Origin: Amoebophrya sp. A120 | Taxonomy: Eukaryota > Protista > Dinoflagellata | Direction: 5' to 3' | Assembly (NCBI GenBank): GCA_905178155.1 | Contig: CAJINV010000017.1 | Location: 1,472,269-1,536,268, forward strand | Length of the DNA: 64,000 nt | Part shown: positions 1 to 64,000 of the stretch, in pieces | Layout: each line of letters begins with the position of its first letter | How positions within the stretch are numbered: position 1 is the stretch's first letter | Notes under the pieces: generated by a model | What the model was told of the DNA's origin: nothing | The model's input: the letters and a program-made list of their open reading frames with translations, nothing else | Database searches by the model: none | Translations under genes and position numbers: made by a program

Positions 1-82
1 GCACCCCGAGCTGGGTCGGGGAGTCGTGGGGTTGGGTCATGCGCCGGGTTGGGTTGGGGAGGGCGACCAAATCGGCGCGAGA

Positions 83-259
83 CCGCGATCTCGGGCCTGT
101 TTGGTTTCCGTTTCGTTGTTTGGGGGCCTTAACCCGCCGACCTGAATCTGCGACTTCGCAGAAAACGCGGGCCGTGTTTTCCGCAAAATCGCAGTTTCAG
201 GGCGGCGGGTTAAGGCCCCCAAACAACGAAACGGAAACCAACCAGGCCCGAGTTCGCGG
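83..259. repeat. Imperfect ~177-bp palindrome (long hairpin), probably part of a repeat or TE end
   Basis: GGGCCTGTTTGGTTTCCGTTTCGTTGTTTGGGGGCCTTAACCCGCC (~93-138) is the near-exact reverse complement of ~204-249, and pairing continues to a centre near 170. Confidence 0.85.
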
Positions 260-347
260 CCGCGGACCGGTGGGGGCGCGGCTGAGCAAATCGGCTCGAG
301 CCCGCGTTCTCGGGCCTTTTTTTAGTGCGATATCGTTGCCCTCGTTC

Positions 348-452
348 ATTTTGAGAAATCGCCGGAAGCCACAACGAATTCGATTTTGAGAAATCGCCGG
401 AAGCCACAACGAATTCGATTTTGAGAAATCGCCGGAAGCCACAACGAAATCG
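348..452 (+). repeat. Tandem repeat, 3 x 35 bp
   Basis: The unit ATTTTGAGAAATCGCCGGAAGCCACAACGAATTCG starts at 348, 383 and 418; the last copy has one variant. Confidence 0.95.
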
Positions 453-821
453 GTTTTGCTAACACCAAATACAAGCACCATACCAACAACTTACGCGCCC
501 AAGGAATTAACAGTTGCTCAAGCTGTAATACACATTCTTCATCACCTTCTCATTTTGGTGCAGCTCCTTAACCCATTGAGATCACCCCACCCATATGATT
601 TTCGAGCCCATTGAATTTGTACCCTTAGCCCATACATTGAGTCGTCGTAATGTATCTATTAATCGCTTCTTTCCGACGGAAACTCGGTGCCATCACGCCA
701 GCCCACAACATCTGTCGTGGGGTACCATCTTTGAAGATGCAAAGCTTGTTCAGTAATTCTAATTGAAACCTCAGAACATCAAGCGGATTATCTCAAATCC
801 CCTTCAACCCGGCCGTATATT

Positions 822-3305
822 ATGTCCGCCGCCACCCGCACCAACTCCCCGCAGCCGCCGGTTGTCGGACTCTACAATGCAGAGAGTTTCTCTCTGCACC
901 AGCAAAACGGCGCTTACACACTTCCCAACTACAACCTCCCGCCCGCACACACGAACGCTCGGAGAAGCAGCAACGCAACCACGGTGTCTGAGTTGTCCGA
1001 GACCCGAATGACGGGGCAGTCCACGGAAAATGAAAATTCTAGGAAAAATTTCTCCGGGTACTATGATTTCCAGCGGTATATCCCCGATAGCCTGTTGAAC
1101 GACGGTGCGGACGATTTCGATGAAAACGGCAACCCGACCTTCAATCTGGGCCATATCATGCGGAACAACCCGATGCAGAGCGCCAACAGCATTCTCTCCC
1201 AGGCGGCCAGGAACTCCCAGCACACACCCACGACGGTGTCTCGGGATGACGAGGATTTTTTCGAATCTCTGGGTCTAGGGGGAGCAACTGGTGCTGGCAG
1301 AAACAATGGTAGTACGCAATCTGGCACCGGCACCGGCCCTGCTTCTCACCAGAATCTCGGTCCTTTGCCGACGCGAATTTCCAACAACCTGCATCGGGTT
1401 TCGCCGCAGGTCCGGTCGAGCCTGTTGGAAATGCGAGAGGCGCTGGCGCAAACGCACAACTTGCCCGAGTACGATAGGAGGTTGGGAAATTTGCTGAAAT
1501 CCATGATCGCGCACGAGGAGGGGGAGAGGCAAAACCAAGACAGACACCACAGGAGAACGCGCGCGACGGAACGGGGAGAGGATCCGGAGGAACACGAGAG
1601 GAGATTGAACCGGCACTCGGTTCTGGCGCAGGTGTCGGACCCGATCGTCTCGGTCGTGTTACCGGAGCACCCCATAGACCCCTTAGGCGTGATCGAAGCG
1701 GCGGTGTCGGCCGAGCACCGGGAGCGGAATCCGGTAGCGAAGTCCATGTTTAACTTTCTCGAGTGGTGTTGCGAAGGCCACGAGCACGCGGCACAGCCGG
1801 TGCTGAAGTTGACGAAGGTTGGAGGAGATCATGGCACGAGGAAAAAGAAAAAGCCGGCGGCTCTCGGAGAGCCAGAGCCGGTTCCCGTTTTCGACTTCGA
1901 TAGTGACCAGGGCAGCTTCGCCGGCAGTCCTGCCGCTGGTCAAGGCATGAAGGCCGCGAGCGGTGGCGGAAAAGGAGCTAGTAGTCCGATGGCAGGGCCT
2001 GGCGGTAAAAGTGGAAAGAAAGGTCTGCAAAGGTCAGGAACTGTCCCGATTTCGATGGGAGGCGGCTTGCAACAGCAAAACGGCGAAATGGGCGGTGGCA
2101 TGGCCATGCACGGAAAAGGTCCTGCTCCGAGTGGCGGCTCTGGCATGATGATGCCGGGAAAATCGGGCGGCCTGACCTCGATGTCAGGCGCGCCAGGAGG
2201 TGGACCACCTGGAGGCCCTGGTGGTGGAATGGGCAACATGCACAGTTCGTCACAACCGGTTGGTATGGGCATGCACAGCTCGTCACAACCAGTTGGAGGA
2301 GGCATGGGCATGCATTCTTCATCTTCTCTCGCCATGGGAAGCAGTAGTTCGAAAGGCGGGCTCCCCGCTTCCGGTGCTACTAGTGGTCCAGGAGGTCCCG
2401 GCGGCTTGACAATGGCCGGTAGTGTCGGAGGAGGAGGACAAAAAGGAAGTTCAAGTTTTCGTGTTGGTGCAATGCCCCAGACCCAGCAACCTCGACCCCT
2501 TCATCACGACGACTATCTCTACACCGATGAGGACTACGACGAAACCGACGACTTCGCGCACCTATTCCGCCTAACCCCAGAAGAAAGACAGAGACGGGAA
2601 GCGGAGAGACTCAACGCAGAGTTCGAGTGGCAGCGGGAAATCCAGCAGGTGCACAACAGCGGCCACAACGCGGGCAACGAGTCTTTCCGAGAAATCACCG
2701 GTATGCTGCTGGAAAGAAAAGGCGTTTCGAAACAGAAAGCCGACCCCGAAGCACGGATCAATCTGGATAGAAATGCTCCGGGGTTGAGTGTTGGGAGCCA
2801 CCAGCAGAGCATGGCAGACGACGCGCAGGTGACTGATGGTGCGGATGGTCCTGCAAACAAAGGAAAGTTGTTTCGAAGAGGGACGACCAATCGAGACCTG
2901 CCACATCATCCCGAGGACGAGGGGGTCGCCGGTGGTGCGACTACTTCGAATGCAACGCCTGGCGATGTTCTTCCTGGAAGCAGCAGCAGCCAGCCTGCAG
3001 GACCTTCGACTTCCGCTTCCCCACCTCCACCTGCACCTGCGCGACCTCTGATAGCAACCGCTTCATCTGCAAGTGCAGTTGGACTACAGAGCAGTCCCGG
3101 GCCCAGTAGCCCAAGCGCAAATGCAAGCCCACCCCTGCCGCCAGCACGTGAAAGCGCAGCGAGTGCTGTAGCACAACCTCCGGGAGGTGCAACTGCTACG
3201 CCATCTTCACCCTCGTTACCCACTGGCGCAAGTAGGCCATCCGCGCAACAGCAAGCGCAGGCCGACTTTGCGATGTTGAAAACAAAGGGGAAAGGAAGTA
3301 AATGA
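822..3305 (+). CDS. Hypothetical low-complexity protein (827 aa; G/S/M/P-rich, MHSSSQPVG repeats)
   Basis: Long uninterrupted ATG-TGA ORF on the same strand as all neighbours; no domain recognised. Confidence 0.7.
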   Translation: MSAATRTNSPQPPVVGLYNAESFSLHQQNGAYTLPNYNLPPAHTNARRSSNATTVSELSETRMTGQSTENENSRKNFSGYYDFQRYIPDSLLNDGADDFDENGNPTFNLGHIMRNNPMQSANSILSQAARNSQHTPTTVSRDDEDFFESLGLGGATGAGRNNGSTQSGTGTGPASHQNLGPLPTRISNNLHRVSPQVRSSLLEMREALAQTHNLPEYDRRLGNLLKSMIAHEEGERQNQDRHHRRTRATERGEDPEEHERRLNRHSVLAQVSDPIVSVVLPEHPIDPLGVIEAAVSAEHRERNPVAKSMFNFLEWCCEGHEHAAQPVLKLTKVGGDHGTRKKKKPAALGEPEPVPVFDFDSDQGSFAGSPAAGQGMKAASGGGKGASSPMAGPGGKSGKKGLQRSGTVPISMGGGLQQQNGEMGGGMAMHGKGPAPSGGSGMMMPGKSGGLTSMSGAPGGGPPGGPGGGMGNMHSSSQPVGMGMHSSSQPVGGGMGMHSSSSLAMGSSSSKGGLPASGATSGPGGPGGLTMAGSVGGGGQKGSSSFRVGAMPQTQQPRPLHHDDYLYTDEDYDETDDFAHLFRLTPEERQRREAERLNAEFEWQREIQQVHNSGHNAGNESFREITGMLLERKGVSKQKADPEARINLDRNAPGLSVGSHQQSMADDAQVTDGADGPANKGKLFRRGTTNRDLPHHPEDEGVAGGATTSNATPGDVLPGSSSSQPAGPSTSASPPPPAPARPLIATASSASAVGLQSSPGPSSPSANASPPLPPARESAASAVAQPPGGATATPSSPSLPTGASRPSAQQQAQADFAMLKTKGKGSK

Positions 3306-3926
3306 CGATGAGTGAAAAGTAGACTGCTCCTATGCGCTTTTCCTGCTGCAAATGCCAACCACTTTGCGATAACGGCGAAATTACATACGTAAAATCTCTA
3401 TTTATCAATTTTCTTACGCCTTTGGCGCGTCAACAACTCTACGACCAAAAAGAATCAAGAAAGGAATGCAGAGCAAAGACGGGGTTCCGCTACACCCGTA
3501 CGGTTTCGGGTGGCGCGCGTGGTCTGTTATCAAAGTGCACATGGAATTTCTGTTCTCTGTTGCGACAGTGTCCTCATGGTCGTGGACCCCCCATTGCAAA
3601 TGCTGCACGTTCGCAGTCAATATGATCCACATCGGTACCAAAGAATTGGCGGGTGGCTCTGAAATCCGTCGAGAGTGGAGTTTGGAGTAACCGTAATTTT
3701 CCTCAAAGAGAGACCGTGAGAGCAATTCGATGGTCAAGCTTACATATGCGTTTCCAGAGCACCAAAACCAGGACTCAACGCTACATCGATCTTGAAGTTC
3801 TGCGACAGGACCATATGAATCGAATGCTCGCAACACTGGTTTAGTTGTGTCTTGGTTGAAGATCCCGCCCAGATCTATAAATAATTTGAAAATGTTGAAA
3901 AAACTCAGTTGTGTCTTGGTTTGACA

Positions 3927-4361
3927 ATGAAAAAACTCAGCTCAAGAAGCAAGATGGGCAGCACCTCGAAAACCGCCCAAGCTGAGGGGAGCCGCGCCAC
4001 CACAATGAAGAAGGCGAAAGTTGTCTTGAAAAAGAACCGAACACCTTTGTGCAGAACCGCTGCCAGTGGGTATGTCAAGCCCTTCACGAAGTTTCAGGAG
4101 TTGCAAACGGAGAAGAGCCCGAAAACGAGAGAAGCGTTCTTCCGGCTGGTCGAGGACTTTCTGCAAAAATACCAAAACCCGAAAGTACAAAACCAGTACG
4201 CTATGCGACAGTGCAGCGTGTTGAATCTGTTCCGAAAACGGCAGGATTTGTTTCCGTTCGAGCCGAAGACCGCCCATGATAAAGTTTTGGACTGGTTGGT
4301 GAAGAACTATGCTGCGTTTGCAAAGCGGGTCATTTTGGAAAATTCTTGTGTGCAGAAATGA
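3927..4361 (+). CDS. Hypothetical small basic protein
   Basis: ORF with plausible codon usage and an in-frame ATG at 3927; no recognisable domain. Confidence 0.45.
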   Translation: MKKLSSRSKMGSTSKTAQAEGSRATTMKKAKVVLKKNRTPLCRTAASGYVKPFTKFQELQTEKSPKTREAFFRLVEDFLQKYQNPKVQNQYAMRQCSVLNLFRKRQDLFPFEPKTAHDKVLDWLVKNYAAFAKRVILENSCVQK

Positions 4362-5054
4362 CGAGTAAATAGGAAACGGAAAAAACGCAGATAAGAAGCG
4401 GGAGCGAGCATTGCTGAGTACGGCGAATAATGTACTTAGGATAGTTCTTCGTCATTTTCACTTCATCTCGTTGTCGTTTCACAAGATCAGCACCCATGCG
4501 CGATGAAAGTGCTGAGTATGATGCTGGTCAACTTCACATGAAGATGGCGCAGCACTGCCTACACTGAGCTACCAGTTGTTGTTCCAGCCGCATGTTCCTT
4601 GCGATACCTGTGAAGATGTTTGCTCCATGACCTCCAGTTTGTCTTGCGACTTATCTCACTTCCTGTACACAAACAGAGCAGCTCTCTCAGATGAAGATCC
4701 GCATTCGCAGTGGCTCGATTGATCAAGCTCGCGCAAGAATCTAAAACGTTCTAGGTCGTGACAACAGATGGATCACTGCCGTTTTTTTTTTTTTATCTGA
4801 TGTCTCATGTTCTTTTTGTGCATCTCGTGGTGGACCATCATCCGCAGTTTTTGTGTTTTCTCCACGACTGATTTCAAGCTGAACAGTGAGAAAGCACAGA
4901 CCATTCTTTCATCCTCGACGCGGTCGGACGGGCTGTGGTACTCATCTTTGAATGTAGCAGTGTCATGACTTTTCCACCGTGAGAATACTTATTAAAACTC
5001 CTGTGGTGCCCGTGTCCGTGAAGATTTTTCCATCTTCCGTAAATAAAAAGAAAA

Positions 5055-6698
5055 ATGAAAATCAGAAGCGGGGTAGCAGCGTTGTTTGCCACAAGAGGTA
5101 ATGAAACGCCACTTGAAAAAAACATGCAGCTGCCTCTCCTGGATCTATCCTTTCTGAATTTGCTGCCTGACAAGACATCAACTGGACCCGGCGCAGATGA
5201 TGAACCAGCCGAGCTTGATTTCCCTCCCGATCTTGTTTCAGCCTGGGACCACGCATTCAAAACGTACGGTTTCGCATATGTGAAAATTCCGGAATCACTG
5301 ACCGCTTTGTACAGGAGACTCGCCAGGAGAACAGCCGAGCCTGCATCTGGAGAAGGGGACGGCGGCTTAGATGAGTGTCAGGACGAGACCTCCGAGGCAG
5401 CCGAGCGCGACGCAGCCGAAGAAAAAAATGTTGGCGCCAGAACGGATCTTTTCTTTTCACCCCTGGACGAGTTTTTTCTCGGCTGTTCAAATGAGGAGAA
5501 AATGCAGTATTGCCTGGGGAAGGGGTACGGGCTGGGTGGATACGTGCCTCGTGGCGTGGAAACCGTAGCAAAAAGTAGCGTACTGGCAGAAGGTGACACT
5601 GGAAGTGGTGTTGGTGGAAAAAAACGAGTCCTGAGACCAGACCCCGTTGAAACGTTGTGTCTGAACGCGTGGAAGGAAGAATTTGATGCGGGCGAGATGG
5701 GGCTGGTTGATGTTGAGCGCAAAAACATTGCAGCAGGCGAAAGTCCGCCACTTCTAGCAGCACACGGAGCGGGTTCGTTTGCTCTGTACCCACCCTCGGA
5801 AAGAACCATTCCGATCTCCCCGTTTCCGCGCGAGCAGACGGGCTACAGAAGTGATGAACTCCTGGACTTGACCCGCAGCCTCTGGCGGCAGCTGGATTCG
5901 CTTTTGCAGAAGGTCATGGAACTGTCTGCGACCGCGTTGCAGCTGCGCGGAGAGGCGCGGGAGAGCTTTCTAGAGGGCTTCCGGGAAGGCAAGGCGAGCA
6001 ATGTGCTGCGGTATGCGAGGTATTTTGATGAAGACGTGCACCAGGAACAGGGAGGGGAAGATGGATCTGGTGCACAAGAAGGACCTCACCAATCGCCACC
6101 GGCAGTAGACGAGAGGCTTCTCTATGGTCCCCACACGGACTACACAGGCTTTACCTTTCTGTGGCGATCAGGCGAGAACGGATTGCAGTGCTTGGGATCC
6201 GAGCGGAGTAGCAGAAGTTCTAAAAGCGGAGATGAGCAGCAAACGCAATTGGGCTGCTCATCTTGTTCTCCTGCTGCAGCATCGACTACAGCACTTTTGC
6301 AGAGAAATAAAGGATTATCCTGGGTCGATGTTCACAACAATCTCGGAGATGACGTTATTGTGGTCAACGCGGGAGATTTGTTGCAGCGATGGACCAACGA
6401 TTATTGGCTAAGCAACTTGCACCGGGTGACAGGACCGAGGGGAACGCGACAACGTGGTGGGAGTGCGCCACAAGTCGGTGGAGAGCGTGGCGCATCCGAC
6501 GCTCATCGGGGGGAGCATTCAGTGTTATACAGCATCGTGTTTTTCACGGGGCCGCACGATGACACCGTGATGAGACCTCTGAGGAGCTCGGAATTGATAC
6601 GGGCTTTCAGTGACGAGAATGGAATAGATGAGAACAAATACCCTGTGACCACGAGTGGAGCCCACCTGCTCGAGAAAATTTTGAAGTCGAATCAATGA
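5055..6698 (+). CDS. 2-oxoglutarate/Fe(II)-dependent oxygenase (IPNS/DIOX_N family)
   Basis: LPLLDL and TYGFAYV N-terminal motifs, HTD (GPHTDYTGFT), VNAGDLLQRWTND, distal His (SNLHRV), YSIVFF. The start may be Met at 5124. Confidence 0.9.
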   Translation: MKIRSGVAALFATRGNETPLEKNMQLPLLDLSFLNLLPDKTSTGPGADDEPAELDFPPDLVSAWDHAFKTYGFAYVKIPESLTALYRRLARRTAEPASGEGDGGLDECQDETSEAAERDAAEEKNVGARTDLFFSPLDEFFLGCSNEEKMQYCLGKGYGLGGYVPRGVETVAKSSVLAEGDTGSGVGGKKRVLRPDPVETLCLNAWKEEFDAGEMGLVDVERKNIAAGESPPLLAAHGAGSFALYPPSERTIPISPFPREQTGYRSDELLDLTRSLWRQLDSLLQKVMELSATALQLRGEARESFLEGFREGKASNVLRYARYFDEDVHQEQGGEDGSGAQEGPHQSPPAVDERLLYGPHTDYTGFTFLWRSGENGLQCLGSERSSRSSKSGDEQQTQLGCSSCSPAAASTTALLQRNKGLSWVDVHNNLGDDVIVVNAGDLLQRWTNDYWLSNLHRVTGPRGTRQRGGSAPQVGGERGASDAHRGEHSVLYSIVFFTGPHDDTVMRPLRSSELIRAFSDENGIDENKYPVTTSGAHLLEKILKSNQ

Positions 6699-8977
6699 TA
6701 GAGACAAAAGTTACGTAATAGCCTTGGCGATATCTCCAGGAGAATTTTCCTGATATCACCAAGCATACAGCGAGGCATCCTACTGTTACTTAGTGTCGTG
6801 CAGAACATATATTGGCAGTCCGAGATGGAAATAATACCAAAAACATGTCGAGGTATCTCCAGAAACGAATTTGAGTCGCTTTGTTGAATGAATTGTTGCC
6901 TAGGAAGACGCTGAAACGAAATTTGAATGATTCTGTTTTTGGTGGAATTCAATGGCAGAACGAGGGCAGCAGGTGGTGCAAGCTCGCCGGACAAATGAGT
7001 AGCCGTTGTCTAAGCCTGCTTCTTAAAGAAGCGGCTTGCACTACATTGCCTTACTTGCTGCAGTTCGTCGCATGTGTTCCTTGCGGTGTTAGCTAGCCGA
7101 GTCACCGGCAGCGGCAGTACCAAGAAGCGATTATGGAAAATCTGAATTCTCGAGTCGTAGAGAGCTCTAGAGAGACGCAAGGCGCGGCAGAGTGGCGCAA
7201 GGCCCTGCGCGTGCAAGGTGCTGGCGCTGAGCGGCGGAAGAAGTGGCAAGGCGGGCGCGGGCCGAAATTTGTGGCGCCGCTTCAGCCGGTGGGCGCTTTG
7301 GTCGCCCACCACCGGCGCCGACAGGACGCCGATGAAGAGGGTCAGTCCCAGCCGGCGGCGGGCAACCTAAGGCACGGATTTGCAGAACAAGGCCAAAGGA
7401 CAAGCGTGCGCGACTGAAGCGCCACCGCTGTGGCGCTGGATAGTTCGGAACTATTCTCGCGGCGCGGGGCCCGCCGGCCCCCATTGATCCTTCCCAGGCG
7501 CACCCGGGGGCTTCTTGCCGGGCCTCCCTTGAAGGCTGCAGGCCGTCGAGCACGCCGGGGGGGGGGGGCGGCGCCCGCCCGCCCGGCGGCTTCCGCAAGA
7601 GGCGCACGGCAGGCCCCCCCCCCCGGCTTGCCCGGCCGGCCGCCCGTGGCCCCCCAGGGTAGGCCTCTAGCGGGCGGCACAGGACGGGCGCGGGAGGCCG
7701 CCCCCCATTTCTTCGGCCCGTATTCCTGCGCGATGTTCGGGAGCACGCCGGCGCCCTCTCCGGCCTATCATGATGATCGGGCAGGCCTAGGCCCAAGACG
7801 TTCCACGGAAACGGGCCGCGGGCCTTCCGCTTCCTTCTTGCTTGTGCCCGCCAATGGCCTCGGCAGAGCCGGGTGCCGGGCGTGGTTGCTTTCGGCCCCC
7901 CGGCCGGCCCCGGCCTTACCGCCGGCGCTTTAGTTAGTTGCCCGCGCGCGGCCATCGCTCCGGAAGGGGTTGCCGGGCGTCCGCAACGCGCGCCCGGGCG
8001 GGGCCTGCGTATGTTTCCGCGCGCCCCTTGGCGCCCGCCAGGCCCCTGCCTCGCCCCTTCCTTCGCTCCGTCCTAGGATCTATGTCTGTTGTGCGCCTTT
8101 GGAGGGGGCGCTATTTTTTTGTGCCCCGCCGCCCCGACCGGGCGCTGCACTGGACAGCCAGCATTCCCTGGCCGCCGCCCGCACTTCCATGCCCGCCGGC
8201 CGTCCGGGGAGGATCCATCTGGACAGTGCCTACGCCTGGCCCCGGCGGATTGATATTGTGAAGGGGGACGCCGGCCGGGGGTGGTGTGGCCGGGTGTCTC
8301 GGCTTCACTCAGTTGTTGCGTCGTTGTCATGTGTGCTAATTTTCGCTGCGGTGTGCCATGGCGGCGTGTGGGGCGGTGAGGCTACAAGTTAAGTACGCCG
8401 ACTCACTGAAGACGAATAAAGATTTAGTGTCCGTGTGGCCCACCTTCGTGTTCGTGTGTCTGTTTCAGTCCCTCTGTGTTGCAGTTGCTTGAGCTTGGCG
8501 CGTCCTCGGTATTAGTTGGCCGTAGCGTACGGGCATTCTAAAAATGGAAATGCAAGAAGGAGAAATCGAACGTCAAAAAGTCAAAGTAGATCCTGATCTG
8601 AATTCAAGGCATGGCGACGAAATTCATCGCACAAAGATATAGTACCGACAGCGTGATCCCCCTCAAGAAATTGATACAGCGGACAAATTTAGATCAGAAG
8701 TGGAAGATCATTGCATTTGTTGTGTAACAAACACAGTTACAAGAAGACAATGAGACGGACGAAAAGCCACGCGCTCTGTCTTCTCGGACTCCTAGCTACT
8801 TATTCCGGACGAATTCGAATTCACGATCAGGTAAACGACCGTAGGAGCAAGTATGAACACGAACAAAAGTATTTCTGTCGGCATAGATCAAAAATTCGAA
8901 GTGACCTCCTAGTCGTAGAGGCAGAGCCATTTAAGTTTCTTGCCAAGTGTTACTTTGACTCAGCATCGTCATTCAAA

Positions 8978-11050
8978 ATGCCGATGCAATCCCGTTTCGA
9001 GCGACGGCGCAAAGACCGCGCCCGGATACTCGACATTTGCTCCCGTATCGCGGACAAAGTCGTCGCAGAAAGTGGAGTCGAGGTTTCCCTGCACAAGAAG
9101 CCGACAGCAGGTGCGGTTGGTGATGGGCTTGCTGTACATCGACATCAAGAGCTGCATGATGGAATCGCTCTCACATTTCCCACTTCTACAGGTGGCACAA
9201 CCGATCATGCTACTTCTGGCACCTCATTGCCCCACCTGCCTCCAGTGAGTGCCGTCATGGTGGACAAGGAACGCGACAGGACGAACTTGAGCACAGCAAG
9301 TCCCTGCACCACTATGTCCTCGCCCAGCAGCCCTTCTTCAAGCGGAACTACAAAAGATGAATCTAAAAACTCCTTCTGGGCGACCGTTCCCGCAGCGTTA
9401 AATCCGGCTTCTGAACTCTGCGCCCTGCAGAAAAAAACCGGTCGCGCAGAACGGAAGCAGCAACAGCTGGAGAGCGTTATAACGAGCGCTGTTTTTCCGG
9501 TTGTGGAGCATGTCTTGCAGCATCAAGCATCAAGAAAGATATTACCGAGCAACGCAACATTGAGAGGAGGAGCAGAGGATGTAGTTGATACAGCTGCAAC
9601 TGAGAAGATTATTGCTACAGGCTCCTCTATACAACGTATGAAGAAGCCCTCATCTACAACCACAGCACCGCTCCACATCGTCGATTTTTGCGCTGGGAGC
9701 GGCCACGTCGGTTTGCTCGTCGCGCATTTTTTCGGGCCGGACAAGGTTCAAGTGACCTGTGTGGACCGGTGTCCAGGGAAGTGCGAAATGGGGAACAACC
9801 GGGCTAAAGACGCTGGGCTGACGAACGCGAAATTTGTGCGCAAAAGCTTAGAAGAGTGTGGAATTGGGCGAGACGATGACAGTGAAATAAAATTGAAACA
9901 ACACGAAACAGCAAGCGCAACAACTACCATCGAGCAAGACGTATTCAAATTTGACGTCGCTCTCTCCCTGCACAGTTGCGGGCTGCTCACGGATGCGATT
10001 CTGAAGATGTGTACCGAGCAAAAAGCCTCTTTCGTCCTCGTCCCCTGTTGCTACGGGCAGTTGTGCGGAAAGGAGCGCCTGTTTTACTCCAAGCTGTTCG
10101 GGTTGGACGCCGTGCCCAGGCCGCAGAGCCGGTTTTTCCAGAACAGAAACTGGTGGGGGGAGAAGGTATTTGCAGGGACTTCTACAACAACTTCTGCTCT
10201 CGAGGGCACGACCAACGACCCGCTCAAGACTGAAGATCATTCGGCGGACGACTCGATGCTCATGTGCACGCCGGCGACCACCGCAGACGAAAGCGGAGAA
10301 ACTACGCCAGACCCAGACGTCGAGAGTGACGACGATCATGGGTCCTTAGATGCTCCACTTCACGAGAGTGCAAAAGAGGATGACGGCCTCTCAACGCCGC
10401 GCAAGCTCCTGCAGGAGAGAAATGCCGCTCGATCTGCGCAGCAGGGGAGGACAACCCGCGACGCATTTCGACCCCTCATTCCCCGTAACGACCTGGATTT
10501 CTTTCGAAACAAAATTATACTTTCTCAACAACACAACGCCTCGAGCATTAAAGCGAAAACGACATCTTCGAGCAGAATAAAGGCCCAGCAACTCCCCGGA
10601 GGCGATTTGGCAGACCAGATGAAGGATATGAATTTGGAAGAGTTTGTCAGAACACCACCACCAGCACCTGAGACGACTGCTCCAGTAGTTTCTAATGCGG
10701 AGGAGACATCGGAAGATGCGTCTGGCTCTGGTGTGATGATGCAGACCACCGGTTTCCAATCTGAGACGAGTGAGAATTGCCTCGTCCACGAGAACGATTT
10801 CTGGTCCCAGATTTTGGTTTCTGCGGAAATCGACGTGGTGGGGAACCAGAGCAACTGGCAGGACGAAAACTTCGAGAACAATTTGAAGTTTCAACAAGTG
10901 AAAAAGTGCATGCAGGCCTGCGACGTGGACCGTTTGCGCAGGGTGAGGGAAAAATGCCCCGACTTGTATGATGTGCGACTGACCTCTTTGTACCCCTTGA
11001 ACTGTACCCCCAAAAATGAGGTTTTGGTCGGCAAAAGGAGGTTTGTTTGA
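8978..11050 (+). CDS. SAM-dependent methyltransferase (GSTCD-like / Methyltransf_32)
   Basis: IVDFCAGSGHVGL, SLHSCGLLTD, FVLVPCCYG and C-terminal TPKNEVLVG motifs. The frame is open from 8711, so the start is uncertain. Confidence 0.85.
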   Translation: MPMQSRFERRRKDRARILDICSRIADKVVAESGVEVSLHKKPTAGAVGDGLAVHRHQELHDGIALTFPTSTGGTTDHATSGTSLPHLPPVSAVMVDKERDRTNLSTASPCTTMSSPSSPSSSGTTKDESKNSFWATVPAALNPASELCALQKKTGRAERKQQQLESVITSAVFPVVEHVLQHQASRKILPSNATLRGGAEDVVDTAATEKIIATGSSIQRMKKPSSTTTAPLHIVDFCAGSGHVGLLVAHFFGPDKVQVTCVDRCPGKCEMGNNRAKDAGLTNAKFVRKSLEECGIGRDDDSEIKLKQHETASATTTIEQDVFKFDVALSLHSCGLLTDAILKMCTEQKASFVLVPCCYGQLCGKERLFYSKLFGLDAVPRPQSRFFQNRNWWGEKVFAGTSTTTSALEGTTNDPLKTEDHSADDSMLMCTPATTADESGETTPDPDVESDDDHGSLDAPLHESAKEDDGLSTPRKLLQERNAARSAQQGRTTRDAFRPLIPRNDLDFFRNKIILSQQHNASSIKAKTTSSSRIKAQQLPGGDLADQMKDMNLEEFVRTPPPAPETTAPVVSNAEETSEDASGSGVMMQTTGFQSETSENCLVHENDFWSQILVSAEIDVVGNQSNWQDENFENNLKFQQVKKCMQACDVDRLRRVREKCPDLYDVRLTSLYPLNCTPKNEVLVGKRRFV

Positions 11051-11964
11051 AAGAAAGTGGACAACCTTACAAACCACCATTGTTTGAAAGCGACAAATAT
11101 TTGAACATGAAGTTGAAGATCTATTTTGCGACACTTACATTCATTACTTCCTCCTAGCATTTTTCCCCCGTGCTTCAAATGCATGGCCGAAAGTTTCAAG
11201 ATGTGACATTTGGGGCATTCTGGAGAGATCATGATGGTCTTCTTCAGGTATAGTTCGTAGTCACCTGCTCGTGTTTTGCGCCTTGTTCGAATATGGCTGT
11301 CGTGATCTGTCTGATACACTCAAAAAGTATTCTTACGTAGCCAGCTAGCAGGGGATTTTCATCCACTCTAGGTTCGTGAAAGAAGTGCAAAAACCAGAGC
11401 GACTCACTACGAGAGAACAAGCATCGTTTTGCTTTGCCAAAGCCAAAGGTTCTCGTCCTGAGAGATGGTTGGAAAAACAGACGACGACTTTGTGCTCGTT
11501 TCGGCGCAAAAGGTCAAAGGAGCAAGTTTTCAAAATGCCTCGTCAAAGTTACAGCAATGCAAGTTGTGCCATTTCCTCCGCATGCGGTGGGTACGCGTCG
11601 GTTTTTGTTGAATCTCCAAAAAGCCGTTTGATTTTCTTCAAGTTGTAGTTGCGCATTTATTTTACCGCAGGTGTCTTTTTCCGCCTCCGCGTTTTGTTTC
11701 GGTTTGGCTTACTTATGTGATTATATCTATGTGTCTGTGAGTACCACACGACAAAGAAATCGCGCAACGAGCGGTGTCTTCATTTTGAGCCCGAAATCGA
11801 TGCGCGATGAGAATGAGCAGCCCATTCGCAAAATAAAAAGAACACATCAATGCATAGTCGTTTTTGAGGAGGCGTTGTAAATAAGCAACACAAGAAAGCA
11901 GGACGCTGAACCCTTATCAAATTACACCACAGAGAAAACAGAAAAGTCGGGAAATAAACAAAAA

Positions 11965-14900
11965 ATGGCTAGTATGCGGTGCGATCTTTTTCCGGAGGCG
12001 ACCGATTCCATTCCGGACGCTTTCCGGCAGAAAACTGGGTGTGGTCGGCGTCACCGGGTACGGAACGTGCCGGTTCTTGGCGAGGCAGGAGGTAATTGTG
12101 TTGAACGGAATGAAATTCATGCAGTTCACCTTCCGAATGAGGAGGTAGAGGGTAGTTCCTCGAAAATAAACCATCATCAAGAGGATCATCATGTGACGAC
12201 CTACATCACCCACGTCGGAATTCACACGCTGAACCACAAGCAGAATCGTGCTGAGCCCCCGCGACATAATCATGAATCGCAAAGAGCCGACGACGAGGAA
12301 GATATAAAAAGCACTAACTTCTACCACGCGGAGCATCGGTACCATGTCCGAAACCTGTCCGGGACTTCTGTCTCCGAAACGAAGCAGACCGTCCAGCAGC
12401 TGCACCGGATTTACAAGATCAAGGGCACGACCGCGAACACGCACGCGGTCTCGCTTATCCTGAGTAAAAACGTACCCACCCCAGAGTTGTAATGCAGATT
12501 TGCAATGACAAAGACATTTGCGATGCGCATCCCCATGAGAGCCATTTCCAATCGTGTTTTGGAATTTGTGATGCTGTGAACAGGATCAGCAGGTCGATTT
12601 GTGATGCGGCTTTCCCTGCTAACTTGCACTACCTTACGGACTGAAACTTGTCATGCGTGACTCCCAAAGCTCCTAGGTTTATGTTGCAAAATCCCCATCT
12701 TGACTCTGGTGTGGGTACGTTTTTACTCAGGATATCGCTAGGTGGAGAAGGTTTTGTTCGAAGTTCTTGTGGAGGAGCATCTTCTAGCTCGTCTTCTTCA
12801 TCTTCTACATCGAAAATTACCGGTCCTCGCTCCAACAACAACATGTCTCCTGTTGCGCCGCCATGCAGTCTCAGTCGCGCTTTGGAAGAACCATGTTCGC
12901 AAAAATCAGGTTCAGCTAAAGAAAAAGATCAGGATGATGTTCTTGTTCATTCATCACCACAACATGCTGGTCAGTTGTACCCAGGAGTCGATATTGGCTA
13001 CCATGAAAAATTGCGTCGCTCGCCGAGCAAGGAGACAGGAGCGCCTACTGCATTAGGCGGATCCCTGCAACTGCCGTTACGGGAACGAAAAATATTGCCC
13101 GGTGTCGTCGACATGCCGCACGTATCACGGCATGCAACTGATGTTGACCGTACAACAAGTGACACCGTAGATGATGAGCAGTTTACTTCATCAGGCGGAG
13201 GTGCAGGCCATTTTCATCAACCGCGAATGGTCAACAACATCAGCCGTGAGCGCTCCACCGGACCAGCATCTCCTTCCTGTTTCGATGAGGATTTTCTGCG
13301 ACTGGACGACTTTTCCGACGAAGAAGAGTCCGCGTCTTCTTGCTCTACTACAGTGACACTCAACACGAGCTGTAGTCGCGAAATATTCACACCTGCTGGG
13401 ACGAGGACAACTGGAACGACCAGCTGCCTGGGAGATGATGGAACGAGCACGACAAATAACAATCCCTATTTTTGCCACGATTTCGACGTTGCTTTTCCGG
13501 ACTCGTCGGATTTCCCTGTTTCGTCTGACGAGGCAGACACGGACGAAACAAACAGAACGGCCGCTCCGGGCGCGAACGATCGCAGATCTTCCGTGTTGAA
13601 AAGAAGAAGGCCGAACAAACTGCGAAATTATATGCAGAAAAACAGCTGCAAAGTGCAGCAGGTAGCTCTCAGCTATTCGCCGTCATCTTCCGAGTGGTCT
13701 ACGATGTCTCCAAAGAAAGAAGTAGACGAAAAGCAGCTGCTACCGCGAGCCCTGACTGAAGCCACGGACTCGACAAGGTGCAGTAGCAAAATAGAAGGGG
13801 AGATAGATGCGTTGATTCGGGAATACGAGGACAGTGAAGGCATCGATTTTGACCGTAGATATCTGGTGGAAGAAGAAGCAGCGCGAGCAGGACGAGGAGC
13901 ACGACCCCGGCCGGTGTCTGATGATGGGACGAGAACTTCTGCAGTAGTTCCAGCGTGTGCAGCTACAGCAAATACCACCAGCACAACGAGACCCTGTAGA
14001 AGTCCTCCTCCACCTACCGCGACTACATCGAGAAGTTGTAGTACGAACACGTCTTCAACAAGAATAAACAAGCTTGTCACCCCAAGAAGCCGCACGCAAG
14101 TGGAGCCCTTCCACGACCTCCGCTGTGAACTGGTTCTCTGCTTCATCCAGTTTTCGAATTTCATCTTCATGCAGGCTTTGAAAATGAGCGACGAGGTGAT
14201 CAGCAGCATCTACCCATTGTTTTTGGCCGTGTCGCAAAACTTGATGAAGTTGGTGATCTTTCCGGACTTTTTACTTCCCTTGGGAAAGTGCAAGAGGGAA
14301 ATGGTGGAGATAAAAAGGCCACAATCTTCTTCAACAGCAAGAAGAAGGTCTGGCGGTTCATCTCTACAACCTCCACACGAAAAGATGAGCAGCAGCAGCA
14401 GCAGGAGCGAGGGTGCTGATTTCGACAAGGGGCCTCTTCTGGCGGAATGGATTACGCCCAGAAGCAAGGAAGTGCGAGTGCCGTCGAGGAAAGGTCCAGC
14501 CTCATCGTCTTCTCCTTGTGCAGCTTTGTTTTCGGCCGAGAAAGGTTCTGCTGGCAGCACTACATCTACACCCGTACAACATCATGTTAGCAACCCTGAT
14601 GAAATAGAACAACAACTACAACTACACCATGAAAAAATAAACAACGATGAACTGGTTTTCCTGTACCTGCACGGTGGATCGTACTTGCTGATGCATCCGG
14701 CGATGAATCGTTTTTTCACGCACAAGCTCGCGGTAAACATGAACGCCAAGGTGTTTGCGCCGTACTACCGGAAGCCGTTCGACAATTTCTTTCACCGGGT
14801 TTTCTGCGTCGAAGCGATCTTGCATTTTTTCCACTACTTCTACGTAACGATCGCGGCCGTGTTTCTGGTCACCTGGGAGGTGTTTGTGTGCAGCGAGGAA

Positions 14901-16508
14901 ACTTTGGCGACGCGGGTGCGCAAAATAAATGTTGGCGGTGCAGGAGGGAGAAATGATACAACGACGGTGGTATCGTTTTTTGAAAGACGCGAAATTTAAT
15001 CGCTGGGGCTGGAGCTGGTGACGAGTTGCGGTTGCGTTTCTTGCAGAATTTGCCGGGAAAAAGTATAGAATTTGACTTAATTGTTTTTTGAACTTTAAAT
15101 TTGCACGAAGAAAACGAATGAATCACGACGGTATGACGGCGAAGCCTCCGCCTTTTGCAGCCGTCATGCACAGATGCATTTTTTAATGCATGTTATTGTC
15201 CCTATTCGCGAGCACCACATCCTGCAATGATTTATAATGATCACGATGCATTCATGAATGGAGTCCAGTACTTAAGAAATCATCGAGCGCCATGTAATGC
15301 TTTGATTTTGACAGATTGAAAAAAAAAAATAAAAGTATCAAGATTGAAAAATCGAAATCCAGATCTGACCGTCAAAGACAGCCTGGACGATGTGATTCTG
15401 TCCTACACGCACTTGTTGAATAACTTTCACATCCATCCCCAGAACATCATCCTGATCGGGGAATCCGCAGGCGGCGGCTTAGCGTTTTCCGCATTGACGC
15501 AGATCCAGAAACTAAACCTGCCGCTCCCCAAGGGAGCCGTTTTGCTTTCCCCCTGGGTAAGTTTGGATCCCTTGAGCAACGAGTCCAAGGTGTACAAAAG
15601 TTGCACGACGAGGAACCTTATCAAATGCAAACATGTCTGGGTCTTGGAGATTCCGACATTCGTCATGCTAGTCTTGCATGACTCTGAACTCTGTATTGCG
15701 TGGCCGCGAAGAGCTTCCACTCCCTGTCATGCAAAAACGCAGTTTCTCATGCGGAATACGCAACTCAGCACCATGAAAAAAACTTGTCATGCTTGGCAGC
15801 GCATCACAGGAAGCTCACTATTCCCTTCCTTGCATCACAAGTTTCCAGACCCAGACACTTTTGCAATGCATAAACCTCTCCGTCGGAACGGTGCAGCGCG
15901 ACATCATCCAGGAACACGCGGTCACTGCTACCGGGAAGTTGGTCAAAATGTCGAACGCGTTGGCTGGGGCGGGAGGTGGAAGTCGTGTAACTTGTCCCTC
16001 TGCGGGGCGGGCCTCGGGCGAGGATTCTCGGATTCAATGTGAGGACGTCGACACGTCGAAGATCGCAAGTGCCTGGTACGTCGACCCGCTCACCGAGGCG
16101 CACACCACGACACTGGATCTACCCATCTTCGTATCCCTAGCCGGGAATGAAATTCTCCGCGACGACGCGATCGACTTTGTGTACAAGCTGCGGGAGCGGG
16201 AGAGGGAAAGGCAGTCAACATCGGCGGAAGACGAGCGTGGGGTTTTGGGAACAACTGAGAAGGATTTGAGAGTGAAGGAATTCCAGGGTCGCAGCGGGGG
16301 AAACAAAAACTACAACTGTGGTAGTGGTTGTACTTCTAGCGCCAGCACTTTTGGAAGAAGTAAAATCGGACTAGAAATTTTCGACGGTTTGTTTCACGCG
16401 TTTCAGGTCTGGCTCATGCTCGTCGACCATCCCTCCGCGCAACTGTGCCTCCGGCGGGGCGTGGATTTCATTCACCAGAAAAGCGGACAAGAACGCCGGC
16501 GGGGGTAA
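11965..16508 (+). CDS. Hormone-sensitive-lipase-family alpha/beta hydrolase with a long disordered N-terminus (spliced)
   Basis: YLHGGSY, GESAGG, GNEILRDD and DGLFHAF motifs. Frames join after removing the introners at 12456-12734 and 15619-15872. One further intron (~14800-15360) has boundaries I could not resolve. Confidence 0.8.
12456..12734. mobile_element. Introner family A (279 bp), opposite orientation to the other A copies
   Basis: TIR TATCCTGAGTAAAAACGTACCCAC; TSD TCGCT at 12451-55 and 12735-39. Removal gives HAVS-LGGEG in frame. Confidence 0.95.
15619..15872. mobile_element. Introner family B (254 bp)
   Basis: TIR TATCAAATGCAAACATGTCTGGGTC / GACCCAGACACTTTTGCAATGCATA; TSD AACCT. 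Removal gives TRNL-SVGTVQRD. Confidence 0.92.
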
Positions 16509-18785
16509 GGAAGCGGGAGGTGGGGTTGCAGGAATGAATTTCTCTTTACTAGTACATCGGCAATCACTCATTTTGACGAAAGGGGAAATGAACATGAAAG
16601 TAGAATAAACACAAAGTGAAGTACAAACAGGCCAAAGTAGCGGACTACTCCGGCGATCAGAACACATTAGAGATGAATTACGCTAAGCTAAAATCATCTT
16701 GAAAACGAACACAATTATACTAGCGTGAGGAATGGAAAATTCGAATCGCCTCTACAACTCGCACGCCCTCCTGGACCCACATTGAAATCCTAGGTATTTT
16801 CTCAACTGCAAGCCGGGGTATTACGAATCCCAAGAACTACGCCTCCCTCTCTACTATTACGGATCACAAAAGCGCCTCTAGAAGAAGGGACGCCACGGCC
16901 TCTCAGTTCAGCCAGCTGGTGTTGGGCTTGGACCTTTTCATCACCAGATGCAGACCTTCTACTTCTGAGCGCTATGAATTACTGACAATTTAGCTATGTG
17001 TACGTTAATGTTGCGCTGTCTTGTTCTGTCTACCTTTCAGTTCGCAATAGCGAAGCAAACTTTTTCAACAATAGGAACAAATGTGCATACGATAATCCTG
17101 TTGGTTGTCATTGTCAATAAAGGTGTCAAATGCCAGTGTACCGAGGAATACAAATTTCATGTCGATTGGGCTTATGGAAATGTTGTAGCTAGCTGACAAG
17201 TAACAAGTATCGCTGAGGACGGGGAAGAAATCAGACCCAAAAAGACAACATGTTGAAATTTTGTTTATACACACCACTAGATGAGCTGCCGCCCGCGCAT
17301 CGGTTCTACTACGACAAGGCCACAATCCATAATTACAGTATAGCAGTCGTTGTCTCTGTTCACTATCCTACTTTGCAGATGAGTGGTCTTCAAAGTAAGT
17401 GGTCTTGCAGCAAGTACGTGTGTTATGTCCTGTATTGACCTTTACAAATTGCAGCCCAGACAATGTCTCCATCACTGGGCTGCTAGTTGCGCCTGCTCTG
17501 TACCAGCAGACAGGCATTATTTTCGCGTGTGTGGCGTTACCAACATTTCTGTTATGACAATACCGCCCCACGGGATCTTCGTGCTCTGTCTCCACAAAAT
17601 TTACACTATGACCAATTTTTGAACCCTTTGACGATACAACCTGAGCTCCTTCTGCTCGTTCCCCGTGTTAAATAGGCCCTAGACGCATTCAAGAACTCCT
17701 GACGCCTTCATCATTACTATACAACTGGTCTGAATAGTTAAAGGGATCCTCACAACAGTTTATTTTTCCCAGCACAGTTTGTTTTTCCGAGCGCGAAGAT
17801 GAACGAAGAGCTTTTTACCACCCAGCCCGCCGGAATTCACCCACTAGCCAGCACACGGTCTTGGACCACTGCGCCTAGAAAAATTGAACAGCTCAATTTT
17901 GAGCAAGGCGCACACCTCCACCCCTCCAGCGGCCTACTTGTCAGCAACATTTACGCCTTGACGCAGGATCAAAACGTTTTTAGAGATTGATCAACTTAAC
18001 TTTTCGTTTTCGCCCTGACCCCATCCCCGGGGGCATGAAATATGGAAAGCTTCTACTTTATTCGCAGGCCTTATTTGATGTTTCTCTGTTTTTTTACTAT
18101 GGTGCGCAGCATGGAGCAGCGCGGAGCTGTAAACGACCGTACTTGTCATCCCCGCGGCGGAACGACCCTTGCATTGAAAGTAAGGATGTCGGGGTCATCA
18201 AGGACGAAATACCCGAAAGTGCCAAGAGATGATATCATGCTGCTGCCAGAAATAAAAAGTTGGAGACGTTTGTTGATGTGACGGTTAATGTGTAGAGTAA
18301 ATTGAGTTTGAAATGTGAATCGTTAATGGACGACGATGTTGACCCTCCCTTGTTTACCCAGTTCCTGGTTCTGCGCTTGGGCTGGTGCAGGGGAATGCAG
18401 AGTGAGAAGGACTGGCTTGTTCGCAGAAGCTCCTGGAGCAAGTGTTCACCCTGCGAGCAAGGCCGCCGGGAACAGCTCTACCACATTTTTTTTGGTCTCC
18501 GTGAGAGAAGGAAGAGGAAATCTATCATCTCCAATGTTGTGAGAGCGCCATGAATTAGATAATGGAAGCGAAATTAGATCGGTCAAAAGTTATTTCCTAA
18601 GTCTGAAGCGCAAATTGGTAGTGGAAGACCATCGGTTCCGGTTGTGTTTGTTCGTGATTAGTCTTTGGGAGTTTTTTTCCATTGTTGACGATCATAACAC
18701 CGGCGCCCTGCATGAAGTTGCGGCATGCGAGTGAATCTTTTTGCAGCAGCCCCAATCCGAAAAAGTGCGCACTACAGCAAAGATA

Positions 18786-20645
18786 ATGTCACTATCGCTT
18801 GGAAATAACCTGCATCCTCGCGCCAAAGTGGACGTGTGGTTTGCGTCCTTGAGAAAGCATCTTTTTGTGGCCGTCGCCCTTCTCTTCGGGAGCGGAATTG
18901 TGGCTTTTCTCGTGGTCAGTTTACTGCAAGCCTTCGACCAACCGAGGCATGCAGTGCCGATACTGGGATTTGAGAGGAAGAGCGGGAATCATGTGCCGCT
19001 GCGAGAGTCTGTTTACACAACAACAACTCAGGTGGGCGGAAGTGGTACAACAGCCACATCCCCTTCTGCAGAAGCTCCCCCGGGCGTGGTACCATTACAA
19101 CCGTCCAGTGTGGCTACAACCGCGTCACAAGATATGACCGCAATTCCAGGAAACAACGCAGCTTTGGTCAAAGGATCGAGCGGTGCAACTTCTAGCATGA
19201 CACAGAACTCCGTTGCAAGAACTTCTTCAACTGCATCCACGGACAGGACGGTTCAGACGACCAAAACTGAGTCCGCCACGGTTGCGACAGCGGGTTTGCA
19301 GGTAACGCCCTGGTTCGCGGAAAAATCAAAGACCATGTCTGGAGGTTTGCCTAACACTTCCAGCGCAGGCACAGCAGTTAGTAGTGGTGCAACTGCTACG
19401 TCGTCGGGTAGTACAGCCGCGCCCCCTGCTGTTCTAGGTAGCTCATCGTCATCGTCTTCTGTACTAACCTCCCCCGCGACCTCCGTCCAAAGCGCAAATA
19501 CACAGCCTGGAGGTGCGGGCGTTCCCCTGCTCAGCTCGCAGAACAGCCGACAGAAGGAGTCTGCGCTCGACCCTACCCACGACGCGAGGGAGAACGCATT
19601 CGAGCGGATTTACAAACACAACCTCTGGTCGCCGGAGGGGAGCGGCAGCGGCCCGGGGAGCCGCGTGGACGCCACGGTGGGGCTCCGGGAGCATTTGCAC
19701 AGTGTGATAAAGTCGCGAAACATCAACATCATGCTGGACATTCCCTGCGGCGCGATGGAGTGGACGGTCGTGTTTCTGAACGAAGTTTGGGCCTACAACA
19801 AGGATTTCCAGTACATCGGCGTCGACATCGCCCAAACGCCATTGGTCCGGGCGAAGGCGAGATTTTCCGCGGAGAAGAACGAGAAGAACCTCCAGCTCAT
19901 GCAGGCGGATTTGTCCCTGCGCTCGCCCGCAAACGCGGGAATTTTGGAGAAGATCAACGCCGCCTTGACCACTGCGGAGGGACGGATCAAGGGCAAAGAA
20001 ACCAACGCGGTCGCCTTGACGAGAGACGCGCTGCAGCATTTGTCGCTGAAGTCCGCGTGCCAGTTCGTGATGAACATTCGGGACGCGACGGTGGGGAAAA
20101 ATCACCAACTAGACACCTGGCTGATTGGCCACTACCCAAGGGGAGGGAATACGCAGGTAGACTGTAATGTTGTGGGATCGACGAGATGAGCCAGACGAGC
20201 ATCAGCATGCTACATAGTTTGTGATGCAGTAAAATGTAGTCGTGACTCGTGAGATTGTATCAAAAGCAATGACGAGATGACATAAACTCAAACAATTTAT
20301 CGCCTCACTCAGGGCGCCATAGATGGCGGACTGATCGACAATAACATGGCTTCGTGGCCGTACAAGCTCGGGCAACCAAAGGCCGTGTTGCAGGAACGAG
20401 GCTACCTCCCTCGGGGTGCGCCGACAAAAAATCTCGCGGTGTTTCGACCCTGGGAAGACTGGAAGGCGGCCGATTTCAACTCCTGCGTGTCGTTTTTGCG
20501 AAAATTGTTTGGGAGGAGTGCAGATGTTGGGGAGTTACATGACGTAGGAAGAAGTGTCGTGAAAGAGGTTGAAGGTCATGCGCGAAAAAACACGCCGGTA
20601 GTGCCAGCACTTGCAGCTGCTATTGTGCCACCTCCACCACAATAG
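18786..20645 (+). CDS. Membrane-anchored class I SAM methyltransferase (2 exons; GT-AG intron 20157-20312)
   Basis: N-terminal TM segment, S/T-rich stem, then FERIYKHNLW..GSGPGS, MLDIPCG, YIGVDIA and DALQHL. Exon 2 is in frame. Confidence 0.8.
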
Positions 20646-21139
20646 GCACCACAAGACAGAGTAGCAGACGCGGTTATGCTAGTTTGAACGCGAGGACTTT
20701 TTTTACGTTTAAAATTGAACTTACCGCTTTGCCCTTGCTGAAGAGCGCAGGGCGCTTACCGGAAGTGTTTCGTCAACTACTGGTCTTAGTGTTCATTCTT
20801 GGTCCGTGAGTCTTGGTAGATGCACACGGTGGCGGCCAGGACTTTTTCCATGAAAAACGCGAGTGGAGTTGATCGGTCTTCAGGAATGTGTCGCGCATTT
20901 TGCGCATTGTTTTTCTGCCACAGGCTGCGCCGACCCGGGTCGGTTTCGTGATTGAGGCGCGCGAGCAGGTGCTGGCGCGCGGATTCCATGCGCCGCCTCT
21001 TTCTTGCGTGACTATCTTGAAACTTTAGTGCCTTTCCTGTTGATTCGTGAAGCAAGACTGGTTTCTGTAGAATACAGGGAGACGCCGCTTCCTCCGCACG
21101 AAAGGTCGAAAGCACTAACAAGTCAGCCGTACCGTCAAG

Positions 21140-24100
21140 ATGGAAAAAGCCATAGTGAATCGGTGGAACGACTTCGACCCCCTCGAGGAGGTCATATTGG
21201 GAATCGCGGATGACGCCTGCTTCCCGCCGATGGAGCCCGCTTGCCAGTCCGAATTTAACGACCAATACACGAAATACGGTACAAGCACATGCTGCCTTTG
21301 TTTGTCATGTGGAAAGAACCCGATGAATTTGTATCCGGAAGAACTGGACCGCAATCGATTTTTTTTTCGAGTGCCTCTGCAAGCACAAAAAATGTGATAA
21401 ATTGCCTTGCAGCTCACCACGCAGGAGCAGTGACTAACATAGTGAAGATGAAAATCACAAAGAATGAAGGTTCTTTCATGAAATGTTACCAGGTGCCAAG
21501 ATGAGCCACCCCTTCTCGGAGTATTTGCCGTGGCCAACAGGACCCAAGCTCAAGCGCTTTATTGACGGCGCAAATAAGGAGCTTGAGGGTACAACTTCCG
21601 ATTCTGGTTTTTCGAAACAAGTGCGACAAGGGTATTCGCTACCGGTCAGAAATGCAACATCTTCTTTCATTTTCCGTATTCCATTTTGTCGCCTCACGCT
21701 TGCGAAGATGAAAAGTAAACTCGTGAGTTCGTTCATCTACCCAAAATAAAAGGCATGAAGGACGTCCTGGAAGGCGAGGGTGTGATTGTGAAGAGGCCAG
21801 ACCGCAAGTTGTGCAACTTCAATGTCCAGACAAAAACGCCAGACTTCGAGTCACCAAACCAGTACTGCGTCGTGTGCCCAAGAGACGTCGTGATGACCGT
21901 CGGTATAATTGTCGGCGTTGCAGGACAACTGTTGCTGTTCTTTCTGATGGGTTGTTCGTGCATGACACTGTACTGCTGAGGTTTGCATGATGGAAAGATA
22001 ATTTTTTATCTACACGTATATAGTAATTGCTGCTGGTGCAGCACTTCATCTTTCAAGCTCACTAAATACATTTTTTTCCACAGGTAACGAGATCGTGGAG
22101 GCCACGATGTGCAAGAGAAGTCGATTTTTTGAGTACCGACCCTTCCGAACGTTGATCCGGGAATATTTCGACGCCGACCCCCGGATGATCTGGACCGCGG
22201 CACCAAAACCCATGATGGGACCGGACTCCTACAACACAGACTTCTGGAACTGGACAGTCGAGGAAAGGATTGAGAGGATGCACAAATACGAATACTGCCT
22301 GTCGGAGAAGGAAGTATGAGAATGAGTTTTTTGTTTGCAGCTTGCCATGTAGTGCAAATCGCCGCACTACAAATCATCATATTGCGTCGCAGCTTTCGCA
22401 AAACAAAAGCAAAACCGCCTCATCTCACTTCTATCGTGTCAATGTCCCAACATCGAAACTTCTCAGATAATGTTCGACGCTGCGGACTGCCTCCTAATTG
22501 GAAACATGATGTTCGTGCAACAGTCTATGGTCACCAATCTCGCCGGAATCCGATGGTTGAAGAGGCATTTCGCGCCAAAGGGAATTCAGGTATAGAACTT
22601 TTACAGGGGTGGGCCCTCTGATGATTTTGTGCTTTTTTCGTCCTCTTGGAGTGCACAGAGCTCGTGTAAAAGCGCTCCTTACTGATGTTACTTGACATGA
22701 GCAAATTACGAGCAAGATTTGGAATACTCAATACTAAGGTCCACACCCTGCACTTTCCCTATGACCTCTACCCATCACACACCGACTGCACCTTCGTCGC
22801 CGTGAACGGGCACACTGTGTTGACAAATCCGGACAGGCTATCCAAGGAAAAACTGTGTTAGAGTAGGTGCTTGGAGTGACAGCATGACAACTTTGTTTTG
22901 CATGACAGAGAAAGCCTGTCGCGCACACCTGGAGGGCGCAAGCCTCGTACCATACCATACCATGCACAGCTGGCACCTGAAAACGCATATGAAAGACGAT
23001 TTCATGGCTGAATAGCATGACAAATGTAAGTGTATTGCATTATCTGCATCACGGACTTACAGTTGCGCACTTTTTTTCTCGCATACAAGCCGGTGGTGGA
23101 AGAGGAAGTGAAAATCTTCAAGCAGAATGACTGGAGGCTGGTACTAGACGAGATGGTTTGAAATTTCTAATGCGTCACACGAATGCAAAAGAAATTTGTA
23201 TTGCGTCACACGAAATGTACGATATTTATGTTTATCAGGTCGATGTGCCCTACTACACGACCGACAAGGAGCACCCGCCCATGTGCCAGTCTTCCAGGTG
23301 GCTCTCTATTTATCCTGCGTAAAAACGTCCCCAAGCCCAACCCAGAGTCAAAATGGGAATTTTGGTTGTCGCGCAGGATTTGCTTCTAGACAGAGCAACA
23401 GATTTTGGTCCTCGCGCATGACAGGTGTGGAATCGTCGTCTACTTAGTCGTATCTGACTAGTGCTGTAGCCTCACGAGAAATTGATGAAATGGGTCAGCT
23501 TATCCTGATGTATGAGATGGAGAGGATGACAAAGTCCCAGACAGCATTAGAAAATGCGTCTCATGGGGCTGCGGATGACACACATGCAAAGTATGCAGAT
23601 CTGCATGAGAGCTCTGCGGTAGGGACGTTTACGTTTTTCCACACGATACTGCGAACCTGTTCTCCATCACGCCAAACAAAATCGTCTGCGAGGAGGGTTT
23701 ATGGATTGCAAAACGATCGCGCTAGAAGTGGGAATCGCATCACAATATCTTTTGCCAGATTCAACAAGAGAACAAACGGCGTTTGTCATGCAGAATCAGG
23801 TACATACAAAATCAAAACAAATGTTATGCAGGGTTGCAATTAGTACGAGCGCGATGGTTTTGCACAGGATACGGCGAGAAGCCGCTGATCAACTATTTGG
23901 AGGGTGAGCTCGGTTTTGACGTCATTGGCGTGCCGTACAGACAGGTAGAAAAGTCATTTTTCATGCATCACAAAAATACGTATCGTACTTCACAAGTGGG
24001 ATGAAAGTTGGGTTTGTATTCATGCTGATTGAGGTGGAGGATGAAAAAATCTGTCGTTCTTGCAAGACAGCTGCGCATCAAAACTAGGTAATTATCCGCA

Positions 24101-24244
24101 AAAAAAAAAAAGGTCTTCGAGTTCGGTGGTTCCCTGCATTGCTCCACCTGGGATGTCCGCAGAACGGGCGGCTGTAAGGATTTTTTCCCGAACCGCGAGG
24201 ATATTGAGGACGTGGGCTTGCACAACCTCACGGACCTGCCGTAA
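21140..24244 (+). CDS. Amidinotransferase (glycine amidinotransferase-like), multi-exon
   Basis: VNRWNDFDPLEEVILG, CPRD, FDAAD, HTDCTF, NPDRP, WLSMN and GGSLHCSTWDVRR motifs. It contains seven GT-AG introns plus three introners. Confidence 0.92.
22839..23085. mobile_element. Degenerate introner (247 bp)
   Basis: TAT...ATA ends with weak TIRs; TSD CAGGC/CAAGC; several GCATGACA motifs. Removal restores the conserved NPDRP. Confidence 0.8.
23311..23648. mobile_element. Introner related to family A (338 bp)
   Basis: Left end TATCCTGCGTAAAAACGTCCCC; right end GGGACGTTTACGTTTTTCCACACGATA; decayed TSD CTATT/CTGCG. Removing 23310-23652 restores WLSMNL. Confidence 0.88.
23700..23871. mobile_element. 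Introner family E (172 bp)
   Basis: TIR TATGGATTGCAAAACGATCGCGCT / AGCGCGATGGTTTTGCACAGGATA; decayed TSD GGGTT/CGGCG. Confidence 0.85.
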
Positions 24245-26294
24245 GGAATAAAGCGAAAATCTTCACGAGGTGGAGAAAAAGAAATATAAAATCGAAAAAA
24301 ATAAGTATATGATAGATTCAAAATGGGAGACGATGTGCTGGAGGTGTAGAAAGTAAAAAAGATGACCTCGGCATGATCTTCAAGGAAGTTACTCAACTCG
24401 TTTCAGGCATAGTTTATTACAATTGCATGTTGAAGAAGAACAAGAAATTTACATCTTTATCGACGTAGTAGTTCCCTCGAAATTTAAAGGACTGCTGCAT
24501 CAGAAGATAATTGGATACAACGTCGGCGTACATAGGTTTCCTCGGTGTCACCACTCAACAAATAAATGCACGACTCGCTCGCTTGTGCCGGCGCTTATTG
24601 TGTCTTAAAAAAGCAGCTGTTGTTGAAAAATATACGATATTATGGAAATAAGAGCACCGCGCACCGGCGACCGATAGAGAAAAAAGGTTTCAATACGATT
24701 ACTGCATGTAGTTTGATCAATTTTTTAATCAAACAAACCAGAACTACTAGAACTCGGTCGGTATGGAAGCCGACGCCATGCTCAACACAACTATACCCAA
24801 TTGCGAAAAAAACCTCGTCGCACTGATAAGTATCTAGTTCGCCTAGAAGAAGCAGCAAGCAAAACTCCTATTAGTGGAGTTGACAACCACGGAAACTACT
24901 TTTTTCTTGCACAGCAAGCTTGCAGAATTCTACTGTCGATGAAGATACTGAACGCCGAAAAAAATAGCCGCGAGGACTCAAGCCCGAAGCCAGAAACGAT
25001 GAGCATACGAGAGCGCGATATCAATACCAGTATTGTCAGTCGTATTTTCTTGCCCTGCTACATCTGCCCTTTTGCAACCGAAAATTGGTAGTACAGAAGA
25101 TCGTCCTAGTAAAAAGCACTATAGACAACGTAAAGCATCGCACGTATACACTCGCCGAGCTTGCTAGAGGATCATCTTGACTCTTGTTGCACCTTGCCAG
25201 CCTGTACATTGCAAACGAAAGCAGCTACCTCGTCGCACTCGTAGTATCTGTATCGAGCGCCAGCGCTAGTTCTCTTTCTGCTATTTGGCGCAATACAGGT
25301 TTCTCCTGTATACGGTCACGTAGATGAAACAGAACAAACTAGGATGACCATGACGCGGATGTTACCGAATTATATTTCGACTCGTCTACAACTGTCGTCC
25401 TTCCTGAACAACTAATTGATGACTTGCTATACTACTTCTTGTTAGTACAACACTACCAAGCCTCTCCTCCGTAGTTTATCACCGCATAGTCACGACTTCA
25501 TTTACGACTTGCTCTATCGGAAAATCAAATATTCTTACCAACTACTTCTGCTAAACTACTGACACTCATTGTTACTTTGCTCAGGCCAGAGCTCTGTTAT
25601 CGCCAGAGAAAGAACTTCGGCACCACGATTGATACTATCCTTTCACTAATCTACTGCTTCTTAAATATTGTGCTGCACGGGTAGCAGCGATTATTACGTC
25701 ACTATCTTCCACTTCAACACCGACGATAAAATTGTCCCTGGATTTTGCGCTGTCGTATGTTGCAGCTAAAAATCTTCTATCATTTTCATCGCATCATGAC
25801 TGAACAGAAAGAGAGCCACGACATTGTTGTAAATCGCCAAAGAGGGCGGCCCTCGTATGGGATCCAGTTCTTGGCCCAACAGAGCAGGCGTCGAGCCTGC
25901 CGCTGTTGACATCGCCTCCGTTTTGTTCCGCGAGAAGAACTACATCAACCTTCTTCCCCCATGCTTGGAATTGGTGAAGCAGATGTAAAGGAGGACAAAA
26001 AAAAGAGGATGTAATTATTTTCGATTCTACCTTCATCTCAGCGACAATTTCCATAGGGTACGTATTGATCTTTTTCGTGCCTTAAATATTCCTCTCCTGT
26101 CTGTTCTATGTTGACCATGACAAGTGTAAGTGTGTGTTGTACATTCCTTATGTTATTGAGAGATGTTGTAGAGCCGGCGGTCATGATCTCGAGACGGATT
26201 GGGTTCCGTGCTTCTTATCTATACCATAGCTTTTGAGATTTAACTCGACGAGTTGCTGCAGTTATTCGGAACATCATCAATCTCCATCATCCAA

Positions 26295-27470
26295 ATGGCC
26301 GCCATCGAGTTTCGGCGCGCCAACTTCAATCTGGAAACTGCGGTAGATGCGGACGTTAGCGCCCCTCTAAAACTCGAGCTCACCTTTGAGGTTCTCGACA
26401 TTTTGCCAAACGCCGTGGAGATGAAGCTTTCCTTTCTGCCGCCGGTAGATTTGGGTAGTTCCGACGACGAGGAGGATGTTTCCGAGGATTGTGAGGGCGC
26501 TGGGAATAACGCTGACGAGGACGACGACGATGTTGAGAATAACAAGACCGAAAAATCTACTGCGAACAAAAGTTCCAAGAAGCAGAAAGCGATTGACAGT
26601 AAAACCCTTTCGATTTTCGTCACCAATCCGGACGAGCAGATCCTGGACGAGATCGAGTGCGGTCCGTTCCAACAGAAGGGCAAGAGGTACGGCGTTCTCA
26701 AACGTTACATTCTCAACTGTTTACATGAATTTGTAATGCAAAACTGCCATCAGGATCAAGGTACTCCGTATGACAAACTGTGCACAATCTTAACAGCATG
26801 ATCATCCGTTCCAAATTTGTAATGCAAAACGCGCAATCTTCTTCCCGCTCTCACTTTTACTGTTCTTGCGTCACAGATTCACTGTTCCGTCACAGATTCG
26901 CGCAACAGTTGAGACTGTAACGTTTGACACCCCCATAAGAGGAGGGTGATTCTGGAAGGCCAGGCCCCGGACTATGACAAAGTTCCGGAGGCGTCGAAGC
27001 TGGACAACGGCGGACTTTTGCTGACTGCGACCTATAAGGAGCAGGAATTCTACCGCTGCGGCTGGTTTCTCTCCCACAATTTCAAGGACCAGAAAGTACA
27101 GCAGGAGTGGCAAGAGACGGGGAAACGCCCACTGACGGTGGATTTCAGGAAGGATTTGCTGCGCCGGGTGGATTTCGAGCACCCAATAGAAAACAGAACG
27201 ATAATCGAGTGGGCGGAGGAACAACCGGAGAACGGGTTGAGAAAAAACGCCGGAAAAATAAATAACGCCAGCAGCGGGCATAATAGCTCCCGATCGAGCG
27301 AAGCGAGCGGCTCGTCTGGTGGTATTCACAGTGGGGAGCAAGAAGAAAGGCACGCGACAAAAAGGCGGAGAGTTCAGGAAGGCGGCGGAAGGGAAAAAGA
27401 CCGTCCGTCGAGCGGCAGGTCCAGAGAAGGTGGTGGAGGGAAGAGTAAGCCGAAGTTTATCATTGAGTAA
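26295..27470 (+). CDS. ASF1: Histone H3-H4 chaperone ASF1-like (intron 26687-26941)
   Basis: LKLELTFEVL, DEQILDEIECGP, APDYDKVP and LLLTATYKEQEFYRCGWF motifs; an acidic insertion and a disordered tail. Confidence 0.85.
26688..26937. mobile_element. Introner family D (250 bp); its boundaries are GT-AG
   Basis: TIR TACGGCGTTCTCAAACGTTACATTCTCAACTGT / ACAGTTGAGACTGTAACGTTTGACACCCCCATA; TSD AGAGG. Confidence 0.9.
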
Positions 27471-28351
27471 AAGAAATTTTTTCATCACATGACCGTTGTT
27501 AATGCGAGCAGGCACTAAGACTACTAGTATTTTCATTTTGTTTTTGAGCGACAGCTGCGAGGAAGATCTCACCGCTCCCATTGCGCGACTTATATATAGA
27601 GTTGCGGACGTGGTCCTGGTATGGTTGTTGATTGGAAGACATGTTCATAAGAATAAACAAGAATCTGCAGAAATAAATCTGCAACGGCCCTCCCAACGAT
27701 CTCGATCATTCACGAAGATGAGGATCTATGCTAGAAATAATCGGAGCTTGTTGCGATCATGTTGCGTAGTTACCACAAGAAGCGTTCTTGCAGCTGCTAA
27801 ATAAAGTTCATTTTCGCTGTGCTAGCGCCGGATCTTTACGACAAACAAACCGGATCACTAGAAAGAAGCTCATCAAATTTAGGCCGCATTTTTTATCCGC
27901 TACTTCGTCACTCAGTACCGGACGCGGAGAACAGAGACGCGGATGCTGTGTGTGGTACTGTTGAATCTGGACACGAAAGCTGCAACGTACTTAATGGTCT
28001 TGTTGTGCGATCCCCTATATAGTCTTGGTACCGGAATTACAACCCTGTTTCTTCGTACAACTTCAAGTTTCCAACCACGATAACGATAACAACACCAAAC
28101 CAGGGCAATTATTCGGTGCTTTCGCTGCACATGCAATTTTACAGTAAGTAGAGATCAGTCTGCCGATCTTTATCTATCAGACCCTACGAAAGACAAGGTC
28201 TCATTTTTGATCTTTCCTTCGCCTTCCTTCAAACTTTTTTCCTACATTACTGATTCATTTCCGTGATCTTTCGCCACGACCGCGCGAGCGATCTACTATT
28301 TACGAATTTAACAAGAGTTAGACTTTGAAGAACAGAACCCAGCAAGAAAAA

Positions 28352-29742
28352 ATGTCTCGCGACGCCGGCAAGCTTGCAGTGTTCAACCTGCCCGATGACT
28401 GCAAGGAATCGGAATTGGAAGACCTGTTCGGAAAGTACGGAAAACTGACCCGTGCCTGCATCCGGCAAACCCGGGGAGGCGACACCATGGCGTTTGTGGA
28501 GTTCACCGATTCAAGGGACGCCGAGGACGCAAAAAAGGACCGGTACATATTTATTATAAGTTGGTTTTATTGCGGTCCTCATACATGGAGCAGCAGGTTT
28601 CACTTACACTTAGGTATTAATTTAATACCATGACAAGTTTTGTTTCGTTCGTCATCTCATACTCAGCAAGTTACTTAAAAGATGCAATGACTACAACAGC
28701 CACGGTTACGAGTTTGCCGATCGCCGTCTCCGCGTGGAATTCTCTGCCGTACCGCGTGGCGGCCGCGGGGACTCTCGGGGGCGCAAGGACTCCCGCGGAC
28801 GACGAGATTCCCGCCGCCGAGGAGGCCGCCGCTCCCCGCCGAGAAAGGGAAAGGGCAAGGGCGTGGGATTGCGAGACTCGTATTTCTCTTGGTTTTTGTT
28901 TTCTATCAGTCGATAAAGGACAACGAACTGCATTTGAATTTGATACTAACGAGGTAGTACGCAGTGGATTTTTCTTTTCTTCCGCTTGTTCTAGTTCTCA
29001 ATGTTAATTCTGGCATCATGAGGAAGCGCAATACAAATGTTCCAGGTATCACAAGGTTGAGGTGTCAGGGATGCCGGAGACCGCGTCGTGGCAAGATGTC
29101 AAGGACTTCCTGCGCAAGGCTGCAGCCGTCAAGTTTACGGACGTATAGACTTCTTTATTTTTCCGAAGGCTGTAGCTGTTATTTCCGTATCCGTGCCATA
29201 CTCTGTCATGCGTACATCAAATGTATCTCGACGTGGTCATTCTTCTGGCATCTGTCATTGGGTTGCAGCAGGTATCATAGTTATTCATAGTTGCTGCAAA
29301 AGCATCAGCATGAGGATGAAAAATTACCATCACAGATCGACCCCCACCACCGTGACGTGGGTATCGGCGGATTTGATGATGAGAAAGAAGCCGCGCGGGC
29401 GGTGAAGGACCTCGACGACACTACCTTCACGGCGCGTGATGGTACTTGAACTTTGCTTACTTTGCTCTGTAGTTGTTTTTCTTTTTGCTGCATCCTTTAC
29501 ATGTATGACATTCACAACGACAACTTGGGCATAATGCTAGAATTCGTTGCCGTTGCGCCAACACCATGCCAAAACAGTATCGCTACTTGTATTTACAACA
29601 TTTAGGTGAGAAGAAGCGCGTGCGCGTGCGACTGCTCGGCGCACCCGGCGAGGCGGGTGGAAATCGTTCCCGTTCCCGATCTCGTTCCCCTGCGGGCGGC
29701 CGCTCCCGATCCCGCTCCCGTAGCCGCGGCAGCCGTCGCTAA
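28352..29742 (+). CDS. SR splicing factor, SRSF1-like (RRM, pseudo-RRM, RS domain; 5 exons, GT-AG introns)
   Basis: RRM1 (AVFNLP, AFVEFTDSRDAEDA), the ASWQDVKDFLR motif and a C-terminal RSRSRSRS tract. Confidence 0.9.
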
Positions 29743-31476
29743 GCTGATCAGGTTGATGGTAGTTGTGAGCAGGGTTGGAAACACCAACGAAAATGTTTCT
29801 CACAACGTCGATGCGATACCGATAGTTCCGGAGGGCAACTCTTCAGCTTTTTTTATCGTGGCTTTTTACTATAAGAATCACATGATCACGCGACACAACT
29901 GGATGTTCATCGAAAGGAATCTCTTTTTTTCACAGCGTAGCAAGACGAGCACAGCGAAAACTTTACTAGAGCATACAGAGAACTACAGAACTACGGAAGG
30001 TACTATTTGTTAAAAAACGGATAGGATCCTATATCGGGATCTAGATCAACGTCAACCACCGCCACGCGGATGGGGGACCTGGAACGCGGAAGAACCTATT
30101 GCAACTTAGTACGAATTATGATAAACCGTTGAAGAAATACGGTGGACCACCGCTCGGATAGCGAGCACGGCGACTTCTCCAATCGTCAACGCTTCTATTC
30201 CTGCAGCTGAAGACCACGTCAGGCTGTACTACTAGTAGATCAACTCCGTCGACAATATATACACCGAAGACGAATAAACCGGATAAAGCAGCAAGGGATT
30301 CTGATAGCATAGCGTGCTTCAATCATGCACATGACAATTATGTATCTACAACGGTGGGTGGACGAGAGGAGGAAGGACCGGCAAAGATACCAAGGAATTC
30401 CGCAGTTGTATTTTTTTATGAAAACAAACAAGCGATGCTGGGACGATGTTTAATCTGCTTGCAATATGACCACGTTGACAGCAACAGCTGCGTGGTGCTG
30501 ACGAGCATGAAAGCTGCACAACTAGTGATTGCACGACGGTGTTGACCCATAGTACAACCACCTCGTGCTACAAAAATCCCTTGCCAAAGATAAATGAAAC
30601 TTGTTTCGCATTCGACGCAGAAGTTCGAAAAGATGAAGGCCAGCTGGAACAAAAGCGCAGGGAATGAAACCAGAACGGAAAAAAAAAAACCTTTTCGTCC
30701 TCGTGTTTGATGTTCGGAACTGAGCCACTCAGGCTTCTGAAAATTCGAACACTGTAAGAACCACATATCCTAGCGCACACAGAGTCCTATCAACTTGACA
30801 ACGAGACAGCTCTATATGCGCTCCTTCGGTGAATAAGTCAGATTCTTTGCTGCAGTGTCTGTGCTTGTGTGTGCAATTTGAATTGTGATCTTCCAAATTG
30901 GAAAGGAAAGTGAAGATCAGATGAAGGCCTGAGTCACTATAAATGATCGCATCAGTAGTTCTTGTACCTGCGCAAGTACCAACGATCATGACAATGCTCG
31001 GTCTTCCCTCCTAGGTCGAAATGATGTTCATCTGTAATTAAGTTTGCATATTATTGGGCGACTTCGCCACGGAAAAATCTTCCACCTCCTGGATCCTGCG
31101 CTATTCGGCTCGGATGAGGGGTGTTTAGTCGGTAGAAAAGTATAGTTTTGAAGTTCTTTCGCTGATGTGTAGTTTGGTTTGTCGCGATATAATTTTTGCT
31201 CTGTTCTTGCAATAACAAATGCTACAGTGACTGCGACAAAGTGAAAGCTTGAGGACCTTGAGGACGGACTAGTTTTTATTGCTCCACTTCATGTCGATCA
31301 CGACCGGGACTGGCCACGTTGTCGCGTTAATGTGATCACTCTATTTCGCTTTCGTTCCTTTTATTCTTTTCATCTTCGACACTTACTTTTGGCTTTCCAC
31401 TTCAACATCGACATTATGTAAAATAAAATGCGGTAGAATTATAAATCGAGAACCAAAACGAGAACCACGACGAGCC

Positions 31477-33003
31477 ATGGAGTCTTATTGCCTCCGCGTC
31501 ACCGGAGATGAGGAGTACCCGGAAGCGGGAACCAGCGACACAGAGGTCGAGGTCTGGTGGACACGACGGCCAGACATGTTCAACGATGCTGTACTGCAGC
31601 GACCACCTAAAAAACGAGCATCAGTGGAACGACGCAGCGTTGTAGTATTACGCGGGGCCAGTGAAGACATCAAGGGCCGCGTATGCGGCTGGCCGGTTGA
31701 AGGGACACCTGAAAATAAAGGATGTTGCGTCGTCGAAAGGGAGGACGACCCAGAGGACCATTATTCTGACACGGCCTCGAGCTGCAGCCACCTTACCAGC
31801 GATGAGGATTCTGACGATAGTACGGACGAAAGGAGAGGAGATGGTCGTTGTACGGTTGAGACCACATCAAGGGCTACTCCTTGTAATTTAGCATCGAGGA
31901 AACTGGCTTTGAGAATCAGAAAATCCGCGACTTTTTTCCGGCAATTGAACGCGATGGATTTTCTCGATCGGCTGAAGCATTACCCGCACAGAAAAATGCT
32001 GTTATACTACGCCGCCAATCGGATTTGGCCCAGTGCACTCGCGTTGGTAGACTGCTGTGTCTTGCTTGGGACGACGAAAGAGGAACTGCTGGTGTCGCGG
32101 CATGGAAGTTGCAATGCCGTTGACGAGCAGAGTCCAGAAAAACTATCAAATCCGGCTACTTCGGATGAAGAATATGGTTCGACGGTTCATCTCCTCGAGC
32201 TCGGCTGCGGGCTTGGGGTAACCGGAATGCTGATGCACAAACTAGGCTGGTTCGAAAAAACGGTGCTAACGGATCTGGAGGAGGTTGTGGCGGAGGTGGA
32301 AGCCAATATTGCTCGAAATTTCGCATCTCAACATAATTGCGGCACAGGCACTACTAGCAGGACAAGCAGCATTACAGCCTGCCCATTTGATTGGACAGAT
32401 GACAAGGCTTTGGAAAGAGTGTTCGAAACGCTCCTGCAAACTGGAGAGGACAGCGGGGATAAAAAAGAACCGTCGAAAGAGCAAGTAGAACAAGAACGCT
32501 TCGGAGGTCTTCCAAAGAGACGAAGCCGTGATCTTTTCATCGCTTGCGCGGACTGCATCCACAAACCGCTGTATGGTGCGGACTGCGTCGATTTTCTCTA
32601 CACCGCTCTGTCTCGGGTTTTCCAACACACGAAGGAGAAAAGCGATTTTCGAAGAGTGACCGCTCTGGTTGCGTGTGAGCACAGAAGTCCCGACGACGGC
32701 GTGGCGGAGTTTATGGAGAGAGTGAAGCAGCTTCCCGGTCGTGTAATACGAAAAACGGACGAGGAGCAAACAGGATCTAGTACTGTCGACCCGCCATGGA
32801 CTTCCGCTACCACGATTGACTACGAGAATTTGGTGAACACGATTGACAACGAGGAGCATAATCGATTGAAGCCTCTTTTCTGCGAAGCGGGAAATGACGA
32901 CAGTGAGGATCATCATTCCAGTTGTTCCTACAACACCTTTCAGCAGTGCTCCACCGGCTCGGTTGAGGTTGTGAAGCTCGTTTGGGAAAGACCAGCACAA
33001 TAG
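31477..33003 (+). CDS. Protein-lysine methyltransferase (METTL21 / Methyltransf_16 family)
   Basis: RIWPSALAL, LLELGCGLGVTG, LTDLEEV, PFDW and IACADCIH motifs. Confidence 0.88.
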   Translation: MESYCLRVTGDEEYPEAGTSDTEVEVWWTRRPDMFNDAVLQRPPKKRASVERRSVVVLRGASEDIKGRVCGWPVEGTPENKGCCVVEREDDPEDHYSDTASSCSHLTSDEDSDDSTDERRGDGRCTVETTSRATPCNLASRKLALRIRKSATFFRQLNAMDFLDRLKHYPHRKMLLYYAANRIWPSALALVDCCVLLGTTKEELLVSRHGSCNAVDEQSPEKLSNPATSDEEYGSTVHLLELGCGLGVTGMLMHKLGWFEKTVLTDLEEVVAEVEANIARNFASQHNCGTGTTSRTSSITACPFDWTDDKALERVFETLLQTGEDSGDKKEPSKEQVEQERFGGLPKRRSRDLFIACADCIHKPLYGADCVDFLYTALSRVFQHTKEKSDFRRVTALVACEHRSPDDGVAEFMERVKQLPGRVIRKTDEEQTGSSTVDPPWTSATTIDYENLVNTIDNEEHNRLKPLFCEAGNDDSEDHHSSCSYNTFQQCSTGSVEVVKLVWERPAQ

Positions 33004-33542
33004 AAAATTTCACACGTGGTCGAACAATTCAGCGACCGCCTTCGCCTTCCGATGATTTCGTGATGTAGTAACGACCACGACATGAAATGATAAAAGTAAA
33101 TCGAAATCGTCTGATCATCTTGATCTTCAGAGAGAAATACAAAATGAAGGAAAAACACCTGCTCTGTGAAGATCTCCTTTTTCATCGCTGATCGGCTCGG
33201 CCATGCCAGCCTGTTTTTTGCGACGCCGATCTTTTTTTGTTCGACCCTGCCCTGCCGCTGCCGTTCTTTTCATTGGGCTGACACTGGCTTTTTGTTTGGA
33301 TCTCAGAGACCAAACTACATACAGTGGTGCGCTGCACTCGTCGTCAGCGATTTAAGGTCGAGCATGTTGCAGCTTTGAGTGGGTTTATTTTTCATCTGCA
33401 AGAGCAAGGGGCACTCCCACTCTATGAGTTCCTCGTGGTCGTCCTCCCTCACTATTCTCAAGCAATAAAACATTACATGTTTCGGTTTCGCAGCTGCATC
33501 TGAATTTTTGCGGGACGAGCGTTGTTTGTACCAAGTACCAAG

Positions 33543-36500
33543 ATGGCTTTTTTCCAGGACGACCGCTCAGTGCGCTCAGGTGGAGGCGTGAACAGGCACG
33601 AAGCGACATTCTCCGTCTACGTCGATAACGTCGACCCGGCGAGCCTCGACTTACCCACAGTGACAGAGCTCGCAACTTACAGCTACCCTCCACAGGAGGA
33701 ACCGAGCTCGGGTTCTACTTATAGTTCTTCGTTATCTACTTCCTACCCGTCGCTGCACAAGGAGGACGTCTACACTCCTGCGCACCAGGAGCAGACCCTA
33801 TCCCTGATACCGCCGACGGCGGTCGGCAGGTTCGCGCTGCGGCACGAGGTCGACTTGAACCTGTACCGCAATTTAGTGCCGCTCTGGAATGGGGACCACT
33901 TCGACCTGTCAGACAAGTTCGATGCCGTGTGCGGGATCAAGGAACTAGACAAAGTGAAATGGGCAACGACCAAGACGACAACGTGTATTTCTAGTGGTAA
34001 GGAAATGGGTACCAATAACGACAGTGGTCTCCAGCCCGAAGAGCTGAAAGCCAGAGCGAGTTTTCTCGCGACCGCGATCGCCGCGAGGCTACTGTACGCG
34101 TACGAGAAAGCGGAGCAGGAGAGTGAAAAGAAAAAATCTGGAAAAAAAGGCAAAAAGAAGGGCGGCGGGAAGGGAAAAAAGGGCAATAACAAGGCCGGCT
34201 CAACTACATCTACCTTCGAGCCGGAGAGCAGACGAAAAAGCTCGTTTGAAGGAGAGCAGGACGCTACTAGCCCCTTGTTGAAAAAGCAACGGGCGAATAG
34301 CAGCGGTGGCGAAGATTATGATAGCCCTAATGCTAATATCAATGACAGGGAGCACGACTCCCCCTTCCCCGCGGCCGACACTCCAGAGGCGAGAAAACAG
34401 CTTTACCAAGCCTGTCTCAGCTACTGCTTCGGTGCGGTAAATTCCATCACTACCGCCTCTTCCCGAGCAGGCGCAACATTAGTGAATTCTGGGTCCTCGT
34501 CGCTCTTCGGAGAAGTGTTTGAGTTTGAGAAACTGCTCCACGCACACAAATTAACACGAATCTCCGATGACCTCGGCCCCGTTGACGCGTTCCTGGACCA
34601 GATTTCAATACTCCACGCTGAAGAAAAATTAGACCTCTCAGGAGATAGCAAAAAAACCAACGAGGATCACCTACAAAGCCAAAGCGCATTGGCCCCTCCG
34701 CGGAAGGAAACCCGGTGGTCCCAGTTCAAGATGTGGGCGACGTTGGCACCGAGTATCGAGGAGTGCACGTTTTTCGTGCCCCGGTTTTTCCTCGTGGATC
34801 TTGGGGCGGCGATGGAGAAAGCCCCGTACGACGTGGACAAGGAAGTCACGCTTTTGGTGGACGAAACAAAGTATCAAAGTGAAAAATCCCCCCACCCCAT
34901 ACTTAAACTAGAAATTTGTGATGCAGATTTGTGGTCACGAATCAGCTTTGATGCTAGAAGGGAAAAGATACGGACTGTAGTGCTGGCTGGCGTGGGAAAG
35001 CCTTGCATCCTCAGCATGACAGGGGGCAGCTGGAAGGGGGAAACAGTGTGACAAATTGCCTGCAAACGAGGCCAAAGCTGCGTCTCTTAGCCTTCTAGCA
35101 TTACAAGCCGATTTGTGTACTCAGATACAGCATCACAAATTTCGTTTTCGATATGGGGAGGGGGGATTTTTCCTTTTGATACAAAGAAGCACATCTTTGT
35201 GGGCCAGTCCGGCATGTTCAACGACAAGACGTACAACGACGGCCAACGGCAGGGGTACCACTTTGAGAGCAAACTGCTCGACGGGTTTTCCGACGGTGGC
35301 AGGACGCATTTGCTTACTGTGCTGGAGTTTTGTTCTAGTGGATCAAAGGACCACGCCGCTGGTGGTGGACGAAGCAGACGACCCAGCAACACGAGTACAG
35401 CCATGTCATCATTGAAATGCGTCTACTCCTGCGCCCCAGATTTTGCTTTTGGCGAGCAGAAGCCGCGACCGGAGAAGGAAGTCGATTTGTTCAAGTGGAA
35501 GACAATAACGAGGAAGAAGGAACAGAATCTGAATCCCGCGTCTCTAACGTCTTCTACAAGTAGCGCGGCAGGCGTTTCTGGCGGAGTAGATGGGAACAAG
35601 GTTTCAACCAAGGAACTCATCTCGGAGTGGCTCGCCACCGGCAAAAGCTGTCAGTACGGGTTACCGGGCGACGAAGAGAAAGTCGAAACTTTGCACATCT
35701 GGAAACAGACGACGAGTGATGAAGACCACAGCGCTAGTGCGCCCTCAACTGCGGTCAAAGATGAACCGGAGCCAAATCACGACAAAAGTAGAACCAGGTC
35801 AACTATTTACGGCGAACTGAAGCGCACCCGACATCTTTTCGGGAAAGGCGGCGAGTTGAAAAAGCTGAAATATTGGCTGCAGGCGTATTTCGGCAACATC
35901 AATCGCGTGATCGTGGGCTTGGATGGGGACCATGGACAGAACCGAAGTGATGATAAGAACATCATTAACGAAGTACTGTGTTTTATCCTGAGTAAAAACG
36001 TCCCGACACCAGAGTCAGGATGGGGATTTTGCAACACAAACCTAGGAGCTTTGGGAGTCACGCATGACAAGGTGCACTCCGCAGTGTAGTGCAGGTTAGC
36101 AAGTGCAGCCGCATCACAGATTCATCTGCTCATCCTGTTCACAGCATCACAAATTCCAATACACGATTGGAAATGGCTTTCATGGGGATGCGCATCACAA
36201 ATGTCTTTGTCATTGCAAATCTGCGTGACAGCTCTGGTGTGGGGACGTTTTTACTCAGGATATGTTTTGAAACGAACACCCTTGTGCCGGACTTGAACCA
36301 CCAGAAAAAGTTATCCGGGAGAAAACACCCATCCCCATCCATTTTTTGCATGAGAAATAGTGGACTTTATGCATGTTTTGCATGATGTCCGCCTGACCCA
36401 CCTTCCCTGCGTGACAGCCATCTGCGGCCGTTTGCACAGGGGGAGGCAAAGAGTGTCGCACTTCGGTTTAGCATGACAAATTGGATGGGGATGGGTATTT

Positions 36501-36719
36501 TTTCCTGGATGAAAGTGTATGCTGAAACTGCAAAATGCCCTGGAGTGGATACAGCACACCGTGACGGGCAAGTCACAGAGACCAGCGGGGCAGGCGTCTT
36601 TGTGGACCCTGAAAATCCGAAAGGAAGATAGCTTCGCTACCACCTGCAAATTGCAATTGGTGGAGCAAGCGGATGAGAAAGTGCCGAGTTTTGTCGGGGA
36701 AGTTTTCAGTACGACGTGA
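33543..36719 (+). CDS. Protein with a C-terminal DXO/Rai1-family decapping exoribonuclease domain (4 exons, 3 introners)
   Basis: GYHFE, YGELK and KLKYWLQAYFGNINRVIVG motifs. ORFs 33522, 35115, 36089 and 36519 join in frame once the three elements are removed. Confidence 0.78.
34872..35181. mobile_element. Introner (310 bp)
   Basis: TIR TATCAAAGTGAAAAATCCCCCCACCCCATA / TATGGGGAGGGGGGATTTTTCCTTTTGATA; TSD CAAAG. Removal gives DETK-KHIFVG. Confidence 0.92.
35984..36262. mobile_element. Introner family A (279 bp)
   Basis: TIR TATCCTGAGTAAAAACGTCCC; TSD TGTTT. Removal gives VLCF-ETNTL. Confidence 0.95.
36312..36511. mobile_element. Introner (200 bp)
   Basis: TIR TATCCGGGAGAAAACACCCATCCCCATCC / GGATGGGGATGGGTATTTTTTCCTGGATG; TSD AAAGT. 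Removal gives QKK-CMLKLQ. Confidence 0.9.
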
Positions 36720-37334
36720 TAAAGCGACCTTAAGAATGGAGGTTTTTGCTGGCTGGTACGGACGCATCTAGGTTAGATTTTTCGAAGAAATTCACAATCA
36801 AATGACGCAGAGTGAAAACTTGACCACCATTCAGACCGGGAATTGTGAACGAACCTTGAGGGAGGTTCCTCATTCTGCTAGGGTTCAACTTTTCCCCTCA
36901 TACGTAACAAATTGTCCGATTTCGTTGGTGGTGTCTACGATCGTGTGTAAGAACCAATCCACGCGGCGTGCGCCGCGTGGGAAAACATACAAAGAACCTT
37001 CAGTGTGGGCCTAAGACTAGCTTGATTCTCTGTCAAATTGTGTGTCTGTCCATCTCGTTGGTGGTGTCTACGGTCGTTTGCAAGTACTTTCGTGACATTC
37101 ACAAGTAGGAGTTTGATTTTGAGCAAATCAATATATCAAGAGAGGTGAAGATGAAAAAATTCTTGAAAATCATGGAGCGGTTTTTTTGGCGAGAGAAAAA
37201 CAAGGCGAGTCTTGCTTCTGAATCTCTCCCCGATTTGTGATGTCCATGCAGTAAGTTTTTGCATTGATCGACGACCAAGTTCGTGTCTCTCGTCTCCCCA
37301 GTTTTGGTTTTCCGTTACAGTAATGTGCAGAAAA

Positions 37335-38030
37335 ATGGCTATCTCCTTGCATCGCGCCGGGAGGTCTTGCTCCTCCTTGCGTGGGTTGCAAATGTGGGTC
37401 AGCCGGTCAGACTTTTTGTCGCGACCAACAGAAACTCGGAAGCAGAAACTTCTCAGGACTTTGTGTACCTTCACCACAACGCGACCGCACAGCACCGTAG
37501 CCGCTACACTAGACGCCCCGGTCGCTACTTCTAGCGCACCCCGAGAGGAGCCCGTTGCACCCTCTGGAACGCGCTTCAGTATACGATCGTCCTCCGGCGT
37601 ATCTGCGTCCTCTACTGCGACTTCTATCCTAGACGACGTGCTTGTCAATGGTGCTGCAACATCGAAAGCGACCTCGTCCACCATCGCGGGCACCGGCTGT
37701 TGCAATGCCCCCACAGCCCCCAGAGAAGTGCAGCCCGACCTTCCCCTCTCCAACATTCCCGGCGCGGGCAACATGCGAAAAAAGCGCACCCCCGAGGAAC
37801 GGAAGCAGCGACGGGCGGAAGCGCAGGCGAGCCGCGACAGCGCGCGGGCGGACTTCCACAAAGCACGGGTGTGGTATTACACGAAAAACAGTGGCGCAAC
37901 CATGTTGAGCTTCGCGATCGGCTACTGGGGAACGCGGTGGTATGAAGATTATTGTAGCGAACAAAAAAGATCTGAAGGGGTGGATGGAAATTCTGTGCTT
38001 CCTAGTGCCGAAGATACTGCAAAAAGCTAG
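37335..38030 (+). CDS. Hypothetical protein, possibly mitochondrial (R/S-rich N-terminus, C-terminal hydrophobic segment)
   Basis: ORF 37212-38030 with an in-frame ATG; assignment rests on composition only. Confidence 0.5.
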   Translation: MAISLHRAGRSCSSLRGLQMWVSRSDFLSRPTETRKQKLLRTLCTFTTTRPHSTVAATLDAPVATSSAPREEPVAPSGTRFSIRSSSGVSASSTATSILDDVLVNGAATSKATSSTIAGTGCCNAPTAPREVQPDLPLSNIPGAGNMRKKRTPEERKQRRAEAQASRDSARADFHKARVWYYTKNSGATMLSFAIGYWGTRWYEDYCSEQKRSEGVDGNSVLPSAEDTAKS

Positions 38031-39773
38031 CGTCTTCTTTTGATTACAACTCGTGTAGACCACAGATCTTAATATTTTCGCGCACTGCAAGTGCAACTGC
38101 TGCAGCTCGGTGGTGGCGCTAGCTGCATTCAGGGTGACAACAACTACGACCGAGCGTCTGCCGCGAGACTCTGTCCTCTTCCGGTTTTGGGACGAGATAA
38201 TTTTCCATCTTCTTATCGAATTCCAATTCGAGTGCTTTCAAGCTGCGTTTTCCGTCACATTTTTCTTTGTCTTCACCTGCGGAGATTATACGCTCCTCAA
38301 ATTTCGGTATGGTCGTTCTTCTCGGTGTTTTTCTTCCGCTACATTCTTTGACGTAGTTCTAGTTGCCTATGGCGTGTTTTAACGTCACACGAGAGATGAT
38401 CGAAAATCTCAACCAGCAGCTGCAGTGTGGTAGTTTGGTGCAACTTGTTCGAGAGCAGTTCTTTCTTCACATGAGCGCTCATCTCTGCCGGAGAGTGTTT
38501 CTTCTAGTTCTATCACGCATTGCAAGATGAATTTTCAGAGAAATACTTCTCCTGTGGAGGGCCTATATTTGATGAAGAAGAAGAAAACTCGAGAGGAGAG
38601 CTGACTGTAGCGAGAGTGGCTATATATTTGCAAATGGAAACGCGGAACAAAAAACGTCCAGGTCACTACGTCCAGATACGCTACCCTCGTACCCCTATTG
38701 GAATTTTTGATCTCTTTGTCCTTATGTTATTCCCCTCGCACAGCCTCGGGACCCAACCCACCTAGTAGTATAGTCGTGTAAAAAAAGTGTGTAGTTCATG
38801 GAGAAAAATTGCCCCAGTCCGCGTTATATTCGCCAATTTTGATTCATTGTTGCGCTAGCACTCGCTCCTCAAGCCTAGGTCTAACTCTAACGTCTCGAAT
38901 TGGAATAATAAATGGTCACAAAGTTGATACGCAAATTAATATTCGCCGGGTCTTTAGAAGTGAGTCGCAGCTGCTACGTGAATCTACAGTACGAAGAGTT
39001 TTTCAATCTTTTCACAGAATGGTAATCAGAGCAACTTCTTCTACGCAGTGATCTGCGATAGTATTACGACCGACAAGAAGTGCGCTGGTCACAGGATCTA
39101 GTTTTTCCGTATTGGAAATCTACCACCGTAACCGCAGCTCCCCGCAGGACCGATGTAAATCGAAGCGCCGCTTGAAGTCTAATAAATCGAAGCGGAAAGC
39201 GAAAGTGGAGGCTGACCTGTAATTTATTGAGACAACTGACGCGAAGACAAGAAAGACAGAATAAAGAGTTCTAGCACTTACAATACGCAAGAGCTACTGC
39301 CAGGCCGATAAACCGCTGTACACAACGGCGTAACTTTTGAAAACTCTGATTTGTCACCCTGACCCAATAAGTCATTCCCCGTGCTGCTTCCGACAGCCTC
39401 TTTCACTACCTCAATCCACCACCACCCGATGCTGACCGGAGGGGGCATGCCCAGCCGATCCAGTATGCTGTTCTGGCTTTGCTGAAGTTTCCCTTGAGGA
39501 TCTGGCACATGATGTCGACGAGTTGTACTTCTACCATATCTTCAACATTTTCCAACACCTAGCCACCAAGTTGCCATGGAGGAAAGGTAGCAGGGTTACG
39601 TTACTGGAAGAGCGGAAGTGGAAAGTATTACGGAACACTAAGAACCGTGACGGTTCTCCCTGGTCGTGGGTGGTACCGTCAGGACAAGAACTGGCGTTCG
39701 CAAGATCGTCTCCGTCGCTTTCGTAGCCTGATCCGCTACAGCACAAATAAAAACTCCTTCCGTGGCCGCGAGG

Positions 39774-42700
39774 ATGTTATTTGCCGGACCAGCGCGGTCC
39801 CTCTGGACGGGAACTTCGAGTTCCTCCACCTGCACCTCCTGGCGGACAAAATCGAGGCCGCGCACAGGCTCGGGAACGAGCTGCTCTCCAACATTTTCAT
39901 CTTTTTCCACCTCGACTAGAGGTGGTTCCACCGGCGGACCGAGGAAAACGACCTGGGCGGGTCAACAGGGCGGGAGTGGAGCCTCTAGCGAGCATCAGCA
40001 ACACTCAGCATCTTCATCCACTTCGCGGCCCTTTGGTGGAGCGGCTAATTATAGAGGGTGGAAGAGGATAAATCATACGATAAGAAACTTCTCATCTACA
40101 ACATCTGCTGTCGTCCATCCGTATTACTACGCTCGGGCGCTGACGTCACAAGACCTGAAGAAGTTCAAAAATGTAAATGACGACCGACATCCAGGAACAA
40201 TAAAACCACCTCCTCCGATAATCTTTTTGAAAAGAAGGGGCTTTTCCACCTCCGCAGCGACGACACCAGATGGCGGAACAACGGCCCCAGGAACAGCGAC
40301 GACGACCGCTACAACCTCTTCCACAGAGGGCGATACTATTTCTAATTCAGAACCATCAAAACCGAAAGCCCTCAGTTCTGACCCCGGGTTTTTCGTAAAA
40401 CCCCCGACTCGGAACCAACTCCGGCGCGTCTTCATTGCATCCGCGATCCCCTTCATCGGTTTTGGTTTCCTGGACAACTTTCTGATGATCCTGATGGGCG
40501 ACGCGATCGACGCGAGCCTGTGCGTCAAATTCGGCTTTTCCACCATGGCGGCAGCGGCCCTCGGGAACACGTTTTCGGACGTTTGTGGCGTCTTTTCCGG
40601 GGGCGTGATTGAGGATTACGCGCAAAAGCGGGGGATCGAGATGCCGGCGTTGGACAGTGAGCAACTGAAACTAACGTCCGTGAAAACGTACCAGTACGGC
40701 GGTTTTCCCCAAAGACAATTTTTTTTTTTCGATCCAATTGTAAGCAGGGCGGGCCCTTCGCAACCGACTTGCGCCGCGAATGGCCAGACCGAGGCGGAGG
40801 CGCGCGCCCCCCCGGGTGTGTTGCTTTATGGAATCCAAGAGATTGCGTAGCTAGTGGCGCCAACGAACTGCTTTGGTAGCTCCTCGAGAAGTATGCGCGC
40901 AATTTAAGAAAGGCCTCTGCGGCTCGGAGTCCAGACGCAGCCGGCCGCCCCTCCTTCAGGGCAGAGCAGCTTGCTGATGTTCTCCATGACCGACCCCAGT
41001 GTGCCTCTCTTTCTATCCTACAGGCTGAAAAGCGCAACGCCCCGCCCGGCTTTTTGGGGCGCAAGCAGCTCGAGCCCCGCGGGGCAGCGCCCGGGGCAAG
41101 GCGCCCGTGCCAGACCCGCCCCCCGGCCACCTAAGGCTCCCACGCGATGCCCCTTGCCGTGGACCTGTGTTCTCCACTTGAGGCTGGCCGGCACCGTTTC
41201 CCTGAGTGCATGCTCGGACACGTTGGCGAGAAAAAAAACGTATGCTGGGGATTTCGGCCCTAAGCGGCTATCTACGCACTTGCGGCCACCAAAACGGGCA
41301 CCAGAAACGTCCCGAAAGTGGACGCATGCACGACCTCCAGGGAAGCGGCGAGGCCGGGGCCTCAAAAGTTGGGCGCGGCCTTCAAAGTCCGGCGGCCATG
41401 TGGGCCCGGGCAAGGGGCCAGCGCCGACGCCCACAAATCAACACTCGGCACGGCAGGCGGGGCGTTGGATCGCTAACAGAATAACAGCGCCCCGTCCGAG
41501 GTAGCAACGCAGAGCACGCTTTTCCAGCAAAATGCCCGCAGCCAAGCAAGCGCGAGCAGTGCGGCGGGGCCGCGTTGCAGTAGTCTACACGCGGATCGGG
41601 CCGAAATAGATACACACATCCACAAAGCCTGCTGCCCCATCAGCTCAAGCGCTGACTTTTGAGCGCCGCCATCTCGCTTGCTCCTTTGCATATGTAACAG
41701 CATCAGAGATTATCCTTGAAGAAGATCCACTAGCGGACACTATCCGGTCGGGCTGCGCAGGCGCAGCCGGCGGCCGTGTTGTTGCATCAGTTCAAAAAAA
41801 TTTTTTTGATTTGGGGAAAACCGGGGTAGTGGGGACAGTTTTTCCTAACGTAGAAACTAACGTCCGTGAAAACGTACCAGTACGGCGGCCAGGCCTGGTA
41901 TGGAAGCGTCAGGTTTGAAATCGTCAAAGTTGAAATAATTTGTAATGCATAAAATGCATGACCCGAGGCACGTATGTTGCAGAGCAGGGAAGTGAGGCCG
42001 ATTCTAAGCCTGTTTGGGGTTACAGCTCGAGCTGCTAAAGTAGCATGAGAAAATCGCTCTTCTTTGCCTAAAAAGCATGACAAACTGGATTTTGGGACCA
42101 ACGAAATTTGTCTTGCGCCACTTGGAAACTGGGTTGTCTAACTGGTGTCCGTTTTATGCATGACAAATTATTTCAACTTTGTCGATTTCAACTCTGACAC
42201 ATCCATACCTGTGGGATCGTTGTCGGTTGCATCCTCGGGATGTGCCCCCTGCTCTGGATGGACCCGGACGCGACGGAGAAGTTGAAAAAGGAGAAAACCA
42301 AAATCGACGTGTTGAACCGGGTTGTCACGGACGTGAACGATTTACTGAACGCAGAATATCATATGTAAAAGCGTCCCCACGACCCCAGAGGCAAATTGGG
42401 AGCTTAGCAACAGAAATTCAGAAGTTTTGGGAGCCACGCATGACAAGTTGCAGCCCGTAGTGCAGTGCATGTTAGCAAGTGCAACCGAATCACAAACCCA
42501 TCGATCTTCTTATCCTGTTTACCGCATTACAAATTCCAAACCACGGCGACTGGAAATAATGCCTCTCATGGAGATGCGCATTACATATCTTCGTGTAATC
42601 GCAAATCTGCATGACAGCTATGTTGGGGTCGTGGGGATGTTTTTACATAGGATACAGAAGCGACGTTCATCATGATGATCGACCGCGAGCGCGAGGAGCT

Positions 42701-45700
42701 GTACACCGTCGCGACGGAGAACATCCCGGAATTCATATCCTGACTAAAAACGTCCCCACCCCAGAGTCAAGATGGCGATTTTGCAACACAAACCTAGGAG
42801 TTATGGGAGTCACGCATGACAAGTTACAGTCCGTAAGGTAGTGCAAGTTAGCAAGGAGAGCCGCGTCACAAGTCGATCTGCTGATCCTCTTTACAGCATT
42901 ACAAGTTCCCAAACACGAGTGACAATGCCTGTCATGGGGTTGTGCGTCACAAATGCTGCTGTCATGGCAAATCTGCATTACAACTCTGGGGTGGGGATGT
43001 TTTTACTCAGGACAAATCCGCGCGAAACTGAACGAGGGCGTGATGGGCCACTGTGCGACGACGAAGAAGTTCATCAACATTCCGGACCTGAAGCAGTCCG
43101 AGTTCTTCGACCCGAAAAGGCACACGAACTACCGGAATACGGGGAGAGATATCAAATCCGTGTTGTGCATGCCGGTGCTGAATCTAGCCGAAGTGGAGGG
43201 CGTCGACGGGGAGCAGTCCTCGGTCATCGCAGTGGTCGAAGCCGTGAACAAGAAAGCAGACACGGGGTTCACGCACAAAGACGAGGAAGTGATTGCCGCG
43301 ATCTGCTCCCATATAGCGACCGCGCTCGCGGACGACGAACATCGAAAGTTCAAAAACGTCATCGACATGTGTCGGGCACAGATTGTGCTACGGGAGCAAT
43401 ACACGACGATGAACCCGTACTGTTTTTTTTTTTTATTTGCTTTATCGGTTTTGTTTGTGGTGTAAAGAAACTCAAACTACGAATAACAAGAAGTGATGCA
43501 GCTGCGATGGTTTGCATTTATTTCAGATGCAAAAATAAAACCTGAGATAAAAAAAAAACAGCATTGCATGTCGTAACTGCCACTTGCTCGTCCTGCAAGA
43601 ACCTGCAATACGTAGCAGTATTAGCAGTAAAGCAACTCTGTTCATCTAAGATATCATTTTAACACAGTGTCATCGAGCAGAGGCAGATGAAGCTGTTCGA
43701 AACGCTCATGGAAGAAACCAGCGCGATTTTAAAGGCCGAGGCGTCCCATTTGCTCCTGATCGACCCTGTGAGACAGAAACTGCGAACGAAGGTCGGACAC
43801 GTCTTGCCGCTCAGGGAGTTCGCGCTTGATGAGGACATCATGGGAAAAGTGTGCCGGAGAGGTAAAGAAGTATGTTGACACAAGCTGCGCAGTGGTTTCA
43901 AGATTGTTGCATTTGCAGCTACTTCTTTATGGCGCCGTATACTATCTCAACGTCGAACTATCTCAAATTTTTTTACCTCAACTCTATATAGCTACCTAAA
44001 GTAGGTAGTTTATGTAGATAGTGAATTATATGCAAGTAGATAACTGTTTTGCATGACAAATGAGCTATATTAGAAGAAATCGTCTGGTCCCGCTCCGCCG
44101 CCCTGTCAATTTCCGGAACCCCTTTCGACCCCGTCTGTGAGGGGCCCCCCCGGAAGGGGGGTCGGCGAGGGGGGTAGCTGAGGGGGGCAATAATAAGCTT
44201 CCGCCGATGCTAGGGCGCACTGAAAAAATGCAGCTTTTTGAGCACCTTTCAGGGGTTCGCGGAGGGGGTGTCCGGAAGGGGTCATGAGGGAAGCAACAGG
44301 ACTAGAAAAAATCGGCGGAGCAGGACCGGACGATTTTCATTGATCTAACTTAATCTGTCACGCCAAAAATCTAGCTACATAAGCATCATGTGTTAGCTGA
44401 ATAAACTAGCTACTTGAACTACCTATTTAATATTGGGTTGAAAAATTTTGAGATAGTTGAGCGTTGAGATAGTATACGGCGCCATATTCTTGGTATCGAC
44501 GACGATCATAAGTCGCAGACTGCTCCGCTGGAACCATCGCTCATTTTTTTATGAAGATATCACTTGCACTTCTGAAATTGCTATAGAATAGAATTTTCTT
44601 TCCGCAAATGGAATACATTTACACATCCTCAGGTCAACTGGTGAACTCGACGGATTTCCAGCGTTCCAAGTACTACAAGCCCGAGAAGCACGACAACTAC
44701 CTGGGCACGGGGCTGGAAGTGCGGACAAGATTGTGCGTCCCGGTTATCTATGCACTGCAAAAGTATCGTATTAGTATTAATTGCAATACAAATTCGCTCA
44801 GCATGACAAATTCTGACTAATGGAACTTGTCATGCTGATTTGCTTTGGCAACGAGATTTGTAATGCATAAATGCAATTACTACGAGTACGATACTTTTGC
44901 CGAGGATGTTATCAACACGGAAAGGCACGTGATCGGGTGTTTGGAAGTGATCTATCGCAAGAAAAAAATGTTTCAATGTGAACTTGTGATGCAGAAAATG
45001 AAGCACCAGAGTTGTTCTCTTGCTACACCTGCAAGACATTGGATTTCTAAGCGTGTTGTCTGTTGGGAAACGCGCATGGCAAATAATTCTGAAACTTGTG
45101 ATGCAGATCTTGCAAAATCATCACAGGGAAACAGTTTTTTCGTGGGATATGATCAACAAAAAGTCCAATGAGGTTTTCAACATGCACGACATCGAGCATT
45201 TGTTGAACATCGCCGGCCACGTCGCGCTCACACTGGAGGGTCACGGGTCTTCCATCAAGAAGGTTTTGGCGTTGGCGCAGGACCAACGGCAGTTGATGCA
45301 GGACAGCAAGGACTTCAAGCGCACCGCGACCAGGCAGCTGTCCGGGCCGTTGATGTTACAGGTGGAGCCGAGTGAGGAAGACGCGAATCTGGACCACGAT
45401 GATTCTTGGGACGATGAGATGGTCGCGGCGAGCGAGCACGTGGTGGACTTGATGGCCGGGCAAGATTTGATCAACAAGGGGGACGCGACCGCGCACAAAA
45501 TGTCTTTAGGCGGTCACGCGAAGAACGAGGCGCACCTGAAGCAGAAACTGCGGAAACTGCAGAAAGAGTCGGACCTCGTGGTGCACTTGGACCGGGCCGC
45601 GGACCTGCCCAATATGGCGTTCTCAACTGTTACACTCTCAACTGTTACATGAAATTTGTCATGCAAGAACAGCAGCAACCGAAGAGGCAAGATTGCTGCT

Positions 45701-47010
45701 TTCGCATCACAGATTTGGCAGAGATGTGCGTCCTGTTTAGCCCTTCGGAGATTTGTCATGCGTGGCCGCTTGATCATCTGGAGGCTTAAGGTAGTTTTGC
45801 ATGGCAAATCCGTGTAACAGTTGATAATGTAACAGTTGAGAACGCCATACCAAAAGCGGATCTGTTCGGTACCATCGATCCCTACATCACTGTATCACAA
45901 GAAGAAGTGTTAACGTTAACGGTTTTCACAGATTGCAGTCATGCATCACAAATGTAGTTAAATATGCATCACAAATGTAGTTAAATATGCATGCTATGCA
46001 TGACAAATTTAGGCACGTTTTGCTTTTGTGATGCATTTCTGCATTACAAATTCCGTTAACGTTAACACTTTTTCCTGTGATACACTGTCAGCATCGTGGA
46101 GGGAGATCCGAAAGCACCAAATTACGACGGGCCAACGAAGGGGCGAGGTAAAATTTTTGATAGCCTTTATGTTTGTTTCGTAAAATCGAGCGCAGCAGTG
46201 AGAGTCGTTACAACAGTGTGCTTCGAAGTATTTATGGTTTTAACCATTTTTTGAGTTGTTTCTCCTCGCAACACAGCAGGTGAGATGAATTATCTGAATC
46301 AGTAATCTGCAAAACTGCTTGATAAAAAGATACATACATGAAACGTCGAACTGCAGGTCACGCGTCGCCGCTCGGGCACGGAAAGTCGGTTCCGATTAGG
46401 CAGAACCAGAACCCGGTGTGGAACGAGAAAATCAACATCGCTTTACCGGAGGAGCTCGTGAACGATTACGAAAACCTCTACCTGCACATCAAATATCCAC
46501 TGCAAAAGTATCGCACTCGTATGAATTGCAGATATGCATAGCAAATCTGGTTTCCTACCCAAATCTGCATTACAAATTCCAAGTTTCTTCCTGATAAAAT
46601 TTGTCATGCGATTTATACTAGTACGATACTTTTGCAATGCATATCAAGCTGTGGGACTGGGACTTCATGAAATCAGACGACATGATATCACAAGAAAAAG
46701 TGTTATACGTTAACGGTTTTCACAGATCGCAGTCATGCATCACAAACGTAGCCCAATATGCATGCTACGCATGACAAATTTTTACACGTTTTGTGATTCA
46801 TTTTTGCATCACAAATTCCATTAACGTTAACACTCTTTCCTGTGATACATGATCGGGGAGGTGGTTTATCCGTTAAAACGCGTTCTGCAGGAGGACACGA
46901 TGCAGATGACGTCGTTTCCCTTGACCGAGATAAAAAACAACCCGGACGAGTATGACTTGAAAAAATCCCGCATCTGGCTGAAGTTCTCAATCGCGAAGAA
47001 AAAGCAGTGA
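39774..47010 (+). CDS. TMEM65-domain + GAF + GAF + C2 fusion protein (~14 exons)
   Basis: TMEM65 motifs IPFIGFGFLDN, STMAAAALGNTFSD and GIVVGCILGMCPL; two GAF domains (SVLCMPV..AVNKK..FTHKDE; LCVPVI..EVINKK..F..HDIE); C2 (DLPKADLFGTIDPY, NPVWNE, LWDWDFMKSDDMIGE). Inferred exons: 39774-~40700, ~41854-41897, 42212-42355, 42659-42734, 43019-43416, 43668-43861, 44633-44747, 44913-44951, 45154-45611, 45854-45891, 46087-46147, 46357-46492, 46648-46684, 46852-47010. The start is uncertain. Confidence 0.8.
40701..41822. mobile_element. GC-rich 1.1-kb non-autonomous TIR element inside the TMEM65 domain
   Basis: 13-bp TIR GGTTTTCCCCAAA / TTTGGGGAAAACC; no credible ORF; bracketed by a 36-bp exon duplication (40667-40702 = 41853-41888). 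Confidence 0.7.
41899..42207. mobile_element. Introner family C (309 bp)
   Basis: TIR TATGGAAGCGTCAGGTTTGAAATCG...; TSD CCTGG/CCTGT; homologous to 59028-59334. Confidence 0.93.
42357..42654. mobile_element. Introner related to family A (298 bp)
   Basis: TIR TATCATATGTAAAAGCGTCCCCACGACCCCA / TGGGGTCGTGGGGATGTTTTTACATAGGATA; TSD CAGAA. Confidence 0.93.
42736..43014. mobile_element. Introner family A (279 bp)
   Basis: Family A TIRs and length; decayed TSD ATTCA/AATCC; interrupts the first GAF domain. Confidence 0.92.
43928..44486. mobile_element. 559-bp MITE of the introner class nested in the canonical intron 43862-44632
   Basis: Long TIR TATGGCGCCGTATACTATCTCAACG...; TSD TTCTT; additional internal inverted repeats around a GC-rich core. 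Confidence 0.92.
44749..44908. mobile_element. Introner family E (160 bp)
   Basis: TIR core GCAAAAGTATCGTA; TSD TTATC. Removal gives CVPVI-NTERH. Confidence 0.9.
44953..45149. mobile_element. Introner (197 bp)
   Basis: Ends TATCGCAAGAAAAAAATGTTTC / GAAACAGTTTTTTCGTGGGATA; TSD TGATC. Removal gives LEVI-NKK. Confidence 0.9.
45613..45849. mobile_element. Introner family D (237 bp)
   Basis: TIR TATGGCGTTCTCAACTGTTACA; TSD CCCAA/CCAAA. Removal gives DLPK-ADLFG. Confidence 0.92.
45893..46082. mobile_element. Introner family F (190 bp, with an internal tandem duplication)
   Basis: TIR TATCACAAGAAGAAGTGTTAACGTTAACGG; TSD CACTG. Confidence 0.93.
46494..46643. mobile_element. Introner family E (150 bp), opposite orientation to 44749-44908
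   Basis: TIR TATCCACTGCAAAAGTATCG / CGATACTTTTGCAATGCATA; TSD TCAAA/TCAAG. Removal gives LHIK-LWDWD. Confidence 0.9.
46686..46847. mobile_element. Introner family F (162 bp)
   Basis: TIR TATCACAAGAAAAAGTGTTA; TSD CATGA. Removal gives DDM-IGE. Confidence 0.93.
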
Positions 47011-49507
47011 GTGTGCTTGTCTTTGTGTGATTGTTTTCACGGTAGAAGTGCTCCTTCAATTACGTCGACGGCGCATCTTCACAGAAGTATTTCCACGTTT
47101 CCTTCAGCGTTGACAGCTCGCGGCGGATGGGCTGCTGCCGCGTTTCCTTCCAGCGGTCCGAAGCCTTTTTTTACACGCATGATGAAGATGATTTTCTTTT
47201 TTTTTACTTTTGCGACTTTCTCTCAAAAACAAACTTCGATTTGGTAACAACAAGATGAAAAACAAGTGAAAACAAAAGAACTCGGACAAAATGACTTCTG
47301 ATTTTATTTTTCGAATACAACCCATCAACGCTTACGCTACTAACTCAATATCGATATCTCCATAATTACACTACAATGACAATAAAAAGAGCAAAGAAAA
47401 AAGAAAGAAGAAGCAGAGATGTAAAACCAAAACGAATTTATGTCAATAGCAAATCCAAAAAGGGTTTGTTTTGGTCGCGCGCGGATCTAGCGTAGCGATT
47501 ACGCGGCTGTGGCAGGATCTGGCGACGCAACCTTTCTTGTACTAAAGCAAAGAGATGAAGAAAGTTCTTCCGCTAAATATTGCGGCATCGAATATCGATT
47601 CGCGGAGCAGATGTGAAAGAGTAAGGGAAGGATATGGATACAGTAAAAAACGCAGTATCCACTCAAACTCTCCGTAGAGTCAATAAGTCGTGTGTTTTAT
47701 TGTGTGACAATTCTGACATAATAATACCCTACGTCATGAAAAGCAAGTGTGAAGGCAGATAAGCATGACGCGACATTACCCGGCATTCCTTTTGGATTCC
47801 CGTCTCAAGAACGCAGCGCCTGGATACAAAGGCGTCGTCTTGTGGTGACAGGCGGCTCCAATCTCTTTTACTAAGGAACAAGAAAAAATCTTCTGGCTTG
47901 AAATTGTATATCTAAGTTAGCTTCTGATTGAGCGATAAGTATCTACAACATTTTTATCTAACTATCACATAGTCCTTGCCTTTTATGCCCGAGGATCTTT
48001 GTACCGTTTCCGTTTGACGCATAACTCTTGAGCTTTGTTCTAAGACAGCTTTCAATCGAAAATACTGTAGTCGCTTATTGTCCTTCACCTTCTACATCTA
48101 CAACTACTACAGCGCCCGTAGTACTACACAAAAAGTTTGGAAGAAATCATGGAACAGAAAAGGACGAAAAGCACAAGGATAAGGAAATGTCTCCAATAAG
48201 GAAAAGGATGAGACCACGGATAGACTTTGACAGACTCAATTTTATGAACAGCGGCGTTTATTTTGTTGGCCGAGCGGAGCTCCCGGTGAGGGTGGAAGTT
48301 TGGGCGTTCTGCGAGTCCTGCGTGAGTACTTGATACTCTCATTTAACAGGTTCATGCTCATCACGTGCTTATGGCTATGTCAACCTCGATCAGTGGTCGC
48401 GGTTTGCTTTCCTGCAAACGGTAGCTCTAGAGACTCCACAAACACTCCTGTGCTCACGAAGACGGACATGGCCACCGTGCAAAGATCCTAAAATGATCAT
48501 CGATCCAGCGAGCTCAAGCTGCGATCTAAAATTTTTTGTTAATCGACCTTGAAGAGATCGCGTGCGCGAACCGTAGCCTGAACAACAATGGCCAAAACAA
48601 GTGTACCTTAGCGCAGCCCCGGATATTTGATGTATTTCAGCATCAACATCATGATCATGGCGACTCGTAAGTAGTAAGTATAAGCATTCCACCTACCGGC
48701 CACAGCTAGCGCAGCCGGTCGCAAGTAGGTGAACCATAAAACTTGTGAACTTTTCTCTTCATAATTCCTCAACCTGCGCAGGGCGGCATCATAGTTCTCG
48801 CTTTCTTTTACACAACACCATACTTAATTTCATCTAGTTTCGCTCTTTAGGACAGCAAGTTGTGTTCTAAGAAACAAACGACCATGAGGTAGGAGTTTTG
48901 TCGAAGCGAATGGACGACCAATACATTTTTTTTTCTTCAACAGCAACATAATACGCTTGTTAGATGGGAAAGAAATTTTGTAGAATTGATGCCAAGACTG
49001 AATATTTTTCTGGGATCTGGAAGCTTATCTAGCCACAGCACTTTCCTGTGACTAAGTCCTTTTGACGAGATCCTGTTTCTGTTTCGCGTGAAGAATTGCT
49101 GCGTTGGGTCCTTGACATTCCGGACTTGACTTGGTAATTTTCGAGCTTCATTCTCACGCATAGTTGGTGCAAGTAAAGCAAATAGACGCTTTACTTTTCG
49201 CAAACTTATTTGTAGTGGCTGTCCTCGTTTCAAGCTGCTCGATAATTTCATCCTCCAAGTTCATATATACACAACAACACCAAAGTCATAGTTTCGCTTT
49301 AGATAAGCATCAAACATAAAAACAACGCTTCATAGCTTGCACGTATCTACTTGAGAAGTAGCTCGTCATCGCGACAGATAGAAGAAGAGAAAACTTCCAG
49401 GAAAGATGCTTCCTTCTGACCGTTCAAGCGCGAAAAGCACAAATCGTGCCAGCACGTCTACCTGCGACAAAAGTCCGAGACTAGGAAAGAACTCAACACT
49501 CAGCAGA

Positions 49508-52500
49508 ATGACAAGACGGGCCGCGGCTTCCCTTTTTGTCCTCGGAACTGGCGTCACAGCGCTGGACGAAAGCTCACCAGCAATGATGGGCATGGACAGG
49601 GGGAATATGAACTTTAAGGTGACCTGAGTAAAAACGTACCCACACCAGAGTCAGGATGGGGATTTTGCAACACAAACCTAGGAGTTTTGTGAGTCACGCA
49701 TGACAAGTTGCACTCTGCAGTGTAGTGCAGGTTAGCAAGTGCAGCCGCGTCACAGATTCGTCTGCTCATCCTGTATACAGCATCACAAATTCCGAGACAC
49801 GATGGGAAATGGCTCTCATGGGGATGCGCATTACAAGCCTTGCTGTCTTTGCAAATCTGCATTACAACTCTGGTGTGGGTACGTTTTTACTCAGGATATA
49901 AGGTGACCTTGATTGAGGACCGAAAACACGACCTGGCGCTCAACATCCACAGTCAGAGAAAAACACCCTCAGCGGTCTCCTTCGCGGGCAAAGTAAGAAC
50001 ATACGGCGACCAGGCCATCGCAAGTCAGAACAAGCAGGACACCGGGGCGTTTAGTTACATCAACAGGTAGAATTAATCTCGTACAGTGGTGAGAAATATT
50101 TTTTGTGACTGATGTGACGAGTTGTAGACCCTCAACATAATCTCATTTGCAGATTCAGAAGCGGCGGAGGGACGAACATACAGGCGTCATCAATACCGAC
50201 TCCACATAATAAATTCGAGTTTCTTCATAGAAAAGTCTTCATCAGCTTTCTATCATGCGACGAAGGCAAAGAAGATGATAAAGAGTTGATATTGTACGAG
50301 CACGACGAACCGCGGAAAGCGTCAAAGACGATGATCTGCTGAGCACGTTGAAATAATATATATTACAATCTCAATCGCTACTGTCAACACAGGCTACTGG
50401 GTCTGTCCGCCGCCGACTGCGACAAGGAAGACCCGAAAGAGTGCCTGGGGGACGTTCTCGGGCTCGACCGGGACTACTACCAATCTTACGGCCTGCACAA
50501 GAACGAGACGCGCGGCACTTTCGAATTGCTGACGGATAAGCAGAAGGAGGAGAAAATGTCCCTGGAACTGATCACCGCCAACATTCTGCAGTACGCGCGA
50601 GGTATCGCCGAGGACAAGAACGACGGAAAGGCGATTCGCGACGCCGTCATCACCGTACCAACGAATTGGAACCAGAGGCAACGGCAGGCATTGCAGGACG
50701 CCGCAAAAATTGCGGGCTTGAACAGCTTGTTGATCCACGAAACCCCGGCGGCGGCGGTCAACTTGGCGATGGACTGGGCCAAGGACACGACGGAAAACGT
50801 CTTGTAATATTTATTCGACAGAAGTTCTTGCTGCTTTAACACACTCATTATTGGACGACCACCTGCTGGTCAATTGATTTTTTCCACTCAGTACAGTGAT
50901 AGATTCTCGCGTCACCAGCAGCAGTTGGAGCATTTTAATAACTGTACTTCTATCTTCACCAACCTGATCAGGTTCTACAACATGGGCGCCCGCACCACGG
51001 AAGTGTGCATCGCCGAGTTTTCCCCCCGTCAGGCTGGTATGGTGGCTGGTCGCACCACGCCCGCCATTGTCATGAAGGGCTGCGTGCATGACGAGAGAAT
51101 CGGTGGCCATTTGGGGGATATCGCCATCGCTGACGAGATGAAGAAGCGATTCATCAAGAAGTACTGAATGTTTTCTTGCGACTTGTGTGATAGATTTGAA
51201 ATATGCGCTCCTTGCAGTCTGTGTTGACGCTGAAAATGAAATTGAAAACGCTCGACCATACCTGGCACGCGCACGGCCACGAATGGTACTATAATGTTGA
51301 CAGCTCATGATTGATTTCCACAGGTTCCCGAAGCTTTCTGACATCGAGAAGCACCCGCGTGCGCTGCGAAAGCTGTTGGGCCAGGCACTGAAGTCCAGAC
51401 ACCAGCTGTCTGCCGGGAAGGACACGTTTTTCTCCGTGGAAGGGTTGTACGAGGAGAAGGATTTTCAGACGAAAATGACCCGGGCGGAATTTGAGGACCT
51501 GGAGATGATGAAACAAATGTGGTCCATTCTCACCGAACCGATCGACGCCGTGTTGGCGAAGGCGCAGATGACATTGAAGGACATCGATCTCATGGAAATC
51601 GTCGGAATGGCCTGGCGCATGCCGAAAGTGCAAGAGGTACTCTTATCAAAAACGACGATGATGTCAGGATAGGTTATTTCTGCACTTTGTAGTTTTTGAT
51701 TTTCGTGCTTGTCCTGGCTCATTCTCATGCGCAGTTTTTGACATTTTTCTTTTTGCATGGCTGGGAGTTCGATGATCCCGAGCATGTTCATAGTGATCTG
51801 TTTGCTTTGAACAAAGAGATGAAATGAATTTGTGATGTAAATCATCATCATCAACTACCTGCTCAGATCCTGAACGACTACTTCTCGAAAGCGCAGGAAG
51901 CGCGGAAGGGCAAGGACCAGTTGGTCCTTGGACAGCACCTGAACGGAGACGAGACCTTCGTCCTTGGTGCCTCTTTGTTCGCCGCCAACCACTCCAGGGC
52001 CGTGCGACCGCCGAAGAGGGTCTTCTTCCAGGACACAACCCACGATCACAAGTATAATAAATTTCTATTTGTATCATGATTATATGTACTTAGCTTTGCA
52101 TCGTTGACGTTGCCCATGAGAAATTTGCTCTTTGTTTTTTCAACGGCTAGCACTTCTGCAGATGGGTACACGAAAGATAAGAAGAATTGAACTCAGCACG
52201 AAGAAACAGGATTCTGATCCAGCTTTTTATTTCAACATGACCAGCACAACTTTGATTTTTCGCCCAATTCTTACCCGCCCTACATCAGCTACACCATTGA
52301 CCTCCTGTCCCTCTCCGATGAAACGCCGATCAAGAACACCACCGATATCGCTTCCCTCGGGTCCCGCTATGGCGTGAAGAAAAAAATCACGGTGAGTGAC
52401 GCGAAGCAGGATTTTACCATTAAGCTCTTCGAGAACGGCAAATGGCTGACCAGCTGGACGATCACGGGCCTCGAGGAGGCCATCGAAAAAGACTACGCGC

Positions 52501-55439
52501 ACGTGGTCAACAACAGTACCAATCCGGCCCCCAAGGTCGCGTTCACCATCGGCCCGGATGCGAGTGGGGTCATCGGGATCTCCAAGAAGGTCGAGGCACT
52601 GTTTGTCGAGGAAGTAGAGGAGGAAGTTGTGGACGAGGAAGCTATGGCGGCCAGGAGAAAGTACTGGATTTGTTTGCAATTTCTCCACTACCATAACCAG
52701 TGAACACACGATCACGTCGACCCAGACAAAAAATAAATGATTGAAGATTTTTTATTCTCGCCACATCGATTCAACTGTTGGTTGTTACTGTTTATTGTGA
52801 TTGAAAATTGACTAAGTATGATACTTTTTGAGCTTATCGTAGACCACATAAATTCTTCTTCATCTTCCCGCACATGATCTTCGTATCAGGCGCAAGCTCG
52901 AGAAGGAACGTAAGGCGAAAAAGGCGAATGAGACGAACAGCACGACGAACAGCACCGAAGATAGCGCCGAAACCAACAGCACAACGGAGGAGAAGAAGGA
53001 TGAGACGGGTGAGAAAAAAGAGGAATCAACAGAAGAGAAAAAGGACGAGGATGGTACCACGGCAACTGACGAAAAGAAGGACGAGACTACTTCTTCTACC
53101 GAAGAAAAGAAAGAAACCGAGGAGACTTCTACGGAGGAGAAAAAAGCTGAGGAGGAGTCTGCGGAGGAAAAGAAATCTGACGGGGATTCAGCCGGCGCTT
53201 CGGAGGAGAAGAAGGACGAGACGGCTAAGGAAGATGCCGAGAAAAAATCCGAGGACGACGATCTGGATGATGACAAGCCCATCATGAAAACACGCATGAA
53301 AAAGAAGAACCACATCATCAGTTTGAAGGTAGAGATATGGAAATTCAAATTTCTGCTTTATGTATTGTCTATCGTGGCGGTCGTGAGCTTCAACTTCTTG
53401 AAGAGCGACACATTAAAGTCAGGCTATTTCGAGAGCGAGATATCACATCAGAAGGCCAGCGATTCTTGCAATTTTTCGGCATTTTGCGCAGCTTTTGGAG
53501 CTGTAAATGGCGATGCGCATATTGATTTTTCTTTTCAAATCTTCATTTTCATCAATTCAAACCACCAGGTCAACCGCGACGACGCGTTCCCGAAGCCGAT
53601 GACGCCTGAGGAAATTACCTTCGCACAGGACATGCTGTTTAAGATGACGAAGCACGACGCCGAGTCCGCAGAAATGGACGAAGTCAAGAACGATCTGGAA
53701 TCCTTCTTCTACGAAGCAAGAGAAAAACTCGAGTACAACGACGCTTACAAAACCGTGACCACCGAGGAGCAGAGGAAAGAGCTGCTCGACAAAGTCCAGG
53801 AGGTACTTAATTATACCTGTTGTCATGTTTTTATGTGCCAGATTTCATTGTAGTTTTCCTTTTCTCCAACTTGCTTCCATTTTTCCCAAATGGAGGACGG
53901 AGCAACGTAGTAACTCTAGCGTCGTGCTGCAGGGCTCCTGGCGAGGCTGCGCCCCCAGCTTACGCTTGTTTATGTTTTTCGTTCGGTTTCTTGAAGTGAA
54001 ATTTTTATCAAACCAATCCTCAGACCGAGACGTGGACGGAGGACGAGATCACGAAAGACACGTCGCTCGCCGAGATTATCAAATGCAAAAATGTCTGGGT
54101 CTGGAAGAATGCAACCTGTGATGCTAATTTTGGATTCTAGAAAAATCTGTATTGCATGACCAGCAAGAGGAGTCCAGTTTCTGCTATGCGGGGAGGCCAT
54201 TTGTCATGCGGAATAGGCATCAAAAAGCACTCAGAAAATCTGTGATGCCAGGGAATACATCACAGACGTCACGGGCCATGTAAAATCTACATGACAAGTT
54301 CGCATTCTTCCAGACCCAGACATTTTTACACTTGATAAAGATCAAGGAGAAACTGAAGGCCCTGGAGGAATTGATGATCCCGATCAAAGCCCGGGCGATT
54401 GAATTCGACTCCCGCGCGGACTTTATCGTGCTGATGGACAAGGAGGTCGGCAAAATCGAGGATTTGAAAACGAAAGTCAAGGGTATGCCCTGGCTGAAGG
54501 CGGAGGAAGTCGACAAGGCGCTGAAGAAGGTAGAGGATTTTGCCGCGGACTGGGACAAGAAGAAGGCGGAGCAGGCCGCCAAGCCGGGCCACGAGGAACC
54601 GGTCTTCACGAAGGCACAGATCGAGGGCTACTTCGACCGGTCCACGGTGGATCTGAAAAAGCTGTCCAAGGTGAAAAAGCCCAAGGAGCGCAAGACCAAG
54701 ACCCGCGGAGCCGGGAAGAAAGGTAGGGATCGATCGATCGTGGATTTTTGTGTCAAATAACAAGTAGCTTTGACGGTGACGATGTAGTAGACATTCATCT
54801 TGCTAATGGAGGTTCCGTCCATCGTACATCGTTGGTTTCGAGAACAATATTCTGCGTTAGCACGATAGTTTAGTTTTCGCGGAATCGGAAAGTTGGTATG
54901 CATGACTTTCAGTGATAAAGAGCACCTTCCTCTTGTGAGAAATTCATCGTATAAATATCATTCTGAACCCTCCAGCCGCCAAGGAAGACCCCCGCACTGA
55001 GGAGCAGCTGCAGGAGGAGCTGAAGAAGGTCGAGAAGGAGTTGGAAGACATCAAGGCCAAGAAGATGGAGGCCGTCACCAAGGAGGACTATGACGAGGCG
55101 GACAAGCTCAAGCAGGAGGAGAAGACCAAAAACGCGGCCGTCGAATCCCTAAACGCAGCCATGGAGGCACTGAAGGCGAAAACCGCGGACAAGGAAAAGA
55201 AGAAGGACAGTGGGTCGTCTTCGAAAGAAGCAGGAGAGAAAAAAACCGAAACTTCTTCGGAAGAAAAGAAGAAGTCGGAATCCGATGAGGATGCGAATAA
55301 ATCGGATTCCGATGCAACTGCTAGCGGGGACGCGAAGAAGGAAGAGACGAGTGGGGAAAAGACAACCGGTTCATCGGAGGAAGCCGGTGCGAAATCGAGC
55401 GACGAGAAGACGGCTGGGGAGGAACAGCAGGAGCTGTAA
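49508..55439 (+). CDS. HYOU1: ER Hsp70-family nucleotide exchange factor HYOU1/GRP170 (multi-exon)
   Basis: Signal-like N-terminus; SQRKTPSAVSF, DAVITVP, FYNMGA, HLNGDE and KNDLESFFYE motifs; acidic insertion; C-terminal QQEL. Nine GT-AG introns plus two introners. An upstream ATG at 49406 is possible. Confidence 0.9.
49620..49898. mobile_element. Introner family A (279 bp); its boundaries are GT-AG (49619-49902)
   Basis: Family A sequence; TSD TAAGG; the left terminus reads TGACC instead of TATCC. Confidence 0.95.
54077..54337. mobile_element. Introner family B (261 bp)
   Basis: TIR TATCAAATGCAAAAATGTCTGGGTCTGGAAGAATGC; TSD GAGAT/AAGAT. Removal gives SLAEI-KEKL. Confidence 0.93.
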
Positions 55440-58318
55440 GCGATTGTGATTGATGATGAAAAATCCACCTCTGCGGGGAAGGAACGACAACGAGAAATAT
55501 TAAACATTGCAGAGCTTCTTGTCGCGTGCCGCGATGAACATACAAAATGAACCACATTTCTCACCACTGGAGGGACGTCAACCGCGCATCAGCAAATCTT
55601 CGAGCAGTAAGATGACAAGATAAAAACTACGACTCCTCGCTGAACAATACGAACAACAGCGGGCGGTTGTAACAGGAACAGGGCGCTGCACGAGTAACGC
55701 ACTACACGCCTCGATCTCTGATATGTGGAATTCCCTCTGGGGTGTGAATGTTAAAGTTGAAACGAATATGAAACAAAGACAAGAATGTAACAGCAGCAAA
55801 TCCATTTTGTACACCCGTTCTTAAAGACAAATGACATTATTTTCAACGAAACTTTTCAACCGTTTGGTATTTTGATTCTCAGAAGACAATGACAAAGAAA
55901 TATAGCAAGAGCCGCTGTGCATGACGACGGCTTTTTATCGAAGATATATAGCAGCACATAGATGGCTACAGGAGAATGACATAGCAGCCATTCCAAGATA
56001 GCACAGATGCTGTCTATATGATAGTACTACAAGAACGAACAAGACTTCATTAGCTTTTTTTTTTTAGAGCGACAGCCCCCTACACTTGGAAAGTTTCCTT
56101 TTTGGTAGCACCTTCTAGCGACCCCACCCTTTCCCGTGGCATGTCTCCCCATGATTTTCCGCTCTGTTGCTCAGAAACCTTTGAGAATGAACCGGGTCGC
56201 ACGAGAAGAAGCCTAGAGTAGCAGCAAAAAAAAGGATGGATCATGATGAGCGAATGCGTTTGGCAAAAAGAAACGCCTGCACAGCTTGCACTTTTCGAAG
56301 TTTTGTGTTCCGCTACTTCCCCTTGCAGCTGATCCGAGATGTAGAGAGTGTGGAAATACCAGCCACCTGGCTGGCCCCTCCATGTTTTTGTTTTTTGAGC
56401 CATTGTTAATCCTGTCGGGTGCATATCAGTGAGCAGCGCCCTGCCCTCGCTTATGGTGGGGCATGGCGGCCGCCCGTTCCCGCTGTCAGGGGGGGCGGCA
56501 GGGCGCAGCATCCGGCGGGGGCGCAAATTGGCCGGCCCGCGATTTGGCTCGCTGGCTGCCTCCCAATCTCCCGAAGAAGGACCCCGCAACGCCTGTGCGC
56601 GCGTAGATCGATCGCGGCCGCCAAGGAAGACGCCAACCCGGGCGCGGGCTCCCTGAGTCTTCGCTCGCCCTTGGCCGACTTCCAGATCCAGGCCGGGGCT
56701 ACCGGACTAGGCGGCCGGCTTTGCCGCCTTTCGGGGGGCGGTCGGAGGGTCCGCGTGCCCATTGGGCAGGGGCGCGCCCGGCGATTGGCGGCACCGGGCC
56801 CGCCCCTGTTGATTCAGCAGCGAGGGCGCAGCGCCCGGCTTTGGCGGAAATTAAACGGCCGGCCCGCCCCCAGATGCAAGCACGTCTGCCCCCCTCCTGA
56901 AGGGGGGCCCCGCTGTGATTGCCAGGGCCGGCGTTGTGGTCGGTGCCGGCCGGGCGGTGCGGGGCGGCGCCCGCCAATTAAGGCGATCACCTGACTCCGC
57001 AGGCTTGCAGTGATGCGCATGGATGGCGTCGCGATAGCAGTACTAAACTCCGACAGCGTAACCACGCAAAGCGTGTGGCTCCGCGCGAATGCCATGCGAT
57101 TTGTTTCCATCGTTGCGGCTATCTCAAGCACCCCACGAACCTGCCGAAGTTGTCGCGGAGCGCCTTTCTTCAATGTTCGCTCGCAAAGTTGCCACGCGCG
57201 CGAATTTGCCGAGCCGCCCACGAGGCGCTGACTGTGTGGGCGGGTGTGCCCGGATGGTCGCGGTAGCAGTCTGCGAGTGGAGTGTCTCGAGTCAGTGGCG
57301 GCAGCCGAGCGCAGAAAGAACTCCGCCGACTGCCTGCGGCCCACCCGCGCCACCCCTAAAAGCAACGTAGTTCGGCCCTCTTCATTTGGCCGCAGATTTG
57401 CAGTCATATACCAAGCAGGAGGGGGCAAAGAATTACGCGGGCGATCTCGGGGGGGGGGGGGGGCGCCGCAGGCAGCCAGCCAAGCTAGCCGCCCCAATCA
57501 CGGCCGCGGGGCGGCGCGCTCCATCCTTCCGCCCCGGCCGTCGTGCGTGCGCCCGAACGACCTCGCGCCCGGCGGGCGCAGACGCTCGGCCCGCCGGGGC
57601 CTTCCGGGATGCAGGGCGGGGGGGGGGGCGGGTGAGGAGGGCGCCGCCCCTACCCCCGGCCCGCCGGCCGCCCCTCGGCGTTTTATTTTATATCCAGCAC
57701 GCAGCACCGCAGGCCCCAAAGTGCGTGCTTGGGGGTCCCGTGACCCACCTGCCTAGTGGGCGCGGGTTGTTTGTCTAATACATGGCCAGGCGGTGCTGGC
57801 GCGGCGCAAGGAAGTGGGGGGGGGGGGCGTCGCCGCCTTTCTTTGCCGGGCTGGCAGGCAGCGCCAGACCCGCCCTGGCGCAAGCATTCGACCTAGGGGC
57901 GATTCTTGTGTCACTTCTTGAAGCCGGCCCGCCCATCAAGCGGTTGCGGCCGGCCGGGGCGTTGTGTGTGTGTCGAGCAAATGGGCCCGTGCCGCCCGCT
58001 CGAGTAAATCAATTAGTCAGCAGATAGCCCGGCTTTGAAGGCGTGACCCAGCGGGGCCCCTCCCTCGTCTGTTCCTTTGCATTAATTCTTGTGAGCAGAA
58101 GTACTTCAGTTTAGTCTGGCAATAGATGACTGTCGTGTATCGATCTGCTTCTTTTGGTTTGCGCACAGGCGACGAAGTTCTGTTGCCAGTAAGTATCATG
58201 CTGTCGCTCAAGAACGACATGAAAAGCATCTTCTTCACAAACTTGCAGTGGACACAACCATCGATAAAAAGGCTAGGTAAGAAGACCCGCCCTTCTAAGA
58301 TCAAATGTGGTGAACAAA

Positions 58319-61300
58319 ATGCCAACTACATCTTTCACATGTAGTGAACAAAATGCCCCGACATCACTTTCCCGGCAATGTGAAGCTCGCGGCGGTCTTA
58401 GAGGTGCAGACTCTGCGCCCGCTATCAATCACCGGCAGCACGGCCGGACTGTGCTTCGAATCCGCGCGCGCGCATTTCTTGCGTTGCAGATTTTCCAACT
58501 TCAATTGCACGACCGCGTTGCGTCATCATCGGCCTTTCCTGTTTCTTCAACTACGTCTTCTGCTACATCAACAGAAGAAAGGAGTGGAGGGCTAGGCCTT
58601 CGCGCTTCTAGACGACCAGCAGGAAGAACAGCAAGCGCCAACGTTTTACCGCACCTGGAGTTCACGCTCGACCTTTCAAAATCGCTAGGCGAGTCGACCT
58701 CAAATTTTGTCTGCGCGACCCTCGATTGGTGGCCGAGAGAGCAGAATGACGACGGCCGCTTTCCTTGGCAGTTTAACACAACGATTCCCTGGCTGGACGC
58801 GAAAAAACTTGTTCCCTTTGTGCGGGGAATGCAGCACGAGCGTCCTGCCCCTGCAGGTGGACAAGCGCCTCGCCCTCGCGAGCCAAGGGCACCAGATGGG
58901 AGAGACGCCCGTGCGGAGAACGGAAGTCGTGGGGCATCAAATGCAGGAAGCTACGTTCCTAGTACTACAGTTGAGCCCCCCAGTCGCGAGCGAGAGCTTT
59001 CTTCAACAATAAATCACCCTCCTGTCATATGGAAGCGTCAGGTTTGAAATCGCCAAAGTTGAAATAATTTGTGATGCATAAACTGCATAGCGCGAAATAC
59101 GTGTGTTGCAGAGCAGGCAAGGGAGGCCGATTGTAAGCCTGTTCGGGGTTAGAGCTCGAGCTGCTAAAGTAGCATGAGAAAATCAGTCCTCTTTGCCTAA
59201 ACAGCATCACAAACTGGATTTAAGCATCGCCAAAATTTGTCATGCGCTACTTGGAAACTGGGTTCCAACTGGCATCCATTTCATGCATCACAAACTATTT
59301 CAACTTTCACGATTTCAATCCTGACACTTCCATATGTCATCCTTCGTGTTGGCGGTTCCTGCGGCGATTTGATCATCTACGAGGAGCGGCTGGACGAGGA
59401 TGAAAAAGCGGTGCAGAGCTGGAACCATTTTCGGGAGACACACGGTACCTACCTCCCGAAATCTTCCTTCGAGCCCCACCCGAAACCGGAGCCCTGCCCC
59501 GACTTCGAGCCCAACCCAGACAACCCGCCTCTGTATTACACGAACGGCTGTTTGAAACGGGAGAAATTGAAGAATTTGCTGGAATTCTGCGAACAGGCGA
59601 ACTGCAAGATCATCTTCGGTTTGAACGGGTTGTTCGGGGAAAAACTGGTCCCTCTTCCGAACAAAAATCCGAAAATCCCCGACTACAAGTATTTCGGCCG
59701 GTGGAACCCGCGCAACGCGTTTTATCTGCTGTGGTTCGTGAAGTTTGTGCTGCGGAAATCGCACGTGATCCTCGGATTTGAGTTGGGGAATGAGCTAGGC
59801 GGGATTCCGGGCGTGCCGGTGAAATTCTCGGTGGAGCATTACGCAGCGGCGTATAGGATTTTGGAGAAGCTGGTGAGCTGGTTTAATGATAACGACGAAA
59901 CGGCTTTGGACTGGTCGGGCTCCTCCTCGTCGAAAGCGGCGAGTAAACTCCTGGACGGCCGCGGTGACAGAGCACTCTCCAGCACTTCGTGGAAGGTCAG
60001 TGACGAACAGCCACCGAGGCAGGAGGATTATGATGTCGCAGAAAATATTAAACCTCGACCCCACGACGGTGCTTCTTCTTCAACAGCGAAGAACACGTCG
60101 TCGAAGAACACGCCAGCAGTAAAAACAACAAAGACAGCCTGGCAGCTCTTCGGCGTCGCGAGTTGGTTCGACTACGAGTGGCTTCGGCGGTTCCAGGAAT
60201 TGCTGAAATTTCCACACTTCACCTTCACCACCCACCTCTACAGCCTCGGGTCTGGGCCGGGGCAAACGAGGAAGGCGTTGATCGAGGGAAAAATCCTGAA
60301 CGCGACCTACCTGGACGAAATGCACACTGTCGCGAGAAGCAACAAACAACTTCTCCACCACTTCCGAGAAGACTACGGGCCGACGAAGGACAAAAATTTG
60401 AAGATCATGCTGGGCGAGTCCGGGGGCGCGTTTGGGTCCGGGGCAACAAACATCACCGACGGTTTCTACTCGGGGTTCTGGTTCCTGGACCAACTCGCGA
60501 TCTTCGCCATCCACGGGGAAAACGTGCATTACTGCCGGCAGACGCTGGTCGGCGCCTTTTACGAATTGGTGAGCGGGGAGTTCTATCAAATGTAAAAGTG
60601 TCTGGGTCTGGAGAAAAGCAGCGCTTGTCATGAATATTTAGCATGACCCCTGATGTCTCTGATGCATGCCCTAGCATCACAGATTTGTTGAGGGCTTTGC
60701 GATGCCTGTACTGCATGAGAAATGCCCTCTCCGCGTAACAGAGAATGGACCTCTTTTGCTGGTCACGCTATACAGATTCTGTGTAGAATCCAAAGGCAGC
60801 ATCACAAGTTGCAACCTTCCAGACCCAGACATTTTTACAGGTGATAAGTTCCTGGTCCCAAATCCGGACTGGTACGTCAGTTCGCTGTGGAACTTATCAA
60901 ATGTAAGAATGTCTGGGTCTGGAAGATTCTGAGACTTGCCATGCATGTTTTGCATTGGCCATGATGTCTGTGATGCATGCCCTAGCATCACAGATTTTCT
61001 GAGGGCTTCGCGATACCCATTCCGCATGACAAATGCCCTCTCCGCGTAGCAAAAATTGCACTCCCTTTGCTGCTCATCCAATACAGATTTTTTTGGAATC
61101 CAGATTCAGCATCACAAGTTGGTTCTTCCAGACCCAGACACTTTTACATTTGATAGAACTACTTCATTCGGGAAGGTGGGGAGTTTCTGGAGATTAAGGA
61201 AAGCGCTGGGGTTTACTTGCCGCAAGTTCTTGCAAATGGAGAAAAATACGATCCTCTTCGTTTTGCAGATGGTGAAATAAATGGGTGGAGTTATAGTGTA

Positions 61301-62017
61301 GAGGGTTCAACAGCAGGAGCAGGTAGAACAACAAAGGCCACGACTTCAAAGAATATCCGGATGTATGCGCACCGGCGAGAAGCTGACGCAAGCACTTCCA
61401 CTGCCGCAGGCAATCACGTTGCAAGAGAAGGCCAAACACTACGTGGTGACATGGTCACGGTGATTTTCCTTAACCTGGGCAACGAGCCGGTGCGGGTTAG
61501 CCTTGCAAGCAGCGGCATGTTCGGGTTACCAGACCCAGGCAGTGCTGACAAGAACTCTTTCTCTCTGGTGAAAACACGGGAGTGGGTTTTTGAGGACGTT
61601 GAATCTACTACCTTTACTGCAGAACAGCATGATGAGAAACCGAAACGACCAAAGCCCAAAGTCCTCATCAACGGGAAGCCGGTTATTTGGAGGCCGGAGT
61701 TTGAGAACGCAAGGATTTGGATCGAAGAGTACGGGAAAAAGTTTCCAGCAGCAGTTTCGACTTCCAATGGAGATGATGTAGCGACTGCGAGGACAGTGGC
61801 ACCGCAGCTATTGGCAACCGCATCTTCTTCAGAAGACGCTTCCATTCTCCCGCCGCGAAGCTACGGCTTTCTGGAATTCAACCTCGCGACCGCGGATGGC
61901 ATGGAAAAAAGAGCAGGCACCGCCGGGATGATGACGCAAAAACCGCCACTGCAGAAAAATACGCAGCAAGATGACCAGAATGAACAAGTGTCGGATGCTG
62001 ATACTTTCTACGCATAG
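58319..62017 (+). CDS. Heparanase-like glycoside hydrolase family 79 (4 exons, 3 introners)
   Basis: FVCATLDWWP, LRVGGS, FELGNE (acid/base), GESGGA (nucleophile), YCRQTLVG and PNPDWY motifs. The start is uncertain. Confidence 0.9.
59028..59334. mobile_element. Introner family C (307 bp)
   Basis: TIR TATGGAAGCGTCAGGTTTGAAATCG / CGATTTCAATCCTGACACTTCCATA; TSD TGTCA. Removal gives PPV-ILRVGGS. Confidence 0.95.
60584..60846. mobile_element. Introner family B (263 bp)
   Basis: TIR TATCAAATGTAAAAGTGTCTGGGTCTGGA; TSD AGTTC. Removal gives GEF-LVPNPD. Confidence 0.95.
60895..61155. mobile_element. Introner family B (261 bp)
   Basis: TIR TATCAAATGTAAGAATGTCTGGGTCTGGAAGA; TSD GAACT. Removal joins the frame to ORF 61217-62017. 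Confidence 0.95.
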
Positions 62018-62739
62018 ACACGCCTTCTAGAGCTCCAAGAACCAAAAGTAGAAGCACAACAGATGAACTTTCGAGCTTATCATGTGTGTACTGTTTCAGT
62101 TTCTGTTTCGCATTCGCAGGCGATTGGCGACCCGTAAACGAGGATGCTAAAGCTGCCGTATGTTTCTTGTGTAACCATAGCGAGGCCCTCGTGGCTTGTT
62201 GTCTTCATAAAAAAAGCAATCACCTCACTGGAGGTCCGCAGTCGCAGCGTGTTCGTGCAGCTTCGCCAGTGATGCAAAAAAGAGTCCCTATAATTGGCTC
62301 TTGTGCTCCAGGCACAGTAGTTCGCTACACTGTCATTTTCGATATCGGGCAGCCTTTCTAAGTGCGCTTGCGTGAGAAACAAATGAACGCCTTCTCGTAC
62401 TGTCATCGACAGAATGCAGCTCACACCATCCTTGTGATATTCGATCCACCTCCGGTTCCGGTACCGATTCCAGTGTAATTGCAATGGATCCACCGTGGCG
62501 CGGTATTGTTCGCACGCGCATGTATATCTGGTCCGTTTTCCACGACTGATTCGAGTAAAAACTTTTTCTTTTGTGGACGTGGAGGATTTCAAAAAAAAAA
62601 AAGTTTATTTCATGTATTCATCGCTAGAGCAGATGCAGATACACCAGTAAATACAACTGATACCCGAGCAGCACATTCTCGCGCATAGATACTTAAACGT
62701 ACATACTCACACTCTTTTCCTGCTTACACTCACAAAAAG

Positions 62740-64000
62740 ATGTTGTCGGGCCCGATTTTTTTCAAAAAGTATCTGTCTGCAAAAAGATGGTGGAGTCGCC
62801 AACTCCATCGGCAGATTCGAAGAGCACTACTGGGCGGGTCTTCGCATCATGGTTCACCCTCGCTGTGCGCTGACGCCGGCGGTAGCGCCTCACAGGTAAT
62901 GGCATCTCACGAACGCCAGGTGCGGATGTATCACAGCCTCGCGGACGAGAATCCAGCAGATTGCCTCGCGGGTTTGAGATCACATACAGTGCCAGCCTCA
63001 GCGCTCTCTAGAGGGTTGACCGGCGTAGGAACCGTTGCAGGCAGGAGCACAGCGTCCTCCTCCAGGTCAACATCATCATCATCATCATCATCATGCCCGA
63101 GTGACGTCGTTCATAAAACCGGGAAGACGATGAGTCGTCAAAATCCACCAGCACGACAAGACCACGACCGCTACGAAAATCCCGATCCGCAAGAAGCCGG
63201 GATCACGGGCACGGCCTTGACGATTGGAGTCGTGTCCGCGTTGTGTTACGCGGTCGCGTCCGTGGTGTCCTTTTCATCATCTTCGTCCTCCTCGAAGAGT
63301 GCAAAAAGGTCAAGTTCCGCAGGGGACGATCGCAGCGCCAGAGGCGGAAAAAATACCGAAGTTCCCGCAGACAGCACGTCGCCCAGAATATCGCCACTGC
63401 CGCTTGCCAATCCGGAGGACGACCCTGAGAACTACGACTTCGTTGCCAAAGGCAGCATGCATTTTGTCTACCGCCTGAAGCAGGATATTAAAGGTCGTGA
63501 CGCAACCTCCTCCAACACCGTGCTTCGCGTCCGGAAGAACAGTCAGCAACAAGCGTTTTACGACGAGGAATTTCGACGGAGGGTTGTCAGATCGCTCTTC
63601 CCCGATTGCAACGTGCAGGTGCCGGAGATTGTATTAGCTTCGCCCGAGTTTCTGACCAGACTGGTCGAGCGAACGAGGGCGGCAGACAGTGCTACCTTCT
63701 CAGTAGAAGATGGAACTACAGCCAAGTCTTCTACAAACTCGGGCAGCTTGGCGTCATCTTCTTCATCCAAGAACGGAGATGATCTCATCCCGGTTTCTAA
63801 GCTCCGCGACGCAACCAGAACGTCCGCGTTAAGGAACACAAAATCTACTTCCGTGCTCACGATCGAGATCAAGCCCAAGTGCGGGTTGCAGGAGATCGAG
63901 ACGCTGCCGACGCGGTTCGAGATGCTGCAGTACCAGAAACTGCGGAACGGGGAAATCAGCCGAATCACGAGATATAATCCCGTCCAGATGTTCAAACCCA
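62740..64000 (+). CDS. IPPK: Inositol-pentakisphosphate 2-kinase-like (runs off the window end; absent from the ORF track)
   Basis: The frame is open from ATG 62740 to the end and contains VLRVRK, LTIEIKPKCG, RFEMLQYQK and ITRYNPVQMF. Confidence 0.8.
   Translation, partial: MLSGPIFFKKYLSAKRWWSRQLHRQIRRALLGGSSHHGSPSLCADAGGSASQVMASHERQVRMYHSLADENPADCLAGLRSHTVPASALSRGLTGVGTVAGRSTASSSRSTSSSSSSSCPSDVVHKTGKTMSRQNPPARQDHDRYENPDPQEAGITGTALTIGVVSALCYAVASVVSFSSSSSSSKSAKRSSSAGDDRSARGGKNTEVPADSTSPRISPLPLANPEDDPENYDFVAKGSMHFVYRLKQDIKGRDATSSNTVLRVRKNSQQQAFYDEEFRRRVVRSLFPDCNVQVPEIVLASPEFLTRLVERTRAADSATFSVEDGTTAKSSTNSGSLASSSSSKNGDDLIPVSKLRDATRTSALRNTKSTSVLTIEIKPKCGLQEIETLPTRFEMLQYQKLRNGEISRITRYNPVQMFKP

Follow-up and report, generated by a model that had tools for sequence, protein, structure and literature searches.

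A single short motif, GCATNACA, recurs in all of the TAT...ATA introners in a 64-kb stretch of Amoebophrya sp. A120 DNA (the window, 64,000 nucleotides), and its core is under base-specific purifying selection, changing at about half of the neutral rate with position 5 free to vary. One predicted double-stranded-DNA-binding protein very probably recognises this motif, a view common to the explanation that we prefer and to two rivals, in which the motif serves transposition only or is bound by an unrelated host protein. Our preferred explanation, plausible but held tentatively, is that all TAT...ATA introner families carry a phased site for a protein that is likely the end-binding part of a transposase, or a derivative of it, and that is likely still needed after insertion.

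On both strands of the window, GCATNACA has 79 matches, compared with 7.73 ± 2.59 expected, and none of 100 shuffles had as many. The 24 TAT...ATA elements (6,242 bp) contain 72 of these copies (11.5 per kb), with at least one copy in each, whereas dinucleotide shuffles of the individual elements gave a mean of 1.9 and a maximum of 7 copies (500 shuffles). The 20 GT-AG introns (3,971 bp) contain four copies (shuffle mean 0.87; 7 of 500 shuffles reached four), the remaining 53,787 bp contain three, and the 21,346 bp of hand-delimited intergenic and UTR DNA contain none. As originally noted, the motif usually recurs several times per element in families A–F and occurs in the singletons, with exactly five copies at 45893..46082 where about five had been noted; it is sparse outside the elements and far commoner in them than in canonical introns, intergenic DNA or shuffled background. 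The family letters in Table 1 are those of our own clustering and may differ from the earlier ones. Of 473 elements taken from other contigs, 461 carry the strict motif as well. Among 1,519 element copies, 1,498 have G, C or T at position 5, and the extended site approximates (T/C-rich)GCAT(G/C/T)ACA(A/G)(A/G)TT. When each family in turn was left out of training, the resulting matrix still recovered sites in every one of the 11 window groups (79 in total, against a null of no more than 2 per group). Separately, a paired-motif pattern matched about 290 stretches, mostly with 2–4 copies per locus, which a rough estimate places at about the chance level for 16 fixed bases, and a search of viral contigs for the family-A end gave no matches.

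Table 1 TAT...ATA elements and motif-bearing GT-AG introns of the window. Signs before positions give the direction of each motif copy.
Feature	Positions	Strand	Motif copies	Joint or remark
Element, family A	12456..12734		-12488, -12567, -12600, -12649	Target duplication 5/5
Element, family B	15619..15872		-15725, -15785, +15801, +15832	
Element, clusters with 44953	22839..23085		+22882, +22900, +23015	22836>23089 (RNA-type contigs)
Element, distant family A	23311..23648		+23416	23309>23653, unambiguous
Element, family C-like	23700..23871		+23737, -23784, -23822	23698>23876, unambiguous
Element, family D	26688..26937		-26732, -26818	
Element, single in window	34872..35181		-34917, +35014, +35098, +35130	32-member cluster in wider sample
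Element, family A	35984..36262		+36062, +36111, +36144, +36192	
Element, singleton	36312..36511		+36471	
Element, family E	41899..42207		-41941, +42075, +42158	Skipped within 40702>42208
Element, family A	42357..42654		+42438, +42524, +42578, +42609	42351>42655
Element, family A	42736..43014		+42814, +42896, +42975	42732>43017
Long singleton element, GC-rich core	43928..44486		+44051, variant -44356	Each copy 123 bp from an end
Element, family C	44749..44908		+44801, -44828, -44859	
Element	44953..45149		-44985, -45097	
Element, family D	45613..45849		-45657, +45704, -45754	
Element, family F	45893..46082		+45943, +45966, +45998, -46027, +46041	
Element, family C	46494..46643		+46567, -46602	
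Element, family F	46686..46847		+46737, +46769, +46806	
Element, family A, left end altered	49620..49898		+49698, +49780, +49828, +49859	49614>49899
Element, family B	54077..54337		-54117, -54202, -54241	54072>54339
Element, family E	59028..59334		-59070, +59204, -59238, +59285	
Element, family B	60584..60846		+60674, +60799	
Element, family B	60895..61155		-60969, +60985, +61024, +61109	
GT-AG intron without TIR	15063..15362	+	-15293	Bounds inferred from contig pieces
GT-AG intron without TIR	20157..20312	+	-20220 (strong)	
GT-AG intron without TIR	21903..22083	+	+21960	
GT-AG intron without TIR	23945..24112	+	+23965	

The elements are short, non-coding and multicopy (clusters in our sample reach 134 copies), with terminal inverted repeats (TIRs) and target duplications. 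All of them start with TAT (rarely TAC), and most have AAA at positions 11–13; this triplet is absent from some families (D, E and others). The terminal logo of 497 elements gives T-A-T at 0.99, 1.00 and 0.98, partly imposed by the search, which required a TAY start, and A at positions 11–13 at 0.74–0.86. Terminal 13-mers common to different clusters account for 22 of 289. The TIRs had been described as unrelated, which overstates the case given these shared ends, although the families are otherwise dissimilar. A perfect 5-bp target duplication flanks 461 of 625 elements, and duplications of 3, 4, 6, 7 and 8 bp flank 12, 4, 0, 1 and 1 of them, respectively. Left out of the various sets were 12 of 485 elements longer than 450 bp, duplicates (3 of 497 and 3 of 618), 1 of 626 with poor termini and 7 of 625 with more than three duplication mismatches. 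Family A shows an insertion orientation bias of 61:35; the copy at 12456..12734, in a plus-strand gene, is oriented opposite to the other family-A copies.

These elements match the published A120 introners (PMC7789003, PMC12130899), which likewise have inverted repeats of TAT, seven looser bases and a run of three or more A, 3–5-nt direct repeats, non-GT-AG removal and lengths of about 150–320 bp; the window sizes of about 150, 210, 260, 279 and 305 bp are also represented in the 2025 supplement, which lists 58 A120 families (PMC12130899). Published A120 work describes about 30,000 such introns, grouped into 1,954 families, with no GT-AG, no U1 found and no transposase reported. Farhat et al. 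(PMC7789003) ruled out general transposase-mediated mobilisation and gave no family-linking signal beyond the ends. A shared internal motif, its phasing or its conservation was not found in the searched text of PMC7789003 or PMC12130899, nor was the motif found elsewhere in the literature searched. What is new here is a core that changes at about half of the neutral rate, with position 5 free, equally on sense and antisense strands and also in a family whose copies do not pair.

The motif is phased to the element ends. In 47 lineages from 21 equally weighted clusters, copies peaked at 31–34 and 41–44 bp from the end (in the element at 41899..42207, copies lie 42 bp from each end), and same-direction copies were spaced by 31–33 bp (10.5 vs 1.6 expected). 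In 1,500 random placements, neither the end-distance peaks nor the spacing was equalled even once, and the best period was 10.5 bp. Five of 52 lineages (<140 or >450 bp) were dropped from this set, the clusters possibly share ancestry and so are not fully independent in cross-cluster statistics, and the tests within the window alone were borderline (P 0.02–0.09).

Private substitutions, assessed in the eight largest clusters, occurred at 381 of 13,292 core sites (0.029) compared with 2,541 of 39,877 interior sites (0.064) and at a rate of 0.071 at position 5, whereas a neutral simulation gave 0.067 vs 0.068. The types of core change were uneven, some occurring at 0.13–0.29 of the neutral expectation and others near 1. 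TIR positions 4–8 changed at 0.08–0.11. Neither a method artefact nor a neutral relic held up when tested as the main explanation. It is barely credible that the motif survives from a common ancestor, or arose by compositional accident, and does nothing today: the ends are partly common to clusters, and distant members of one family fall near background similarity once the motif is masked, but decay in a relic would keep pace with that in its flanks, which change twice as fast as the core, and masked cross-family similarity equals that of shuffled sequence (18.1 vs 18.1, 249 pairs).

The copies are indifferent to the direction of transcription. On the mRNA, 695 point one way and 629 the other, and core substitutions by transcript strand are 238/6,547 (0.036) and 194/5,850 (0.033; p=0.35) among elements above the coding-score thresholds, to which the strand and codon analyses were confined. 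In family A, 474 of 477 copies point in one direction and core-to-core pairing is predicted at just 0.03–0.06, yet the core stays conserved whichever way the element lies in the gene (0.021 and 0.025); 107 of 147 inverted terminal pairs have a mismatch at position 5. Since conservation is equal on both gene strands and extends to non-pairing family A, a double-stranded-DNA ligand is favoured over an RNA ligand, and both hairpin pairing and a single-strand RNA signal were rejected as main explanations. An RNA-level splicing signal, whether a single-strand protein site in pre-mRNA or a stretch of hairpin stem, is therefore very unlikely, even though joints in transcript-type contigs show removal of the elements, their terminal bases show transcription-direction-dependent constraint and inverted copies lie within an extended stem in several families; the 10.5-bp phasing also fits B-DNA.

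In transcript-type contigs, which come from runs presumed to be RNA, the elements are removed mostly without GT-AG, with seven single-element joints and one compound joint among those listed (15 of 35 and 15 of 105). The raw RNA runs X9–X11 contributed 10, 207 and 416 reads, all confined to a single UTR-like stretch or to element pieces rather than covering the genes, and yielded no joints. For both elements at 23311..23648 and 23700..23871, the cuts fall one base upstream of TAT and four bases downstream of ATA, and the element at 49620..49898 has become a GT-AG intron that keeps this 1+4 register (GT..AG at cut +4). At the terminal bases, position 1 changed in 1 of 434 cases at the 5′ end of the transcript vs 12 of 439 at the 3′ end, and position 3 in 13 of 432 vs 3 of 432. 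Ciliates excise internal eliminated sequences from DNA. By analogy, a motif guiding an excisase in some life stage would account for a strand-symmetric phased site that is selected after insertion, and for ends that lack GT-AG. Such DNA excision is extremely improbable, as terminal constraint depends on transcription direction and a single 10,872-bp contig (15845–26716) of the DNA-type run X1 carries three elements intact, with no element-skipping joint among the 15 of 105 joints listed for that run.

Two internal clocks suggest that constraint continues after insertion. The copies of the target duplication mismatch at four-fold sites at 0.136, so at least 0.068 changes per site have accrued since insertion, and the core rate of 0.035 gives a ratio of 0.52 to this bound (95% 0.40–0.70, n=448). 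At TIR position 4, chosen after inspection of the data, the 3′ and 5′ transcript ends differ by 0.069–0.095 (P 0.063 vs the whole core at the loosest threshold); both clocks sit at element ends, perhaps a region of faster mutation given the rates at TIR positions 4–8. A stricter coding subset gave a ratio of 0.72 (0.46–1.25, n=249), or 0.84 (0.43–3.2) with another estimator, and a comparison of duplication-mismatched with perfect elements 0.71 (0.42–1.28).

These values bear on the possibility, on the unlikely side in our judgement, that the motif is purely a transposition signal: a subterminal transposase-binding repeat kept in jumping lineages that decays neutrally once fixed, with splicing needing the ends alone. 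The strict-subset and mismatched-versus-perfect ratios both include 1, conservation is highest in outward copies close to the ends (0.028 vs 0.038), and the fall of the interior rate from 0.092 to 0.064 as more neighbours were required indicates that part of the terminal-branch change predates insertion. However, the rarely tolerated core changes cap a neutral post-insertion part at roughly 0.01–0.03 per site, below both the duplication clock (at least 0.047–0.068) and the position-4 asymmetry. Duplication mismatch climbs with interior divergence with a slope near 1 and an intercept near 0 and so is not insertion-time error, and GT-AG introns that retain no TIR are also about five-fold enriched in the motif. 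The evidence leans towards a site that matters both for mobility and after insertion.

This enrichment (26 copies vs 5.0 ± 2.0 expected) was found in 136 GT-AG introns called crudely, with 5 of 16 window calls exact and 8 overlapping known introns; those bearing the motif showed no residual TIRs above background, three introns added by eye being left out for misplaced bounds. Together with the lack of copies in intergenic DNA, strand-symmetric and probably post-insertion constraint, and no transposase known in A120 (PMC7789003), it would fit a host chromatin or transcription-coupling factor unrelated to a transposase, whose site makes carriers tolerated in exons while mobility needs only the TAT-N7-AAA ends. 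We regard a host factor as distinctly unlikely, because the motif is strictly phased to transposon tips with no phasing relative to the crudely called GT-AG intron ends, 16 of the 20 GT-AG introns of the window lack it, and other inserted elements do too: unrelated nested inserts (5,953 bp) and the 1,186-bp insert at 40703–41888 contain no copy.

In the preferred explanation, in which the site belongs to a transposase or its derivative, copies of the protein would bind one helix face beside the TAT-N7-AAA tip and pair the two ends, allowing cut-and-paste transposition in which the cuts are staggered by 5 bp. Families would thus be free to differ everywhere else. Occupancy may then persist at the inserted locus and aid correct gene expression, with tagging of the element for removal during transcription as the likeliest route, and it might be on RNA that the cutting positions, one base upstream of TAT and four downstream of ATA, are read. 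A more specific version, which seems unlikely, is that a transposase-derived protein was domesticated as an intron marker that sits on phased GCATNACA sites in the chromosome, holds the ends and directs co-transcriptional removal in a cell with no detectable U1 snRNA, so that double-stranded DNA instead of RNA would specify intron identity. The original prediction that the families form one system with a common site for one trans-acting factor is well supported by inference from the shared ends, duplication, motif, phasing and selection, with a transposase and a host protein both candidates for the factor.

Repeated subterminal motifs at defined end distances are also found in MITEs. In the hAT/pogo cases (Emigrant/Lemi1, PMC1636448; Hermes BED sites, PMC10368747), short repeated sites lie inside the TIRs in both orientations, with the two ends arranged differently, and transposase binding to the subterminal sites was shown, an architecture in line with a pure transposition signal. 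Unlike those cases, the 8–12 bp site here is common to more than 20 otherwise unalignable clusters at a 31–33 bp phase, appears constrained after insertion and has no known cognate transposase; Hermes, as described there, makes 8-bp duplications, found here in 1 of 625 elements. Tn7-like ends (TnsB site arrays) resemble the elements in their 5-bp duplication, several spaced sites per end and unequal ends, but are bacterial, with 22-bp sites and autonomous genes (PMC11406308), and the likeness is an architectural analogy only. Euglena nonconventional introns (PMC12501133) are also non-GT-AG with short signatures at fixed junction distances, but those are directional and within 3–9 nt of the junctions, whereas the motif here lies at least 31 bp inside and is indifferent to transcript strand.

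The shared motif collapses many introner families into one system and bears on two questions left by published work, what moves these introns and what removes them. A defined site whose spacing is known, as are the changes that it does and does not tolerate, is a ready probe, with negative controls, for isolating the protein. If post-insertion constraint is real, the host would need a transposon's DNA code for gene expression, a new link from DNA-level recognition to intron removal.

Neither the window nor 728 kb of related loci yielded a long TAT...ATA element with an intact transposase-like ORF. Candidates comprised 12 elements longer than 450 bp and 113 orphan ends, and most of the eight long elements inspected were short elements with unrelated inserts of 200–900 bp. 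A Pfam scan of six ORFs from two long elements matched no family. An 815-bp element (L129:6184–6998) has a second partial copy at 98% and carries short, Pfam-negative ORFs only. IS3EU/GingerRoot elements (PMC10045372), a group with an integrase-like DDE transposase, share the TA...TA termini seen here but usually make 6-bp rather than 5-bp duplications. The best lead for the source of the mobilising enzyme may be A120 introner family 38 (808–810 bp), annotated as 'Ginger; 5-bp TSD, TA/TA termini' with integrase-like homology (PMC12130899).

The motif GCATNACA was matched 79 times on the two strands of the window, compared with 7.7 matches expected. The catalogue of the window places 72 copies within the 24 elements, which occupy 9.8% of its length, with at least one copy in every element; composition-matched shuffles of the elements held 1.9. 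The elements were defined by TAT...ATA inverted repeats with 5-bp direct repeats at their bounds; for four degenerate ones, RNA joints or visual inspection helped to set the position. Four further copies lie in the 20 GT-AG introns (19 with listed joints and one inferred), and the other 53.8 kb holds three, with none in 21.3 kb of intergenic DNA delimited by hand. In agreement with the original observation, the motif is sparse outside the elements and present five times at 45893–46082; it is also commoner within the elements than in a composition-matched background. All 24 elements apparently lie within coding sequence and none in the ~21 kb of intergenic DNA, suggesting targeting to exons.

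BLAST and local alignment divided the elements into 11 groups, and a matrix trained without a given group still detected 1–21 sites in that group (null, at most two). Once the motif was masked, the similarity between families was that of shuffled sequence (18.1 in both cases, 249 pairs). Distant members of a single family were likewise near the shuffled level, so ancient common descent may apply here. The TIRs (terminal inverted repeats), originally described as unrelated, are less so than stated: TAT and AAA at positions 11–13 are frequent among them, and 22 of 289 terminal 13-mers were found in more than one cluster.

When metagenome contigs were scanned for the family-A end, 126 loci were recovered, amounting to 847 kb in total and 728 kb after removal of redundancy. 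Every locus is on a contig named JACKZZ01, and the loci resemble the window in their elements only. A motif-blind search of these loci recovered 485 elements and none in shuffles; the strict motif was present in 461 of the 473 elements up to 450 bp, and a matrix match in 469. Together with those of the window they form 23 clusters, including families missing from the window. The target duplication is 5 bp, perfect in 461 of 625 cases. Motif density was 11.1 copies/kb in element-like DNA versus 0.30/kb elsewhere, the non-element DNA holding 160 copies versus 53–56 expected. Unrelated inserts contained no motif in 5,953 bp, nor did window positions 40703–41888.

Substitutions were counted in the eight largest clusters as differences of each copy from four agreeing nearest neighbours. 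In elements found motif-blind, the change rate was 0.029 in the core (the conserved bases), 0.064 in the interior and 0.071 at position 5, the free base; an HMM-based set gave 0.035, 0.071 and 0.081. The gap was stable with two, three or six neighbours, and neutral simulation produced no such difference between core and flank. Relative to the neutral expectation, A3>C (0.13), A6>C (0.24), and C2>T and C7>T (0.29) were disfavoured, while A6>G (0.98) and C7>G (0.86) ran close to neutral. TIR positions 11–13 were conserved (0.012–0.022) and positions 4–8 free (0.08–0.11), which favours reading of the sequence over mere stem pairing. The motif is real, common to the families and under selection.

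Gene strand was assigned with a self-trained coding model, in which 73% of elements and 8% of non-coding controls scored at least 3; all 17 window elements with such scores were called +. On the mRNA, 695 copies point one way and 629 the other, with no difference in conservation (0.036 versus 0.033, p = 0.35). Family A, in which 474 of 477 copies share one direction and so cannot pair with one another, keeps its copies conserved in both gene orientations, and inverted copies that lie opposite one another in a stem are mismatched at position 5 in 107 of 147 cases. Constraint on the terminal bases varies with the direction of transcription, as expected of splice-site positions. Direction-dependent tips beside a strand-neutral motif point to RNA as the form in which the tips are recognised and, for the motif, probably to double-stranded DNA. 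One result counts against the latter: a 61:35 bias in orientation, seen in family A only and weak when eight tests are allowed for. Among elements in loci L121–L246 and the window, the first T is near invariant at the 5' end, whereas at the 3' end the base with the fewest changes (3/432) is an A located seven bases ahead of the 3' cut; a role of this A as branch point would be a guess.

Next, the arrangement of the copies was considered. Position tests in the window by itself were borderline (P 0.02–0.09). In 47 lineages from 21 equally weighted clusters, outward-pointing copies peaked at distances of 31–34 and 41–44 bp from the element end, and copies pointing the same way were spaced by 31–33 bp; no random placement of 1,500 reached either peak, and the spacing period was strongest at 10.5 bp. 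Inward-pointing copies showed no significant positional peak in the 47 lineages. Such phasing would be the expected trace of a protein whose successive copies all sit on the same side of the B-DNA helix. Elements do not as a rule pair one end-distance class with the other; the two distances, one helical turn apart, are reminiscent of the 12/23 spacers of RAG signals, and the extended site may resemble the composite Sox-Oct element of animals.

The phased sites next to the TAT-N7-AAA tip are most likely bound by a single protein. Once bound, it would bring the element ends together so that the element moves by cut and paste with a 5-bp stagger, and the host would probably still benefit from it where the element has inserted. 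Transposases pair ends through subterminal repeats (PMC1636448, PMC10368747, PMC11406308). The best lead for the enzyme class is an integrase-like one. IS3EU/GingerRoot elements end in TA...TA but make 6-bp duplications (PMC10045372), and the annotation of A120 family 38 gives TA/TA ends, homology of integrase-like type and a duplication of 5 bp (PMC12130899). Neither an autonomous element nor a transposase was found in the sample, which covers <1% of the ~115-Mb genome. An 815-bp element, near A120 families 38 and 196 in size, had neither an intact ORF nor a Pfam match.

A motif serving solely for transposition would be expected to change at the neutral rate in copies that have become fixed. 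Both halves of the target duplication are identical at first, so that their mismatch dates the insertion. This mismatch was 0.047, 0.032 and 0.105 at codon positions 1–3 and 0.136 at four-fold sites, which means at least 0.068 per site since insertion even with both copies neutral, roughly equal to the full rate of the interior and double that of the core (ratio 0.52, 0.40–0.70). TIR position 4 served as another clock: its rate at the 3' end exceeded that at the 5' end by 0.069–0.095. Counting against persistent constraint, position 4 was chosen after the data were seen, mutation may be raised near element ends, where both clocks lie, the ratio was 0.72 (0.46–1.25, not significant) in a stricter coding subset, and duplication-mismatched versus perfect elements gave 0.71 (0.42–1.28). 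GT-AG introns that lack TIRs are about five-fold enriched in the motif; these copies show no phasing and occur on either strand, as decayed introners would have them whether or not some constraint lingers. On balance, we lean slightly towards constraint on the motif persisting after insertion; the boldest reading, that a domesticated DNA-binding protein marks the introns for removal, seems rather improbable.

Among the joints listed on contigs of presumed RNA runs, seven skip a single element each, and an eighth element is skipped as part of a compound joint. In the two joints free of ambiguity, the cut falls one base ahead of TAT and four bases beyond ATA (the 1+4 register), and the other joints are compatible; a DNA-type run spans three of the elements intact. 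The host genes lie on the + strand, some being named by Pfam. The introners of A120 described in PMC7789003, and the 58 A120 families listed in PMC12130899, have the same end grammar, duplication and sizes, and we file the elements as A120-type introners, MITE-like, and not as IS3EU or hAT. All 20 GT-AG introns of the window start with GTA, so the TAT of an element after any base mimics donor positions +2 and +3.

The introner elements themselves are already published (PMC7789003, PMC12130899). The motif is not described in the searched passages and supplement text of PMC7789003, its strings are missing from 12 of the 14 supplements of PMC12130899, and it is not mentioned in the searched passages of the reviews PMC11282704 and PMC11453091. 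The literature searched on Amoebophrya introners, transposases, MITEs and dinoflagellate introns yielded no description of it; a string match in PMC6482013 is a primer. The motif provides a well-defined tool for asking what moves these introns and what removes them.

Other features are collected in the table. Two A120 families listed in PMC12130899 (1,180–1,191 bp, 16-bp TIR) are close in size to the 1,186-bp insert. About 230 raw RNA reads of sequencing run X11 join two pieces separated by 28 other letters, which suggests that another strain expresses a related element.

Features in the window and in related loci (L labels)
Location	Feature	Observation
Window 63–279	Long palindrome	No motif; no copies in loci
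Window 7000–8400, 56400–58100	Very GC-rich	No motif; no copies in loci
Window 40668–41888	1,186-bp insert between exact 35-bp direct repeats of coding sequence (40668, 41854)	Own short TIR (40701–41822); motif absent; skipped in RNA-type contig
Window 49620–49898	Family-A introner in course of becoming a canonical intron	Left tip now copy of downstream exon; 1+4 register yields GT...AG
49624–49662 + 44044–44061	Joined in X11 reads	Family-A-like end and motif-bearing stretch
L123:777–1570, L134:10142–11000, L149:8924–9811	Related 800–890 bp GC-rich insert in three different introner families	No motif; no clear TIR
L129:6184–6998	815-bp element, family-D ends	Motif 44 bp from left end, 42 from right
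L140:6476–6921	Partial second copy of 815-bp element	98% identical

What the first reader, a model, noticed from the sequence alone, without database searches (positions are those of the whole stretch)
23653..60893. Introners come in pairs separated by 37-46-nt micro-exons
Seen: the exons between adjacent elements are 46 nt (23653-23698), 44 (36267-36310), 39 (44913-44951), 38 (45854-45891), 37 (46648-46684) and 43 (60851-60893). That covers 12 of the 23 exonic copies, and five of the six pairs are from different families, while kilobases of other CDS are empty. Inference: an existing element directs a new insertion about 40 bp away (a bound-protein footprint or a chromatin linker effect), possibly with a minimum exon size as the lower limit.
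Basis: partly seen in the sequence, partly recalled or inferred. Interest (0 to 1): 0.8.

Follow-up and report, generated by a model that had tools for sequence, protein, structure and literature searches.

The report
Jumping introns land beside earlier ones
In the algal parasite Amoebophrya and a sister species, transposon-made introns sit 30-120 bases from one another far more often than chance and rarely closer, likely because a resident intron makes the nearby exon DNA a preferred landing zone, which would chop genes into roughly 60-base exons.

Summary
Six exons of 46, 44, 39, 38, 37 and 43 nt separate adjacent introners (5-bp repeat, TAT...ATA ends) in Amoebophrya A120 and involve 12 of 23 exonic copies. 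Spliced contigs keep three of them (one by direct joints, two by length arithmetic). No A120 genome was held, so I tested about 750 kb of a sister species carrying the same element families. Of 357 introner-introner exons, 11 are under 30 nt (52 expected) and 142 are 40-79 nt (52 expected; 76 with a 30-nt exclusion plus target-sequence bias). Canonical-canonical exons show no such peak (2 of 44 at 30-79 nt). Neighbour-biased placement is therefore real, but it is a broad 30-120-nt zone (median 61), not a 40-bp ruler. It forms chains of up to 12, has no helical phase or direction, already shows in the youngest copies, and same-family neighbours are halved. The narrow 37-46 band is likely a tail of this zone. 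Insertion bias is favoured over later selection, but neither is proven. The elements are published; I did not find the spacing rule in print. Earlier scan notes cover these elements, not this rule.

The parts
23311..23648 (.). Pair 1 upstream introner (degenerate repeat copies CTATT/CTGCG); removed 23310-23652
   Evidence: joint 23309>23653
23653..23698 (+). 46-nt exon of a glycine amidinotransferase-like gene; codes for part of the conserved WLSMN...PNKIVCEE stretch
   Evidence: spliced protein identical to public A120 protein P0001; aligned without gaps to 12 homologues across the exon
23700..23871 (.). Pair 1 downstream introner; removed 23699-23875
   Evidence: joint 23698>23876
35984..36262 (.). 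Pair 2 upstream introner (279-nt family, repeat TGTTT)
36267..36310 (+). 44-nt exon
   Evidence: ORF open; no RNA joint displayed
36312..36511 (.). Pair 2 downstream introner (repeat AAAGT)
44749..44908 (.). Pair 3 upstream introner (about 153-nt family)
44913..44951 (+). 39-nt exon of the GAF-domain gene
   Evidence: ORF open; GAF hit in an upstream exon
44953..45149 (.). Pair 3 downstream introner (about 212-nt family)
45613..45849 (.). Pair 4 upstream introner (TATGGCGT family)
45854..45891 (+). 38-nt exon
   Evidence: contig length arithmetic 269 = 269
45893..46082 (.). Pair 4 downstream introner (TATCACAA family)
46494..46643 (.). Pair 5 upstream introner (about 153-nt family)
46648..46684 (+). 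37-nt exon
   Evidence: contig length arithmetic
46686..46847 (.). Pair 5 downstream introner (TATCACAA family)
60584..60846 (.). Pair 6 upstream introner (TATCAAAT family)
60851..60893 (+). 43-nt exon of a glycoside hydrolase 79-like gene; the only same-family pair
   Evidence: ORF open; Pfam PF03662 in the preceding exon
60895..61155 (.). Pair 6 downstream introner (same family, 81% over 155 nt)
42659..42734 (+).
   Evidence: (joints 42351>42655, 42732>43017)
22839..23085 (.). Degenerate 23rd exonic introner, 51 nt upstream of a canonical intron
   Evidence: joint 22836>23089

Best explanation
Amoebophrya's transposon-derived introns sit 30-120 nt from another one about two to three times more often than random placement gives and are scarce within 30 nt, likely because a resident intron turns the flanking exon DNA into a preferred landing zone for a shared transposase at the time of insertion. 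Shown: the six exons and their splicing where RNA reaches; the zone in a sister genome; its absence between canonical introns; its presence in the youngest age class; its symmetry; the halving of same-family neighbours; a one-sided target motif 13-17 bp from the centre of the 5-bp repeat; the near-confinement of elements to coding-like DNA. Inferred: one trans-acting transposase serves all families (shared TAT...ATA ends, 5-bp repeat); the resident raises local accessibility or local enzyme concentration (chromatin or splicing-coupled recruitment) without acting as a rigid ruler; the lower limit comes from steric exclusion or a minimum spliceable exon; same-family neighbours are lost through cross-pairing, recombination or target immunity. 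Each new element becomes a new resident, so clusters would grow into chains of about 60-nt exons.
For: Gene-model-free scan of 88 sister-species sequences: of 518 neighbour gaps, 13 are under 30 nt, 182 are 30-79 nt and 7 are 120-149 nt. In 156 modelled genes, 142 of 357 introner-introner exons are 40-79 nt against 51.8 (uniform), 75.7 +/- 7.6 (30-nt exclusion, max 96 of 300 runs) and 76.5 +/- 6.8 (exclusion plus fitted GC3 and target-sequence preference, max 95 of 200 runs). Pair correlation is 2.0 at 40-79 nt and near 1 beyond 120, so broad hot regions do not explain it. Odds ratio for a neighbour at 30-99 nt is 2.8-3.9 in all five age classes, 3.9 in the 47 youngest. Elements with and without a near neighbour do not differ in end pairing, repeat integrity or target score (359 vs 140, all p>0.3), so weak elements are not the ones rescued by neighbours. 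Same-family neighbours: 17 of 236 vs 35.0 +/- 5.1; 16 vs 28.7 without the bait family, p=0.003. 623 of 642 scorable elements have coding-like joined flanks although about 297 kb lies outside modelled CDS and elements. The one-sided target motif points to DNA-level target capture (both sides 21, one side 326, neither 190 of 537).
Against: No transposase, chromatin map or fresh-insertion data were seen. The age proxy (identity to the nearest sibling in 750 kb) is crude, and strong selection soon after insertion would look the same. The large sample is a sister species (one protein compared, 75% identical to A120), not A120. In the window 6 of 7 short exons fall in 37-46 nt, against 16% in the sister (p about 0.002 after allowing any 10-nt band), so A120 may have a tighter, shorter zone. 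Target scores are not weaker near neighbours, as tethering might predict (young near -2.91 vs isolated -2.62, p=0.10). Attraction by canonical introns is one-sided and rests on small, post hoc counts (downstream 60-100 nt 18 vs 7.8; upstream 40-100 nt 17 vs 13.9). Same-family depletion also trends at longer gaps (23 vs 30.3, p=0.08) and could be partly an assembly effect. The coding-like test is loose (20% of intron and 45% of intergenic controls pass).
Confidence: 0.55

Rival explanations
1. Insertion ignores neighbours; selection on splicing shapes the pattern. Exons under 30 nt are purged, and an introner 30-120 nt from another intron is spliced better (cross-exon cooperation) and survives more often.
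For: The lower limit and the same-family deficit are both natural splicing effects. In pair 6 the outer arms pair as well as the proper ones (-50.3 vs -44 kcal/mol). U1 snRNA was not found in A120 (PMC7789003, passages), so splice-site definition is unusual. Start and stop codons show no clear attraction (stop, 60-100 nt: 10 vs 7.7), while splice junctions do.
Against: The effect does not grow with age. Paired elements do not have weaker ends. 176 of 298 clusters are single elements, and isolated ones are spliced (for example 54072>54339). Selection alone would leave neutral copies in introns and intergenic DNA, but 19 of 642 lack coding-like flanks and 0 of 13 long elements held a nested copy. 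In pair 1 the outer duplex (-20.3) matches the upstream element's own (-18.2), yet the exon is kept.
Confidence: 0.25
2. Nucleosome geometry sets the zone: either insertion into the linker beside an element-bound nucleosome, as reported for algal introners, or into the first nucleosome that abuts the resident.
For: The per-base rate is centred near 70 nt and falls to 0.45 at 120-150 nt (7 vs 15.7, p=0.012), where canonical-canonical exons peak (12 vs 3.7). There is a weak bump at 250-279 nt (16 vs 12.2 +/- 3.5). Linker insertion is reported for Micromonas and Aureococcus (PMC9860276, PMC10228655, passages).
Against: No clear second peak in pair correlation. The A/T signal around sites is a local spike near +/-15 with power at all periods, not a specific 10-bp repeat. 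The 120-150 dip is not much below the 200-249 level. A 90-nt-wide zone is long for a linker (my judgement). Amoebophrya histones are very divergent (PMC4751559, passages), and no nucleosome map was found.
Confidence: 0.12
3. One reading: a protein bound to the resident directs a new insertion about 40 bp away, giving pairs.
For: 6 of 7 short exons in the window are 37-46 nt. In the sparsest sister genes 3 of 8 short exons are 37-46 nt, median 47.5.
Against: Sister-species short exons span 31-107 nt (5th-95th percentile). Isolated pairs have median 60.5 nt (n=54). No 9.5-11-bp phase (p>0.3). No correlation with the internal motif offset (n=252). The target motif faces the neighbour 70 times and away 64 times. 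With 229 windows of this genome scanned, one p=0.002 window is unsurprising.
Confidence: 0.05
4. Chance, gene-level hot spots, local hopping, or short exons made by long target duplications.
For: The finding was picked post hoc. Insertion rate varies about threefold with local GC3. A 36-nt duplication does flank a 1.1-kb insert in the window.
Against: Per-gene, exclusion and sequence-weighted nulls all fail by many standard deviations. Same-family neighbours are depleted, not enriched. 0 of 238 short exons is 70% or more identical to neighbouring coding sequence.
Confidence: 0.03

Closest known systems
Amoebophrya A120/A25 introner elements (Farhat et al. 2021, PMC7789003; Gozashti et al. 2025, PMC12130899)
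   Same: Same organism. Inverted-repeat ends, 5-nt direct repeats, non-GT-AG removal, many families, tens of introns in some genes.
   Different: The passages, sections 5 and 12 and supplement hits I saw report no spacing rule between elements, no 30-nt exclusion, no same-family deficit. Supplementary figures could not be seen.
Linker-targeted introners of Micromonas pusilla and Aureococcus anophagefferens (Huff et al. 2016, not held; seen only as summarised in PMC9860276 and PMC10228655)
   Same: MITE-like DNA transposons that create introns, with position bias tied to local DNA context.
   Different: Those use canonical splice sites and linkers. Here the bias is relative to other elements, spans about 90 nt and shows no clear nucleosome-period repeat; linker position is untested.
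LEDGF/p75-guided lentiviral integration (PMC4647561, search listing only; PMC13582839, abstract)
   Same: Works like it as an analogy: a host factor tied to splicing and gene-body chromatin steers an integrase to spliced genes. Some A120 introners resemble LTR-element sequences (PMC12130899, passage).
   Different: Acts at gene scale, not in a 30-120-nt zone beside a prior insertion. No such factor is known in Amoebophrya, and none was sought here.
Fixed-distance tethered insertion (Tn7/CAST, Ty1, Tf1-Sap1) and local hopping; recalled, from no call
   Same: Insertion at a preferred distance from a bound site or from a donor copy.
   Different: Here the distance is broad, unphased and unoriented, and neighbours are less often of the same family.
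Very short exons of core dinoflagellates (median 53 and 51 nt in B. minutum and S. microadriaticum, PMC7789003 Table 1; 74 nt in Amphidinium carterae, PMC12584245 passage)
   Same: Similar size to the introner-introner exons here (median 61 nt among those under 120).
   Different: Those introns have GT/GC/GA-AG ends; no causal link was tested.

Membership tests
Amoebophrya introner elements | Terminal inverted repeats of 8-20 nt or more | tested here: met
   15-20 of 20 terminal bases pair in all 12 paired elements
Amoebophrya introner elements | 3-5-nt direct repeat at the borders | tested here: met
   4-5 of 5 matches in 10 of 12; 2 of 5 in both pair-1 elements
Amoebophrya introner elements | Removed from RNA without GT-AG ends, present in DNA | tested here: met
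   Joints TT..GC in X4 and X1, unspliced in X6; further joints. X1 and X4 are RNA by the tool's guess; they also lack the GT-AG introns
Amoebophrya introner elements | Repeated families; host is Amoebophrya | tested here: met
   18 families of 3 or more among 552 elements; window protein 100% identical to an A120 protein
Linker-targeted algal introners | Insertion in nucleosome linkers | not testable with these tools
   No chromatin data; no map found
Linker-targeted algal introners | Nucleosome-period phasing of positions (feature recalled) | tested here: inconclusive
   Pair correlation near 1 beyond 120 nt; weak bump at 250-279 nt; dip at 120-150 nt p=0.012
Linker-targeted algal introners | Canonical splice sites | tested here: not met
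   TT..GC, GC..AA, CA..TA and other ends; one window copy reads GT..AG through its repeat (49614>49899)
Fixed-distance tethered insertion (recalled) | Narrow distance, helical phase, fixed orientation | tested here: not met
   31-107 nt range, no phase, no side bias
Local hopping (recalled) | Excess of same-family neighbours | tested here: not met
   17 of 236 vs 35.0 +/- 5.1
Micro-exons made by long target duplication | Exon is a copy of adjacent coding sequence | tested here: not met
   0 of 238 at 70% identity or more; window exons 37-43%

The most novel reading that the evidence does not exclude
Intron gain here is self-reinforcing with a built-in length scale: each new intron draws the next to about 60 nt away, so genes are shredded into chains of 40-80-nt exons. 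Amoebophrya shows this in progress, and the same process run to saturation made the roughly 50-nt median exons of core dinoflagellates.
Probability: 0.2. Interest if true: 0.85.

Novelty: new variant of a known kind. Interest (0 to 1): 0.62.

Why it matters
Models of exon-size evolution usually treat intron gains as independent and favour long exons and exon centres (PMC3732091, abstract). Here new introns crowd next to existing ones at a set scale, which offers a testable route to the tiny exons of dinoflagellates. The spacing, the 30-nt exclusion, the same-family deficit and the one-sided target motif also constrain the still unknown transposase and non-canonical splicing machinery of Amoebophrya. 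All can be checked on the public A120 and A25 genomes with RNA-seq.

Tried and rejected
No whole genome was held, and the loci's records are not held as genomes, so no A120-wide test and no longer contigs. Two element-end patterns found 0 matches in viral contigs. Raw-read runs X9-X11 gave almost no coverage of the coding junctions, so exon skipping could not be measured. Huff et al. 2016 is not held. A candidate element near 36905-37090 was rejected (10 of 20 end matches). The shared internal motif as a branch point was rejected: in 181 canonical introns it occurs on both strands (29 plus, 45 minus; about 7 and 9 expected) at no fixed distance. The motif as a tether was not supported: no offset correlation, no excess in exon flanks of isolated sites, no clear gain for motif-bearing canonical introns (21 of 107 vs 27 of 198 sides). 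My first reading of the target motif as palindromic was wrong; one search shows it is one-sided. One search had the target centre off by one and was redone. The apparent exclusion upstream of canonical donors (0 vs 11.3 under 40 nt) is not trusted, because the gene model can absorb such exons. Exon length mod 3 shows no bias (66/78/83). Direction of transcription does not matter (younger upstream 54, downstream 44, p=0.36). Rows dropped: of 95 loci listed, 5 duplicates were removed and 2 overlapping pairs merged (88 left); 17 loci under 1 kb were not gene-modelled; genes scoring under 30 were left out, which drops many dense clusters (96 element calls); 76 uncertain predicted introns were kept out of the canonical class. 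Not in print as far as searched: plus term searches inside the papers; subscription papers and supplementary figures were not visible.
Full report
Organism and elements. No genome was held for the window. An exon of the gene at 21140-24244 matches a protein named Amoebophrya sp. A120 at 100%, and my spliced model of that gene is identical to it. The window holds 23 exonic elements of 150-340 nt built as 5-bp repeat, TAT...ATA inverted ends, 5-bp repeat, plus one in a canonical intron (43928-44486). These fit the published introner elements of A120 (PMC7789003: abstract, passages, sections 5 and 12, supplement term hits).

The observation. Removing each element plus five bases (one before, four after) leaves exons of 46, 44, 39, 38, 37 and 43 nt at exactly the stated coordinates. 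The one-before, four-after register was suggested by earlier scan notes and is borne out by unambiguous joints. For pair 1, contigs of two likely-RNA runs join 23309>23653 and 23698>23876, and run X6 is unspliced over 22600-26716. The exon codes for a conserved stretch that aligns without gaps to 12 homologues. For pairs 4 and 5 one contig has exactly the predicted length, 269 steps. Pairs 2, 3 and 6 rest on open frames only. Under per-gene random placement, six exons of 37-46 nt never arose in 20,000 runs, and six of 46 nt or less arose in 0.15% (two 5' CDS lengths estimated). RNA-supported canonical exons of the Hsp70-like gene are 185-439 nt.

Independent test. One element-end pattern retrieved 95 loci of a single metagenome assembly. 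They share families with the window (up to 98% identical) and have no long match to it. Five locus proteins found in the collection sit in single-member clusters without the A120 records, and the one I searched is 75% identical to its A120 counterpart, so this is a sister species. After removing 5 duplicates and merging 2 overlaps, about 750 kb remained. A scan using no gene model gave 518 neighbour gaps: 13 under 30 nt, 182 at 30-79 nt, 7 at 120-149 nt. I then trained a small gene finder with no spacing prior; it recovered most RNA-shown junctions of the window, though it was partly trained on them and missed some. In 156 genes (310 kb CDS, 531 introners, 156 confident canonical introns, 76 uncertain ones set aside) there are 357 introner-introner exons. 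Of these, 11 are under 30 nt against 51.9 expected and 142 are 40-79 nt against 51.8. A 30-nt exclusion raises the expectation only to 75.7 +/- 7.6, and adding a fitted GC3 and target-sequence preference gives 76.5 +/- 6.8, at most 95 in 200 runs. Pair correlation returns to about 1 beyond 120 nt. Canonical-canonical exons differ: 2 of 44 are 30-79 nt, and with introners removed they peak at 120-149 nt (12 vs 3.7).

What the zone looks like. Relative to each gene's mean, the rate of a next introner is 0.08 at 0-20 nt, 0.42 at 20-30, 1.35 at 30-40, 2.5 at 40-60, 3.2 at 60-80, 2.15 at 80-100, 1.8 at 100-120, 0.45 at 120-150 and about 1 beyond. The median short exon is 61 nt and only 38 of 233 are 37-46 nt, so the window's 6 of 7 is unusual (p about 0.002). 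It may be a selected tail among 229 scanned windows or a real species difference; I cannot tell which. Clusters are not just pairs: 176 singles, 77 pairs, 23 triples and 22 chains of 4-12. There is no helical phase or frame bias, no link to element length or internal motif offset, no direction and no duplication of neighbouring sequence. Same-family neighbours are about halved (17 of 236 vs 35.0; 16 vs 28.7 without the bait family), with a weaker trend at longer gaps. Canonical introns attract introners downstream (18 vs 7.8 at 60-100 nt) but not clearly upstream (17 vs 13.9 at 40-100 nt); stop and start codons do not.

Mechanism. Insertion sites carry a one-sided motif, Y at +13 and A at +15 from the repeat centre: one side in 326 of 537 sites, both in 21, neither in 190. 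Its side is unrelated to the neighbour (70 facing, 64 away). Elements are almost confined to coding-like DNA (623 of 642, by a loose test), and no nested copy was seen in 13 long elements. The neighbour excess is as strong in the youngest class as in older ones (odds ratio 3.9 vs 2.8-3.6), and neighboured elements are not weaker than isolated ones. I therefore favour a bias at insertion: a resident intron makes the next 30-120 bp of exon more receptive to a shared transposase, through chromatin or splicing-coupled recruitment (0.55, inferred). Selection for cooperative splicing (0.25) and nucleosome geometry (0.12) remain open; a rigid 40-bp ruler (0.05) and chance or hopping (0.03) are unlikely. 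No transposase, chromatin map or fresh insertion was examined.

Comparison and novelty. The elements are members of a published class. Linker insertion is reported for algal introners (PMC9860276 and PMC10228655, passages; Huff et al. 2016 not held). Splicing-linked targeting is known for lentiviral integrase (PMC4647561, listing; PMC13582839, abstract). I found no statement of inter-introner spacing in searches or in term searches of PMC7789003, PMC9860276, PMC12130899, PMC11282704, bioRxiv 2020.10.14.339549 (zero hits for six terms) and PMC12005148; supplementary figures and subscription papers were not visible. Two word searches of earlier scan findings for this rule returned nothing. Median exon lengths of 53 and 51 nt in two Symbiodiniaceae (PMC7789003, Table 1) are close to the scale found here, which gives the bolder, untested reading.

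Verdict. Observation confirmed; interpretation partly supported. The rule is real and replicated in a second genome, but broader than proposed, and its cause is unproven. New variant of a known kind; interest 0.62.

Noticed in passing
insertion sites in window and loci L002-L078: One-sided target motif (C/T at +13, A at +15, T-rich at +16/17 from the centre of the 5-bp repeat); the two sides are nearly exclusive (p=6e-17) and show no consistent link to element orientation.
   Followed up: partly
window 40667-41888: A 1.1-kb GC-rich insert with GGTTTTCCCCAAA-type inverted ends (about 40701-41822) and a 30-nt tail lies between two copies of a 36-nt coding stretch (40667-40702, 41853-41888), 10 nt upstream of the introner at 41899.
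   Followed up: partly
canonical introns of window and loci: The elements' internal motif (CAT[G/C/T]ACA) is 4-5 times enriched on both strands in 181 canonical introns and rare in exons; it may be a general non-coding DNA-binding site or a relic of old elements.
   Followed up: partly
loci, canonical-canonical exons: Exons between canonical introns avoid lengths under 120 nt and peak at 120-149 and 200-299 nt, a nucleosome-like size in a lineage with very divergent histones.
   Followed up: partly
window 60584-61155: In the same-family pair the outer arms pair as strongly as the proper ones (-50.3 vs -44 kcal/mol), so skipping of the 43-nt exon with a frameshift is predicted; no read data reached it.
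   Followed up: partly
L001-L095: A sister species with 75% identity in the one protein compared carries element copies up to 98% identical to those of A120, hinting at recent exchange or slow change of the elements.
   Followed up: no
window 43928-44486: A 559-nt element with long inverted arms sits inside a canonical intron, about 52 nt after the donor; the only non-exonic copy in the window.
   Followed up: no
window 49620-49898: A family copy whose repeat lets it read as a GT-AG intron (joint 49614>49899), a possible step from introner to canonical intron.
   Followed up: no
exon DNA within 50 nt of introners: Third-position GC is raised (0.69 vs 0.62) next to introners only over about 50 nt.
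   Followed up: partly
window 1-460, 7100-8400, 40800-41700, 56350-58050: Very GC-rich stretches with G/C runs and no convincing coding model; 63-279 is a long hairpin and 348-458 holds three 35-nt tandem repeats.
   Followed up: no
element lengths, window and loci: Lengths cluster near 155, 215, 265-285 and 320 nt.
   Followed up: no

Follow-up and report, generated by a model that had tools for sequence, protein, structure and literature searches.

The stretch of Amoebophrya sp. A120 DNA analysed here (64,000 nucleotides, the window) carries on its plus strand an L-arginine:glycine amidinotransferase-like gene that is interrupted by both conventional and nonconventional introns (Table 1). 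The exon 22086-22313 matched the PDB AGAT structures 1JDW/1JDX (E 2e-13), and the last exon of the gene matched HsvA/StrB1/SxtG. The seven conventional introns start with G|GTAC or G|GTAT, with one GTAG among them. The two short exons flanking the joint 23309|23653 were searched against Pfam and PDB for the WLSMN motif and gave no matches, because the exons are too short. The spliced junction word was scanned for in JGI metagenomes, with 0 matches.

Table 1. Features of the host gene and of the comparison sites (positions in the window)
Feature	Position	Strand	Details	Evidence
Amidinotransferase-like host gene	21140..24243	+	11 exons; 7 GT-AG and 3 nonconventional introns	Spliced contig joints
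Third nonconventional intron	22838..23089	+	Element 22839-23085; TSD CAGGC / CAAGC	Joint 22836>23089
Exon ending ...SSRWLS + AT	23239..23309	+	Ends in CTAT = left TSD copy, positions 1-4	Sequence and RNA
Left target-site (TSD) copy CTATT	23306..23310	+	1-4 stay in mRNA, 5 lost	Sequence and RNA
Intron removed from RNA	23310..23652	+	343 nt, TT..GC; N + element + NNNN	RNA
Decayed MITE-like introner element TAT...ATA	23311..23648	+	Degenerate terminal inverted repeats (TIRs)	Sequence
5' arm of this element	~23311-23332	+		Sequence
3' arm of this element	~23622-23648	+		Sequence
Right target-site (TSD) copy CTGCG	23649..23653	+	1-4 lost; 5 (G, 23653) opens the next exon	Sequence and RNA
Exon (M)NLFSITPNKIVCEEG	23653..23698	+		RNA
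Second nonconventional intron	23699..23875	+	177 nt, TT..GC	Joint 23698>23876, no shared letters
TIR element TAC...ATA, next gene	26687..26941	+	TSD AGAGG x2; 34-nt arms	4|1 = GT..AG
Element in TMEM65-GAF-GAF-C2 gene	41899..42207	+	TSD CCTGG / CCTGT	P0015
Element with decayed 3' end ACA	42736..43014	+	Flanks ATTCA / AATCC	P0015
Element with mutated 5' end TGA...	49620..49898	+	TSD TAAGG x2	Sequence only

The inserted element

The element in the amidinotransferase-like gene begins with TAT (23311-23313) and ends with ATA (23646-23648). Its arms form a degenerate inverted repeat and a terminal hairpin in the MFE fold, and because pairing of its 5' arm with the 3' arm of the neighbouring element reaches 79%, the two were assigned to the same family. 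An earlier interpretation, made without knowledge of the source of the DNA (the sequence-only reading), had described the direct repeats around it, CTATT and CTGCG, as diverged target-site copies; this is what the sequence contains, the identity having decayed to 2/5. The pattern of A120 introners (TAT, about 7 variable nucleotides, at least three A) is present at both ends, as TATCCTGCGTAAAAACG at 23311 and, in the reverse complement of the 3' arm, as TATCGTGTGGAAAAACG. This TAT + ~7 nt + A-run grammar is common to more than 20 copies in the window. Introners are further characterized by direct repeats of 3-5 nt over the exon/intron borders, which are 5 bp long here, and by removal from mRNA at non-GT-AG borders, here TT..GC (23310-23652). 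The features of a MITE were also found: TIRs, a TSD of fixed length, many near-identical copies and no coding capacity. The element is an old copy of a non-autonomous TIR transposon, and among A120 introners it belongs to the family with TAT + 7 nt + A-run. The 5-bp TSD would fit integrase-like DDE enzymes.

The TIR elements of this region are 130-560 nt long. In 264 kb around the window 54 TIR pairs were found, with flanking 5-mers identical at 5/5 positions in 25 and at 4/5 in 10, where a 5/5 match is expected by chance in about 0.1% of cases. The TAT...ATA class of TIR elements is thus real and far above chance. One TIR word alone occurs as 2,416 exact arms in the genome, which is 115.5 Mb long (PMC12005148, Table 1 therein). 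In the MFE folds the long hairpin begins at the first U and the last A in most copies, and both cut sites are single-stranded, in the flanks at the foot of one long hairpin. The elements themselves have already been published (Farhat et al. 2021, PMC7789003), of which the sequence-only reading was unaware.

Splice junctions read in RNA

Joints were read from Logan contigs of two runs, X1 and X3, of one sample, whose labelling as RNA is a guess; that the contigs represent cDNA was inferred from 11 removed introns. Such contigs hide minor isoforms, and other registers used at a low level could go unseen. The splice register is described here by k, the number of letters kept from the left TSD copy. 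Six registers are possible, and k = 4 is the 4|1 register.

The joint 23309>23653 had a depth of 234 in X1 and 99 in X3, and no letter at the junction could be assigned to both sides. It creates the codon ATG and the motif WLSMN, whereas the registers yielding I, T or A were excluded at the contig level. The 4|1 register had been predicted for this site from the sequence, together with the outcome that would speak against it, and the prediction survived that test without ambiguity. The 4|1 observation at 23306-23653 is confirmed. Equally, the register from which IVCEEGEKP had been predicted at 23695 was found in the RNA, the joint 23698>23876 being exactly 4|1; the element there (23700-23871) lies between the TSD copies GGGTT and CGGCG, and the RNA uniquely indicates this register. 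Both joints sit on one spliced contig, which also drops seven GT-AG introns.

Two further joints allow more than one register. At 22836>23089 two letters are shared and k can be 3, 4 or 5; the joint is compatible with the 4|1 register proposed to retain NPDRP at 22834, but does not single it out. The joint 26681>26937 has six shared letters, and its range covers, at +5, the GT..AG intron 26687-26941 that the 4|1 register had been claimed to produce. The copy at 26688 is still removed in RNA in spite of its mutated 5' triplet, TAC. In the introns TAT occupies positions +2 to +4 and ATA positions -7 to -5. The first downstream exon base is G at 23653 and 23876; for the third nonconventional intron, a 4|1 register would make it C, at 23090. 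The intron ends, TT..GC twice and CT..AG, are as arbitrary as had been claimed.

Sites read from proteins or genomic sequence

Other sites were read from the NCBI A120 protein P0015, encoded by the next multi-exon gene and 100% identical over 39774-47007; its junctions come from a public gene model, not from reads. At 41899 the protein has Cys (...YGGQACGIV...), which corresponds to k <= 4, as Trp would need k = 5. At 42736 it has Arg (...PEFRAK...), which corresponds to k = 2-4, and the relative P0008 also has PEFR. In the P0015 model, in-frame removal extends to copies with mutated 3' triplets, ACA (43012-43014) and ATG (near 44901). At the junctions 45613 and 46494 the alternatives are synonymous (CCC/CCA and AAA/AAG), and proteins cannot read the register. 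An exon of the second gene matched no transcript or protein fragment within the length filter, and a representative search with it gave only the relative P0001 at 67% identity, without the protein of A120 itself. At 49619-49902, where both TSD copies are TAAGG, the 4|1 register gives GT..AG, in agreement with the earlier claim.

The gene for V-ATPase A (G000:C4:5446000-5455999) has two introns with diverged TSD copies, the differences being either silent or at residues that are not conserved. At one of these sites k is presumably at least 2, judged against the human sequence, and the site was left out of the count. Scanning 200 kb of sequence that flanks the window gave no new protein-readable site differing at TSD positions 4/5.

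Taken together, the register was exactly k = 4 at both decisive sites, and all six sites were compatible with k = 4, with no contradiction; of the four others, two were read by RNA and two by P0015. The decisive sites are only two, both in one gene and in one RNA sample. Under a uniformly random register, agreement with the value of k stated beforehand would have a probability of (1/6)^2 x 1/2 x 5/6 x 1/2, or about 0.006, by our own rough arithmetic.

Discussion

To our knowledge, A120 and A25, the latter with inverted repeats of TTA type, have the most extreme non-GT-AG introns known outside Euglenozoa and tunicates. We consider it likely that 23311-23648 is an introner in an amidinotransferase coding exon that is spliced out at fixed offsets from the ends of the element. 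On the 5' side the cut would precede the first TIR base by 1 nt, on the 3' side it would follow the last TIR base by 4 nt, and the terminal dinucleotides (TT..GC at 23310-23652) would not be read. The intron would have the length of the element plus 5 nt, exactly one TSD length, so that any 5-bp-TSD insertion would be undone in frame, whatever its flanks. After the insertion the intronic TSD positions (5 of the left copy, 1-4 of the right) would have drifted while the five exonic positions were kept, and for this reason the two copies would differ and the register be readable. The 4|1 rule would extend to the whole element class, and the TIR hairpin probably joins both sites and serves as the reference point.

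The sequence-only reading had interpreted the register as cuts measured from the stem. This interpretation is partly supported: the register was exact at the two decisive sites, but a ruler based on the stem and a reading of TAT make an identical prediction for every copy seen. It is credible, although we do not favour it, that an ordinary spliceosome lacking U1 reads TAT as +2 to +4 of (G)TAY, with the G at +1 relaxed, and then uses a 3' site a set distance away; the hairpin would bring the ends together without being the ruler. The conventional introns of the amidinotransferase-like gene are also cut 1 nt before TAY/TAG; as they begin G|TAY, N|TAT could be the core of a 5' splice site without the G. 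An NNAGG TSD makes the 4|1 intron a perfect GT..AG intron, as at 26687-26941 and 49619-49902. A search of the genome gave no match for U1, yet many U6 genes (at least 10), in agreement with PMC7789003, which also describes a nearly full set of spliceosomal proteins. The 3' end, however, has no signal at all (GC, GC, AG, ...), and the triplets themselves can be mutated, TAC at the 5' end of the copy at 26688 and ACA or ATG at the 3' ends of two copies that the P0015 model still removes. In addition, arms of one young family were found 54 times after AGG and 36 times after CCT; this enrichment of GT-AG-compatible (NNAGG) targets is weak, and it indicates no strong selection for them. The analogous introns of Euglena are thought to have separate machinery (PMC12501133).

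Regarding the cutting enzyme of fixed-offset excision, we lean towards a U1-less spliceosome that would dock on UAU at +2 to +4, with a separate, Euglena-like machinery as the alternative. In its boldest form the latter would be a dedicated A120 excision system, independent of dinucleotides and possibly of the spliceosome, which measures -1/+4 from the foot of any TIR hairpin, removes the element plus 5 nt, is tuned to the resident 5-bp TSD and is convergent with the Euglena code; we regard this form as doubtful.

It is improbable that the register is not fixed, that protein-level selection preserves separate cuts for each intron, and that both decisive sites agree by coincidence. The Fig. 3 legend and Fig. 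S23 of PMC7789003 describe the splice position as variable, at a distance of 1-5 nt from the inverted repeats; this may be real variation and not aligner ambiguity, and the fully informative sites tested are two only. Identical TSD copies would nevertheless make aligners yield the published variability, whereas the sites tested here fit k = 4 without exception, and a machinery that follows no rule of position or sequence could not, at tens of thousands of unrelated targets, excise exactly the element plus 5 nt.

That the cell's mRNA retains the element, and that the joints arose by switching of reverse transcriptase between templates or by assembly collapse, is highly improbable: although template switching classically occurs where a hairpin is combined with direct repeats and the evidence consists of contigs, not raw reads, both decisive junctions have zero shared letters and therefore neither microhomology to switch on nor a 31-mer to collapse, with the element excised the frame is open again and encodes an AGAT-like protein, the same contig drops seven GT-AG introns, and retention of the ~30,000 such introns counted (PMC7789003) would, we infer, break the genes that carry them. 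Template switching was accordingly rejected. Ciliate-type excision from DNA was also rejected: two runs that are probably DNA (type unrecorded) contain 94-98% of the stretch including the introns, the probable RNA runs contain 55-58% of it, and the introns are absent only from spliced contigs. A euglenid origin of the window was rejected as well, as both the TIR grammar and P0015 indicate Amoebophrya.

Comparison with known systems

In bulge-helix-bulge introns, which are cut by the tRNA splicing endonuclease, two 3-nt bulges lie a 4-bp helix apart. There, as proposed for A120, RNA structure and not intron sequence sets the cuts; the A120 cuts, however, lie in single-stranded flanks below one long hairpin in the MFE folds.

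Spliceosomal introners of Micromonas, Aureococcus and Polarella (Gozashti et al. 2022, 2025; reviewed in PMC11282704) resemble those of A120 in that TIR/TSD transposons become introns with the length of the element plus one TSD. They carry or create GT/GC...AG and are subject to normal splice-site recognition (PMC11282704), whereas in A120 only NNAGG targets yield GT-AG, and other targets are spliced equally in register. The two introns with zero ambiguity end in TT..GC, and have neither U2-type GT-AG / GC-AG nor U12-type AT-AC ends.

The introners of A120 were described as inverted repeats starting with TAT, followed by 7 variable nucleotides and an A-run, with direct repeats of 3-5 nt (Farhat et al. 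2021, BMC Biol 19:1, PMC7789003). The introns, ~240 nt long, fold into a hairpin and lack conserved dinucleotides; there are tens of thousands of them, a class of ~30,000 introns in an organism from which U1 snRNA is absent (PMC7789003). The organism and the elements are the same as here, where the direct repeats are 5 nt. In that account the splice position relative to the hairpin is variable or unknown (PMC7789003), whereas here the diverged repeats and the RNA put the cuts at -1 and +4 relative to the ends of the element. None of the papers found states a fixed register for A120 introners. If -1/+4 is fixed, it would provide gene predictors with an exact, sequence-independent model for ~30,000 introns, explain how a 5-bp-TSD transposon can invade coding exons harmlessly, and make the question of mechanism concretely testable.

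Nonconventional introns of Euglena follow the splicing code 5'-N3CDG-/-CH'GN5-6|R (Nomura et al. 2025, PNAS, PMC12501133; Milanowski et al. 2014, 2016), whose fixed spacers were demonstrated by knock-in mutagenesis (PMC12501133). The A120 introns share with them a MITE-like origin, paired terminal inverted repeats that would join the ends, arbitrary borders, and asymmetric, probably fixed spacers from the paired motif, longer at the 3' than at the 5' side. The Euglena motif, however, is CAG/CTG at +4 to +6 and -8 to -6, with spacers of 3 and 5-6 nt, whereas A120 has TAT/ATA at +2 to +4 and -7 to -5, with spacers of 1 and 4 nt; the A120 system works like the code but is not a member of it. Euglena prefers a purine as the first exon base, which A120 may not keep, given the C at 23090 under a 4|1 register, and Euglena introns leave as circles. 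A120 belongs to a different eukaryotic supergroup. If the -1/+4 offsets are fixed, the logic of spacers counted from a hairpin, genetically proven in Euglena in 2025, would be present with different numbers in an alveolate, either by convergent evolution or as a general eukaryotic way to neutralise MITE insertions.

Introner elements in the window and in the genome

A scan for TAT...ATA pairs revealed about 20 clean copies with complementary arms in the window, where several terminal inverted repeat (TIR) families are represented (TATCCTGAGTAAAAACG, TATCAAATGCAAAAATG, TATGGAAGCGTCAGG, TATCACAAGAAAAAGTG, TATGGCGTTCTCAAC) and identical 5-mers flank almost all clean copies. Extending the window by 100 kb to either side (264 kb in total) gave 54 TIR pairs, with flanks identical at 5/5 positions in 25 and at 4/5 in 10. 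A single 21-nt TIR word is present 2,416 times across the genome, whose published size is 115.5 Mb (PMC12005148). The elements are MITE-like DNA transposons generating a 5-bp target-site duplication (TSD). The class is already known: Farhat et al. 2021 (PMC7789003) described non-canonical introns as more than 60% of A120 introns, 29,850 of the non-canonical introns as repeated introner elements, direct repeats of 3-5 nt over the introner borders and splice sites lying '1-5 nucleotides' away from the inverted repeats (Fig. S23), called splice positions relative to the hairpin variable (Fig. 3 legend), and did not find U1 snRNA in A120.

A 559-nt TIR element (43928-44486, TSD TTCTT) lies inside a conventional GT-AG intron (43861-44634), thus the elements land in existing introns too, where no special removal is needed. 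At 60584-61155 two same-family copies of 261-263 nt are spaced 48 nt apart. Their flanks (AGTTC/AGTTC and GAACT/GAACT) are mutually reverse-complementary, the outer arms form a perfect inverted repeat (24/24), and the pair could act as a single 572-nt composite element. The segment 56000-58000 has long open frames on either strand and is rich in GC (0.65, compared with about 0.50 elsewhere).

Removal of the elements from the amidinotransferase-like transcript

Exon 22086-22313 of the host gene matches PDB 1JDW/1JDX (E 2e-13), the C-terminal FGGSLHC...DVRR matches HsvA/StrB1/SxtG, and the open frame of the amidinotransferase-like protein is restored by excision. Solved relatives of the enzyme include AGAT, StrB1, HsvA and the saxitoxin-pathway SxtG; such an enzyme is unexpected in a parasite of dinoflagellates. 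On the + strand the coding exon around 23300 (...QVDVPYYTTDKEHPPMCQSSRWLS) runs into CTATT and TATCCTGCGTAAAAACGTCCCC..., and about 340 nt further the right end of the element (...GGGACGTTTACGTTTTTCCACACGATA) is followed by CTGCG and AACCTGTTCTCC... (NLFSITPNK...). The sequence-only reading had recognized the two 5-mers as diverged TSD copies, and its coordinates proved exact. The arms at the 23311 and 23648 ends form a degenerate inverted repeat, which in an MFE fold makes up the terminal stem of a long hairpin.

Features and RNA joints of the amidinotransferase region (a>b, last kept and next kept position; both, letters of positional ambiguity at the joint)
Feature	Position	Strand	Details	Source
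L-arginine:glycine amidinotransferase-like gene	21140-24243	+		spliced contig, PDB matches
left 5-mer CTATT	23306-23310	+		sequence
TAT, element start	23311-23313	+		sequence
ATA, element end	23646-23648	+		sequence
right 5-mer CTGCG	23649-23653	+		sequence
TIR-element joint	23309>23653		skip 343, TT..GC, both = 0	X1, X3 contigs
TIR-element joint	23698>23876		skip 177, TT..GC, both = 0	X1, X3 contigs
TIR-element joint	22836>23089		skip 252, both = 2	X1, X3 contigs
joint in second contig	26681>26937		both = 6, GT..AG at +5	X1, X3 contigs

X1 and X3 (Logan contig runs from one sample, presumed to be RNA) and X11 and X12 (raw-read RNA runs of 2026) were aligned to positions 21100-27099 (6,000 letters). 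Of the words of 21500-28000, 55-58% are present in X1-X4 and 94-98% in two runs whose type is unrecorded but probably DNA. The X1 and X3 contigs are taken to be cDNA, since 11 introns have been removed from them. A single contig (depth 234 in X1, 99 in X3) spans the whole gene and skips ten stretches, 7/10 being GT..AG introns and the other three TIR elements. It continues uninterrupted for about 1.6 kb beyond the stop codon (24244-25821), departing at 25821 (X1; 25816 in X3) into sequence absent from 21100-27099. Candidate explanations are a long 3' UTR, chimerism of the contig, and an additional intron or trans-joint. Runs X11-X13 (2026, same species label) gave zero reads on this 6-kb stretch, well expressed in the 2020 runs, and may represent a different strain or nearly all host RNA.

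The register is expressed as k, the count of left-copy letters retained in RNA. In the proposed 4/1 register (left positions 1-4 and right position 5 kept, intron N-TAT...ATA-NNNN) k = 4, and the two unambiguous joints allow this value only. At 23309>23653, CTAT+G yields the predicted ATG (WLSMN), excluding I, T and A. At 23698>23876, GGGT+G leads to the predicted ...EEGEKP, with a stop codon under k = 5 and GGGCG under k = 1-3. The TT..GC ends of both introns agree with the claim that intron ends are arbitrary. The RNA also agrees with the register at joint 22836>23089, but there k = 3-5 all fit. Similarly, the register does give GT-AG intron 26687-26941, but joint 26681>26937 is compatible with every k.

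Shared sequence at the junction is a prerequisite for template switching as well as for de Bruijn collapse, and there is none at 23309>23653 and 23698>23876. DNA-level excision is unneeded, as the elements are retained in the runs holding 94-98% of the stretch. The observation at 23306-23653 is confirmed.

Register in a second gene

P0015 (an NCBI unnamed A120 protein product, read here as a public gene model) matches 39774-47007 exon by exon with 100% identity. Over 41899-42207 (CCTGG/CCTGT) it reads ...YGGQACGIV..., and the Cys indicates k of at most 4, since Trp is expected under k = 5. Over 42736-43014 (ATTCA/AATCC, 3' end decayed to ACA) it reads ...PEFRAK..., where Arg corresponds to k = 2-4, Ser to k = 5 and EIR to k = 0-1; PEFR is also present in a distant relative. 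The flank differences at 45613 and 46494 are only synonymous, therefore the register is unreadable from the protein. Taken together, k = 4 fits 6/6 sites and no other single k does so (joint chance about 0.006 versus a uniformly random register, by our own arithmetic on a small sample with both decisive sites in one gene). Every site that permits a test supports the 4/1 register.

Between perfect 36-bp copies of exon sequence (...KLTSVKTYQYGG) at 40667-41888 lies a 1.15-kb stretch. Since P0015 has the 12 residues once, an intron comprising this stretch and one repeat is removed; its border is ambiguous across 36 nt, and it lacks ends of the TAT...ATA type. In the V-ATPase subunit A gene (G000:C4:5446000-5455999, L009, minus strand), diverged flanks (CGTGG/ACTTG and GGGCG/GGACG) border two TAT...ATA introns.

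Probable mechanism

The excised segment would be N + element + NNNN, exactly the element plus 5 nt. Because this equals the element plus one TSD length, the reading frame would be repaired for any 5-bp target. The hairpin would serve as the anchor of a positional rule that sets the cuts. Among young copies, GT-AG-compatible (NNAGG) targets are no more than weakly enriched (54 AGG-prefixed versus 36 CCT-prefixed arms), and elements with point changes in a terminal triplet (TAC at 26688; on two 3' arms, ACA and ATG) are still removed. Together with the arbitrary end dinucleotides, these observations favour the positional rule. They suit the earlier proposal that cuts are measured from the TIR stem, but a U1-less spliceosome docking on +2..+4 is a live alternative to separate machinery, and the present data are compatible with both. 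In the amidinotransferase-like gene, conventional introns begin G/GTAC or G/GTAT, so that N/TAT is the 5' splice-site core minus its G, and a search of the A120 genome gave no match for U1 and at least 10 U6 genes.

Comparison with known systems

The literature searched, including more recent papers on Amoebophrya and on introners, yielded no statement of a fixed register. The fixed -1/+4 rule is apparently new. GT-AG introners bring or co-opt splice dinucleotides, unlike the A120 elements, and the geometry of bulge-helix-bulge introns differs from that of the A120 introns. The closest working analogue is the nonconventional splicing code of Euglena, for which knock-in mutagenesis showed that the spacers have a fixed length, 3 nt ahead of CAG and 5 (to 6) nt behind CTG (PMC12501133). 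The logic is the same, but since the motif and the spacers (1 and 4 in A120) differ, the A120 introns are not members of the Euglena family.
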